A stretch of DNA of 64,000 nt from Chiloscyllium plagiosum (taxonomy: Eukaryota): positions 17,437,306 through 17,501,305 of the forward strand of contig NC_057727.1 in the NCBI RefSeq assembly GCF_004010195.1. Reading direction: 5' to 3'. Positions 1 through 64,000 of this stretch are shown piece after piece. The notes below the pieces were generated by a model. The model saw only the letters and a list, made by a program, of their open reading frames with translations. It did not search any database and was not told where the DNA came from. The position numbers and the translations under genes are program-made. Numbering within the stretch: the first letter of the stretch is position 1; each line of letters opens with the position of its first letter.

Positions 1-40
1 GGGGGGGCGGGGGGGGGGGAGAGCGGGGGGGGGGCGGAGT

Positions 41-1553
41 TAGGCGTTAGGCGTGCACCTGCATGGGCCCCAGCTTTGCCTGCCTCTTCGTCGGATATGT
101 GGAACAGTCCATCTTACGCAGCTACACTGGCACCAGCCCCCACCTTTTCCTCTGCTACATCAATGACTGTATCGGTGCTACCTTATGCTACCACAAGGAG
201 GTTGACCAGTTCATCCACTTTTCTAACACCTTCCACCCCGACCTCAAATTTACATGGACCGTCTCGGACTCCTCCCTCCCCTTCCTAGACCTCTCCATTT
301 CTATCTCGGGCAACCGACTCAACAAGGACATTTACTATTGACCGACTCCCACAGCTACCTAGATTACACCTCCTCCCACCCTGCCCCCTGTAAAAACACC
401 ATCCCACATTCCCAATTCCTTCGCCTCCGCTGCATCTGCTCCCAGAAGGACCAATTCCAATACCAAACAACCCAGATGGCCTCCTTCTTCAAAGACCGCA
501 ATATCCCCTCAGACGTGGTTGATGATGCTCTCCACCGCATCTCCTCCACTTCCCGCTTCTCCGCCCTTGAACCCCGCCCCTCCAATCGCCACCAGGACAG
601 AACCCCACTGGTCCTCACCTACCACCCCACCAACCTCCAGGTACATCGTATCATCCTTCATCATTTCCACCACCTCCAGACAGACCCCACCACCACGGAT
701 ATATTTCCCTCCCCTCCCCTATCAGCATTCTGGAAAGACCACTCATCCGCGACTCCCTCGTCAGGTCCACACCCCTCCCCTATCCAACCTCCACTCCCGG
801 CACCTTCCCCTGCAACCGCAAAAAATGCAAAACTTGCGCCCACACCTCTCCCCTCACTTCCCTCCAATGCCCCAAGGGATCCTTCCATATCCGTCACAAA
901 TTCACTTGCACCTCCACACACATCATTTACTGCATCCGCTGCACCCGATGTGGCCTCCTCTACATTGGGGAGACAGGCCGCCTAATTGCGGAACGTTTCA
1001 GAGAACACCTCTGGGACACCGGCACCAACCAACCCAACCACCCCGTAGCGGAACACTTTAACTCCCCTTCCCACTCTGCCAAGGACATGCAGGTCCTTGG
1101 CCTCCTCCATTGCCAGACCATGGCAACACGACGCCTGGAGGAAGAGTGCCTCATCTTCCGCCTAGGAACCCTCCAACCACGAGGGATGAATGCAGATTTC
1201 TCCAGCTTCCTCATTTCCCCTCCCCCCACCTTATCTCAGTCCTAACCCTTGGACTCAGCACCATCTTCTTGACCTGCAATCTTCTTCCCGACCTCTCTGC
1301 CGCCACCCCTCTCCGGCCTATCACCCTCACCTTAACCTCCTTCCACCTATCTCATTCCCAACGCCCCTCCCCCAAGTCCCTCTAGCCTACCTTTTATCTT
1401 AGCCTGCTTGGCAAACCTTCCTCATTCCTGAAGAAGGGCTTATGTCCGAAACGTCGATTCTCCTGCTCCTTGGATGCTGCCTGACCTGCTGCGCTTTTCC
1501 AGCAACACATTTTTCAGCTCTGATTTCCAGCATTTGCAGTCCTCACTTTCTTC
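41..1553 (+). mobile_element. Penelope-like retroelement, 3' part (RT C-terminus, GIY-YIG endonuclease, terminal repeat), frameshifted
   Basis: MGPSFACLFVGYVEQ..YINDCIG (YIDD-like RT motif), LPFLDLSISI, then CNRKKCKTC..YCIRCTRCGLLYIGETGR..ERFREH (GIY-YIG) across frames. Stop TAA at 1243-1245, followed by a pyrimidine-rich UTR and a terminal repeat containing a hammerhead core. Confidence 0.9.
1424..1459 (+). ncRNA. Minimal type I hammerhead ribozyme motif in the Penelope terminus
   Basis: attc-CTGAAGA-a-GGGC ttat GTCC-GAAA-CGTC-gatt: conserved core, stem II, palindromic stem III (ACGU) and a GUC cleavage triplet. Stem I pairs only partly. Confidence 0.8.
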
Positions 1554-1733
1554 CAATATGGCACAATGTGTGGATCTTCTTGTAATTACTATACTTTATC
1601 TGTAGGATGCTGCATAGAAACCTGTGGTGAAATTTGTATTAGATTAAAGGAACCACACTGCAAGTCATTTCTATGTGATTGTTGTAACATCACTGGACAA
1701 TTTCCTCCAGCTTTGTGATAAATTCCTACTTAC

Positions 1734-1917
1734 CATCAAAATCGCAACCATCAGAATCGCCAACACCATCATCCATGTCATTTTCCCCGTTGATTAGCTT
1801 ATCCTTTTTCTGAGGGCTCCTCGGGGGTTTAGGCACCTTCTTCTCTAACCACCCTCTGTTGCGTAGACTTTGTCGGATTAGTGGATATGGACCGTAGATA
1901 GTAAATATCCTTTTTAG
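1734..1917 (-). CDS. TTLL3: TTLL3 (tubulin monoglycylase) coding exon
   Basis: ttag|CTA...GAT G|gtaagt. Encodes [61 protein letters not shown], which matches the TTLL3/8 motif KKIFTIQG.YPVIR..LR.RGWVEKK. Synteny with ARPC4 favours TTLL3. Confidence 0.9.
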
Positions 1918-2439
1918 CTAAGTCATGAGAATGTTTATCAATTACTTACTACTTACTGAAAATATACTTCTTATTCACTTTTTAAAACAGAAAACAATGC
2001 TAGCTCATAACATATCTCATTGCAGAGCCTAACTTATCCAAACAAACGAACAAATATTTCCTCTGCGCATCGCAGTGATTTTCACAGTTTCATTATGCAT
2101 GTCATTCTATAGTGATGCTTTATTATGCCAATCATTTCTCTGACTATTCTGCAGTCGTTTTTAAGTAGATTTATCTTCAATTATATTAAGTATTTCAGAG
2201 CTGACAGAAAAATATAATTTCTATTTTTGTTTCACAGATTCACTGCCAAAGTTTTTGGAATCTATGATAGAGCAGAAAGGAGAATCTGCACAGACTCCAC
2301 AATACCCAGCAACCCACGAAACCAGTGTGAATCTTTCCTCACTAACATATTGCGCTTTCGGAGGAAGGTTGCAATTTTGGTATCATTTCGTAGCAAATGA
2401 AGGGGAAGTTTTATTGCCTGTAGGAACTAGGGATTGCAT

Positions 2440-3285
2440 GTTTGACAAGTTGTGTGAGTGGCAAATACATGGCAGATGAAGTATAATGTAGATAACTATG
2501 AGGTTATCCACTTTGACAGCAAAAGCAGGAAGACATATTATTTCTGAATGTCCTCGTACACCAGTTGCTGAAAGTAAGTATGCAGGTACAACAGGCAATG
2601 AAGAAGATGAATGGTATCTTAGCCTTCAGTGAGAGGGTTTGAGTGCAGGGATGTCTTGCTACAATTGGTAGCTTTGGTGAGACCACATCTGGAGTACTGT
2701 GTCAATCTTGGTCTTCTTATCTGATGATGGATGTTCTGGCTGCAGAGAGAGTGGCACCAAGATTTACTTGACTGATTCCTAGAGTGGCAAGAATGGTGTT
2801 TGCAGAGGGACTGGATAAATGAGGACTATATTCACAGAGTTTAGAGGAATGAAGGGGGTGGTCTCAGAAAAACCTACATAGTTTGGGCGGCACAGTGGCT
2901 CAGTGGTTAGCACTGCTGCCTCACAGCGCCAGAGACCCAGGTTCAATTCCCGCCTCAGGCAACTATCTGTGTGGAGTTTGCACATTCTCCCTGTGTCTGC
3001 GTGGGTTTCCTCCGGGTGCTCTGGTTTCCTCCCAGTCTAAAAATGTGCAGGTTAGGTGAATTGACCATGTTAAATTGCCCGTAGTGTTAGGTGAAGGGGT
3101 AAATGTAGGGGAATGGGTCTGGGTGGGGTTGCTCTTCGGAGGGTCGGTGTGGACTTGTTGGGCCGAAGGACCTGTTTCCGCACTGTAAGTAATCTAATCT
3201 AATTCTAACAGGACCAAACATATCAAATGTTCCTGATGACGAAGGAGTCCAGAATCATGAGCACACCAATCTAAGAATAGTGAAG
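2440..3285 (+). mobile_element. Old CR1 3' fragment interrupted by a SINE
   Basis: Degenerate W Q..Y N..K C E V I H F and LVRPHLEYCV motifs; the element resumes after the SINE at about 3203. Confidence 0.7.
2885..3202 (+). mobile_element. HE1-type tRNA-derived V-SINE
   Basis: gggcggcacagtggctcagtggttagcactg (A box), ggttcaattccc (B box), V-domain tgtggagtttgcacattctccc..gggtttcctccgggtgctc, CR1-like 3' end and (aatct)n tail. Confidence 0.9.
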
Positions 3286-3292
3286 TCAATGC

Positions 3293-6200
3293 AGGAGAGA
3301 GAGAGAGAGAAAGAAAGAAATTGACACTGCCCTTGCTGTTTGAATTCATATATCGCTGGACATTGGAGTGTATCTGGGAAATTTAACAAACAGTGAAATT
3401 CACAACTGATCTTAAAGGAACTGTTGGGAGAAGTTCACAGCACAGAATCAGATAAGTTAATTGTTTTAGGTGGCCTACAGAAAATCTGCAGTAGTGAGTA
3501 GAGTGGGTCCTTTCTTGATTATATGTTTTTAGAGATATGCCTCTTGATTAAACTTAAAATATAAGCCATAACTATTAATTTAACCTGGGGCAGTGTCTGT
3601 AGAGGAATAAGATGGCGTTATTGCTGGGTCTGTAGATTGTAAAGGAGCAAAAATGGCCGTTAGTAGAGTGATATGTGTTTCTTGTCAGATGTGGGAGTTT
3701 AAAGAGAGTTTAAGAGTTACTGCGGATTATATCTGCCATAAATGCTATTGGATGCGAATCTTATCAGATCAAATAGATTGGCTGGAGAGACAGTTCAAAG
3801 CAATGAGGAATTTGCAACAACTATAGCATGTGATGGATGGCAGTTATAAGAAAGGGGAAAGTCTCAGATACAGTCACATAGATGGGTTAACTCCCGGAAA
3901 GATAAGAGAGGAGTCTTTTGTGGCGATATCCATTTCAAACAGGTATGCTGTTTTGGAAAATGTAGGGGGTGATGGATTCTCAGGGGAATGTAGCACGAAC
4001 AGCCAAGTTTCTGGTATTGAGACTGGCTCTAATGCAACGAGGGGTACGTCAGGTTCCAAGAGATCAATTGTGTTAGGGAATTCTCTAGTCCGAGGTACAG
4101 ACAGACGTTTCTGTGGCCAGCAGCGAAAAAACAGAATGGTGTGTTGCCTCCCTGTCTCAGGGAGGCAACACACCATTTCAAGGATGTCTCAGAGAGGGTG
4201 CAGAATGTTCTCATGTGGGAGAGGAGCCACATTGGAACTAACGACATAGGAAGGGAAAAGGTTGAGATTCTGAAGGGAGATTACAGAGAGTTAGGCAGAA
4301 ATTTCAAAAGGAGGTCCTCGAAAGTAGTAATATCTGGATTACTCCCGGTGCTACGAGCTAGTGAGGGCGGGAATAGGAGGATAGAGCAGATGGATGCATG
4401 GCTGAGGAGCTGGTGTATGGGAGAAGGATTCACATTTTTGGATCATTGGAATCTCTTTTGGAGTAGAAGTGACCTGTACAAGAAGGACAGATTGCACCTA
4501 AATTGGAAGGGGACTAATATACTGGCAGGGAAATTAGCTAGAGCTGCTTGGGAGGATTTAAACTGTAAGGTGGGGGCATGGAGGGTGGGACCCAGGGAGA
4601 TAGTGAGGAAAGAGGTCAATCTGAGACTGGTACAGTTGAGAACAGAAGCGAGTCAAAAAGTCAGGGCAGGCAGGGACAAGGTAGGACTAATAAATTAAAC
4701 TGCATTTATTTCAATGCAAGGGGCCTAACAGGGAAGGCAGATGAACTCAGGGCATGGTTAGGAACATGGGACTGGGATATCATAGCAATTACAGAAACAT
4801 GGCTCAGTGATGGGCAGACTGGTAGCTTAATGTTCCAGGATACAAATGCTACAGGAAGGATAGAAAGGGAGGCAAGAGAGGAGGGGGAGTGGCATCCTTG
4901 ATAAGGGATAGCATTACAGCTGTGCTGAGGGAGGATATTCTTGGAAATACATCCAGGGAAATTATTTGGGTGGAACTGAGAAATAAGAAAGGGATGATCA
5001 CCTTATTGGGATTGTATTATAGACCCCTGAATAGTCAGAGGGAACTTGTTTCTTAATTTTCCCAGACGCACTCCGATGTCCAGTGATACATGAATTCAAA
5101 AACAGCAAAGGCAGTAACTGTGCAGGTTCTCTCTCTCTCTCTCTGTCTCTCCTGCTCTGTCCTCACCATGTGCTTCCTTTGTCTGTTCTTCTCCCTTTTA
5201 AAACTGCTGTTGTTTTGACTTTTTTTTCCCAAAGTTCCAAAACAATGCAACAGTAATTGCTTCTCCTGGAATTCGAGGAAATCACCTCCAACACCGAAAA
5301 TACCTCAAAAAAAGGAGCAGCTGTTACAACCAGAAATTTTTCCCGTCCTCCATCTTGGATTACCCAGAATCCTTGTGGTAGGGGATTTTAACTTTCCAAA
5401 CATAGACTGGGACTGCCATTGTGTAAAGGGTTTAGATGGAGAGGAACTTGTTAAGTGTGTACAAGAACATTTTCTGATTCAGTGTGTGGATGTACCTACC
5501 AGAGAAGGTGCAAAACTTGACCTACTCTTGGGAAATAAGGCAGGGCAGGTGTCTGAGGTGTCAGTGGGGGAGCACTTTGGGGCCAGCGACCATGATTCTA
5601 TTAGATTTAAAATAGTGATGAAAAAGGATAGACCAGATCTAAAAGTTGAAGTTCTAAATTGGAGAAAGGCCAATTTTGACGGTATTAGGCAAGAACTTTC
5701 AAAAGCTGACTGGGGGCAGATATTCACAGGTAAAGTGACGGCTGGAAAATGGGAAGCCTTCAGAAATGAGATAACGAGAATCCAGAGAAAGTATATTCCT
5801 GGTAGGGTGAAAGAAAATGCTAGTAGGTATAGGAAATACTGGATGACTAAAGAAATTGAGGGTTTGGTTAAGAAAACGAAGGAAGGATATGTCAGGTATA
5901 GACAGCATAGATCGAGTGAATCCTTAGAAGAGTATAAAGAAAGTAGGAGTACACTTAAGAGGGAAATCAGGAGGGCAAAAAGGGGACATGAGATAGCTTT
6001 GGCAAATAGAATTAAGGAGAATCCAAAGGGTCTTTACAAATACATTAAGGACAAAAGGGTAACTAGGGAGAGAATAGGGCCTCTCGAAGATCAGCAAGGC
6101 GGCCTTTGTGTGGAGCCACAGAAAATGGGGGAGCTACTAAACGAGTATTTTCCATCAGTACTTACAGTGGAAAAGGATTTGGAAGATATAGACTCTCGGG

Positions 6201-8052
6201 AAATAGAGGGTGGCACCTTGCAAAATGTCCATATTAGAGAGGAGGAAGTGCTGGATGTCTTGAAACGCATAAAGGTGGATAAATCCCCAGGACCTCATCA
6301 GGTGTACCCTCGAACTCTGTGGGAAGCTAGAGAAGTAATTGATGGGCCTCTTGCTGAAATATTTGTATCATTGATAGTCACAGGTGAGGTGCTGAAAGAC
6401 TGGAGGGTGGCTAACGTAGTGCCACTGTTTAAGAAGGGTGGTAAGGACAAGCCAGGGAACTATAGATCAGCAAGCCAGACGTCGATGGTGGACAAGTTGT
6501 TGGAGGGAATCCCGAGGGACAGGATGTATATGTATTTGAAAAGACAAGGACTGATTAGGGATAGTCAACATGGCTTTGTGCGTAGGAAATTATGTCTCAC
6601 AAACTTGATTGAGTTTTTTGAAAAAGTAACAAAGAGGATTGATGAGGGCTGAGCGGTAGATATGATCTATATGGACTTCAGTAAGGCGTTTGACAAGATT
6701 CCCCATGGGAGACTGATTTGCAAGGTTGGATCTCATGGAATACAGAGAGAACTAGCTATTTGGATACAGAACTGGCTTAAAGGTAGAAGACAGAGAGTGG
6801 TGGTGGAGGGTTGTTTTTCAGACTGGAGGCCTGTGACCAGTGGAGTGCCACAAAGATCGGTGCTGAGCCCTCTACTTTTTGTCATTTACATAAATGATTT
6901 GGATGTGAGCATAAGAGGTGCAGTTGGTAAGTTTGCAGATGACATCAAAATTGGAGGTGTAGTGGACAACAAAGAGGAATACCTCAGACTACAACAGGAT
7001 CTTGAAGAGATGAGCCAATGGGCTGAGAAGTGGCAGATGGAATTTAATTCACATAAACGCAAGGTGCTACATTTTGGGTGCTACATATGATAAGGTCCGA
7101 GGGAGTGTTGCTGAACAAAGAGACTTTGAAGTGCAGGTTCATAGCTCCTTGAAAGTGGAGTCGCAGGTAGATAGGATAATGAAGAAGGCATTTGGTATGC
7201 TTTCTTTTATTGGTCAGAGTACGAAGTACAGGAGTTGGGAAGTCATGTTGCGGCTGTACAAGACATTGGTTAGGCCACTATTGGAATATTACGTGCAATT
7301 CTTACCTCCTTTGTATTGGAGTGCAGGTTCATAGCTCCTTGAAAGTGGAGTTGCAGGTAGATAGGATAGTGAAGAAGGCGTTTGGTATGCTTTCCTTTAT
7401 TGGTCAGAGTATTGAGTACAGGAGTTGGGAGGTCATGTTGCGGCTGCACAGGACATTGGTTAGGCCACTGTTGGAATATTGCATGCAATTCTGGTCTCCT
7501 TCCTATTGGAAGGATGTTATGAAACTTGAAAGGGTTCAGAAAAGATTTACAAGGATGTTGCCAGGGTTGGAGGATTTGAGCTATAAGGAGAGGATGAACA
7601 GGCTGGGGCTGTTTTCCCTGGAGCATCAGAGGCTGAGGGGTGACCTTATAGAGGTTTACAAAATTATGAGGGGCCTGGGGTGGAGGAGTCCAGAACTAGA
7701 GGGCATAGGTTTAGGGTGAGAGGGGAAAGATATAAAAGAGACCTAAGGGGCAACTTTTTCACACAGAGGGTGGTTCGTGTATGGAATGGGCTGTCAGAGG
7801 AAGTGGTGGAGGCTGGTACAATTGCAACATTTAAGAGGCATTTGGATGGGTATATGAATAGGAAGGGTTTGGAGGGATATGGGCCAGGTGCTGGTAGGTG
7901 GGACTAGATTGGGTTGGGATATCTGATCGGCATGAATAGGAAGGGTTTGGAGGGATATGGGCCGGGTGCTGGTAGGTGGGACTAGATAGGGTTGGGATAT
8001 CTGATCGGCATGGACAGGTTGGACCGAAGGGTCTGTTTCCATGCTGTACATC
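3293..8052 (+). mobile_element. Near full-length CR1 (HER-like) LINE, inactivated
   Basis: GA-rich 5'UTR. ORF1 from 3653 (CVSC..CHKC zinc finger; SGNH esterase GNSLVRG, HIGTND, DRLHLN) carries a stop and frameshifts. ORF2 has APE motifs (YFNARGL, IAITETWL, GDFNFP) and RT motifs (KSPGP, QHGF, DFSKAFD, FADD, LVRPLLEYC), followed by a CR1 3' tail. Confidence 0.95.
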
Positions 8053-9068
8053 CAGAAAGCAGGTAACTGCAAGCCAGTCATGGGAAGATGATAGAAACTA
8101 TTATCAAAGATGTTATAGCATGGCATTTAGAAAAATTCAAGGCAACCAGGAAGAGCCAATATGGTTTTATGAAACGGGAATCATGTTTTTTTAGAAATGT
8201 ATTGGCGTTGTTTAAGGAAGTATCATGCTGTCAGTAAAAGGGAACTTATGTACTGTACTTGGATTTCCAGATTTGATAAAGTGCCCCATCAAAGGTTATT
8301 GCAGAAAGCTTATGGTGTAGGATGATAACATGTTGGCTTGGATAGATGAATGACAACTAACAGGAAAGAGGGAAAATTTTAAATAGGTAATGTTCTAACT
8401 GGCAGGATGTAACCAGTGACATGGCACAGGGATTAGTGCTGGGGCCTCCACTTAATTCACTTTATACAAATGATTTGAATGACAAGCATGGTTGCTAAAT
8501 TTCCTGATGACATAAAGATAGATATGAAAGTCAGTTGTGAAACTGACATAAAAAACTTTTAAAGGGATATAGATAGATTAATTAAGTGAACAAAGATCTG
8601 GTAAATGAAGTAAATGCAGGAAAATGAGAAATTGTTGATTTTTGCTGGAAAAATTCAAAAATAAACATATTATCCAAATGTTGAGAGATTGTAGTGCCTA
8701 GAGATGTAGAGGGATCCTGGTGTCCTTGAGCGTGAATTGCAAAAGTTTAGTATGCAGGTACAGCAAGGAATTTGGAAAGGTAATAGATTGAGATTGTGTA
8801 CTGCAAAAGGGATGATACACATAAGTATGGAAGTTATGATTGTCATGTACAAGGCATTGGCGAGATCACATCTGGACTACTGTTTACACTATCGGTCTCC
8901 TTATTTAAGGAAGGACTTAAATGGATTGTAAAACATTCAGAGAAACTTTACTAGAGTAATACCTGAAATGGGTGATTTCTCTTGTGAGGAAAACTTTGAA
9001 TGGCTAGGCTTGTATCCATTGGAGTTTTAGAGTAAGAGGTGACTTGATTCAAACATATAAGATCCTGT
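8053..9068 (+). mobile_element. Old degenerate CR1 RT fragment
   Basis: Decayed ..GF.KR.SC, FDKVPH.RL, KFPDDIK and LARSHLDYC motifs. Confidence 0.75.
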
Positions 9069-9550
9069 TTGAGGATTATCAAGCACTAGGAAGGAAATTG
9101 AAGTACAGGTCCTCAAGGGTCATAATCTCTGGATTACTGCCCGAGCCACGTGCCAATTGGCATAGGGATAAGAAAATTAGGAAAGTAAACACGTGGCTAA
9201 GGGGTTGGTGTAGGAAAGAGGGATTCCATTTCATGGGGCATTGGCATCAGTTTTGGAACCGGGGGGATCTGTAGCATTGGGACGGTCTTCACCTGAACCG
9301 AACGGGTACCAATGTTCTAGCAAAGAGGATAAATAGGGTGGTCAGTAGGACTTTAAACTTCTGAGTTGGGGGGAAGGGAAAGTGAAAGCAACAGGGAGTA
9401 TGGAGTTAAATGGAAAGATAAGCAGCAGGATAGAATGTTGATTTAACCTTGAGGCAGATTAGGAATGCAACAAAAAGGAAGGATAACTTAGGACATCTTA
9501 TGACTTCCAATATCTCGAATGATAAGAATGTTAGCATTAAGGCACTTTAC
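9069..9550 (+). mobile_element. CR1 ORF1 esterase end / ORF2 start of a second, younger element (cut by assembly gap)
   Basis: VIISGLLPEPRANWHR..WCRKEGFHFMGHW..WDGLHLN, then SIKALY before the N run. Confidence 0.85.
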
Positions 9551-9610
9551 NNNNNNNNNNNNNNNNNNNNNNNNNNNNNNNNNNNNNNNNNNNNNNNNNN
9601 NNNNNNNNNN
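9551..9610. other. Assembly gap
   Basis: 60 N bases. Confidence 1.
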
Positions 9611-10400
9611 CTTCCGATTCATATACTCATCCAGATGCCTTTTAATTGTTGCAATTGTACCAGCCTCCACCACTTCCTCTGGCAGCTCATTCCATACATG
9701 TACCACACTCTGCGTGACAAGGTTGCCTCTTAGGTCTCTTTTATATCTTTCTCCTCTCACCCTAAACCTATGCCCTCTAGTACTGGACATCCCCACCCCA
9801 GGGAAAAGACGTTGTCTTTATCCTATCCATGACTCTCATGATTTTATGAACCTCTATAAGATCAACCATCAGTCTCCGATGGTCCAGGGAAAATAGCCCC
9901 AGCCTATTCAACCTCTCCCTATAACACAAATCCTCCAACCCTGGCAACATCCTTGGAAATCTTTTCTGAACCCTTTCAAGTTCACAACATCCTTCCAATA
10001 GGAAGGAGTCCAGAACTGCGCACAATATTCCAACAGTGGCCTAACCAATTTCCTGTACAGCCGCAACTTGCCTTCTCAACCAAAGCTTTTGTTCTGTATT
10101 GCCCCGCGTGATGAAACATTCTCTCTACATTTAGTCTGTCAATCCACTTTAGCACTTTATGTACCTCAATTAGATCTCTTGTCATTCTTATAAACACAGA
10201 AAATAGACCTAAACAGTGCAATCTCTCTCCGTAAGATAAACCCTTCATCTCCAGAATCAATCTAGTGAGTCTCCTCTGAACTAGCTCCAGTTAACCACAT
10301 CCCTCCTCAAGTAAGGGGACCAAAATAATGCACAATACTCCAGCTGAGGTCACATTAATGCCCTGTGCAGTTGCAGTTACATACACTACTTAACAATGCT
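9611..10400 (-). mobile_element. CR1 3' fragments (two adjacent copies)
   Basis: Minus-strand ORFs ELERVQKRFPRMLPGLEDL..RLGLFSL, STRGHRFRVRG and GLSYGERLHCLGLFS. Confidence 0.85.
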
Positions 10401-10905
10401 TTCTAATTTTACATTCTACTATAAAATAATATATTCATTATTACTTTTGCTTTCCTTAATGTAAAACTTGCCACTGGGGCTAAGGAATAATGCTGACAAG
10501 GAAGAGAGCTATTTGCACGTAGAACCTGCACACGTCATGGTTGATGTTGATTTTTGTTTGATATTTGCTTTCACTGAGGTCTTGCTGAGTCACACACCAG
10601 TAGGTGATGTTGCAAGAGTGGTAAAATATAGAATATCAGTTTTCACCTTCTTACATTTATCTTTGATACCCGAGACAATCATGGGCTAAAATCATTTTTA
10701 TATGGGCAAAAAAAAATCACCTGAACACAAAGTGCGTCAAATTCAGGAAGCCAATGTGAAATACATGAAATCATTTGAACTGAATTGATCATTTTATCCA
10801 AAGGCATGGAAACCAGTTAATTGAGTCAAGCAAGAAGAAATTTAGATCTAATTTACACTTGTATGAACAAATTTTTTGATTAGATTCCCTACAGCATGGA
10901 GACAG

Positions 10906-12860
10906 ACATTTGAAATCAGAAGGTTGGGAAGGCTACAAAAACAAACAGAGGATAACAAAGAGAGAAATAAGGAAGGAGAGGATCAAATATGAAGGTAGGC
11001 TAGCCAGTAATATTAGAAATGATAGTAAAAGTTTATTTCAATACATAAGAAACAAACGGCAGGCAAGAGTAGACATTGGGCCACTTCAAACTGATGTTGG
11101 AAGCCTAGTGATGGGAGATAAGGAAATGGCTGGAGAACTTAATAAGTACTTTGCGTCAGTCTTCACAGTGGAAGACATGAGTAATATCCCAACAATTAAA
11201 GGGAGTCAGGGGGCTGAGTTGAGTATGGTTGCCATTACAAAAGAGATAGTGCTAGAAAAGCTAAAAGGTCTTAAAATTGATAAATCTCCTGGCCCCGATG
11301 GGCTACATCCTAGAGTTCTGAGGGAGGTGGCTGAGGAAATAGCGGATGCGTTGGTTGAGATCTTTCGAAAGTTACTGGAGTCAGGGAAAGTCCTGGATAA
11401 TTGGAAGACCATTGTTGTAGCCCCATTGTTCAAGAAAGAATCAAGACAAAAGATGGAAAATTATAGGCCAATTAGCCTAACCTCGGTTGTTGGTAAAATT
11501 CTAGAATCCATCGTTAAGGACGAGGTTTCTAAATTCTTGGAAGAGCAGGGTCAGATTAGAACAAGTCAACATGGATTTAGTAAGGGGAGGTCGTGCCTGA
11601 CAACCCTGTTAGAATTCTTTGAAGAGGTGACAATTAGGTTAGACCAGGGAAACCCAGTGGATGTGATCTATCTAGACTTCCAAAAGGCCTTTGATAAGGT
11701 GCCACATGGAAGGCTGCTTAGTAAGGTGAGGGCCCATGGTGTTCGAGGTGAGCTATTGGCATGGATTGAAGATTGGCTGTCTGACAGAAGGCAAAGAGTT
11801 GGGATAAGAGGTTCTTTTTCGGAATGGCAGCCGGTGACAAGCAGTGTCCCACAGGGTTCAGTGTTGGGGCCGCAGCTGTTCATGTTATATATTAATGATC
11901 TGGATGAAGGCACTAGGGGCATTCTAGCGAAGTTTGCCGATGATACGAAAATAGGTGGACAGGCAAGTAGTACTGAGGAAATGGGGAGGCTGCAGAAGGA
12001 TCTAGATGGTTTGGGAGTGGTCCAGGAAATGGCTGATGAAGTTCAATGTGAGCAAATGCGAGGTCTTGCATTTTGGACAAAAGAATACAAGCATGGACTA
12101 CTTTCTAAACCGTAGAAAATTCATAAAGCCAAAGTACAAAGGGATCTGGGAGTGCTAGTCGAGGATTCTCTAAAGGTAAACATGCAGGTTGAATCCGTGA
12201 TTAAGAAAGAGAATGCAATGTTGTCATTTATCTCAAGAGGGTTGGAATATAAAAGCAGCGATGTGCTACTGAGACTTTATAAAGCTCTGGTTAGGCCCCA
12301 TTTGGAGTACTGTGTCCAGTTTTGGGCCCTACACCTCAGGAGGGACACACTGGCACTGGAGCATGTCCAGCGGAGATTCACACGGATGATCCCTGGAATG
12401 GTAGGTCTAACATACGAGGAACGGCTGAGGATCCTGGGATTGTACTCATTGGAGTTTAGAAGGTTAAGGGGAGATCTAATAGAAACTTACAAGATAATAC
12501 ATGGCTTGGAAATGGTGGACGCTAAGAAATTGTTTCCGTTAGGTGAGGAGACTAGGACCCGTGGGCAGAGCCTTAGAATTAGAGGGGGTCAATTCAGAAC
12601 AGAAATGTGGAGACATTTCTTCAGTCAGAGAGTGGTGGGCCTGTGGCATTCATTGCCGCGGAGTGCAGTGGAGGCCGGGACGCTAAATGTCTTCAAGGCA
12701 GAGATTGATAAATTCTTAATGTCACAAGGAATTAAGGGCTATGGGGAGAATGTGGGTAAGTGGAGTTGAAATGCCCATCAGCCATGGTTAAATGGCGGAG
12801 TGGACTCAATAGGCCGAATGGCCTTACTTCCACTCCTATGTCTTATGGTCTTATGGTCTA
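10906..12860 (+). mobile_element. 5'-truncated, relatively young CR1 LINE (RT region)
   Basis: 401-aa and 205-aa ORFs with KSPGPDGLHP, NYRPISLTS, YLDFQKAFDKVPH, FADD and LVRPHLEYC; (tcttatgg)n tail. Confidence 0.95.
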
Positions 12861-13190
12861 AATGTAATTTGCAGGGTGCATGTAGAAAGGCAGTTTCTTC
12901 TTATGGAGAATCTAGAACGAAGGAGTCACCGAATTAAAGCAAATATTAGGAGAAATTATGTCGCACAGATATTGTGAATCTTTGGAATGTTCTTTCTCAA
13001 AAGGCAGTGGAAGCACATCCTTTGAATATTTTTAAGGTAGAATTAGATATACATTTGTTAAACAAAGAGATGCAGGGTTGTCACGAACAGGTGGGAAGGT
13101 GGAATAATAAGATCAACCATGATCTTCCTGAATAGTGAAGCAGGTTTGAGGAACCAACTCCTGCTTCTAATTTATATGTTTGTATGTTTT
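12861..13190 (+). mobile_element. Old CR1 3' end
   Basis: GESRT, VNLWN.L motifs and a CR1-type 3' tail. Confidence 0.65.
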
Positions 13191-13633
13191 GCTGCATTTG
13201 CCAACAGTACTGTGCAGAGAGTGGCAGGTGCTTTTTTTCCATGGGTTAAAATTTAAATATATAGAGAGCATATGCAGGACTGGTGAGAATTAACTGAATG
13301 TTAAGTGAATTAGAAATGTGCCTACAATGTGTTTGTGAGGTACAATGAGCTCAAAGCTCATTTTTATGTCTGGTTACATACCATACAGTGTCAAACACAA
13401 GTGATGTGAGAAATATTTTTAAGAAGTGCAACGTAGTCCAGTCCAGAGTCAAGTCAAATCATGATTCTGCATTCACTTTACCTTTTTTGATTTGTAACAA
13501 ATGGAATACTGAAGTTTTAGCATCAAGGCTGGCCATTGACTATAGGTGTTACAACCCAGACTTTACCTTCTAATGCATTGGATAGCTCTGAGCAAAACAA
13601 CAGTTTAAAATTTTGCCAAATTTTGGCTTTTAC

Positions 13634-13743
13634 CTTAACAGCTTTCTCCACAAGGCGCTTGCAGGTTTTCATTCTATCAAGATTTAGCTCTGACCCATTC
13701 ATGTGAGGCTTTTGGAATTTAATCTCTTTGGTTACCAGATTCT
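13634..13743 (-). CDS. TTLL3: TTLL3 coding exon
   Basis: ccacag|AG AAT...GTT AAG|gtaaaa. Encodes NLVTKEIKFQKPHMNGSELNLDRMKTCKRLVEKAVK, matching TTLL3 (NPDRLKNAK.LV.KA.K / MNRLRNAKIYVERAVK). Its phase 0 end fits the exon at 1734-1917. Confidence 0.85.
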
Positions 13744-14209
13744 CTGTGGAATCAATTAAAAGAAATTCTTAAATCTCACATCAACTTGCATTGGGTCTAA
13801 ATGCTCTGGCAAGTTATAGGATCCAAATCCACAATAAAATAATCTCCCTATTAAACCATAAATAATTTCTGCATAAACAGTAAAATGTCAGCAGATTGGT
13901 AATAACACAATTATCTTACCTTCAGTTTCAAAGAGATAGATAATAAAGGTCTATGCGATACTCCAAGGAATGTCTAAATGCTACTTGAATTGTGAAGTTG
14001 TTATTAAGAAATACAGTTGATACTGCAAGATTACAAATTATCTCATATTGTTGCATTTAAAATATCTTACAAATACCTTTCAAAGCAAAATGTTTCTATT
14101 TCAGGCATTATTCCTTGCCTGCAAATTTAAATGTGGAGACAATAGAGTGGGCAGACATTCTGTGAGATTACTGTGGTAGATCTCTCACTTAAAAAAAAAA
14201 TTGATCCAA

Positions 14210-14342
14210 TATCAAGGGGAAGGGTCAGTCGACCCAAATCGTTAACTCTGATTTCTCTCCACAGATGCAGCCAGACCTGCTGAGCTTTTCCAGCAATTTC
14301 TGCTTTTGTTTCTGATTTACAGTATCTGCAGTTCTTTCCATT
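14210..14342 (+). mobile_element. Older Penelope-terminus-derived short repeat
   Basis: gaagggtcagtcgacccaaatcg..agatgcagccagacctgctgagcttttccagca..tgatttacagtatctgcag; flanked by duplicated ttgatccaatatcaa. Confidence 0.7.
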
Positions 14343-14569
14343 TTGATCCAATATCAAAACTGATTAAATGTAAAAGACACAGGTACAGTGTATGTAAAAG
14401 TTTCAGTGAGAGAATAATCCAGATAAACAGTATGAAAATAATATCAACTAATAAAATAATATAAAAATGTACACTTTAAAATGCAATTCAAAAATAATAC
14501 AGGTGTACAGTATGAAAATTACAATTATAATGAGATGATGTTTACTGTACAGGTATACCATGAGAGAAT

Positions 14570-14975
14570 GATAGTAACATCGTTCATGTGGTAGATACAT
14601 ACAAGGTTCTACGAGTGCTTGACACAATAAATGTTGAGAAGATCTTTCCAAAGTGGGGGAAATCTTGGACTACTGGACATAGTTACAGAATAAGGGGAGA
14701 CTAGGTTAAAACTGAGATACAAAGCAATTTCTTCTGCCAGACAGTAATAAATGTCTGGAATTCTCTATCCCAGAGAGTCAGGGAGGGTAGACTACTAGAA
14801 GTATTTAAAAAGGACGTAGATAGATTTTCAAGATGTCAGAGAATTGATTGCTATGCTGACCTTGCACAAACAGGAGATGTGGCCTGGGGTAGTTCAGCCA
14901 TGTTCTGTTGAATACAGGGCAGTGTTGAGGGGCCAAATGGCCTACTCCTGCTCCTATGTCTAATGTTCTTATGCT
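14570..14975 (+). mobile_element. CR1 3' end
   Basis: GH SYRIRG, VINVWNSL motifs and the tail ggccaaatggcctactcctgctcctatgtc. Confidence 0.75.
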
Positions 14976-17399
14976 CTAACAGCAGAAGAATACAGGTCTA
15001 CCGTGCAATATCAATGCAATATGCATAATGGAAATTACAGGCAGTGTCAGTCACAGGAATACAAAGCATGAGTATGTGTGAGTATGTCCAAACCACACAA
15101 AACCAGTGAGAATTGTAGTTATAATGAAAGCAATGCAACTGTGCAGAAGTTGTTTGTATTGTGAGAAGTTACAGATGCAAGCACAAGTGGTCTAAGAGTA
15201 CAATTTGAGTGTCTGTGATTCACAGTGAATTATAAGCATTGCATTCACCCTATCAATATAGCAAATGTGCAATGTGAATGAAACGTAACATGAACATCAA
15301 AAGTCCTTGTGAATTTCAGATACAATGTGAATCAGTGTGATGTACAAATTAAGAATCAGTTTGAGTTCAAGATGATATGGCTACAACAATACTGAAGCAA
15401 TATTTTTCTCACCACAACTCTTGTTTGTCCCTTTGGCTTCAGTATAATGGGATTTGCAATTCTGTTTCAAACTGATTCCATCCATGATTTGAACTGGGTC
15501 ATCCTGTTTCGCAGGAACTGGGTCAATGAGAAGAGAAATCTAATTAAGACATGGATACACATGGATTCCCAATTCTGTGAAATCTAAATCAGGCAGAGGG
15601 AAGTAAATCACCATTCTTCTAATGCTTCGATTCCTAACCTTTTATGTGCTTCCATAAAATTACTTAGCAGGATTTTATTCATTAAGTTTGAGAGCTGCAT
15701 ATTACTTTGGCTCACTTTCTAAAAAGTAGTTGTTTACCTCATCCAAAACCCTGTCTCCTATCAAACATGACGTGCATAAAGCTATAATGAGTGCATGATT
15801 ATGATAACAGTGTTATTTTTTCAAATATTCTGGTTCAGTGGAGGGGCTAAAATGCATGTTCTATATGACTTTGCTTTGACGATGCATCAAAATTGCTGTG
15901 CAGTGCTTAGGATGGAAATTCATCCTTCCTATCTGTTATTACTCTCTAAATCCATCCAAGAATGAATAGGTTATGTGTAGTTGATTTCTTAATTTACTCA
16001 TAATTATTGGCAGTATGAGGCTTTGTTCAGGTGTGGCTTAGCTATAATGCAAGAAATCACATTAAATACGATACATTAACCCCTGATTAAAACCTGCAAT
16101 AGTAAGCGATCAATCCCACTCTGGTTCATATAGATGTACAAATCTTGTATTGATCAAATCATCACCTGAAATAACATTAATGGATAAAGATCATAATATG
16201 CTCATGAATTTTCTGATCTTTTGAAAAATGGTGCGAATTTGAATCTGACCAGCTATGGTGCTTTTAAAAGCTGCCTAGAGCCAATTGGTGGGCTGATGAT
16301 GAAATTAGCAAAAGTGGGTCAATTTTTCGAAGGAAAAGTGTGATGTTTTAATAAATTTTGAGAGGAGCCACACCTGCAATGCAGTGGTTCAGTACTTTCC
16401 CAACTTTTTCTCATTGTGACCCCTCATATTGAGGCTTGAAAATTTTGTCATGACCCCTCAGTGAGAGTGTGAGAATGGGATAAGAACAAACTTAATAGAA
16501 AGGGCCAGTTACATTGGCAGCACAGCCATTAAAAAATTGGATGGAGCTCCACATCGGCTATTACCGAGTCAGGACCCAGGACTCAAATTTCACTTGTGGT
16601 CTCTGACCCACTGCTTTGGGAAGCCCTGCAGTAGTTCCACAACACTTTCCACCTTACCATTCTCCTCGGGACAGCTTCCACCAGCCATCTTGTCCTTGAT
16701 CCTATAGGTATTTTTGCTCTGTTCTGAAAGTAACAGAACTGTTAGAATTATGAACTGTCCCAACAAAATTAGCAGCTTGTATAAGAAATTGAGAGCTATG
16801 TGATATTTGTGTCACAATAATAATTCTGCCCACAAATTAAAGCTAGAGGGTTTTTTTGAGTTTAATTTATTTTCTTGACAGATTTGTAAAGTTAAAGGAA
16901 CTGCAAAATTTCTGATCAACTTCTATAGAGGGGTGGTAGTCTGTCAAACAACAATTCAATAAACTGAATGATCACATACGAATGTTTATTGGACGGTTAT
17001 GCCAATACCCCTCTCCACTAACAACTATTTCAATAGTGCTAAGCTCCAGTTCCACATAACACTGCTTTATTTCTTCCTCTGGTTTTCATTTTCCTTCAAC
17101 AGGAACCCTTATTTCCTCATCTCATTCCATGAAGATACTTGATTAGGCAAAGGAAAGGAGGCCACTTTTTTCTTTCCTTTCATTAAGTCTAATGGAAGTA
17201 TCTGTTTTCTTTTTGACTTGAAACTCTGTTACAATCGCAGACCAGACTGACAAATCCATTATGATCCATTTACGAGCCAGTAACTTTTGTCTAAAGTGGG
17301 TAAAATTTGAAATTCCCAGTTAATTCAAAGAGAATAAAGTCACACAATTCCATAGTTACAAAAAACAAAACAAATTTCTACATAAATATGAGTAAAATG

Positions 17400-17830
17400 T
17401 ACAAACATACAAACAAGGTACAAGAGTAGGATATTCGGCCGTTAGAGCCTGCTCAACCAGTCAATAAGATCATGGCTGATCTGATTTTGCTTTATTGCTG
17501 CATATCCCCAATAATCTTACATCTCTTTGGTAATCAAGAACCTATCTACCTCTGCCTTAAAAATATTTTAAGATTCAAAGACATATAGCCTTCTGAGATA
17601 AAAATATGTTTCCCATCTCTGCCTTAAACCTTATTTTTAAACTATGACCCCTAGTTTTAGGTTGACAAGAGAAAACACCTTTTTGATATCCACTAAGTCA
17701 TGTCCCTTCAGGATTTTATATGTTTCAGTTAAGTCATCTCTAATTCTTCTGAACTCCAGGGAATACAGGCCTTGTCTGTTTAGCCTTTCCTCATCAGACA
17801 ATCCATTCATTCCATTGATTAGTCCAGTAA
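17400..17830 (-). mobile_element. CR1 3' end
   Basis: Minus-strand ORF GLSDEERLNRQGLYSLEFRRIRDDLTETYKILKG plus tail. Confidence 0.8.
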
Positions 17831-18148
17831 ACAACAATCAAAAATACCTATCTTATCTTCATACCTCTAGTATTAATATGAGGTAAACATGAATTACCCA
17901 GGCAAAGTGGAGTTAACACACTACAAACTGCATTTTCAATGAAAATCACAGCAAGACAGATTCCACTAATTTCTCAGCAAGCCACCAAGACTTCAGTGAA
18001 TCACAACTTTTTACAACTCTGTCCCGCTCGTGAGAGATTTAATCCCCTCTCTTTCAAAGATCCAGCCTCTGATTTCTATTAAATGTCACTCCAACTTGAT
18101 TGCCTCAATAAATATTGGCCTCCAAATTACTCAATCTCTTTTTACTAA

Positions 18149-18326
18149 TGATTTGGAGATGTCGGTGTTGGACTGGGGTGTACAAAGTTAAAAATCACAC
18201 AGCACCAGGTTATAGTCCAACAGGTTTAATTGGAAGCATTATCACCTGATGAAGGAGTGATGCTCCGAAAGCTAGTGTGCTTCCAATTAAACCTGTTGGA
18301 CTATAACCTGGTGTTGTGTGATTTTA
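18149..18326. mobile_element. Palindromic short insertion with a central hammerhead ribozyme and 12-bp TSD
   Basis: TSD tctttttactaa at 18137-18148 and 18327-18338; inverted arms at about 18190-18238 and 18278-18326. Confidence 0.85.
18243..18277 (+). ncRNA. Minimal type I hammerhead ribozyme motif
   Basis: cac-CTGATGA-a-GGAGT gat GCTCC-GAAA-GCTA-gtg: stem I cac/gtg, stem II, palindromic stem III AGCU and a CUA cleavage triplet. Confidence 0.85.
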
Positions 18327-20028
18327 TCTTTTTACTAAGACTGCATCATGATAGATTCAAAAGATTGCAGTCTCGCATCTAAGCATTGCATAATTTCAGC
18401 AATCGAGCTGCTATGAGCAGAACCTCAATGCTCACCAGCACATCTTTTGCTCCAACTGCCAGCTTCACTAATGTAGGTTTTCTTATTGATCCACATGCCA
18501 GTTCTCCAGCAGATAGCTTCGTATTAGCTTCACTTAGCCGAAAAGTATTCCCGAGCTTTCTAGAGACCCATTTGAACAGCAACATAAAGCCACCATGTAC
18601 TCAGCCCTAAACAAGTGTCCCTGAGCCCATGAAACAAGCACACTACTTAATACTGTAACACTTTAGCTGGGACACAGGTCTCTTCCCCTGCTTCTGACTA
18701 ACTGTTCACCTGCCGTACACAAACCTTTGAACTGATCATTTAATCTAACAAAACATTCCAACATGATCCTTCTCCCATTCCTAGGTGAAATTAAATGTAG
18801 CAACCACTGGTACATTCTCTGCCTTAAATTTTACAATGTCTAATACCCAACTATCAGTCTCCACACCTGCCAACTTTGAGAGCACACAGACAAACAAAAA
18901 TGATTTAATTGCAGCTTCTAATTTGGCTGTGTTCCTTGCGGCTCTGTACCTAGAATAATTGAAATAACTTGACAGTTTGAATTATGTGGATGGTTGAAAA
19001 GACAACTTGGACCCATTGGATGAAGTTTAGAAGGTCTAACAGCTTCTAAAACAACCGGAACAAAGTGCCAGAGAACCAAGATGGGCCTTTCAATCAGCCT
19101 GTATCCAGATATCTGCCTTTGATCACCTTCCAGGGTTGGTGGACAAAGTTCCCTATCCCACCTCCAATATACTTGAACCAAAGCTAGATGTAACGAGGCC
19201 ATTTAAAGCAAGTCTTATTTGCCAAATTAGGAACGTTCAGGCTTGAGCTAACTGCTTTTGTGGGAAAATATGTATCCTAAAGTTTTTTGCATTAGATTTT
19301 AATTTAGTTTCTACTCCAATGAGTCAATTACATAAAAGGATTCCATGACACGATCTGAAGTATATCGGTATTAATTCTACTTCATTCCTCAAGGAATTGT
19401 TTGTAGCCAAGAGACTTACATAGTTGGTCTAAGTAGCCTGTGACTTTCTACCAGTGCAAATGGCCTCTTCAGAGATTGGGTTGCTGGATCAAGGTGGATG
19501 GATCTTCCTTATAGACTGAGGTTGTTAGCTAACTGAATAATTGTCAGGCCAAAGATTGGAATCTAATTCTTCCTTTATACTCAGTTTGTTAATTGCTAAA
19601 GATCTTGTCTTATTCAATTGCAAAAATGTCCCTTTTTATAGTGCTTAATAAGACTCCTATGAGAGAAAGAGATTGTTATGATTTATCAAGCAGAATAGGA
19701 GGATTTTGACTCAGTTCCAGGTGTCTGAGATGGTGACATAACTAATTAGCTTGTAATATCCTGTTCGGTAGGGTATCAGGTTCCAAGTTTACCTCTGATT
19801 TGCTGAGATCTTTTTGAGTCTCCTGTAAATTAGTTGAATGATACTAAAATATCTCATTAGAAAGGTAGGTATTAGGAAATGTGGTGAAAACAACCAAAAA
19901 TATAGTGCACAATGTCACAGAAAAAATTGCAAAGAGGAAAATTGACAGAGTTACCATTGGAACTTAAGAATTTTTGAAATTTGTAACTAACTACACCTCA
20001 TTTCAGTAGGTTTGCTAATAACAAGCTT

Positions 20029-20147
20029 AAGGGCCTGTGCCCGAAGCGTCGAATCTCCTGTTCCCTGGATGCTGCCTGACCTGCTGTGCTGTTCCAGCAA
20101 TAAAGTTTCAACTTTGATCTCCAGCATCTGCAGACCTCACTTTCTCC
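20029..20147 (+). mobile_element. Penelope-terminus-derived short element (5' half of the ribozyme core missing)
   Basis: Near-identical to 40251-40369. Confidence 0.85.
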
Positions 20148-20614
20148 ACTGAAGTATTGAGTCAATCTGCTCCACATCATTACAGACCAAAAAAACCAAT
20201 ATACTGATAAATGATCGAAACTTGCATAACAACCAGTTACTTCCAGTGTTTCTTCTTCATTGTGGTTCTGAGTTAATAATTTTCCCATTCTCATTTCACC
20301 TTATTTTTTCTCACCTCTCTATACACATGGATCTCCACTTATCATGTCAAAACACCAACTTGTAAACTCTCCCTCCTTCTTTCTGACATACAAGATTGTT
20401 GTGAATGTGTTCCTCACCCTGAAGGAATCTTGTGTGATTTGGATATCTACCTTTCTGGTCTGACTAGAAGAGTTTTGTTGAGTACTCAATATGACATGTA
20501 TTGCATTATGGCAAATATTTACAGATGACCTGAATAGCACCTATATACCAAGCAGAATATTAGAAACATAAGGCTGTCTCCTACAAATTCCATTCTTATT
20601 CTAATGGTTTGATC

Positions 20615-20848
20615 TCATTCATCTATTTGTGTGTAGTTCTTCAACCTTTTGCTTTTCTGTAGCTGTGTTCTGCTCTGGCATATTTTCTGAACGTGACTTA
20701 TTTTGTTACAGTAAAAACATTCAGTTTTAAAAACTGGGCACTGTTCTGTTCTCTGAAGTATTTTTGTTCCATAGTGTTGGCAAGGACATTTATCATTTTC
20801 AAATTGATGGAAATACCTGTCAATTTCATGGTTCTCCTCTTTTACCAA
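20615..20848 (-). mobile_element. Gypsy-like gag remnant (zinc knuckle)
   Basis: CQHYG..QCPVFKTE-CFYCNKISHVQKIC, a CX2CX4HX4C knuckle at 20678-20719 preceded by a decayed first knuckle. Confidence 0.6.
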
Positions 20849-21244
20849 AAGAGTTTGCTGTTAATTAAGCATTGAAATCATTGACTGATCAAAGAGTAGC
20901 AACCTGATTTAATCTACAACAATAAATTTGCATTTATATAGTGTCTTTAACATAGCAAAATATCCAAAGGCACCTCACAGTTATCAAGCATAATTTGAGT
21001 TATTCAGCAGAATGTTAGGCAGGTGACCAAAAGCTTTGCCAAACAAGGAGGTTATGAGAAGATTATGTAGGAGTTCAAAATGGAGAGGGATATGGATGAA
21101 CTTCCAAAGCTTTGAGTAAAGGGCATACCTGTCAACGGTGGAATAATAAAAATCAGAAATGTGCAAGAGACTGGAATTCAAGGCTGACCGTCAGTGACAT
21201 TGCTGTCAATCTCAGAATATCCTTTGACAACGAGGCACAGTAAT

Positions 21245-21608
21245 AAAAGCAGATGCTTTTATTTCTGAAATCTGAAATAATAGTAAAATACTATAGAGAC
21301 TCAGTAGATCTGATAGCACCTGTCTAACACAGTTAACATTTCAATTACATTCTGAAGACAAGCCATATTGGACTCCAAACACTAAAAGGGTACAGTAAGT
21401 GTTTTGAGTTCCAAGAAAATAGACATCCTTAGAGCAGGTAGAACCTTGCCACCCAAATGTAATACTGTATTAGTTATGAGTTGTGAATAAGAGTCAAAAC
21501 ACTAATTTCTGTTTCTCTCTCCTTAGATGCTGCCAAATCTGATAAGCATCTCTACCATTCTCCGTTGATCTTTCAGATTTCCAGCATTTGCAGTATTTTG
21601 CTTTTATT
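21245..21608. repeat. Old inverted pair of Penelope-terminus-derived repeats
   Basis: aataaaagca..tgaaatctgaaa on the left and tttcagatttccagcatttgcagtattttgcttttatt on the right; decayed ctgaaga core at about 21352. Confidence 0.55.
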
Positions 21609-21747
21609 CATTATATTCAAGAGTGAATTTCTTTCTACACATAATGTAAAATCCCTTTATTCACAGCATCTACGTCAGAATTTAGTCATTTGGTCCTGAG
21701 AACTATCGAATTTGACAATATGCATTTTATGTTTTAAAAAAAATCAC

Positions 21748-21857
21748 CTTTCTTGGTTCTCACAACATTTGGTTGTGTGTGCCTTTTTCAGCTGGACATG
21801 GCGATGGTATCCAATTTGGATGCAACATTTTTGTTCATCTTCTCTCTAGTATACTAC
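21748..21857 (-). other. Candidate TTLL3 upstream exon (ATG at 21838, in-frame TGA at 21790-21788)
   Basis: ctgtag|...AAG|gtga. The ATG frame ends in phase 1, compatible with exon 13634-13743. No homology evidence. Confidence 0.35.
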
Positions 21858-23610
21858 CTACAGATATATAAGTGTATTGTTTTAGAAGAATCAGGAAAAC
21901 GTATGCACAAAGACAATTAAACTCAAGTTTAAAAATTCAAATGTAACTAAGATGTTTAGTAATATTGTATTTAGTTTTATTAGGATGTAATTTTAAAGAA
22001 AAATATACTGAAATATTGCTGGTAAATTTAAATGGAAAAACTGATCCAATCATTATGAATTTTTCCAGTCACACTGATGCCTACCTATTTGCTACTGATG
22101 TCTCTCATTCCATTCCTTTATGTCCTCTAATGTCATTAATTCTTTTGTGGAAAGAACATTTCACATTGGTGGAGTATTTTTTTGTGAAGATGGGAAACAT
22201 TAACCCTGACGCGCTCACTGACCTGTGAGTGAGTGCCCGGCTAGCTAATGCGTAATAGTCTGGTAAATTACTCCGCAGCTGAACTATGCTCTCCCTTACC
22301 AGAAGGAACAAAATAGGTAAACACTAATGTTAACACAGTGAAAAGAAAGAATAAAGTTTACCTGTTCATAAATGTTTATTCAGAAGATAATCAGTACAAA
22401 TGACTAGAAGTTATGTGCTTCAATCACTGATTCCAACAGGTTCTCAGTTAGTTTCATCTTGTGTGTTGAATCCAGGAGGTTTGGCTGCAGTTGCTGTTTA
22501 TTCAACAAGAATTGAATGTTAGTTTTGTTGTCTCTGATAACCTTATATGCTGTCTTGTTACAATATATCTTATATCATTACCACAATGTTGCATGAGTTT
22601 TGTCCTGGAATTACTGGGAGTTGAAAGCTAATCTCTTTCTATTATCTCTTTGTACTTAGTTCCTTTGTTTCATATCCTATTTTTATACTGTTGTTGTTAC
22701 TTATTATTGTCTTGATTTTAATTTGTGTTTAATATTTTGTTTCCATGACTTGCAAGTTCAGTCTTTTATTATCCTACTTCCACTTTACACTTTTGGGCTT
22801 CTGGACTATATGTGGATAACAGCCGTTTTGATATTAGGTTTACTTTTTAATAACATTAATATGTTACAATTTGCAAACCCTTATACTTCACCAGTAAACT
22901 AAAAGTGCAAAATGAGCTCATTGTTATGGGAAAATTCAATGAAAGCAAGTTATACTCCATGGAATTAACTTTTAATTTTAAGTTGCTTCTTTCAAATTAT
23001 CTGAGAATTGAAACAATTGCAACCAAATATACAGGTTGAAGTTTTCTTTATGCTTCTTAATTCAAATTAGTGGATAATTTGAGTGATTGTGCAAAAATAT
23101 TAAATTGTCATCAGTCAACTGTATTTTAATTAATTACATTGTACAGTCCACAAGTACTGAATTCATATTTAGATCAAACCTAACAATGACAAGAGTTTGT
23201 ACTTAAAATAGCGACAGTATTTGTTTCCAAACATGATCCAGTTACAAAATTGGCATGCATACCATTATGCATTAATATAATATTTGTCTTTACTGCATTA
23301 TTTTACATTTTGGGCAACAACATTAGGGACTTACTGTGAATTCACATACCACAAATAGTTGTATGTATAAAATATGTAGAGGACTTATTTTCCTGTTGTG
23401 ACTGGTACAAGGCAAGCAACTTTGTTGTCAATATTTTAAACATGCCCTCAGGATAAGAAGACCTCACATTGCATTAAACATTGCAGACAGTCTAACACAT
23501 TTACTCAAGGCTGTGAACACAAAGGTTTTCAAATTTGCTTAGGGCAATGTTACTACATGCAAACCTTCAGCTTTTATGCTTATATTGTCTTGGGTTTTGT
23601 TAGATTTTAC

Positions 23611-23834
23611 TATAGTGATTGTAACAAGGTCAGCCAAGTGGACCTCATAGAATATGAGGCCTGTTAACTTGATCCAATCAAGGAGTCCTATCTGACAGAT
23701 ATGAACAGGAGTGTCAGAGATTCTGTTGACACTGACAGCTGGCTGTGAGGGAGCTGCATCCATGTCAAGTACTAGGCACATGTAAATAAAGGGTGATGTG
23801 ATGACAGGACACCAGTTTCTGTCTAGATATTTCA
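23611..23834 (+). repeat. 5' LTR
   Basis: t(a)tagtgattgtaacaagg...tgtaaataaagggtga...tatttca; homologous to 27512-27739. Confidence 0.85.
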
Positions 23835-26104
23835 GTGGCAATGAGAAAAAAAAGCACATTCCTGAAGAAATTCGCTCGCAACAGATGTCTTTGAGTTGGA
23901 GTAAGCATTTATGGCATCATGCTATTATTTGGGAAGCTTGACTCGTTCAATCCCGCCGTCAAAGGCTGGGCCCAGTATGCGAAAAGGCATTATTTTTTCC
24001 AGGCAAATGAGACTGGAGCAGATGAAAAGCAACGAATAATTCTCCTGACAGCTTGTGGTCCCGCAGTGTTTTTTCGGTTATTAGGAGCCTAACATCACCT
24101 GATACTAAAAGCTTTCAAGAGTTGACAAATTTAGTTAAGGAATATTATGGCCCCAAGCCTCCTCTAATTCTGAGAAGAATCTCTACTATGTGTTTTACTT
24201 GGCAGTTCAAGAACCAGGGGAATCCCTGTTTTGAGTTTTGACGAGGTTAAGAAGACAGGCAGAGGCATGTTTTAATGAGATGTTGAGAGACTGTTTGGTA
24301 TGTGGGATTAATAACCATGTAAAAGCACCAATTAGCTGAAGCCCAACTGGACTTCAAACAGACACTGGACTTCAAAATGACAACTGACTTTGTCATTAGA
24401 AAATGCAGCAAGTGAAGCATATGAATTATAGGGCATGCCAATGGAAGTGGACATCCTCGCCAGACCAACTGAGCTTGAGGGACACCTCATGACTGAAAGC
24501 AATAGCATAGTCTCACTCAGGACATATATTGAACAGGTCAGCCCACAGCAAAACCCCAAAACAAAGCCAAGTCTCGGCCAAAGAGTTAACATATTCTTTA
24601 GGATTCAGGCCAGCAAGTCATTGTAGTTGCTGCTAGTATGTGAACTCAAGACAGCAAAAAGGGTCCCACTAAATTGAGAATGAGAACTCGTAGGGTGGTA
24701 TCCAGGATAGTTAAATTGCATAGCAACATCCAAATTAGAACCAATCAAAATAAATATTTAGTTAAATGGTCACCTGGTTCTAATGGAGGTCGATACCACC
24801 GTGGATGTTTCGGTGATTGCAGAACCAGTTTCTAACAATATTCGCTCTGGACTCCAGCCCTTATGTTTGTGCAAGACGTTGGCTAGATTGAGAACCTATA
24901 CTGGGTTACCTTTACAGATTAAGGGTAGAATTTCTCAAATGAGATTCAGCTGGTTCAGTTACCACTGATTGCAGTAAAAGACTTGGGCCCAAGCTTGATG
25001 GGGTGAAATTTGTTGAGAAAGATTCAACTTGATTGGCTTAACTTTTTTCAGTTCAGAAATAGCTGCCTGAGTAAAGTCCTAATTAAACATCTGGAGTTTT
25101 TCAGGATTGCATGTTGACCAGGAAGAAATTCCACAATTCTCCAAGGTCTGCCCAGTGCCAGTTGCTTAACATGCAAAAGGAGAGGCAAAAATAAGAAGGC
25201 TGGAAGTGAAGGAATCATCAAACCAACTACTTTATGGAATGGGTAGCATTGGTTATATCAAATGTGAAACCCGATAGGTCGGTTCGCCTTTGAGGGGTCA
25301 AATGGTAACAAATGGTAAACTGCTGGATTAATACCCAATCCCTCACATAGAGGACATACACAAAGCTGGTGCAGTGGTTTTCCTTCACAAAGCTGGACAT
25401 GAGCAATGCGTACCTGCAATTGCAGTGAGATGAAGCTTCCCAGAAGTATGCTACAATTAATACCCTTAAGGGTTTGTACCAATATATGTGACTGCCATTT
25501 GGGGTATCATTAGTCTATGCCATTTTTCAGCCATTCTCACACTCCTTTTAAGTACTATGGATTTATATTGATGTAGCTGCACACATTAGTATTTGTCCAC
25601 CAGATCTGTCTGTACTGTGGAAAATTCTAACGGATCCATTTTATCATCGAGAGCAAGAATGACCGTCCTAAGCAAAGATCATTGCCAGAAACTGGCTGAA
25701 CACCTGTCCAAAATGAAGATATTTGTAAGAGGTTACAGCGTTGGGATGTAGACATAGCCATGTTGAATGTTCAGAGTGCCGACAAGGACAACAATTATCG
25801 CCAGCAGCTCCCCCACATTTATGTCTAAACTTTGAAGGCAGGCTTAAAGACGTAGCCTGCATCTTCAATTCATACCAAACTGTCCCAGATCCTATTAGAT
25901 TATCGGACCACTGCTCATGCAACAAATTGATTACACCAGCAGAGTTGCTAGTGGGGAGCAGATTTCCTGGACCTGGGGTGGAGGATCAAATTGCATCAGG
26001 AAGGCCAATGTCGGATACAAGCCTCCTGTAAGCGAGAGAGACAGTTTACTTCAAGGGACAAAGTTTGGTGCTGAAACATGGAAATGGCCCTGCATGGGTA
26101 AGAG

Positions 26105-27095
26105 GCACTACATTGGTGTGTCGCAAGGATCTGTTTTTCTGCCACTGCTGTTTGTCATGTTTATAAATGATCTGGATGTGGGTGCAGAGGGATGGGTTAG
26201 TAAAATTTGTGGATAACACTAAATAGGCAGAGTTGTTGATAGTGCCGAAGGATGTTGTGGGTTACAGAGGGACCTAGATAAGATGCAGAGCTCGGCTGAG
26301 AAGTGGCAAATGGAGCTTAATGTGGAAAAGTGTGAGGTTGTTCACTTTGGAAGAAGGAACAGGAATGCAGAGTACTGGGCTAATGGTAAAATTCTTAGCA
26401 GCATAGAGGAACAGAGAGACCTCGGTGTCTAGGTTCATAAATCCCTATAAGTTGCCACCCAGGTTGATAGGGTTGTTAAGAAGGCATATGGTGTTTTGCA
26501 TTTATTGGTAGGGAGATTGAGTTTCAGAGCCACAAGGCCATCCTTCAGCTGTACAAGAAACTGGTAAGGCTGCACCTGGAGTATTGTGTGCAGTTCTGGT
26601 CACCGCATTATAGGAAGGATGTGGAAGCTCTGAAAAGGGTTCAGAGGAGATTTACTAGGATGTTGCCTGGTATGAAGGTCTTATAAGGAAAGGCTGAGGG
26701 AACTGAGGCTGTTTTTGTTGGAGATAAGAAGATTGAGAGGTGACTTAATTGAGACATATAAGATAATCAGAGGGTGGATAGGTGGACAGTGAGAGCCTTT
26801 TTCCTCTGATGGTGAAGGCTAACACGAGGGGACATAGCTTTAAATTGTGGGTGGTGATAGATTTAGGACAGATATCATGGGTAGTTTCCTTACTCAGAGA
26901 GTAGTAGGGGTGTGGAATGGCCTGCCTGCAACTGTAGTAGGCTTGCTGACGTTAAGAGCATTTAAGTGGGCATTGGACATACATATGGATAATAGTGGAA
27001 TGGTGTAGGTTAGATGGGTATCAGATTAGTTTCACAGATTGGTGCAATATTGAGGGCCACAGGGACTGTACTGCGCTGTAACGTTCTATCTTCTA
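26105..27095 (+). mobile_element. CR1 3' part nested in the Gypsy element
   Basis: GVSQGSV..PLLFVMFINDLD, WAEKWQM and LVRLHLEYCVQFW motifs; tail tgtactgcgctgtaacgttctat. Confidence 0.9.
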
Positions 27096-27511
27096 TGAAG
27101 CATGGTCAACACAAGGTCAGGTCCATGATATAAAAGTTCAGGTAGGTGAGGCAGTCCTGAACAAGCATGTGGACCACATGAAACTGCAAACTCGCAAATA
27201 GGGCAGCAGTAAAATATACCCAGCCCCTCAGAACACCCGGAAAGGCTGTCAGAACCCATAGGTTCTTCCCATCTGAAGAAGAAACCTCAGATTCTGAGGT
27301 GGACCCAATAGATGTTGCAGCTTCGATGGCTTTACCGCCTGAGGAAGATGAATTTCTTCCAAGACAACCTTCCAAGAAGCAAGCTATAGTCCAGTACACA
27401 CCACACGTATCCAAGGCTGAATTGGAGGAACAAAACCTGGTGTGAAAATGCTTTAGGAGAGGCTATTAGAAAAAGAACCAGCCTGTGTTCCCAGACTTTG
27501 AAGGGGAGGGA

Positions 27512-27739
27512 TGTCGTGATTGTAACAAGGTTCTGCCAAATGGAACTCACAGAATATGAGTTCCCTGATTGGGGCTGTTAATCTGGTCCAATCTGGGAGC
27601 CTAGGTCGACAGACACAAACAGAAGTTCTATTCACTCCGAGGTCTGGCTCTGAGGAAGCCAGACCAGCGTCAAGTACTATGCACGTGTAAATAAAGGGTG
27701 ACGTGGTGATGGGACACAGGCCTCTGTGGAGTTATTTCA
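27512..27739 (+). repeat. 3' LTR
   Basis: TG...CA termini, preceded by a polypurine tract, contains aataaa. Confidence 0.85.
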
Positions 27740-28070
27740 ATGAGATAGGTGGATTCCATAATCCTCCAAGAGTGAAAGCTCATTTCGGACACAAAGTTTG
27801 CAAAACAGACTGGCAACATTTAAGATAGAGCACACATTCACTATTGAGTTGTCGGCTCTACCCCATCCTTGGAAATGGTCTTGTAGCCAACACATAGCCT
27901 TTAGGGAAGTGAAGAAGCAGCTGTCATCAGATAGGTGGATTCCCTCATAATCCGAGATTGAAAGCTCATTTTGGACACCAAGGTTGCAAGTAGACTGGTT
28001 ACATTTAAGATAGTAGATAGGCAGGAGGCTGAAAGAACACAGCAACCCAAGCAGCATCAGGAGGTGGAGA

Positions 28071-28105
28071 AGTTGACGTTTCGGGTGTACCCCTTCTTCA
28101 GGACT
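28071..28105 (-). ncRNA. Hammerhead ribozyme motif in a Penelope-derived short repeat (about 28012-28107)
   Basis: Minus strand agtc-CTGAAGA-a-GGGgtacaCCC-GAAA-CGTC-aact; first stem I pair mismatched. Confidence 0.7.
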
Positions 28106-28339
28106 GGCCCTGAACTGCAACGAACGCGCACACACAGCCAGACAGACACAGTGGGTGCTATTGAGATATTTTTGTTGTCAAATGCACGCTCACCCAACAC
28201 AGCAACCGTTGCTTCTGTCATTACCCCTCGCTGTTTGTGTGTGTTTGCGCCCCCTCCACTCTGCTACTCACTCTTCCTGATGCAGGTTCACTGTCAGCTC
28301 TTGCCTTGTCTCACTGCTTTGATCCTTGCAGCTTTACCT

Positions 28340-28445
28340 GGGCTCCTCTGACCGTCCCGCAGCCTGCAGCCTACTGCGCAGGCGCCAAAGCCGTCTGTTT
28401 ACAGTTGCCATGGTGACGGTTGCCCGGGACGTCAGCCGCCATGTT
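28340..28445 (-). promoter_or_regulatory. Putative TTLL3 promoter (small CpG island) with RFX X-boxes, NRF1 and CRE-like sites
   Basis: GTTGCCATGGTGAC at 28404-28417, GTTGCCCGGGAC at 28419-28430, TGCGCAGGCGC at 28375-28385 and GACGTCA at 28428-28434. Candidate minus-strand donors downstream (cag|gtaaag about 28337, aga|gtgagt about 28271). Confidence 0.7.
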
Positions 28446-28971
28446 TGTTCAGGTTGTTGAAGATCATCATCGGGAGAGCATCATCAGTCAGGAGCCAATT
28501 CATTGTTTACGTCAAGTACCTGTTTACCTTTCATCCTTTGGTCATGGTTTTATATGTTAGGGGGTATGTGTCCATGTTTAAGTGTTTATTGCCCAAGGTG
28601 TTTAAGAATCGAGCAGGTGTGACCAACACCTTTCGCACAGATTTGGCGCCTGACAGGCCTTCGCTGATGATAAAGAGAGCCCCCTCCTCCCATTCCCTCC
28701 CGTCTACTCGTAGAGGAGTGGTTGCCATTCTTCCACAATCAAAAGACGACGTTGGCAGGGAAACCGATCTCACAATTGCACTGCTCCCCTCCAGGCCGGG
28801 CCTGGCAATGTTATTCTCGCAAACAAAAATCAGGTTGCTCAATACTCGTTGTTCACTGAAACACCATTGGAAAATACTGCTACTATTACTTGTCTTACTC
28901 ATAATCTGGGGGAGCTTCAAGTGACGACTTCAGGTGTTGGCTGATTGGAACTATGCACATTACACCTCCTT

Positions 28972-29275
28972 GGGATTCTTGTGGTGCAGTGGTAGTGTCC
29001 ATAACTCTAAGCCAGGAGATCTATGTTGACGGAGAAAGTGAGGTCTGCAGATGCTGGAGATCAGAGCTGGAAATGTGTTGCTGGAAAAGCGCAGCAGGTC
29101 AGGCAGCATCCAGGGAACAGGAGAATCGACGTTTCGGGCATAAGCCCGAAGAAGGGCTTATGCTCGAAAAGTCGATTCTCCTGTTCCCTGGATGCTGCCT
29201 GATCTATGTTGACGCCCCACTTGCTTCTGAGGTGTGCAATTACATGTCTGAACAGGTTGATTAGGAGAATATTTA
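28972..29275 (+). mobile_element. tRNA-derived SINE head, interrupted by the palindromic insertion
   Basis: ttgtggtgcagtggtagtgtcc A-box-like start; a related copy lies at about 37139-37230. Confidence 0.55.
29031..29200. mobile_element. Palindromic Penelope-terminus-derived insertion with 13-bp TSD
   Basis: TSD gatctatgttgac at 29018-29030 and 29201-29213; two inverted copies fused at their hammerhead cores. Confidence 0.9.
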
Positions 29276-29302
29276 ACTTATTCCTCCTTTATTGGTCATC
29301 AT

Positions 29303-29735
29303 ATGAGCTATAGGGAGAGGCTGGCTAGGCTGGGACTTTTCGACCTGGAACATCGGAAGCCGAGGGGTAACCTTATAGAGGTTTATAAAATCATGAGGGG
29401 CATAGATTGAGTAAATAGATAAGGTATTTTCCCTGGGGTGGGGGAGTCCAGGACTGGAGGGTATAAGTTTAGGGTGACAGGGAAAACATATTATAAGTGA
29501 CCTAAGGAGTAACTTTTTCACACAGAGGGTGATATGTGTATAGAATAGGTTGCCAAAGGAGGCGGTGAGGGCTGGTACAATGACAGCATTTAATAGGCAG
29601 CTGGATGGGTATATGAATAGAAAAGCTTTAGAGGGATATAGACTAAGTGCTGGCAAATGGGACTCGGATATCTGGTCAGCATGGACAAGTTGGATCGAAG
29701 AGTCTGTTTCCGTGCTGTATATCTGTATGACTCTG
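29303..29735 (+). mobile_element. CR1 3' end
   Basis: SYRERL.RLGLF, NFFTQRV motifs and the tail tctgtttccgtgctgtatatctgtatgactct. Confidence 0.85.
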
Positions 29736-30489
29736 CATGAGGGCAAGCGTTCATGAACAAGGCTGCATTGAGGATGAAAGTGGACTACACAAAAAATACA
29801 ATGGAAGATTATTGGTTTCACTATTGCCAGGATACAGTAGTGACAGCAAACAAATGGGAATGTAAAACAAAGCAAGCAGATTGGCCTATGTTCTTGTAAG
29901 TGGCATTAGATTCCTGCAGGAACATGTAAAAATTTAGATTCACACAACTGCTATTAAATGAGGAAGCAATGTAAATTACATAGATACCTTACCAGGTTTG
30001 TGTATCTGCTGATTGGCAAATGTTGTTTGATATCACTCAGTACTGTAACCAAATATATAAAATATTTTGGGGAGAAGAGTCAGAACATTTATTCATGCAG
30101 TGAATTGTCATGGTCTGGAATGCACAATCTGAAAAGGTAGTGGGCGCACATTGGAACAATAATTTTAAGACGAATTGTGTAAGCACTTGAAAAGTGGAAA
30201 TTCTGCAGGGCTATTGCCAATAAACAAGCACATGGAATGAATTTGATACCTCTTTCAAGACATGACACAAGCACAATGGATTGAATCCTTTCATGCTTTG
30301 TAGATCCATCTTTACAGAAATACTCGCATTAATTTATAACTTATCTCAGAAATATTCCAAATGTGCCTGAACTGATGAACTGCTTTATTTTATAATTAAC
30401 AAGTGTAGCTGTTTTCTACATGTCAAGATCCCAAAATCATCAGTGCAGTACCACTTACATATATATCAGTGCAATACAACTCACTCAAT

Positions 30490-30580
30490 GGATCTGGGTG
30501 GGTTACTTTTCGGAGGGTCGGTGTGGACTGGTTGGGCCGAAGGGCCTGTTTCCACACTGTAGGGAATCAAACCTAATCTA
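30490..30580 (+). mobile_element. HE1 SINE 3' tail fragment
   Basis: Matches 3115-3200 (cggagggtcggtgtggact..gggccgaagg.cctgtttcc.cactgta). Confidence 0.8.
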
Positions 30581-31555
30581 ACTGTTCACAATCTATATAA
30601 ATGATCTGCAAGCAGGCACAGAGTGTAACGTAGCAAAATTCGCAGATGACACTAAAATAGTGGGAAAGCAGGCTGAGACGAAGAGATAAAGAGTTTAGAA
30701 GATGGATATTGATAGGTTAGGAGAACAGGCCAGAGTCAGGCAAATGGAGTTAAAAGTGCATAAGTATGTGGTTATCCATTTTGGCCAGAAAAATAAAAAA
30801 GGCAAGTTATTTTCTAAATGGGAAGCAAATACAAAGTGCATCAGTGCAGACGGATCTGCTCGTCTTTATGCATGAATTGCAGAAAGTGGGTATGCAGATG
30901 CAGCATGTAATAAGGAAGGCAGTTAGAATCCTAGCATTTATTGCAAAAGGACTGGATTATAAAAGTAGAGTTGTTACAATTACATAAGGTGTTGGTGTGA
31001 CCACATCTGGAGTATTGTGTCCTGTTTTGATCTCCTCACTTGAGATTGGATGTGGTGGCATTGTAGACAGTTCACAGGAGGTTCACCAAATTGATTCCAG
31101 GGATGTAAGGGTTGTTGTACGATGAGTAGTTAAACAGCTTGGGCTTGTACTTGCGGAATTCATTAGAATGAGGAGCTATCTGATTGAGGTATATAAAATG
31201 TTAAAGGGGATTGATAAGATGGACATTGAATGGATGTTCCCCCTTATGGGATAGTCTCGAACAAGATATAGAGTGAGAGGAGGTAGGTTCAAAACTAAAA
31301 TTAGGAGAAATTACTTCTGTCAGAGGGTTGTGAATCTGTGGAACTCACTGCCATATAGTGTAGTGGAGGCAGAGTTAAAGCAGGTTCTAAAAATGAATTT
31401 TTGATGAAAAGCAGGATAAAGAGCTATGGGGACTGGCAGGAGACTGGAGTTGAGACCAGGATAAGGTCAGCCATGATCATGTTAAATGGCAGGGTGGGCT
31501 CAAAGAGCTGAATTGGCTGCTCTTGCTTCTAATTCTTAAGTTCCTATGTTCCTAT
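30581..31555 (+). mobile_element. CR1 3' part
   Basis: LFTIYINDL, KFADDTK and PHLEYCV motifs; (ttcctatg)n tail. Confidence 0.85.
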
Positions 31556-32579
31556 ATGAATGGTATTTTTGATGAAATAAAATGTCCATTGAGCCACATG
31601 AGAAGATTTTAAGGAAGACGATCAAAGGGTTTGTCAAAAAAACAAGTTTTCTCGAGGTTTTTAGTAATGAATAGTGAGATTGAGAGGTTTAACGAAATAA
31701 TTTAATAGCGGCCCAGACTGTTGAATGCATGGCCACTAATACTGGAGTGATTTAAACTCAGAGAGCTGAAAAGTGTAGAATTGGAAGAGCTTAGATATCT
31801 TTGGGGGTGGATTGGGGATTGGAGGAGATTACAAGAATAACAAGAATTAACTTTATTGTCACATGTACTCACTTTAGTACCGTGAAAAGTTTACAAGTCC
31901 CCACTTAAGGTACCAAGGTATTTATGTGCAGATTCTTGAGTACAAATTCTTAGGGGAAAAAAAAGTTTAAAACATTCACCAATAAATTAGAAAAATGGAG
32001 AAATAAGACTTCAGAATAACAGTCCTCCCAACCTAGATTGCGCTGGCCTTCACCATGAGGCTGAGTCAAGTCCATGCTGAAGCCAGGAGTTCAAGTCCAT
32101 GCTGGCTTTCACCCAGACATTGCAGATGCTGCCCAAGGATGGTAGGTAAAAAGAGAAAGAAATCTGAAAGAGAGAAAAAAAAGAGCTCTGCTGCCATTTG
32201 GAGATGGAGTGGCCATGGCAATGAGAACTTTCAATTTGAGGCTTTGCTTAATCTGGAATCAACGTAGGTCAGTAAATAGTGAAATAATGAGTGAACAGGA
32301 TTTAATGAGAGTTATGGTGAGTTCTGGGCAACATTAAGAACTGTCCACGTGTGTAATTTAATAGTTATGTCCATTTGTTACAATTAAATGTAAGGGGTTC
32401 CAACAGCAGATAAGCTGAGACAGGAAGATTTGGGCAACATTACAGAAGTGGAAATATTATTCTTGGTGATTACAGAGCCATTTTTAAAAAAGTCTCATCT
32501 TGAGATCAAATAAGAACAGAGAGATTGTAAACTGTCTGGCTTAATCTCAGACAATTGCACAGGAAGGGATTGGATAGGA

Positions 32580-33222
32580 AGGGATTGGTATGCTTTCCTG
32601 TATTGGTTACAGCATTGAGTATAGGAGTTGAAAGGTCATGTTGTGGCTGTACAGGACACCGGTTAGGCCACTTTTGGAATATTGCGTGCAATTCTGGTCT
32701 CCTGCCTATTGGAAGGATATTGTGAAACTTGAAAGGGCTCAGAAAAAATGTATAAGGATGGTGCCAGGGGTGGAGCATTTGAGCTATAGGGAGAGGCTGA
32801 ATAGGCTGGGGCTGTTTTCCCTGGAGTGTTGGATGCTGAGGGGTGACCTTATAGAGATTTATAAAATCATGTGGGACATGGACAGGATAAATAGACAAGC
32901 TCTTTTCCTTGGAGTGGGGGAGTCCAGACTAGAGTGCATAAGTTTAGGGTGAGAGGGGAAAGATATGAAAGAGACCTAAGGAGCAACTTTTTCACACAGA
33001 GGGTGAAACGTGAATGGAATAAGCTGCCAAAGGAAGTGGTGAAGGCTGGTACAATTACAGCACTTAAAAGGCATCTGGATGGATATACAAAAAGGAATTG
33101 TTTAGAGGGATATGGGCCAAGTGCCGGCAAATGCGACTAGATTAGATTAGCATATCTTGTCGGCATGAATGAGTTGGACTGAAGGGTCTGTTTCCGTGCT
33201 ATATATCGCTATGACTCCATGA
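32580..33222 (+). mobile_element. CR1 3' end
   Basis: VRPLLEYCVQFWSP..RLGLFSLE ORF and tail. Confidence 0.9.
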
Positions 33223-33249
33223 CTCAGAAGCTAAGGAGTGGAATTTGTC

Positions 33250-34300
33250 ACAATGCCTTCTTGAATACTTCAGTTGGAAGAAATGGTGTTTCATCAAGTA
33301 TTGGCTATCAGACAGGGAATTGGCAAGTTAGAAACAGTATAAGAATTAAGAATTGGCAGAGAGGTGGAACTAGGCATCATTCACGTGTGGAAACTGATAT
33401 TGTTTTACAAGACACTGCCAAGCGAAATAATATAAGTGTGAATAGAGGTTGGTGGAAGCACAAGATAGAACAGTGCAGTTATGAGAAATCATGCTACTGG
33501 GGGTGAATCTTTGGTTACAGTTAAATATGTTGGAACCAAATAGAATGTGTACCAGTTGGATGTCAGTGGAGAGGCATTGGAGAAATGGTATGGTCAACCA
33601 TGTAAAATGTTGCAGACAAATCAAGAAGTACAAGGAAGGATTGTTTATATTGTTAGAGGCATGTAAATATAATCTGTGCTTTAAAAAGGGCACTTTAGTA
33701 CTCTGAGTCAAAATTCTGATTGTAGTTTTGAGAATGTGTAAGGACTTGGGAGCTGAATGGTTTATTCAAGTATTTAAAAGGAAATGGGACAATAGCTTGG
33801 CAGGATGGATGATTCAAGGATTTTTCTTTAATCAAATGAGTGGTATCATCAATTTGATTGACATGGGGGTACAATGCCTGAGGAGACAGAATTGTCAACT
33901 TCAGCTAGTGAAAGCAAGAAAAGGAGTTGAGCGGCCAGTAGTTTAGTGTTGATAGGGTTGAGTGAACAGGCAATTGGTCTCATGAACAAATCCAGCTCAA
34001 ACCTCAGAACGCATGAGAGAAGATCGGAGAGAAACTAAAGGAAGATACATGGTCACGGATACAAAAGGTACAACCTTAAAGAAACCTTGGCCCTGTAGGC
34101 TAGTGCAAAGAAGGGATGAGGCTGCTGATCACATTGTCTCAATCTTATTAGCAAAGCGGTACATGATTTCCTAATACTATTGAAGTTGAATATGGAAGAG
34201 ATAGGAATGAGGGAGTTTAAGAAGATACTTTGTGTTAAGAGTAAAGCCAGAAATTATCTTTGCCATTCAAAATGATCTTGCCCAGTGAGTAATTTGGCAG
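33250..34300 (-). mobile_element. Decayed L2-like LINE
   Basis: Minus strand at about 33585-33638 reads LVLLDLSATFYMVDHTI (L2 consensus LLDLSAAFDTVDH); boundaries approximate. Confidence 0.55.
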
Positions 34301-34819
34301 GATACCAGGATCCGATAGTATTTTGCATGGTACAGACAGATCTGGTGTTCAAATACTAATGTGTGCAGCAACTACATCAATATAAATCCATAGCACATAA
34401 AAGGAGTGTGATAAGAGTTGTACCAGGAGATTGGCCATTATTGTATTGGAATTAGGCCATCCAATAAGGCAATTGTAGTTTTATTTCAGAAGAACTTTAA
34501 CAAGTTGTTGAATTACACTTGTTGAATATTCCCTCATCAACTTATTCTAATCTTTCAAAGTAGAATACTTCCCTTATGTTCTGTCCTTAAGTGCACTGTA
34601 CTGTGAGATACTGACTTATTAATTATTTCATGGGATAAAGGCATCATCAACGAGACGAGCATTTATAATTTCCCTGGAGGAGATAGTGCTGAACTATGTT
34701 CTTAAACTGAAGTCCTTGTCATGCAGGGATAGCCACAATGCTGTGAAAAAGGACTTTGACCCAACAACAGTGAAGGAATAGCAATGTAGTCTCGTCAGGA
34801 TGATCGTGTGACTTGGAGA

Positions 34820-36565
34820 ATATAAGGAATCCAAGTATCACCTGCGCAGAGCCATTAAGACAGCCAAGGACCAATACCGATCCAAACTAGAAACTCAGAT
34901 AGACCCCTGGCGACTATGACAAGGACTGAATGACATCACAGATTCTAAAAAGAGACAGTGCAAGGTCGCAGACGATGATACATCCTTCCCAGATCATCTC
35001 AATGCCTTCAATGCTCGCTTTGAGCAGAAGTTTGGCAGAGAGGTAACACCTATTTTGACAAGTCCTGACAAACCTATCACAACACTCACTGCATCAGAGG
35101 TCAGATCAATTTTCCTTCGTGTGAATCCAAGTGATGGGACCAGACAGAGTACCAGGTCATGCATTCAGAGCATGTGCAGATCAACTGGCAGAGGTCTTCT
35201 CAGACATCTTCAACCTCTCCCTGCAGTAGGCCATTATCCCTGCCTGTTTCAAGAGGGTCAACATCATTCCTGTGCCAAAGGCAGCTTATGTAGCATGTCT
35301 CGGTGACTACCGCCCAGTGGCCTTAACCATGGTGGTCACGAAGTGCTTTGAAAGGCTGGTCATGGCATTAATCAACTCCAGCCTCCCCACTACTCTTGAC
35401 CCACTCCAATTTGCCTGCCAGACCAACAGATCCACGTCAGATGCCATATCACTTGCCCTTCATTCCTCCTCAGAACATCTTGATACCAAGAACAGCTACA
35501 TAAGAATCCTACCCATTGAAGGCTGAACTGTAGTCCCCTCGAGACTGATTACTAAACTTAGTGACCTTGGACTAAGCCCCACTCTCTGCAACTGGATCCT
35601 CAGTTTCCTGACCCACAGGCCACAATCAGTGAAGATTGGGAACAATATTTTATCCTCCCTAACAATCAACACTGAAACCCCCCCAGGAGTGCGTACTCGG
35701 CCCCCTATTCACTGTATACTCATGACTGCGTCACCAAATACCATTTACAAGTTCGCTGATGGCACCACCATAGTCAAATCAAATCTCAGATGGCGATGAA
35801 ACAGACTACAGACGGGAGGCGGAAGATGTGGAAAAATGGTGTAGAGAACAACCTAGCTCTCAATGCCAGCCAAACCAAGGAACTCATTATTGACTTTCAG
35901 AGGGATGTTACTCATGCCCCCTAACATTAACACCACAGAGGTGGAATGAGTGGAGAGTGTCAAGTTCCTGGGAGTGGTCATCTACAACAAGCTTTCTTGG
36001 ACTCATGTGGACACACTGGTTACAAAGGCCCAACATCTCTTCTTCCTCAGGCAGCCAAGGAAATTTGGCATGATGGCAAATACCCTTGCCAACTTTTATA
36101 GGTGCACTATTGAGAGCATTGGCTGGACATATCACTACCTGGTACGGCAACTGTACCATTCAAATTCAGAGACGGTTACAGAGAGTGGTGAATTCTGCCT
36201 GGACATTCACAAAGGCCAACCTCCCATCTATAGAATCCATCTACCAGCCCTGCTGTCAAGGAAAGGCTGCCAGCATTCTCAAAGATTCATCCTAGCCTGG
36301 CAATGTTTTTCTGCAACCTCTACCATCGGTGAGAAGGTATAGAAGCCTGAATACACGCAGCAGCCAGTTTTGAAACAGTTTCTATCCTCCTGTTAGAATA
36401 CTGAATGGACTCTCAAAGATTCGTCTGTACCTGTGGTTTTGGTTTTGCCGTTGTTTACCTATTATTTATTTATCTATGATAATTAACTTTGTCTTGTGAG
36501 CAATACAGGCAGATCAAAGCTTTTCATTGTGCCCAGTACACATGACAATAAATTCAATTCAATTC
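34820..36565 (+). mobile_element. Rex1/Babar-like LINE, 5'-truncated
   Basis: DYRPVALTMVVTKCFERLV, LDPLQFA.Q.NRST.DAI, ESVKFLGV and NFYRCTIESI motifs; tail gacaataaa(ttcaa)n. Inserted into an older minus-strand repeat (about 34625-36960). Confidence 0.85.
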
Positions 36566-38689
36566 GAGAAGAGCTTCCAGGGTGTGATGGTAGTGCTTTT
36601 GTGCATCTGCTGCTCTGTACTTCTGGTGGTACATGTCACAGGTTTGGAAAGTACTGTTGAAGATTTACTAAGCACTGTAGTGCATGTTGATGATAAGGTC
36701 CTGCTGCCACTTTCAACATTCACTACTGATGCAAAGAGGCAAATGGAGTTCAGTCAAGTGCACCATTTGGATCTTGATGTTAAGCTTCTTGCATATTGTT
36801 AGAGCTACACCCATCCAGGTTAGTGAAGAGTACTCCATTGTGTTCCTCACCTGTGCCAGATAGATTGGTGAACAGGCATGAGGAACAGAGGGAGAGAGTT
36901 ACTGATTATAGAATCCCATGTTTCTGACTTGCTTCACAGAGTCACAGTATTTATATGGTCAGTTCAGTTTTACACATGGTTCTAGATCAGTGTCAATGAT
37001 ACCATGAGAATGTAGTCTAATTTGCATCTTTGATATACATACACACTTCCAGCATGGGTCAGTGAAATAGCGCAAACCCCTAACTTCATCCTTCCTAACT
37101 CATGAGGTCACTTTAATACCTATATACCATTTGTGAAGAGAATCTTGTGGCATAATGGTAGTGTGGATAGAGGTCCGGGCTCAAATACCATCTGCTCTAG
37201 AGTTTTAGCAACACTTCTGCAGACTAATTAAAATCTGTGGCCAAGACTTGTTTACCTGTGCAATTAATTTATTTAAAATTAAAAGCTTACATGTGATTTT
37301 TACCTGATATGAAACTTGGTGTGCAGGAATGATTAGATTCAATACTGCAATTTTACAAATAAGTTAATTGCAAACCACTTGGCACAGATACCACCTTGTT
37401 ACAGCCTGATCTATTCCAGTACTTACTGCAACTGTTTGCTCATATTCAATTTTTCTTCTTGTACTGCCTTGTCTTATCTTTTAATATACACTAGTTCATT
37501 ACTGGTGAGCTAGCAATTACCAAAAATTAGTCAATGATCAGTGAAGAAAAACTGGAGGACTTCAATCTTTGTTAGATGATTAATTGCTGCACAAATACAG
37601 TTTATAGGAAATCAAAGGAAATAATTGAAAGGCTTCAAAGCTAATCTGATTTAACAAAATATTCAAAAATATTATTTCAATTTTAAATGAAACTCAACAG
37701 CATAGTTACGACTAGTAAAAGGACATAAGACTCAAAACAGCCTTATTCCAAAATGAACACTTTTGGGGTTGAAAAAAAAAATGGACAATTGACCAAGTGA
37801 CAAAAAAAAACGTGCTATTCAAAAGCTAAATGCTAAACAGACAAAAGTGGGCAAAACTGTACTCCAGGAATTAGTGCTGGGTCCACCGCTGTTCACAATT
37901 TATGATAACTTGCATTTGTAAAGCTCCTTTTGGAAAAATATCCCAAAGCATATTACAGAAGCAACAAACAAAACTAATGAAATCATCAAAATTCATGCAA
38001 GGTTGAGGATTTAAAGTTGCATGGTAAACAAATCTATTTAAAGCAAAGAAATACGAAGTCAAAACAATCCACAGGAGATGACAACTAGGCAGATGAAATG
38101 CAAAAAGTTTTTAATATTGAAAAGCATAAGGCATTACATATTAGTGGCATTACAGCAATAAGATTAACATATGTAGGTTTAATTATTCCCATTCAATTTT
38201 TTAAACAACTCAGTTGAAACAGGGAACTTACCAAGTATACGGGATAGCCTCCAACCTACTTAAATGTGCTGCCCTAGTACATTTGTATTTTTAAAAGCAC
38301 CCTGTTGACCAATGTAAAGAGCAGTAGTACAGATGGCAATGTGACCATTCAATGCCAGAGTTCAGTCCTGGATCAATATAAGTTTGAAATGCCTTTTCAC
38401 AATTACAATGAAACCTGTGCCAGTGACTGTCCATCAACTGCTGCAATAAAAAGTCACAGAAGCAACAAAACCTCTATCCATTTATGTTATAACAAAATCC
38501 ATAATGTGATCCCAAAGTTACAATAATTTTAGTTCAATTAAAAACATTAGTATACAATTAATGGAATAAAAACAGAATGCAAGACTAAGAATGTGGACTT
38601 TCCTGCCTAATTGACATACAATGGAAGCATACAAATGAATTATTTCAGCACTATTGTTTTAAACTAGAGAATAATTAGGGACAGATAGC

Positions 38690-38910
38690 AAGCACCAGTA
38701 GAGTCCAGAAAAACACTGGAAACACTTGGCTGGTCAATCTACGTGGAGAAGGTAAGGTAAATGTTTTAGGTCTGATCAGTTGTTAGTTTTGTCATTATCC
38801 AGATCGGTTAATCTCATTTCTCTTCCTACAGATACTGCCTGACTGGCTGAGTGTTTCCAGCACTCGCTACTTCAGATTTCCAGCATCTGCAATATTTTGC
38901 TTTTTGTTTC
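38690..38910. repeat. Old inverted pair of Penelope-terminus-derived repeats
   Basis: ctggaaacactt.gctggtca on the left versus tgactggctgagtgtttccag..gatttccagcatctgca on the right. Confidence 0.55.
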
Positions 38911-39067
38911 ACGCTTTCCAGTATTAAAAGGGATTCTGGATGGTCATTGACAGGGTTTATTGCATCTATTTACTGCCTTAAACCTATAAGTGTACCGTCA
39001 TTTTAAAGATGTGGATTAAGGAGTAAAGTCAGAGAGGCTTTGACACAAACTACGAATGAAATTTTGT

Positions 39068-39073
39068 TTTATT
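39068..39073 (-). terminator. Candidate ARPC4 polyadenylation signal (AATAAA); another at 38956-38961
   Basis: tttatt on the + strand about 300 and 400 nt downstream of the ARPC4 stop codon. Confidence 0.45.
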
Positions 39074-39365
39074 TTTCAAAATACAAATGCATTAACTTAG
39101 TCCCTTCAATTTATGAAAGGCCCAATGACAGCAGGAATTGCTGTGTAAATACAGTATCAGTTGAAAAATGATCCAATAATACTAAAGCCAGCAGTCTGGT
39201 TGAGTTATGTACAAACCTTTACCAGCAGGCTGGTCAGTTTATTGTATGTGTCCCCTTTCAGCAGATGATTACACCCACCCCCACCCCAAGCTTCCTTCCA
39301 GCAGTGCAGTTTCACACGGTTTTGCGTAACCTTGGTCTTGTTAGATGACAGCAAATGACCCAGTA

Positions 39366-39371
39366 TCAGAA
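39366..39371 (-). CDS. ARPC4: ARPC4 exon 6 (last codon plus stop)
   Basis: tttatttttgtttttgcag|TTC TGA supplies the terminal F* of ..EEFLKNF. Confidence 0.8.
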   Translation of the reverse strand, partial: F

Positions 39372-40240
39372 CTGCAAAAACAAAAATAAATTGTTATTAC
39401 ATTCAGAATACTTCTTATGACCATGGAAATGTGCTTAGTGGAAAATACTTTCAGTACCAGGTACTGCCACTTTTATTTGTCACATATCTGCTTGAAAACA
39501 TATTTCCTACTCACCAGAACCATGAAAAGAAGGAAACTTAGTATTTCAGATCAGGTTGAAGGCAACAAACTATATGCAGTTGACGTGGAACCAAGACTTT
39601 TGCAGAACTTAATCCTCAATGATTAGAAAGGACACCTGGCTTTCCTCAAGAGGCATAGCTGCAAACAGGAATTAGCTACAAGTTGGATTCCACAACTTCC
39701 TGGCGTCCTATAATTTTGAATGCTTTTCTCCTTGAAACAATTTTATCTCCATTGGATCTTAAGCATAGAGCATGCAGCAAATTAGGGAGAAAAATGGGAA
39801 ACAACAGGGAAAGAGAAAGTGAGATAAAAGTACTGGAAATGGAGGCTCCAAGGTATGGAGAAAGGAAAAGGAACACAGAATTATAGTCAGGAGCAAGGGA
39901 AACCAAGGTGGGAAGAATGACAGAGAAAGGATTGAGGGAGCGGATGAGAAAAAGACAAGAGGAAGAGGAATAGAGAAGGACAGGAGAAATGGCCAAGGAG
40001 AAACTTTTGCAAAAGGTGAACAGAATTGACGGGAGATGGGCAAGTAGAGGACTGATCGTAAATTGGAATACAGCATTGGAAAGGATATCACAAGAGCACA
40101 AAGGTGCAATACATAAGTGTAACTGAAATGGAGATAGGTCAAGGAAGAGTAGGTTTTTGGAGCAGATGAACCAGTGAAAACAATGGGTGTGAAATAAACA
40201 GGTTGTGGAGAAAGATGGGACAGAGCTGTTTGGAATCACC

Positions 40241-40276
40241 ATTCCTGAAGAAGGGCCTGTGCCCGAAACGTCGAAT
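40241..40276 (+). ncRNA. Intact minimal type I hammerhead ribozyme motif
   Basis: attc-CTGAAGA-a-GGGC ctgt GCCC-GAAA-CGTC-gaat: perfect stem I (attc/gaat), 4-bp stem II, ACGU palindrome and a GUC cleavage site. Confidence 0.88.
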
Positions 40277-40369
40277 CTCCTGTTCCCTGGATGCTGCCTG
40301 ACCTGCTGTGCTGTTCCAGCAATAAAGTTTCAACTTTGATCTCCAGCATCTGCAGACCTCACTTTCTCC
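40241..40369 (+). mobile_element. Penelope-terminus-derived short element
   Basis: Homologous to 1424-1553; tcaccat duplicated at 40236-40242 and 40370-40376. Confidence 0.85.
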
Positions 40370-42501
40370 TCACCATATGCTTCAAGCGGCTATCAAAATC
40401 CTGGTCACATGCATTCTTGGACTAGCAGCCTGGAACGTCCTCACAACCCTGTCTGGAACCCTTACCAAACAAACATTCTTTACTATTGGAAGTGATTGCC
40501 AGAAAATAAGAATAGCAAACTCAAAGCGAAATGACAGCAACATGACTGAAATAATATTAAGCAACACAGAATCAAATTAAATTTGAAAGGCGACTGAAAT
40601 TGACAGACCAAGTAAAAGACACACCGGTCAACACAATGATTACAGGCCGCAAGATTTTTCATTATCCAAGATATGCTAAAAGCAGGTCTTGCATTCAATA
40701 TATGCTTTGTGCTTGTCACCAATTTCCAGAAGCAGCATTTTTTTCTGATACTATTTATACCATGCCTTAGAATTAGCTCTGATTTTTAAGCTGAACAAAA
40801 ATCACACTGCTGTCTCGTTAATTCACGACAGCCAGTTAAAACAGAGAAGCTCATGTGTTCTCTCAGCATCAGCTACAAAAGGAAGACATTTAGGATTTGT
40901 TTAACCCCTGAATGACACAAATGAGCTCTTAAAGGTTTAAGAATTCAAAGATCCTGAAGAATACACGAAACTGGAAGAATATCCATGGGAAATTCCACTG
41001 TAGTCCTTTTGCTGTTTGGAAAAGTGAAATATTAAAAGTTAATATAGCAGTGATCTTGAAGTTTAATGTATAAGACAGGCTTTGAGACACCATTTTAAAT
41101 ATAACTCCAAATAGTACCGAGAGAGAGAGGAGTGGGAGGCGGGCAGAGAGAGGGAAGTAATGTTCTCAGAGTCAGGGAAAGGAAACCTAGCTGAACGACT
41201 GCTGTACTGAACCTGCAGTGCTATAAAAATGAAACAAGAAATCTTCATCCCAGAAACTCTGATCTGTGGGAGAAATCTCCAGCTATTCAACTACAAAACT
41301 AATTGAAAAGTTAGTCAGGGTTCAATGCTTGCAAAATCTTTCACCTTTGAAAAATAATTTACACGCATATTACAAGTCTGTAATAATAGATTTAGCAACT
41401 TTCATTTTTAAAAGTATCTTCTATACATACCTACTTTAAATCCTTGTTTTTGCATGTAAGTCTCATTTCAATAACTGAGTAGCTGTCAATCATTGGGTAA
41501 TGAAGCAACTTCTATTTAAGACTAAAGCGTTGCTAGTTATTTGAAATTAAAAATCTAAAAGATGTCTAAGTGAGCTATATAAATTTGCAGTTTATGAATC
41601 ACTGATATCACACTTGATGTAGTCATAATAAAAGTTAGAAGTATATGAAAATGTACATCATTTGCTTGACTGGGTTCAGCTGCAACATCAATCAAACTGC
41701 TTGAAGCCATCCAAAACGGTTTGCTAAATTAACAACCCTATGAACATGTCAATATTCAACACTTTCACCACAGGTGACGAGCAAAAAGACAATGCCAGTA
41801 GTGAAGTTAGAATACCGTCTTCAAATCTCTCACCGTTCTGACTTGGGAATAGGAGGCGGCGATTCAACTTAAGCCTATTCTACTTAATTAAATCTTAGCA
41901 AATCTATACTGAAACTCCATTTCCTGATTTGGGTCCTAATCTCTCAGTACCCTTGCCAAAACAAAACTCTGGTTTGTAACATCCAATATCTGTTGAATGC
42001 AGAGCAGGCTCGAAGGACTAAGTGCCCTATTCCTGCTCCTAATTCTGTTTGTACAATAACTGTCCTAGCCTCAACAGCTTTTTGAGAATTTTTCAGTAAC
42101 TTGTGAAAGGTAATGAATATGGCCTGTGACGTCCATATCCAGAACAAATAAAAGCTGGAGTCATTGGGCTAGTTCAGCACACTTCCGTTTTAATGAAGTC
42201 ACCGCACAGAATAAAAGTAGTGATGCTTAAAAAATGTTCATCTAAAACGAGAAGTCAAACACATTTGAGGAACTCATTTACCAAGAAACAAAAACCACCA
42301 ACTGCAAAATAAGGTCTTCGCAAAAACTACTGAATCGAGATAACTTATGCAATGTTGACAGACCTAGCAACTACACACCAGGGAGCAATTAAGTCACAGT
42401 TTTCCAGCTTTTGTAATTTGTGTAACACAACCATAGAAAGCAGGCAAATACTATCCTATAAAATTTGCTGGTTTAGATGGGGAAAGACAGGAAAGACTCA
42501 C

Positions 42502-42672
42502 ATTTTTGAGGAACTCTTCTGCAACAATGCGAGCTCTGGCATTTAATGACAGTTTCATTTCGCTGACTTCCTTGTCAATCTCCTCCATGAAATGAATGAC
42601 AAAGTCAACCAGTTTATGTTTGTACATTTGTTCAGTATGGAAGTTGGTGATCAGGAAACTGATGTCATAGCC
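42502..42672 (-). CDS. ARPC4: ARPC4 exon 5
   Basis: gacag|GGC..AAT|gtgagt; [57 protein letters not shown] (171 nt). Confidence 0.97.
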
Positions 42673-43212
42673 CTGTCAGGAAAGATAGAACAGACAGAGA
42701 CAGTATTTATTAAAGACAGTGACATATTCAACTTTATCCAGCAATTCAAAGGGGACAGGATGGTTACAAAACAAAAAATAATTGGTGACTTCCCTTGACA
42801 TATTTTCACACAATTTAAACATTAAATTTGAGCTGGGCTCCAGAAATTTCCTATCTTGATACATTTCTGCCATTAATCTTGCAAAGCCTTTGGTGAATCT
42901 CATTCTGATCAAGATGAGACTTAATTTCACGGAGGCTGGGTTCAAAACCACATTCAAAAGAGGAGAACTTGTAGCACAACCTAGTTGCATCACCCATATA
43001 TTCAATAAGAAACATTCAGCTGCACATGCTAAAAAAGATTAATTTATCTTCAGTATTTGTTACTCACAATTGTGGCATATGTAAAGACCACATTCTACTA
43101 TCCCATTAAGATAGTGAAGTGTTTCAAGCTCAGCACTGACACGAGACCTAATGAAGTCAAATGACATGTCATGAAAAATAGGCAAGCAAAACTCCTGCCT
43201 TCCTCCATCAAT

Positions 43213-44885
43213 TAAGAACATAAGAACTTGGAGCAGGAGTAGGCAATTCAGCCCCTTGAAACTGCTCTGCCATTTAATATGATCATGGCTGATCTCATCT
43301 TAATCTCAACTCCACATTCTCCTTTAGCCCATTACTAATTAAGAATCTGTTTATCACCACCTTAAATAAAATTTACTTGATGTCCCAACATCCGCTGTAC
43401 TCAAGGATAGCAAAGTCCACATATTTGTGATCCTTTCCTCATTTCCATTTTAAATCTGCCACTCCTTAGCCTAAAATTAACTGTTGTTCTAGATTGCTCC
43501 TCAAGGGGAAATATCTGCTCTACATTGACTTTCCTTTACCATCCTACATAGCTCAATTAGATTTCCTCATCTTTCTAAACTCAAGTATAGACCTGAACTA
43601 ATTGATATAAATGACAAAATGGATCCAGCACCGATCCTTATAGCACATCACTGGTCATAGGCCTCCAGTCCAAACAGTAATCCTCCACCACCACCCTGTC
43701 TCCTACCTTTGAGCAAGCTATGTATCTAAATGGCTAGTACTCCCTGTACTCAATGTGATCTAACCTTGCTAAACAATCTCTCATAAGACAAGCCTTTCAC
43801 TGAAGTCAATCTCGTGAACCTTTTCTGAACTTGGCTCCAATGCAATTACACGTGTCCAAAACTGTATACAGTACTCTGGATGTTGTCTCACCAATGCCTT
43901 GTACAACTGCAACAACACTTCCCTGCTTTTATACTCTGTTCCTTTAACAATAAATGCCAAATTCCATTTGCCCAGCTTTACCTGCATGAACTTTTTAGTA
44001 CTGCGACCACTAGGACTTATAACAGCACACAAACCAACAGCCACTCTCAGACAACTCAGCAAAACGAAGGACCCGATACCCAGCATGAGCAAAACTAACG
44101 TAGTGTACAAAATCCCATGCAAGGTACCGGCCACTACAGCGGAAAGCTGAAACTGACAACCGGAAGTGGCAGGGACAGGCCACTATAAATGCCGGAGGAA
44201 ACACCACAGAAGCGCTTCACAGGAGGCTCCCAAGCACTGAGGATGCCACCTAGACAGGGGACGAAACGTTTACAACAAAAACTTCCAGCTCGGCGAACAG
44301 AACCACAACAACGAGCACCCGAGCTACAAATCATCTCTCAAACTTTACTCCTAGTTTTATTCAGTATTTTTTCCCCCGTTGATGGTAATTGTTTTGTATT
44401 CCCCCTTTTATATAAACTCTGCATTACCCGTTACTAGTGAAATTATTTCGGCATCCTCCAGCATGAAAAGTAAGGCAAAATATCAATTGTGTCTGTTTTT
44501 ATGTTCCCAATTTTGAACCTCCCAGTCTCACCCTCCAAGGGACCAACATTCATTTTAGCCACTCTTCCTTTATACATACTTACAGAAGCTTTTGCTGTTA
44601 TATTTTAATTTTATATTTTGTGCTAGCCTTCTTTCCTAATTAACCTGTGCTCTTTTTATTAGTTTCTTTTAGCAACCCTTTGTTGGCTTTTAAAAGTTTC
44701 CCAATCCTCCAGCCTGCCACTGATGCTTGCGGATATGGTATACCTTAGTTTTTACCTTTACACTATGATTAACTTCCTTGCTTAGTCCTGGAGGTTTTTT
44801 TTTCCTCCCTTACAATCTTGCCTCCTCAGTGGAATGTAGTTTAGTTGGAAGGAATTGAATATCTCCTTAAATGTCTGTCATTGTT
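43213..44885 (-). mobile_element. CR1 fragments interrupted by a Penelope fragment
   Basis: Reverse tail aagaacataagaac..ggagcaggagtaggc; minus-strand LLQLYKALVRQHPEYCIQFW. Confidence 0.75.
44000..44345 (+). mobile_element. Penelope-like fragment (second family) with hammerhead motif at 44234-44273
   Basis: LRPLGLITAHKPTATLRQLSKTKDPIP..NVVYKIPCK (start of the GIY-YIG region); gca-CTGAGGA-t-gccacc tagaca ggggac-GAAA-CGTT. Confidence 0.8.
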
Positions 44886-45189
44886 AGAGGAGCAGTACAT
44901 CATAGGCATAATATTGAATGCTACTTGAAAGAAACACGAGAGAGTAAATAGAACACAGAATATATTCTGGGTGGGGGACTTCAATATCCATCATGAAGAA
45001 TAGCTTTGTAACAACTGACTGAACTTGTTTCTTCAAAGGATATAACTGAGCCTGAAGTGACCCTGACTATTTTAGAGGCATCTCCACAATTGACTACTGT
45101 GCAACCTTTGTGGAGACAAAAAAAAACTGCCTTCACCTGGAGGATGGGATCATATGAAATAGGATTGAAATAGTTTGCTCCATTATTCA

Positions 45190-47230
45190 CCTAAATCCTG
45201 GCTTATCTTCTATCTGTAAGCCATTTTTCCCTGTAGTATCTCTATTTCCCTGAATGGATTTAATATTTGGAAATTTATCAATCACTGCTTTGAACATACT
45301 CAGTGACTGAGCTCTCACACCTCTATGGGTTAGAGAATTCCCAAGCTTCACCACCAAGGGAATAATTTACTTCCCAGCTCAGGCCTAAATAGCCTAGCTT
45401 TTATTCTGAGACTGTTCTTGAACCTGCAAATTCCATACCCACCCCCCCCAACCAAGATAAACATGCATCCTGCAGTTACCTTGTCAAGCACTGCTACAGC
45501 CTTTGAGATCATCTCTCATCCATCTAAATTCTAGACAATGCAGGCACAGACTCCACAAACGATCATTACCAGATAATCCCACCATCCCAGGATCTCAATT
45601 GGTGAAAGTCTGTCACAGTTCAATGGAAAGTAGGTCCTTTATTAGGTAAAGAGATAAAAACATACAATACATACAATAAATCTATACTATAGACCAGGTG
45701 CAGTCTCAACAAGGTACGACATAACTACAGCAACATATCTCTATTCTTATACTCAAATTAATTTGTATTAAAGGCCAAAATACTTTCCTAATTGCTTATT
45801 GCATTTTTATATCAGCACTGTAACTCATGAGCCAAGGTCTCTTTGGATATATTTCCCAATCTCTCACCACTGCAGAAATGTTCTGCACTTACCACTTATG
45901 ACCACTTATCCACATTATATTCCATTTGCTAGGTCTTGCCCACTCAATCTGTCTAAACTCTTGAATCCTCAATTCACATTTTCATCTTGCTTTTTTTTAA
46001 AAAACAAATGAACTAGAAATATTACATTTGTTCCCCACATTCAAATAACTGATATGGATTGTAAAGAGCTAGAGCCTAAGCATTCATCATTGCAGTATGC
46101 TGCAAGTCATTGTCTAAGCTAAAAATGACTCATTTGGTTTATTTTGCTTAACCTCTAGTGTGGTAAGTCATTGAAAGCCTTGAAAATAAAAAGTACACCC
46201 CATACATTGGTTTCACATTACCCATTCTTCAGTTACATCCTCAAAAACTCCAACAGATATTCATATTGATTTTGTCCAGTCTTACCCTTTTTTTTTGGTT
46301 TAAGTGCCTAGTTATCACATCCTTGTAATAAGATTCTAGCCTTACGACTGATGTCAGACTAACAGGTCCATTGATCCTAGTTTTCTTTTCTCCTGCCTAC
46401 TTCCTACGTTTGCTACTTTCCAATTTGCAGAATATTGCAAGATGACCAACATATCCACCACTTCTACAGCAACACATTGGGATGCAGAACGTCAGATCAA
46501 GGGGATTAATCAAATTTCAGTCCCACTTTCTCGCAGTACTTTTTGTTTTTAAAATATACTGATATTAACTTCTCAGTTCCACAATCTCACTAGTAGCTTG
46601 CTTCTTGCTTCTCTAGTATTTCCATGAAGTTTTTTGTATCTTCCTCCATGAAGACAAAGTATTTGTTTAGCTTCTCCACCATTACAAACTTTGTTTCTGC
46701 CCTATAGTGGTCGCACCGATGTCTTTGCTAACCTTTTCTTTTACATACCTACAGAAGATATTATAGCCAATTTTTATTTCTTGCTAGTTTACTTTCGTAT
46801 TCTATTTTCTACTTTAGTTCCTAGGACCTCCTTTGTTAATATCTAAAAATGCTCTGAATCTTCAGGCTTATAAAGTTTCCAAAAAAAAATTGTATGTCCC
46901 TTCCTTTGATTTAATAAAATCTTTAACTTGTCAGCCATGGTTGGATCACTTTTGCTGCTGAGTTTTTCTGCACCTCAAAAAGAATGTATATTTGTAGTCA
47001 ACTCTATTAATTCCTAAATGCTGGTTGATTCCCATTATTGGGAAACTATATTAAAAGGAGTGAAAACAATCTATTGTCCCACATAGCTTCCCTCACCAAG
47101 ACTCTAGACTCAGATTGAACTGTACTACTTTTGAACTCAACATAAAATTGTCAGGTGATGGCCACTCTTCCCTAGAAGCTTCTTTATAAGATTAGTTAAC
47201 CTTCTGTCATTGCCCAGTACCATATGTAAA
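45190..47230 (-). mobile_element. Highly decayed CR1 LINE
   Basis: Reverse-strand CR1 tail and RT remnants (taacaggtc = YRPV-like; agaattcccaagcttcaccacc = VVKLGNSL). Boundaries approximate. Confidence 0.5.
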
Positions 47231-47407
47231 GTAGAAAGGAGGGATCATATCTGTTTGCACTATTAATTCATCTACCATACAATGAATGTTGTGTGCATTA
47301 AGATGAGTTAAACACTATCATTTATAAACATAGAACAGTCCAGTACATCACAGCACAGGCCCTTCAGCCCTTGATGTTGTGCCAGACTTTTATCCTATTC
47401 GAAGATC

Positions 47408-48690
47408 AGGCTTTGTGCATGGGAAATTATGTCTCACAAACTTGATTGAGTTTTTTGAAGAAGTAACAAAGAGGACTGATGAGGGCAGAGCAGTCGATGT
47501 GATCTATATGGACTTCAGTAAGGCATTCGGCAAGGGTCCCCATGGGAGACCGATTAGCAAGGTTAGATCTCATGGAATACAGAGAGAAATAGCCATTTGG
47601 ATACAGAACTGGCTCAAAGGTAGAAGACAGAGGGTAGTGGTGGAGGGTTGTTTTTCAGACTGGAGGCCTGGAGTGCCACAAGGCTCGAGGCTGGGTCCTC
47701 TATGTTTTGTCATTTACATAAATGATTTGGATGCGAGCATAAGAGGTACAGTTAGTAAGTTTGCAGAAGACACCAAAATTGGAGGTGTAGTGGACAGCGA
47801 AGAGGGTTACCTCAGATTACAACAGGATCTGGACCAGACGAGCCAATGGGCTGAGAAGTGGCAGATGGAGTTTAATTCAGATAAATGTGAGGTGCTGTAT
47901 TTTGGGAAAGCAAATCTTAGCAGGACTTATATACTTAAGGGTAAGGTCCTAGGGAGTGTTGCTGAACAATGACCTTGGAGTGCATGTTCATAGCTCCTTG
48001 AAAGTGGAGTCGCAGGTAGATAGGATAGTGAAGAAGGCGTTTGCTATGCTTTCCTTTATTGGTCAGAGTATCAAGTACAGGAGTTGGGATGTCATGTTGC
48101 GGCTGTACAGGACATGGTTAGGCCACTGTTGGAATGTTGCTTGCAATTCTGGTCTCCTTCCTATCAGAAATATGTTGTGAAACTTGAAAGGGTTCAGAAA
48201 AGATTTACAAGGATGTTACCAGGGTTGGAGGATTTGAGATATAGGGAGAGGCTGAACAGGCTGGGGCTGTTTTCCCTGGAGCATTGGAACCTGAGGGATG
48301 ACCTTATAGAGGTTTACAAAATTATGAGGGGCATGGATAGGATAAATAGGCAAAGTCTTTTCCCTGGGATCGGGGAGTCCAGAACTAGAGGTCATAGGTT
48401 TAGGGTGAGAGGGGAAAGATACATATATATAAAAAAAAAGACCCAAGGGGCAACTTTTTCACGCAGTGGGTGGTGGTACGTGCATGGAATGAGCTGCCAG
48501 AGGACGTGGTGGAGGCTGGCACAATTGCAACATTTAAGAGGCATTTGGATGGGTATATGAATAGGAAGGGTTTGAGGAGATATGGGCCGGGTGCTGGAAG
48601 GTGAGACTAGATTGGGTTGGGATATCTGGTCGGCATGGACGGGTTGGACCGAAGGGTCTGTTTCTATGTTGTACATCTCTATGACTCTAA
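47408..48690 (+). mobile_element. 5'-truncated CR1, same family as 3293-8052
   Basis: GFVHGKLCLTNLIEFF, DFSKAF, GVPQGS and LERVQKRFTRMLPG motifs plus tail. Confidence 0.95.
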
Positions 48691-49089
48691 GTGTGGAGCA
48701 TAAATTTATCTGCTGGTGCACTTTTGTTTGAAAGACACCGACTATATACTACCATATATATTAAGTCCCTTATTGCTATCTTGCTCCTTGCCCTTTCTCT
48801 TTATCACATCTTTCATCACCTGATTCCTTACCCGCACTGTTTCGTTTAAAGCTACTGCCCTAGTTATACAACTTGCTAGAATACTGGTCAGGGCACAGTT
48901 AAATCCCCATAGTACGTCCCTTTTCCCAGCACAGAATCACTATTCCAAGCATCAATCATGCAGTGTTGATCAGATTTTGAATTTCAAGAGTATCCATGAG
49001 GTGCCATCAGCAGAATTCCACTAAAAAAAATCAGTCACCTTGTAGCCTTGCAGATTCCTTTGCTCAACCAATAAAATGAAGACAAAAAT

Positions 49090-49745
49090 CCAATGATAGT
49101 TCAATAAGAAGTCTAAGGGAGCTTGACAGGAGCATTACATACACCTAAGTATAATGGTGAAACTACAACACACGACTAATGAATATTAAATTGAAGGCAG
49201 TATGCTATAGAGATCCAGCCAATCCCACAAGTAATTTAAAAATTCAGCACTTCTGCTAAATTCTAAGGTGAGTTACTTGTATTCTGACTCTAAAATCCTT
49301 TCACCATTTACAAGGCACAACTCAGGAAAGTGACAGAATACTTTCCACTCATACAGGTTTGCACAGCTTCAGCTATAGTCAAACTCAACACAGGCCAGGA
49401 CAAAGCAGACTTCTACCTCAAATATTTGTTGCCTCCACAAACGATGTGCTGCAGTTGCATTTGACATTGTCTACAAGATGTAATATGGTAACTTATGGCC
49501 ATCAAGAACATTCACAAACCCATTCACGCATGACCATGGACAGCGAGTGCAAGGGCACACTACCAGCCACAAGTTCTTCTCTAAGTCACAGTGACTTGGA
49601 AATATATTACATAAAATCCATGAACTCCTTAGATATGATAAAAGGTGTACCTTCAGGACCTGCAATGTAGCAGCAGAACACTGTTCATCACCTTTGAGGT
49701 TAATTAGGGATGGGCTATAAATGTCACTTGTCAGCAACATTCATA
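49090..49745 (+). mobile_element. Decayed non-LTR retrotransposon 3' end
   Basis: TIYKAQLRKVTEYFPL (YKAQVR..MEYSPL-type motif) and the tail aattagggatgggctataaatg. Confidence 0.55.
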
Positions 49746-50122
49746 ATCTAACATAAAAGTATTGAAGTTTGATGTCTCAATTATAAGCTTTGATAGTGTA
49801 TAGGACATGATCTAGGCAGAGAATGGTGCCCAAGTCTGTTTCAAACCAGCGGACTGGTTGAAATCTGTTGATACATGCCTGCCCACCCTTTCTCTCAGTA
49901 CCTTAACACATCACCAATGGGGTCCTGAATTGTCCAAGGGAAGACAATAGAATTTCTTTAAGTTTCAAACAGGGGCTGAAAGAAAGAGGATCTGCAAGCA
50001 ATAATACGCACAATGTTTTGATTAAACTAGAGTTTAGATTTTTGACCAAATAATCATGCTAAATGGAGTAAAATAGTATGATGCATTCATGGACGTCCCG
50101 AATGAAGCATGGAAAAGATTTT

Positions 50123-51085
50123 GGTGAAGATTTGTAGTTCAGGTTGTAAGTTTGCTTGCTAAGCTGGTAGATTTGTTCTCTGACATTTTGTCACCATGCT
50201 AGGTAACATCATCAGCAAGCCTCCAATGAAGCACTCATGTTCTGTCCTACTTGCTATTAATTTGTCTTGGTCTGTTGTGGTGGGTGATATCGCTTCCGGT
50301 TCTTTTTCTGAGAGGTTGGTAAATGAGGGCCAACACACTGCAGCACCCAGGGATTACAAGAAGCTGAGAAAAAACACTTATACAAAGTATTCAGGAACAA
50401 CAGGTACCTGATGAGTGTAGTCCGCTCATTCCTTCACAACAGATTAAACAAGACAACAACACACCCAGAGTCTCTTGCCACCCTGCCATACGTTAAAGAC
50501 GTCTCAGAGATGATGACCAGACTACTCCAGCTCCTTGGCATCATGGTAGCCCAGACAAACCTATCACTATATAAACAGCTCCTGATGAATTTAAAGGACC
50601 CTGGTACCAACAACCAGCAAAACAAATGTCATATTCAAAAATAGCCTGCAAAGACGGCAAGAAACATTATTTTGGACAAATGGGCAGGAAACTAGCCACT
50701 GGGATACATGAGCACCAACTAGCCACTAAAAGACATGACCAACTATCACTAGTATCCATACGCACAGATGAACAAGGAGACCAGTTCGACAGGGACAATA
50801 TATCCATCCTGGGACAGGCTAAACAAAGACACACACGGTAATGTCTAGAGGCCCGGCATTCAAACTGGAACTCCATTAACAAACATCGATTTGAACCCCA
50901 TTTACCAACCTCTCAGAAAAAGAATTGGAAGTGATGTCACTCACCACAACAGACCAAGACAAATAAACAACAAGTGGGACAGAACGCCAGCGCTTCATCA
51001 GAGGCTCACTGATGATGTTACCTAGCATGGTGACAAAACATCTGAGAACAAATCTATCAGCTCAGCAAGCAAACTTACAACCCAA
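50123..51085 (+). mobile_element. Penelope-like element (third family): inverted terminal copy, GIY-YIG 3' part and terminal repeat
   Basis: ATLPYVKDVSE, YFGQMGRKLATGIHEHQLA; about 50140-50325 is the reverse complement of about 50898-51082; both copies carry decayed hammerhead cores. Confidence 0.88.
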
Positions 51086-51261
51086 AATATTACTATATTC
51101 TGCAGGGGAGGCACTGAGAGCAGATGGAGAACAAGACAAACACAGGGTATCCACAGATCAGTGGACTCCAAGTGCCCTCAGGTCCTCAACACTATCAAAG
51201 ACAAGTACAGCAAAAATAAGTCTTAAACAGTTAATTGCATTTAACTATATATTGGTATTAC

Positions 51262-51357
51262 CTCAACAGCTTTCCTCCGGAGAATGAAGAAATTCTCTGC
51301 TCTCATCATCATAAATCTCATGAACTTATGACAAAGGATCTTTTCAATCTCATCTGC
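51262..51357 (-). CDS. ARPC4: ARPC4 exon 4
   Basis: tacag|GCA..GAG|gtaata; [32 protein letters not shown] (96 nt). Confidence 0.97.
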
Positions 51358-51699
51358 CTGTAAATGGAAATAAAACTTGAACAGGTACAATTTCTAACCT
51401 TTCTACAGCCAAAGACTGGAGGTACACTTTTAAAGTAGTGATGTTTTTGAGGGAAGTTTTTATAAACACACACAGTAGCACATGTGGAATTACCAACATA
51501 CCCACTGAAAACATTTTGTAGGATGCTGCAGAAGGGACAAAAATCTAGTTCAAATCTGGTATGTTAAAACAAATAGGAATAATATGCCACATGTTTATAA
51601 AGATATATTTTTCTCCAAAAAAAAAGGAAGCATTCGTAACAGGCTGGAAAATCAACACCTTGTCTCCATAAAACCAATTTTCGCTGACCACCACGGCTC

Positions 51700-53330
51700 A
51701 GATGTTAACCATCACAGGACGCCATTTGGCCCATTGTGTACACACCAAAGATCTGACTACATTAAACCCATTTTCCATCTTTTGGCTCACAGCCCTAGAG
51801 GTAATGGCAATGCAAGAGAGTATCTAACTACTAAAATGTTGAAAGGTTCTGACTCCATGTTATTTCAGGCAGTAAGCTTTAGATTCCTGGAACAGTTCTG
51901 AATGAAAAAAACGTTAACTTCAACTCTCCTCTCAGCATTCTGCCTCAGTTAGAGTCCTACAGCATGGAGATAGGCTTTTGGCCCAAACTGGTCCATGCCA
52001 TCCAAAGTGTCCACTTACACTCACCCAATTTCCCTGCACTTGGTCCATATCCTTCTCAAGCTTTCCTATCCATGTATTTGTATAAATTCCTTTTAAATGT
52101 TTTTAATGTACCCAACTTAACCACTTCTGCTTACAGCTAATTCCATATGTGTACCACTTCTGTAAAAACAAATTTGCCACTCAGGTTCCCTTCTATTCTT
52201 TCCCCTATAGTCCTCGAATCCTCAACCCTGGGAAAAAGACTAACTGTATTCACCCTATTGATGCCTCTCATGATCTTATACACTTTTATAAGATTCCCCC
52301 TCAATCTCCTGCACTCTAAAAGAAAAAAAACTTAGTTTGTCCAATCTCCCTATAACTCAGACCTTCGGGTCCTGGCTACATCCTCGTAAATTTCTTCTGC
52401 ACTCACTGCAGTTTAATAACATTCTTCTCATAGCAAAGTGATCAAAATTGAACACAATCCTCCAAGTGCGACCTCAACGTCCTGTACAACTGCAACATAT
52501 CCTAACTTCTATACTTGATGTCCTGACTGATGAAGGCCAGTGTGCTAAAAGCCTTGCTCACTGTCCTGTCTACCTGTGACTCCATTTTCAAAGAACCATG
52601 CACCTGAACTCCAAGGTCTCTCTGTTCAACTACACTTAAGGCCCTGCAATTCACCATGAAACTCCTACCTTGATTTGATTTTCCAAAATGCAAGAGCGCA
52701 CACTTATCAATAGTAAATTCCATTTGCCATTTCTTGGCCTACTTCCCCAGCTGATTTTGGTTCTGCCGCAGTTTCCAATAACCCTCCTCACTGTCCATAA
52801 TACTGCTTATTTTAGTGCCATTTGCAAATTACTAACCATGCCTTGTACATTCTCATCCTCTTGTCTTAAAATCTACATTCCTGTGGTTATTGACCAATCT
52901 ACTAATAAAGTGCCTTCCTATCAACCCTCAATCTTGTGTTTCTCAGGTCCCATTTCAACCTTTGCTGCTCCAAAAGGAAACCAATTCTAGCCTGTCTAAT
53001 CTTTCCTTATTGCTAAAACCAAGCATCCTAGTAAATCTCTTCTGTGATATCTTTAGTGCAATCATATCTTTCCTGTAATTTAATCACCAGAACTGTACAC
53101 CATACTCCAGTTGTAGCCTAACCAGCACTTTTTAAAAGAGTTCCAGCATAACTTCCCTGCACTTGTATTCTATCCCTTGACTAATTAAAAAGTATTGCAT
53201 ATGCCTTCTTGACTGCCTTATCCACCATCCCTACTACCTTCAGGGATCTGTGGAATTGCACGCCAAGATCCCTCAGATCTTCTGTACTTCCATGAATCCT
53301 AACATTAATAATATATTCCATTTGGCCTTG
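51700..53330 (-). mobile_element. Nested CR1 3' fragments
   Basis: Minus-strand ORFs MEF..DKC.LLHFGKSN..EQRDLGVQVH and RDLGVQFHRSLKV; reverse tails at about 51710 and 51950. Confidence 0.85.
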
Positions 53331-53675
53331 CTGGACTAATTTCTTTCTTAATAAACCTGTGTTTCCTCTGCTTTCCAAGTTCTCATGTTTTAATTTATAA
53401 TTCCACCTTAACTCCCACCCAACTCTTCTGAATTACTTGCCAGGATCCCATCTGTGTGTTAATCTAACGAGGTGACCTAAAATTCTGCTCCAGGAAATGA
53501 ATGGAAAATGTTATTTCACAGATTAGGTGTTATGTTGCAGAAGGGGGCCAATCAGTCCACTGTACCTGCCCCGGATCATTAATTGAGCATCTACCATGCT
53601 CCTCCTTTTTCCCCATACCCAATTCCAAATCTTACTAACAACAAATACAGTCTAAAAGCCAAATGAGATACTGAC

Positions 53676-53787
53676 CTGTTTGATTGCAATGCTGACTCGT
53701 ACAGAATTTATTGAGCCCTCAATGAGGACTTTCTCCTTCTCATTCCTGCTGATGATCAAGGGCTGCAACAGCAGCTCTTTACTGCTC
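53676..53787 (-). CDS. ARPC4: ARPC4 exon 3
   Basis: atag|G AGC AGT..CAG|gtcagt; [37 protein letters not shown] (112 nt). Confidence 0.97.
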
Positions 53788-54102
53788 CTATCATGGGTCA
53801 AGAAAACATGCATTACTATCCCATACTTAGAATGCATCCGAGGGCTTTTCAATTATTTAGTGCCCCAGCACTAAATTTGTTTTGCATATAAGTGCATTGC
53901 TAGCAATCATCTTAAAAGTTATATACAGATTATATGCTTTCTGTTGCACTTTCCACAGAAAATCCAAAACTAAACATATTCAAATTTATCCCTAGAGTCA
54001 GAAAATTATACTGAATTTTTTCTTGCCCCCCTCAACTCCCTAGATGATGCTTAGTGAAAACTGAAAATTAACCCAAATATTTAGCTACCAAGTATGCCCT
54101 AC

Positions 54103-54218
54103 CTCACTTCCACTTCAGGTTTATTATGGCGCTCCACAACTTGTGATGAGAAGTTTTCCAAGCAGAGTGCAGCTTGAAGTGTGGCACGGACTGCATTCAG
54201 GTACGGACGGAGTGTTGC
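54103..54218 (-). CDS. ARPC4: ARPC4 exon 2
   Basis: caaaag|GCA..GTG AG|gtaggg; [39 protein letters not shown] (116 nt). Confidence 0.95.
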
Positions 54219-54446
54219 CTTTTGAAAGGAGAGATAAACAAAGTAATAAAGCTTAGAAGACCATCTGGGCAATTGCAAGGACTACATCCATATTGGAAAT
54301 ATCCCATTTTAATCTGTACATTAAAATTTATTTCATTACAAAACATTTGTTAGGACAAGTATAGTGTCATGGATGACAGCTCTCAGGATAGTGGACTATG
54401 TCATTTCATTATTTCCCTTTAACTAATGGGCAAAGTCTACTATCAG

Positions 54447-54674
54447 GAGAAAGTGAGGACTGCAGATGCTGGAGATCAGAATCGAAGAGTGTGGTGCTGG
54501 AAAAGTATAGCCAGTCAGGCAGCATCTGAGAAGCAGGAGAATCAACATTTTGGGCATAAGCTCTTCATTAAGGCTTCATTCACTCCTGATGAAGGGCGTA
54601 TGCCCGAAACATCAATTCTCCTGCTCCTTGGATGTTGCCTGACTGGCTGTGCTTTTCCAGCACCATACTCAATA
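54447..54674. mobile_element. Palindromic Penelope-terminus-derived insertion with TSD
   Basis: tctactatcag at 54436-54446 and 54675-54685; two inverted copies; + strand core CTGATGA-a-GGGCgtatGCCC-GAAA from 54586. Confidence 0.88.
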
Positions 54675-55699
54675 TCTACTATCAGTAATGGTGAACAAAA
54701 ATAAAATTAAGTAAACCAAACTATACAGCAATACTGGACAGCCAGCTAATCATAGTTAAAGCACAGAAAATAAATAATAGTGGTTTGAGTAGCTCTAGTT
54801 AATCTACAGCAAGCACCTATTTGTAAACTAGGTTCAGGCACAATTGCTAAATATACCACACCCACTCCACTTTAAACTCATCTGTCACAAAACACTGACC
54901 AGCAAGACAGTCAACACATGTATGGTGGTATACACTGAGCACCATGGGAGAAAACCCAAAAGTAAATTGAATCCTACCATTTGTTGACCATATATGATTT
55001 TAACTCCTTTATGTTAATTTGGGTGACAGGTTCTTCCCCAAAGGCCTTTAATGAACTAATGGAGTCAGTATTTTTTTAAATCAGTATAAGCATTATTACC
55101 ATTTTTTTTAAAAAGAAAATCAAATTCAACTTCTCAAACTGCTATAACGAAATTTAAAGAAACTTTTTCCCCCGCCATGGCTTCTAATTGCTACACTAGT
55201 AATTGAACATGCTACCACACAAGTAAAGCATGCACTTCACATGGGAAACTTGTCTGATTACTCAGAAATTCACACCTAGAACTTGAAATAGAAAATTAAC
55301 TCATTATAATTCAACTTTAATAAGATATTTTTGCCAAAAGCAGCATCATGTTATGTGAATACAGTAATAACTGAAAAGTAACAGAACATAATGCCATATA
55401 TAACTTCTATTGCGTGCGCTCCCTCAACCTCGTACAAGTTTCAAGGAAAGTACAGACTTTACATCTATATACAATCCTGTAAAAGAAGCAGAGTCAAACA
55501 CTAAACCGCAAACAACCTTGACAAGGCATGCAGCCCCCACTGACAGCCCTAAGTCAGAACATGGAATAAGGTGGCCAAGTGAAAAGTTCTCGGACAAGAA
55601 ACACTGGCTGCAATCAGGAATCAGCAACTTGGCAGGTACCAAAAACTAGAAAGAGGCCCACAATCAATGCCTTCCCTTCCTCATCTCCACTGAGGAGGA

Positions 55700-56185
55700 T
55701 GCGGGGGCGCGACTGGGTCAAAGAATGCCGTATGTAAGGCATTCCTAATGGAAAGCAGAGGAAGAGTACCACGGTCGACTATTCAATATAGAGAGCGCGG
55801 TGCAGCAGCCGGCCCAGCCCGGATATCAATCAGTTCAGCCCTGGCCCAGTGACAGGAAGCGCTGGGTGTGGAGCTCTCCCCTGTCCTCGGGGAACGGGTG
55901 GGGCCTTGATACCGCTTGAAGCCGTTACTCCGGCTGACTCCGGAGCTCCCAATTATTTACCCCGCCACCCCTGTCCGTACTCCCAGCCGGAGTGAGCCCA
56001 CCGCCCTGTTTGCCCCCATCCCATTCAGGGACCCTCTCCGCGCTGTCCCCCCCATTCACTTACCATCGTCTCCCCGGAAGGCGGAAACGTTCTCGGCGCG
56101 TGCGCAGCCGTGCCTCTGCTCACCCCTCCCCAACCCGCTGCAGGATGACTACACTGCGAAGTGGAGGAGGGGGCGATAGGCACTC
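55700..56185. promoter_or_regulatory. CpG island / bidirectional promoter of ARPC4 and TADA3
   Basis: CpG-rich segment in CpG-poor DNA; tandem ETS/GABP-like CCGGAAG-GCGGAAAC at 56074-56088; NRF1-like GCGCGTGCGCA at 56096-56106; divergent genes on either side. Confidence 0.85.
56064..56066 (-). CDS. ARPC4: ARPC4 exon 1 (start codon only)
   Basis: ggagacgATG|gtaagt, with a purine at -3 and a perfect donor. The joined CDS is 504 nt (167 aa plus stop). Confidence 0.9.
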
Positions 56186-57839
56186 ATTCTAATGTTTCAT
56201 CGTCGTTTCTTTGTTGCAGTTCCAATCAGATATCATTGACAGAAGTTGCTTAACTTTGTTTATCCAAATAAAACTTTATTTCCTGTTCCTTAAGCTTTTG
56301 AAGCAGCCTAAATGAACACAGTTGTTAATTTTACACCCCTCAAAGTCGTATCGACTTCACACACCCTGGATTAGGTGAACTTTTAACATTTACCTTGTCG
56401 TAAGCATGAATTTTATTTTCATATTATTTACATGCAGCTGCAAAACAAATAAAGTGAAATATTTGAAACATTATTGATCTAAACAACTGGTCTTTCCCAG
56501 CAGAAGCACGTAACGAATGTTGTATTATATATCCTTCCCCCCTCCTCTGCTTGTGACATTGGGCTGGTCCAAAGGCGCCGGAAAAGGACGTGGGCTGAGC
56601 CACTGTAACAGAAAATGTGGGGAGAGTTGGGGGGTGATTGACTGCAAAAGATGGCACTATTGTGGAGAATGTGTATTCTGTAGCTGTCCCTTTGCTGTGT
56701 TATTCATATGATAATTTAGATGAGGTGAGATTGAAACGGTTGTTCGGCTATCTGCGACAAGAGTGACCAACTGTATGTTCGACATCCCCTCCTTCCCAGT
56801 AGTGGCAAAGCCGCAGATGGAGCCAGTTCCCAGGTAAAATGTAACAAAGTCCTGATGAAAATATAAGGGAGCCGGCATCTAGCAACAAATGACTGTTACC
56901 GTAACTACCTGCAGACACTACTCCTTATTGCATTGCAGCCTGAAATCACAGGTAGTTTGTGTCTTGGTCACTGGGCACCTGGACAAAAAAAAAGACCTTT
57001 TATTTCACAGTTGGAATCTAGTGGTTAAAGCAAGAGGAGCAGGTCCATTGCTGATTTCAAGACTAGCAAAAGGTGAACTGGCAGCTGGACTTGCAAATTG
57101 TGGTCTTGACACAAACTGATCTTACATCTTCACTAATGCCCTGGCCTTCCTGTGCATGATAGCAAGTCAGGCAGATAGATAGTGGGACAGAGAAAATAGT
57201 TTCTTACTGCCCTCAGTAGATGACAGAAGATGAAAACCGAATGTCATTTTAGTCCATGATACAATTATCATCCAGCAATCTCACCATTGCTCTTTGTTAC
57301 AGTGTAGTCTTGTTTCCAAATTATTTGCATTACACCTTATGCGCAATTTGATACTATCGCCTGAAAAGTCCGCTTTCATATTAACGATTAACACTCTTTT
57401 TTGGTCAAATGCTTTCAGACGTTTAAATTGTTCTGCTATTTTTTGAATAATAGGTACTCCTGGGTGTGAAGTCACTATCCTTCCACCTGTTTGAAATCCA
57501 AGCCAAGAGCAATGAATTAAAAGCTAACTGTAAGGACATAATATGAAATTAATTGGCCAATCCCAATTCTTAATACTGTAGCAGAAATACAAAATTGCAC
57601 TTGTTGAGCAGAGTTCATAAACTGTATGTGTGAATTCAGAGTAGAACATAGTGTTAGAGTAAGGGGATCTTGGTTCTGTTATTGACTGTGTTACTCTGAA
57701 ACTGTATATATAAGAGAGTGACACTTCAAGTCTCTCATTATAATTAAAAAGTGCTCCAGTTTACATCCTTTACCCTGAGCACAAAAAAGATCAAACAACA
57801 AAAATGGAAATGATTGTCTTATAGGAGAGATTGCAAAAA

Positions 57840-58300
57840 AGAATGTTTTTGGGAATGAGGACGATGAGGACTTTCAGTTTGAAAGTTAGATCGAAGAAAC
57901 TGGAGCAGTTCTTGGAGAAGAGAGGAGTGAGAGGAGATCAGATTGAAATATTCAAAATCATTTGAGACCTGGAAAAAGTAAATAGGGAGGAATGTTTCCA
58001 CTTGTGAACGGATCAAGAATGAAAGGGTACAGGTAAAAAATCATTAATTTAAAAAAACAAATGTGATATGAGGAAGTCATTTTTCACACAGTGAGTGTTT
58101 AGGGTCTAGAATACACTACCTGTGAGTGTTTTGGAGAAGATTCAATTAAAGCATTAAAAAATGGAATTAGACGGTTATTTTAAAAGATGAATGTGCAGGA
58201 GTTTGGAGAAAAGACAGTAGAATGGCACTAGGTGAGGTGTTCACTTTGAAGACCTAGTACAGACATGCTGGGCCAAATGGCAGCCTTCTGTGGCTCTGTA
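57840..58300 (+). mobile_element. CR1 3' end
   Basis: GDQIEIFKI, FFTQ.V motifs and the tail tgggccaaatggc. Confidence 0.7.
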
Positions 58301-58885
58301 TAAAAGGCATTTTACTATAGATACCAAAGTTGAAATAATGGAATAGTTGGTTTATAAACAGAAAGCAGCTGAATCCGCAGCCACTACCAACCTGAGGTAA
58401 AAGAGGCAGATCTTGAGTCAATAAAGGAAAATGGTTAAACTGGTTTAGTATTTATAATTTCAACTGACTCATAGACTAGAAAACTCAGCTAGAAGAAGTG
58501 ACAAAATGCTCAGGAAATAAATGGTGTCACTGGAATAAACAAAAAACAAATTGGTGGTATATTGAATACATTTTTAATGGCACTTCACATTAATGATGCT
58601 ATCACTTAAAAAAATCGTGGCCCTGCGCCAAGGGATACTTGTTGACCCTCTGATTTTTCTGGATGATTTTGAAGAGCTTGTTTCAATTATAGTACTTGTT
58701 TTTAAAATCTGTTTGGAAGCCATCAGTCCGCTGATAGACTAGAGAAGTTTTCACAGTCTTCATTTCTTGCACCCGTGTAATAAGCCTTGCACTTGCTATG
58801 TTATTATTAATCAGAAATACTATGTACAATTTGAATCAGGTTAGTTTTCTTTACAGATATTAGACAAACTTTCTACGTGCTCAAG

Positions 58886-59092
58886 ATGAGTGAACTAAAA
58901 GACTGCCCACTGCAGTTCCATGATTTTAAGCCAGTAGATCATGTGAAGATGTGTCCCCGCTATGCAGCTGTACTCTCACGCTCTGAGGATGATGGAATTG
59001 GAATCGAGGAGCTGGACACATTACAGCTGGAGTTGGAAACACTCTTGAGCTCAGCGAGTCGGCGACTGCGCATACTAGAGGCAGAAACACAG
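58886..59092 (+). CDS. TADA3: TADA3 first coding exon (exon begins at 58857)
   Basis: MSELKDCPLQFHDFKPVDHVKMCPRYAAVLSRSEDDGIGIEELDTLQLELETLLSSASRRLRILEAETQ; ttacag| acceptor and CAG|gtaaga donor. Confidence 0.97.
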
Positions 59093-59445
59093 GTAAGAAT
59101 GATGCATGAAGCTATTTGGCTGCATTCACTGGAGTGGTAACTCACCATAGTTCTTCTAATGGAGGAACAGTAAAGAGGAATAAATCACTAGTGGGAATAA
59201 TCCAAAACAACCCCCACCCCAAAAACAACCCATTAATTTTGATGTAGAACAAAATATACAAGAAGAAATCTTGGCACCTTGTGAAAAAGGGACAACAATA
59301 ATTGAGTAATTTTACTCTACATACAATCTGAAAAAAAATATTGACAATAGTACCCCATCAATAATGAGTTCATAGAATACTTTTGAGAGCAGCATGTTTT
59401 GGAACCAACTAGAGAGCCGAATATACCAGACTGGATATTGTGTAA

Positions 59446-59565
59446 GGAGAAAGTGAGGACTGCAGATTCTGGAGATCAGAGGTCGAGAAAAGCACAGCAG
59501 GTCAGGCAGCATCCGAGGAGCAGGAGAATCGACGTTTCGGGCAAGAGCCTTTCATCAAGAATGGG
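59446..59565 (-). mobile_element. Penelope-terminus-derived short element with 10-bp TSD
   Basis: tattgtgtaa at 59436-59445 and 59566-59575; mutated core TTGATGA..GAAACGTC on the minus strand. Confidence 0.85.
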
Positions 59566-59699
59566 TATTGTGTAATGTGAATAATGGCTCCTATGGGCAG
59601 CAGTGATCAAATATGATTGAATATCACATCCAATTTGAAAGGGAGAAGAATGGGTCTCAGGCTAGTATTTTAAACCGAAGTAAGGGCAAGCGTTTGGGT

Positions 59700-60650
59700 A
59701 TAAGACCATAAAAAAGGAACAGAAATAAGCTGTTCAGCTACTCGAGCCTGCTCTGCCATTCAATAGGATTATATGACAATTCTCTTTTTTTTGTCCTTTT
59801 CCTGTAATCCTTGAGTCCCCCACTGATCGACAATCTATCTTTCTCAGCCTTAAATATGTACAAGGACTCTGCCTCCACAGCAGTCTGTGAGAAAGCGTTC
59901 CAAAGACTTATAACCCTCTGAGGGAAGAAGTTCCTCCTCATCTCAATCTTAAACTGGTGCCCCTTTACTCTGAGATCCTGCCCTCTGATCCTAGAATCAC
60001 CCATAAGGGGAAATGTCTTCTCAAAATTGACCCTGTCAAGCCCTTTAAGAGTTCTACATGTCTCAATGAAATCACACTCATTCTTCTAAACTCAGTAAAT
60101 AGAGTCCCAACCTGTTTAACCTTTGATCAAAAGACAGACCCTAAATACTAAGGAACATGCTGTTGAACCCTCTCTCAACTGCTTCCAATGAAATAATATG
60201 TTTCCTTAAATAAGAGGACAAAAACAGTTCACAGTAATCCACAAGTGCTTTCACCAGTACCTTGCACAGTTGTAGTAAGGCTTCCTTACTCTTATAGTCT
60301 AAGCCCTTAAAATAAGGGACATCATTCCATTAGCATTCCTGATTACTTGCTGCATCTGTGTGCTAACATGTTGTGTTTTGTCCACGAGTACTGCCAAGTC
60401 CTTTTTGTGTTGCAGCTTTCTGCAGTTTTCCTCTTATGGTCTTACTTAAATTATACTCAGTTCTTTTATTCTTCCTTCCAAAAAGAATAACTTTGCATTT
60501 TCCTACATTATACTCCATTTGCTAAATTTTTGCAAATGGAGTATAACCTATCAATTCCTCTCTGTAAAGTATTTGTATCCTCCTCACAACTTTTCGACTA
60601 TTAATGTGCCAACTGCATCTTGTCTACAGTACATTCACTACTTTCCTCTA
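59700..60650 (-). mobile_element. CR1 3' part
   Basis: Minus-strand ORF GDSRIRGQDLRVKG..RRNFFPQRVISLWNA; reverse tail taagaccata. Confidence 0.85.
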
Positions 60651-60654
60651 AGTC

Positions 60655-62960
60655 TCGAAGGCATGGAGTCATTAAGGCATGAACATCTGAGATTGTGGAA
60701 GTGAACTGGGATTTAGGTTAGGGGATACTCAGAATATTTCTACTGTAAAGAAAAGTTGCAATGGGAAGACCCAACATTTGGGGTTAAATAAAAAGTTAAG
60801 GAAAGCCCTCAAACATAAGCAAAAGGTATATAATTGCATGAAATGAGTAGCAGGTCAGAATATTAAAACAGTCAGAGTATGACAAAAGTTAATCGGGACA
60901 AATAAATTAGAATATGAGAAGAAGCTAGCTAGACATGTAAAACAGACAGCAGGAGTTTCAATAGCTATTGAAAAGAAAAAGAAAGTAAAGTAAGCATTAC
61001 TTTTCTAGAGGGTGAGAATTTGGAGTTAATGGTTGATAAGAAAGAAATATCAGATGTAATGAATAATTATTTTGTTTCTGTCTTCTCTGTAGAGGACACA
61101 AAAGCATACCCCAGTAAATCACAAAGTTGAAGTAAGTGAGTACTTTGATGGAAATACAACGCTAAGAATGCAGTACTGAGCAAATGGATGGAGCTGCAGG
61201 TTGATAAGTCTCTGGGTCCTGATGGACTTCATCCTAAGGTCTTAAAAGTGTTAGTTTCCAAAAATAATTAGATTCTAGAAAGCTTCCAGCAAACTGAACA
61301 AAAGCAAAAAAAAACATCATGTCAAGAAGAGAGGGAGTGAGAAAATCGGAAACTATAGGCCAGTTAGCATAATGTCTGTCTGGGGTATCATTTTAAAATT
61401 GATTGGTAAGGACATTATAATTGGGCACTTGGAAAAACTCAAATTTACTGTACAGAGCCAGTACATTTTAGTGGAAGGGAAATCTTGTGTAACTAATTCA
61501 TTGGAATTCTTTGGAGGATGAACATGTGCTGTGGATAAAGGGGAGCCTGTTCATGCACTATGCTTGGGTATCCAGAAGGCATTTGACAAGGTGTCACATT
61601 AACAGTTAACGTGTAAACGTAGGAGCTTATGGTGTAGAATGGTACATACTGGTGTGAATAGAAGATTGGCTGGCTAACAGAAAACAGTTAACGTACATAA
61701 ATGGGTTTTTTTTGATTAGCAGAATGTGGTGAATGGGTCCCACAATGTGTTGGGCCCTCAGCCTTTTACACTTTATTAGATTAGATTAGATTTATTAGAT
61801 TTGGAGACCAAAGGCTAAATTTTCAGATAATGCAAAGGTAGCAATGTATGATGTAAAGATGGCATAACAAGAATTAAGTAAAAGAATGAAGAATACAAGT
61901 TAAGTGAATACTCAAAAATATGGCAGATGGAGTATAATGTTGGAAAATATAACAATTTGACAAGAAGAATGAAACATGTATTATTTAAAGGGAAAACAAC
62001 TGCAGAATTCCAAAGTGCAGAGGATCTTTTCTTTCTACTTATCTATGGGACATAGGCCTCACTGCCTCGGCTGTCATTTATTGCCCAGAGGACAGTTAAG
62101 AAACAACTATATTAGTGTGTCTGGAGTCAGGTGTAGGCCAGACTGGGTAAGGATGGCAGATTTTCTTTCCGGAAAGACACTTGTGAACCACATGGGTTTT
62201 ACAGCAATCGACACTGGTTGCCATTAGGTTAGCTTTGTTTCGAATTAAAATTTCAACATCTGCCATGGTGAGAATTGAGTTCATGTTCATTTGCCTGGAT
62301 TTTGGATTACTAATCCAATTACATCACCAGAATGCCACAGCTTCCCGAGTGGGTGTTCTAGATGGTCCAGTGCATAAGTCACAGAAAATTAGAATGCTGG
62401 TACAGCAAGTGATTAAGAAGACTGAAGGAATGCCATCCTTCCATATGAGAGCAATTGAACATAAAAGTAAGAATATTGTGCTTCAGTTATACAAGGTGAG
62501 GCTGCAACTTGAATATTGTGAGCAGTTGGTCCCCTTATTTAAGGAAGAATGTGATTGCACTAAAGATGGTTCAGAGGAGGTTGATATCTCAAATAAATTC
62601 ATTGTCCTATAAGGAAAAATCGGACAGGTTGGGTTTATTTCCACTGGAGTTTGGAAGAGTGACAGCCAATTTGCTTGAAGTTTATAAGATGCTGAATGGT
62701 CTTGACAAGGATGTTTCCTCTCATGGGTGAATCCAGAACTAGGGAACACTATTTTAAAATTAGGGATAACCCTTTAGGACAGGGATGGAGGTGGGTTCAT
62801 TAATTGTTTTTAAGGTAGAGGTCAATAGATTCTTATGAGCCCAGGTAACCAAAAATTATTGGGTTTAGATGGGAATGTGGAATTTGAAACGGAAATATGT
62901 CAAACATGATCTTACTGAAGGTTTAAAGGGCTAAATGGTCTATGGCTGTCCCTCATTCAC
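60655..62960 (+). mobile_element. Decayed CR1 ORF2, interrupted by a SINE
   Basis: KSLGPDGLHP, GNYRPVS, QKAFDKV and WSPYLRKNV..LKMVQRR motifs. Confidence 0.8.
62028..62347 (-). mobile_element. Probable SINE in reverse orientation
   Basis: Interrupts the CR1 between gcagaggatct and gggtgttcta; reverse strand starts gggaagctgtggcattctggtgatg, resembling a tRNA-like head. Confidence 0.55.
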
Positions 62961-63158
62961 ATTTTGAAGTTGGTATTATCACTTGCCCTGTCGCCAGTTT
63001 CAGAAAAAGATTCTTAAATGCACTACTGTGATAGTTGTAGTTTCCACCCACTTGTGTTCTCTGACTGAGGTAGATAAATTGGTAATCCATTTCAATCCAT
63101 GTCACCAGCTGTTACATGGTTTTCACTCTTTCAAAAGCATTTAAACTGTTGATTTTAG

Positions 63159-63409
63159 ATCCTCACAGATTGGCAGGATAAGAAAGGAGATAAGAGGTTG
63201 TTAAAATTTGGGAAGGAACATGAGCATGGAACACCACAGAAACACGGAAAACCCAAAAAGCAGAAAATCGATGGAAAAGGCAGCCATGGAACTGGACCTG
63301 GTCCTGGACGCCCGAAGTCAAAAAACCTACAGCCTAAAATTCAAGAATATGAATTTACAGATGATCCCTTGGATGTTCCCAGAATTCCAAAGAATGATGC
63401 CCCCAACAG
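63159..63409 (+). CDS. TADA3: TADA3 coding exon 2
   Basis: ttttag|ATC..AAC AG|gtagga; ILTDWQDKKGDKRLLKFGKEHEHG..GPGPGRPKSKNLQPKIQEYEFTDDPLDVPRIPKNDAPNR (251 nt). Confidence 0.97.
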
Positions 63410-63982
63410 GTAGGATCTCTCAGAACTTAACACATATTCCATTCTGTATCTTTGTCAAATTGGAACTGCAGGCTAGGTATGACCTAATTGAATTTAATTT
63501 CCTTTAGGAACCTGTTGCAGGAATAGGCACTGGTACGTCTGCCCATCTTCACATTATTTACTGCTTGTGTTCTGTCTCCCGCTCTCTCCGCAAACTATTT
63601 TCCAAGTTACCTGGAGGGAGATAAATTAATGCAAGGAAAAGTAAAAGTCTGAAATTGCTTCTCTCTCGCACTCACACACATGCACCATCCACAATCTGTT
63701 TTACTTTAACGGGAATTAATTAAATTCCATGAGCCTCTGTGCTCTGTCTCTCTCGCTGTTGTTCTTGACACTGTTTTTTGATACCTTTTATCAAGTGAAC
63801 ATAGATACATTGAAGAGTGACAAAACTCTATAGCTCCTTTTGTTCAGAATCTAAAGTCATGAGTTGCTGCAAACTGATTTTTGAGTAACTTTGTTGACAA
63901 CAGTTTCACATTTACTGGATGCCAGCAGTGAGTTTTCTGTAGTAACAATGAGTAACTTCACATCTTCTCATACCTTCTGCAG

Positions 63983-64000
63983 GTTCTGGGCATCAGTGGA
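63983..64000 (+). CDS. TADA3: TADA3 coding exon 3 (partial)
   Basis: ttctgcag|G TTC TGG GCA TCA GTG GA = (R)FWASVE; phase matches the previous exon. Confidence 0.92.

Follow-up and report, generated by a model that had tools for sequence, protein, structure and literature searches.

The short Penelope-like termini scattered over the analyzed window, a 64,000-nucleotide stretch of the Chiloscyllium plagiosum genome, end at a common 3' point, begin within a narrow 5' interval, in most cases lie between target-site duplications, in part form inverted pairs whose arms belong to one subfamily, and carry the hammerhead cleavage site in their interior. Their ends are not made by hammerhead cleavage. 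On balance, we consider it probable that they are fixed-length insertion products of endonuclease-bearing (Neptune-type) Penelope-like elements (PLEs), whose reverse transcriptase (RT) primes at a fixed terminus and runs off at the 5' end of the RNA. The features on which the analysis rests are listed in Table 1.

Table 1. Penelope-like termini and the long copy in the window (positions as in the window; "." denotes two arms in opposite orientations)
Positions	Strand	Feature	Details
57..1242	+	5'-truncated, frameshifted Penelope-like ORF remnant	C-terminal RT half, Cys-rich linker and GIY-YIG endonuclease; Neptune-type architecture
1246..1422	+	C-rich 3' untranslated region of the long copy	Missing from all short copies
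1423..1553	+	Terminus (pLTR core) of the long copy	Hammerhead, downstream stem domain, fixed 3' end
14216..14342	+	Solo terminus, older related family (65%)	Decayed hammerhead at 5' end; 15-bp duplication 14201-14215/14343-14357
18149..18325	.	Head-to-head double copy, unrelated terminus family	Intact hammerhead 18246-18274(+); 12-bp duplication
20029..20147	+	Solo terminus, subfamily B	Begins inside hammerhead, first core box absent; no duplication found
21249..21604	.	Old decayed head-to-head pair, related family	A later insertion of ~110 bp interrupts the second arm
28012..28106	-	Related-family terminus	Lacks its 3' part; 5' end at the edge of the hammerhead, whose core is intact and stem I damaged; no duplication found
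29032..29200	.	Head-to-head double copy	Arms 29032-29147(-) (main) and 29145-29200(+) (short), flanked by a 13-14 bp duplication 29018-29031/29201-29214
38700..38905	.	Old decayed related terminus 38797-38903(+)	Weak inverted arm upstream
40243..40369 (match 40240-40369)	+	Simple solo terminus, subfamily B	Descriptor match, folds into stems I and II; 7-bp duplication 40236-40242/40370-40376
54447..54670	.	Head-to-head double copy, subfamily C	Main arm 54447-54572(-) and second arm 54581-54669(+), separated by 7 nt of templated filler; exact 11-bp duplication 54436-54446/54675-54685
59446..59563	-	Simple solo terminus with internal 13-nt deletion	Mutated core C3; duplication of 13 bp with one mismatch

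Long and short copies of the terminus

The long Penelope element of the first-pass annotation (57-1553) turned out to be itself 5'-truncated and frameshifted. Its ORF remnant aligns in three frames to amino acids ~508-890 of an 894-aa full-length relative, and the nearest named proteins are those of Chiloscyllium punctatum and Rhincodon typus (65-83%). A GIY-YIG domain was detected by Pfam (E 1.3e-4), and a CxxxxCxxC linker is visible in the translation. The order of EN+ PLEs, RT followed by GIY-YIG in one ORF, is thus retained for the C-terminal half only and with frameshifts. Judging from the Cys-rich, Zn-finger-like linker between RT and endonuclease, a feature of the Neptune clade (PMC8557442) that Nematis has too, the long copy is likely a Neptune element. 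The minimal hammerhead is predicted at 1424-1459, with cleavage after 1455. An initiator-like heptamer at 1422-1428, with one further occurrence in the 176-nt 3' untranslated region, is weak evidence, since this motif is found 774 times in the 64-kb window, that is, once per 83 bases.

All five stand-alone recurrences of the 130-bp terminus reported earlier (at 20029, 29031, 40241, 54447 and 59446) were recovered, matching 1423-1553 at E 1e-29 to 1e-45 with 80-93% identity to the long copy; the terminus profile gave no matches in the reversed window. Homology and the 3' end shared with the long element support the derivation of the short copies from Penelope termini. The 3' untranslated region of the long copy has no second match in the window, and the upstream flanks of the short copies agree with it at just 9-14 of 40 bases. 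At least three subfamilies are represented among the short copies. For instance, the subfamily B copies at 20029 and 40243 are 99% identical to each other, only 84-86% identical to the long copy, and distinct from it by diagnostic bases; their 5' ends differ. No diagnostic bases set the 59446 copy apart from the long copy. The flanks of the long copy and of the 20029 copy have nothing in common.

A coding role of the terminus was rejected: its reading frames shift from copy to copy, and a profile search of the translation gave one unrelated chance match. By word search, the C-terminus of two C. plagiosum FUBP3-like isoforms was found to read through a terminus copy, evidence that the family is present at another bamboo-shark locus, though not of an ORF start. 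No stray shark DNA turned up when bacterial and archaeal genome contigs were scanned for it, and the exon at 58886 had no match in the atlas or PDB.

Among the three proposed relatives, those at 14210 and 28012 are true but distant (65% each), whereas 18149 shares the hammerhead architecture only and is not matched by the terminus profile. Two old related loci had been overlooked. At 21249..21604 the arm-to-arm score exceeds all 300 shuffles; 38797-38903 has a profile match of E 5e-20, this copy itself having been part of the profile, and for its inverted arm 2-10 of 300 shuffles were equally good. Finally, two longer Penelope-like remnants, 43960-44340 and 50142-51082, extend well upstream of their hammerheads, so a stop at the hammerhead edge is not general to all clades. 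A protein search with the 50327-50641 frame gave no match, and a profile built from PLE proteins matched the adjacent frame (E 2.4e-4).

Copy ends, duplications and hammerhead motifs

All five main arms and the long copy end at the same 3' point. Except for the long copy, the family arms in the window (7 of 8) have their 5' ends at 1422-1436, a span of 15 nt, and the stubs measure 118-131 bp. The scissile bond lies inside the copies: all seven short arms begin 20-34 nt upstream of it, the common 3' end is ~98 nt downstream, and no arm begins or ends at the bond itself. The copied RNA template was therefore uncleaved. The same boundary at the 5' edge of the hammerhead was observed in other families, namely at 28012, at 14210 and in the second arm of 18149. 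The main arm of 18149 (minus strand) begins within ~3 nt of its own cleavage site; a cleaved template would lead to such a start, and this is a point against the run-off model.

Target-site duplications were sought at homology-defined junctions. Six of the eight named loci have one, in agreement with the statement that most copies do, but the range is 7-15 bp rather than 7-13 bp. Among random position pairs (1500 trials), score 7 was reached in 1.5% and score 11 in none. A 16-bp imperfect repeat near 20029 (19991/20170) was rejected as a duplication because of its 3 mismatches next to a copy with 99% identity. The duplications adjoin the terminus, and the optional 30-40 bp tail of PLEs was not seen.

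The loci 29031, 54447 and 18149 (three of the eight named) are not single copies: each consists of two head-to-head arms inside one duplication, which is the known geometry of inverted pLTRs. At 29031 both hammerheads are broken, the arms are 94% identical over 50 columns, and the short arm terminates at a 4-of-5 match to the target end. Diagnostic bases are common to both arms of a pair (four at 54447, two at 29031), and thus each of these pairs came from one RNA type.

The estimate of about a dozen hammerhead motifs was right, with 14 found by inspection, three of which (44237, 50215 and 51009; two loci) belong to the other, longer Penelope-like remnants. By its core boxes, stem II, palindromic 15.2/16.2 pair, U-H and stem I, the motif appears to be a minimal type I hammerhead of the published consensus. 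The proposed palindromic stem III amounts to a 2-nt C-G/G-C pair, and the monomer has no helix III. A strict descriptor was passed by only 3 of the ~14 motifs (1428, 18246 and 40245) and by no motif in any of 8 Markov resamples; its relaxed form found 6 vs 0-3 in the nulls and so was not used for counting. Among the seven short-family arms, the core is intact in one, the 40243..40369 copy, which alone has a fully intact minimal hammerhead. Rfam hammerhead families had no match at E<=10 in the whole window or in 40200-40420, which is not evidence against the motif because these models expect helix III. The whole terminus folds no more stably than shuffled sequences (z -1.5 to +1.1), and covariation in the stems is not above shuffles (9 rows show 2 both-sided changes, a count reached by 192 of 500 shuffles). 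Extrapolation from the window gives ~47 intact motifs per Mb (10-137) and ~200 such terminus ends per Mb, in support of a high genome-wide number if the window is typical.

Origin of the short copies

We suggest the following scheme for the run-off synthesis that we favor. The terminus would serve both as the 3' end of genomic copies and as the transcript start in a tandem element, as is known for other PLEs. The Penelope protein would nick AT-rich target DNA, reverse transcription would be primed at one fixed internal site ~98 nt past the cleavage site, and the uncleaved RNA would be copied as far as the hammerhead's 5' edge, where the RNA most likely has its 5' end, producing a stub of the observed length and duplication. 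The second target strand may also be extended on a like RNA, often from internal microhomology, to yield a head-to-head double copy. Most templates would come from full-length masters, and the hammerhead would be a passenger that decays and does not define the ends. The duplications, the common 3' end and the inverted arms support the earlier proposal that the copies were mobilized by the Penelope RT/GIY-YIG protein.

Several published observations are relevant here. The Penelope protein of the anole (PAc, Poseidon of Anolis) in vitro starts reverse transcription internally, just over 100 nt downstream of the hammerhead and 111-118 nt into an ORF beginning within it, cuts both strands and extends them, and takes unprocessed RNA as template; mutants of the hammerhead insert normally (PMC11167929). 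This mechanism predicts the copy geometry seen here, although PAc is of another clade, and its ORF starts inside the hammerhead, whereas the indels of the copies studied here argue for a non-coding terminus. The start site and internal promoter of Penelope are located in the pLTR (PMC2377424), and 5'-truncated inverted copies are typical of PLEs (PMC8557442).

One may also consider a self-propagating non-autonomous family without ribozyme processing: the 130-bp stub, with an internal promoter and an RT start signal, would be transcribed alone and re-copied in trans by the Penelope protein, like a Pol II SINE. The insertion mechanism would be as in run-off synthesis, and only the RNA source would differ. 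The identities of the two subfamily B copies to each other and to the long copy are such as a short-only lineage would likewise give, a point against the run-off model. We nevertheless find such a family doubtful. The same boundary in at least three subfamilies and in three other families indicates a mechanism rather than one short master, the 59446 copy and the long copy have no diagnostic bases to tell them apart, and the subfamily B copies differ in their 5' ends.

The first-pass annotation alternatively regarded the copies as extreme 5' truncations of Penelope. Random truncation during full-length cDNA synthesis of low processivity would be in line with the heavy 5' truncation of PLE copies in general (PMC8557442; PMC8969392), with the truncated long copy, and with the 2014 study, which put solo motifs down to truncated PLEs (PMC4209133). 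We consider it improbable as an ordinary process, because the 5' ends are tightly clustered. Under geometric truncation with any tested mean, the chance of such clustering is <=1e-5; the sample is small, and with only six independent loci (arms within one locus not being independent) the chance is <=0.038, or 2e-5 once the missing copies of <110 nt are counted. No copy of 40-110 nt primed at the terminus and none of 135-1490 nt occurs in the window, where 57-1422 has no second match. Equally improbable is an origin like that of solo LTRs, by recombination of a full-length insertion across its two direct terminal repeats, to which, or to deletion, the solo pLTRs of Adineta were ascribed (PMC3846280). 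It would yield one terminus in one duplication with a fixed 5' end, whereas the observed 5' ends spread across 15 nt; it does not explain the head-to-head pairs in which the second arm ends at internal microhomology, and 130-bp repeats seem short for recombination so frequent.

Least probable of all is the ribozyme processing proposed at first, in which hammerhead cleavage of a dimer would free a unit RNA, perhaps circular, for insertion by Penelope proteins: the consensus fit of the motif, the start of the 18149 main arm and the proposal that retrozymes are pLTR-derived and have solo monomer copies, one chondrichthyan included (bioRxiv 10.64898/2026.07.22.740005), agree with it, but neither end of the short copies is at the scissile bond, no tandem copies or permuted junctions occur at 13 loci in the window, paired motifs lie on opposite strands and could form no cis dimer on one transcript, cores are mostly broken, the best copy, folded explicitly as a double hammerhead (-14.3 kcal/mol), gains nothing over two monomers (-15.4), and minimal hammerheads cleave poorly even as dimers (PMC4209133).

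Relation to known elements

Penelope hammerheads that occur dispersed, alone or as inverted pairs (2014), and non-autonomous retrozymes derived from pLTRs (2026) are already known, and the copies described here are no new class. The minimal hammerheads of Cervera and de la Pena (PMC4209133) have the same consensus (core box, extra base, 4-bp stem II with G-C base, GAAA, palindromic 15.2/16.2, short stem I), and are mostly single dispersed motifs tied to truncated PLEs, with opposite-strand pairs 100-700 bp apart. The present layout is nearly that of the Acropora Neptune and Nematostella examples among those shown there. In contrast, the rows of Fig. S3 considered here include no cartilaginous fish, copy ends were not mapped in that study, and our extrapolated density is far above its per-genome 4,000 (coelacanth) and 9,000 (Xenopus). 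We found no description of such copies in sharks.

Neptune-type EN+ PLEs (PMC8557442, PMC3846280) have the same order of RT, Cys-rich linker and GIY-YIG, a hammerhead in the terminus, and an inverted 5' copy enclosed by a single duplication about as long as those seen here (8-10 bp in Adineta). Unlike them, most insertions here consist of the terminus only, with a fixed 5' boundary, both inverted arms short and no tail. Animal non-LTR retrozymes (PMC7229834; bioRxiv 10.64898/2026.07.22.740005) are also short, ORF-less and pLTR-related, carry a type I hammerhead, occur as solo monomers, and are thought to use PLE proteins. They are defined by tandem units of 150-450 bp, mostly canonical hammerheads, self-cleavage and circular RNA, whereas the window contains no tandem hammerhead repeats (0 pairs among 13 loci), and none of the seven family arms has a cleavage-set end.

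More speculatively, and with little confidence, carpet sharks could carry a minimal Penelope parasite of ~130 nt, composed of an internal transcription start, a hammerhead and an RT start signal, which is self-transcribed, re-mobilized and present in hundreds of thousands of copies. Theirs would then be the genome densest in ribozyme motifs among the vertebrates examined, the head-to-head copies would preserve, like fossils, the in vivo priming of two strands by a Penelope dimer, and the 18149 arm would be a rare trace of cleavage by the hammerhead during the transposition cycle.

Hammerhead counts in such genomes should be read with caution, as mostly reflecting decaying transposon stubs and not working ribozymes. 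At the extrapolated density of terminus ends, huge numbers of junctions would be available for mapping RT starts and stops and the frequency of cleaved-RNA insertion. The system may thus serve as a natural experiment on the role of the Penelope hammerhead and on the origin of the pLTR and inverted structures.

The long copy, the terminus copies, and their hammerheads

The long Penelope-like element at 57-1553 encodes the C-terminal half of a Penelope reverse transcriptase (RT), a Cys-rich linker, and a GIY-YIG domain. Among 59 hits, the closest named proteins belong to Chiloscyllium punctatum (70 and 83%) and whale shark (65%), which makes a carpet or bamboo shark the very probable origin of the window. 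Since it aligns with an 894-residue relative in three frames, over residues 508-890, it is a truncated, dead copy, not a source element; its architecture is of the Neptune type. Directly upstream lies G-rich sequence (1-56), whose origin, with any target-site duplication, is at or beyond the window edge.

BLAST with 1380-1580 recovered all five recurrent copies of its terminus (1423-1553) listed in the first-pass annotation, at 20029, 29031, 40241, 54447, and 59446, and two extra inverted arms. The main arms are 80-93% identical to the long copy. A profile made from ten of the recovered arms gave 12 strong matches at 10 loci and one weak match in the window, and none in the reversed window; most strong matches are profile members, so this search counts copies and is not a test. 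Two old loci, 21249-21604 and 38797-38903, are additional to the earlier list; an insertion of ~110 bp (21386-21497), flanked on both sides by a 9-12 bp repeat, interrupts an old terminus copy. Among the three proposed relatives, 14210 and 28012 are indeed related families, whereas 18149 is another family with only the ribozyme layout in common. The 28012 copy is broken on its 3' side, precisely where an 89-bp direct duplication (27740-27828 / 27926-28013) ends. Two longer remnants (see table) bring the total to 13 loci, a density of about 200 per Mb (108-347). The remnant at 50142-51082, presumably Poseidon-type by its motifs, has a GIY-YIG frame matching at E 2.4e-4; a TATA-like word occurs ~50 nt upstream of its hammerhead core and at 44184. 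Most copies were said to have their own target-site duplications, and these are present at homology-defined junctions of six of the eight named loci (random pairs reach score 7 in 1.5% and score 11 in 0/1500).

A strict hammerhead descriptor found three motifs in the window (1428, 18246, 40245) and none in 8 resamples. At the five named loci the hammerhead is intact in one of seven arms, the 40240 copy; in the others the first core box is missing or the core is changed. This copy folds with stems I and II formed and the core open, and fits the consensus of minimal PLE hammerheads as given in the supplement of PMC4209133. Covariation was not above shuffles, and an Rfam search gave no match. The 40240 copy is a candidate minimal PLE-type hammerhead. 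Together with 20029 it forms a subfamily with an AATAAA hexamer (40320-40325, 20098-20103) and a fully paired stem I, both lacking in the long copy.

Features of the window and 5' ends of the terminus copies
Feature	Position	Strand	Remarks
5' end, 40241	1423-1426		long-copy position
5' end, 59446	1423-1424		long-copy position
5' ends, 54447 arms	1426-1428 and 1422-1423		long-copy position
5' ends, 29031 arms	1436 and 1427-1430		long-copy position
5' end, 20029	1434		long-copy position
Penelope-like remnant	50142-51082		187-bp inverted ends, each with decayed hammerhead; GIY-YIG frame; no Cys linker seen
Penelope-like remnant, internally deleted	43960-44340		own hammerhead core at 44237; in ARPC4 intron, nested beside LINE fragments
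ARPC4 exons	42454-54281	-	Pfam
Exon, presumably TTLL3-like	1729-1917	-	match to PDB 5vlq
Putative first coding exon, which we take to be TADA3-like	58886-59089	+	no tool match

Host setting

The introns are filled with a tRNA-derived SINE, presumably HE1-like, and many CR1-type LINE fragments (2884-3200, 5219-7940, 10880-12770, 47334-48690), and CpG-rich stretches lie at 28-29 kb and 55-57 kb. Six of seven non-inverted copies and all three intact hammerheads are antisense to a host gene or just downstream (p about 0.06, with gene extents partly inferred), a bias that may reflect selection against sense insertions. In two C. plagiosum FUBP3-like isoform models the C-terminus is a read-through of a terminus copy flanked by the same five residues, the pattern expected of a target-site duplication; this may be exonisation or an artefact of the gene models.

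Boundaries and inverted pairs

Every main arm ends, on its 3' side, at the 3' end of the long copy. The 5' ends are not distributed as expected from random truncation, which disagrees with extreme 5' truncation as a random process: the chance that seven of eight arms fall in any 15-nt window is at most 1e-5, and for six independent loci at most 0.038 (2e-5 when the absence of copies <110 nt is included). Sequence upstream of 1422 does not recur elsewhere in the window. Related families (28012, 14210, and the second arm of 18149) end at the same landmark; both longer remnants extend upstream past their own hammerheads, so the 5' stop is family-specific.

The loci 29031, 54447, and 18149 are each two arms joined 5' to 5' inside one duplication; the old 21249 locus is joined likewise, and a duplication sought there was not found. 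The arms of a pair have subfamily bases in common, and their sequences overlap, hence the stretch they share was copied twice. The second arm ends internally, at 29031 on a 4/5 match to the target end. Inverted pairs fit extension of both nicked target strands.

Origin of the short copies

In vitro, the anole Penelope protein starts reverse transcription internally, 111-118 nt into an ORF whose start lies within the hammerhead; both strands are extended, and the RNA is inserted unprocessed whatever the ribozyme mutations (PMC11167929). The start of Penelope transcripts is placed within the pLTR, at an internal promoter, in PMC2377424. Together, these starts predict a short run-off cDNA when priming uses the terminus at the RNA front: RT would prime there, run off the RNA 5' end, and leave a short stub. 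We lean towards this origin for the fixed-length copies. A heptamer resembling the initiator consensus lies at 1422-1428; such motifs are common in the window.

A short family that propagates itself by the same insertion mechanism is considerably less probable, although only 1 of 119 bases distinguishes 20029 from 40241, whereas both differ by 14-16% from the only long copy compared, that of the window. Ribozyme processing, proposed initially, is improbable. The predicted scissile bond (after 1455) lies inside the copies, each of which retains the hammerhead in full or for the most part, so uncleaved RNA served as their template. Since the two hammerheads of a pair occupy opposite strands, they cannot form a cis dimer. 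Lunse et al. reportedly treat dimer cleavage. The single counter-example is the 18149 main arm (18149-18243, minus strand), whose start lies no more than about 3 nt from its own cleavage site, possibly a trace of a cleaved template. Random truncation, opposed by the 5'-end clustering, and recombination are similarly improbable.

According to Cervera and de la Pena (PMC4209133), minimal hammerheads number thousands per genome; most occur singly and are related to truncated PLEs, and pairs on opposite strands are spaced 100-700 bp apart. Other reports describe inverted truncated Penelope copies and solo pLTRs (PMC8557442, PMC3846280), and a 2026 preprint (bioRxiv 10.64898/2026.07.22.740005) traces animal retrozymes to pLTRs, with counts of solo monomers that include one chondrichthyan. 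The literature searched, mostly outside subscription journals, gave no account of these shark copies, nor of a 5' boundary fixed at the hammerhead; such stubs may already be visible in the genome coverage plot of the template (PMC11167929, Fig. S2), and the preprint's supplements may list shark families. The short copies are real, and known Penelope biology largely accounts for them; their fixed 5' boundary, double arms, and density are useful for testing the Penelope mechanism.
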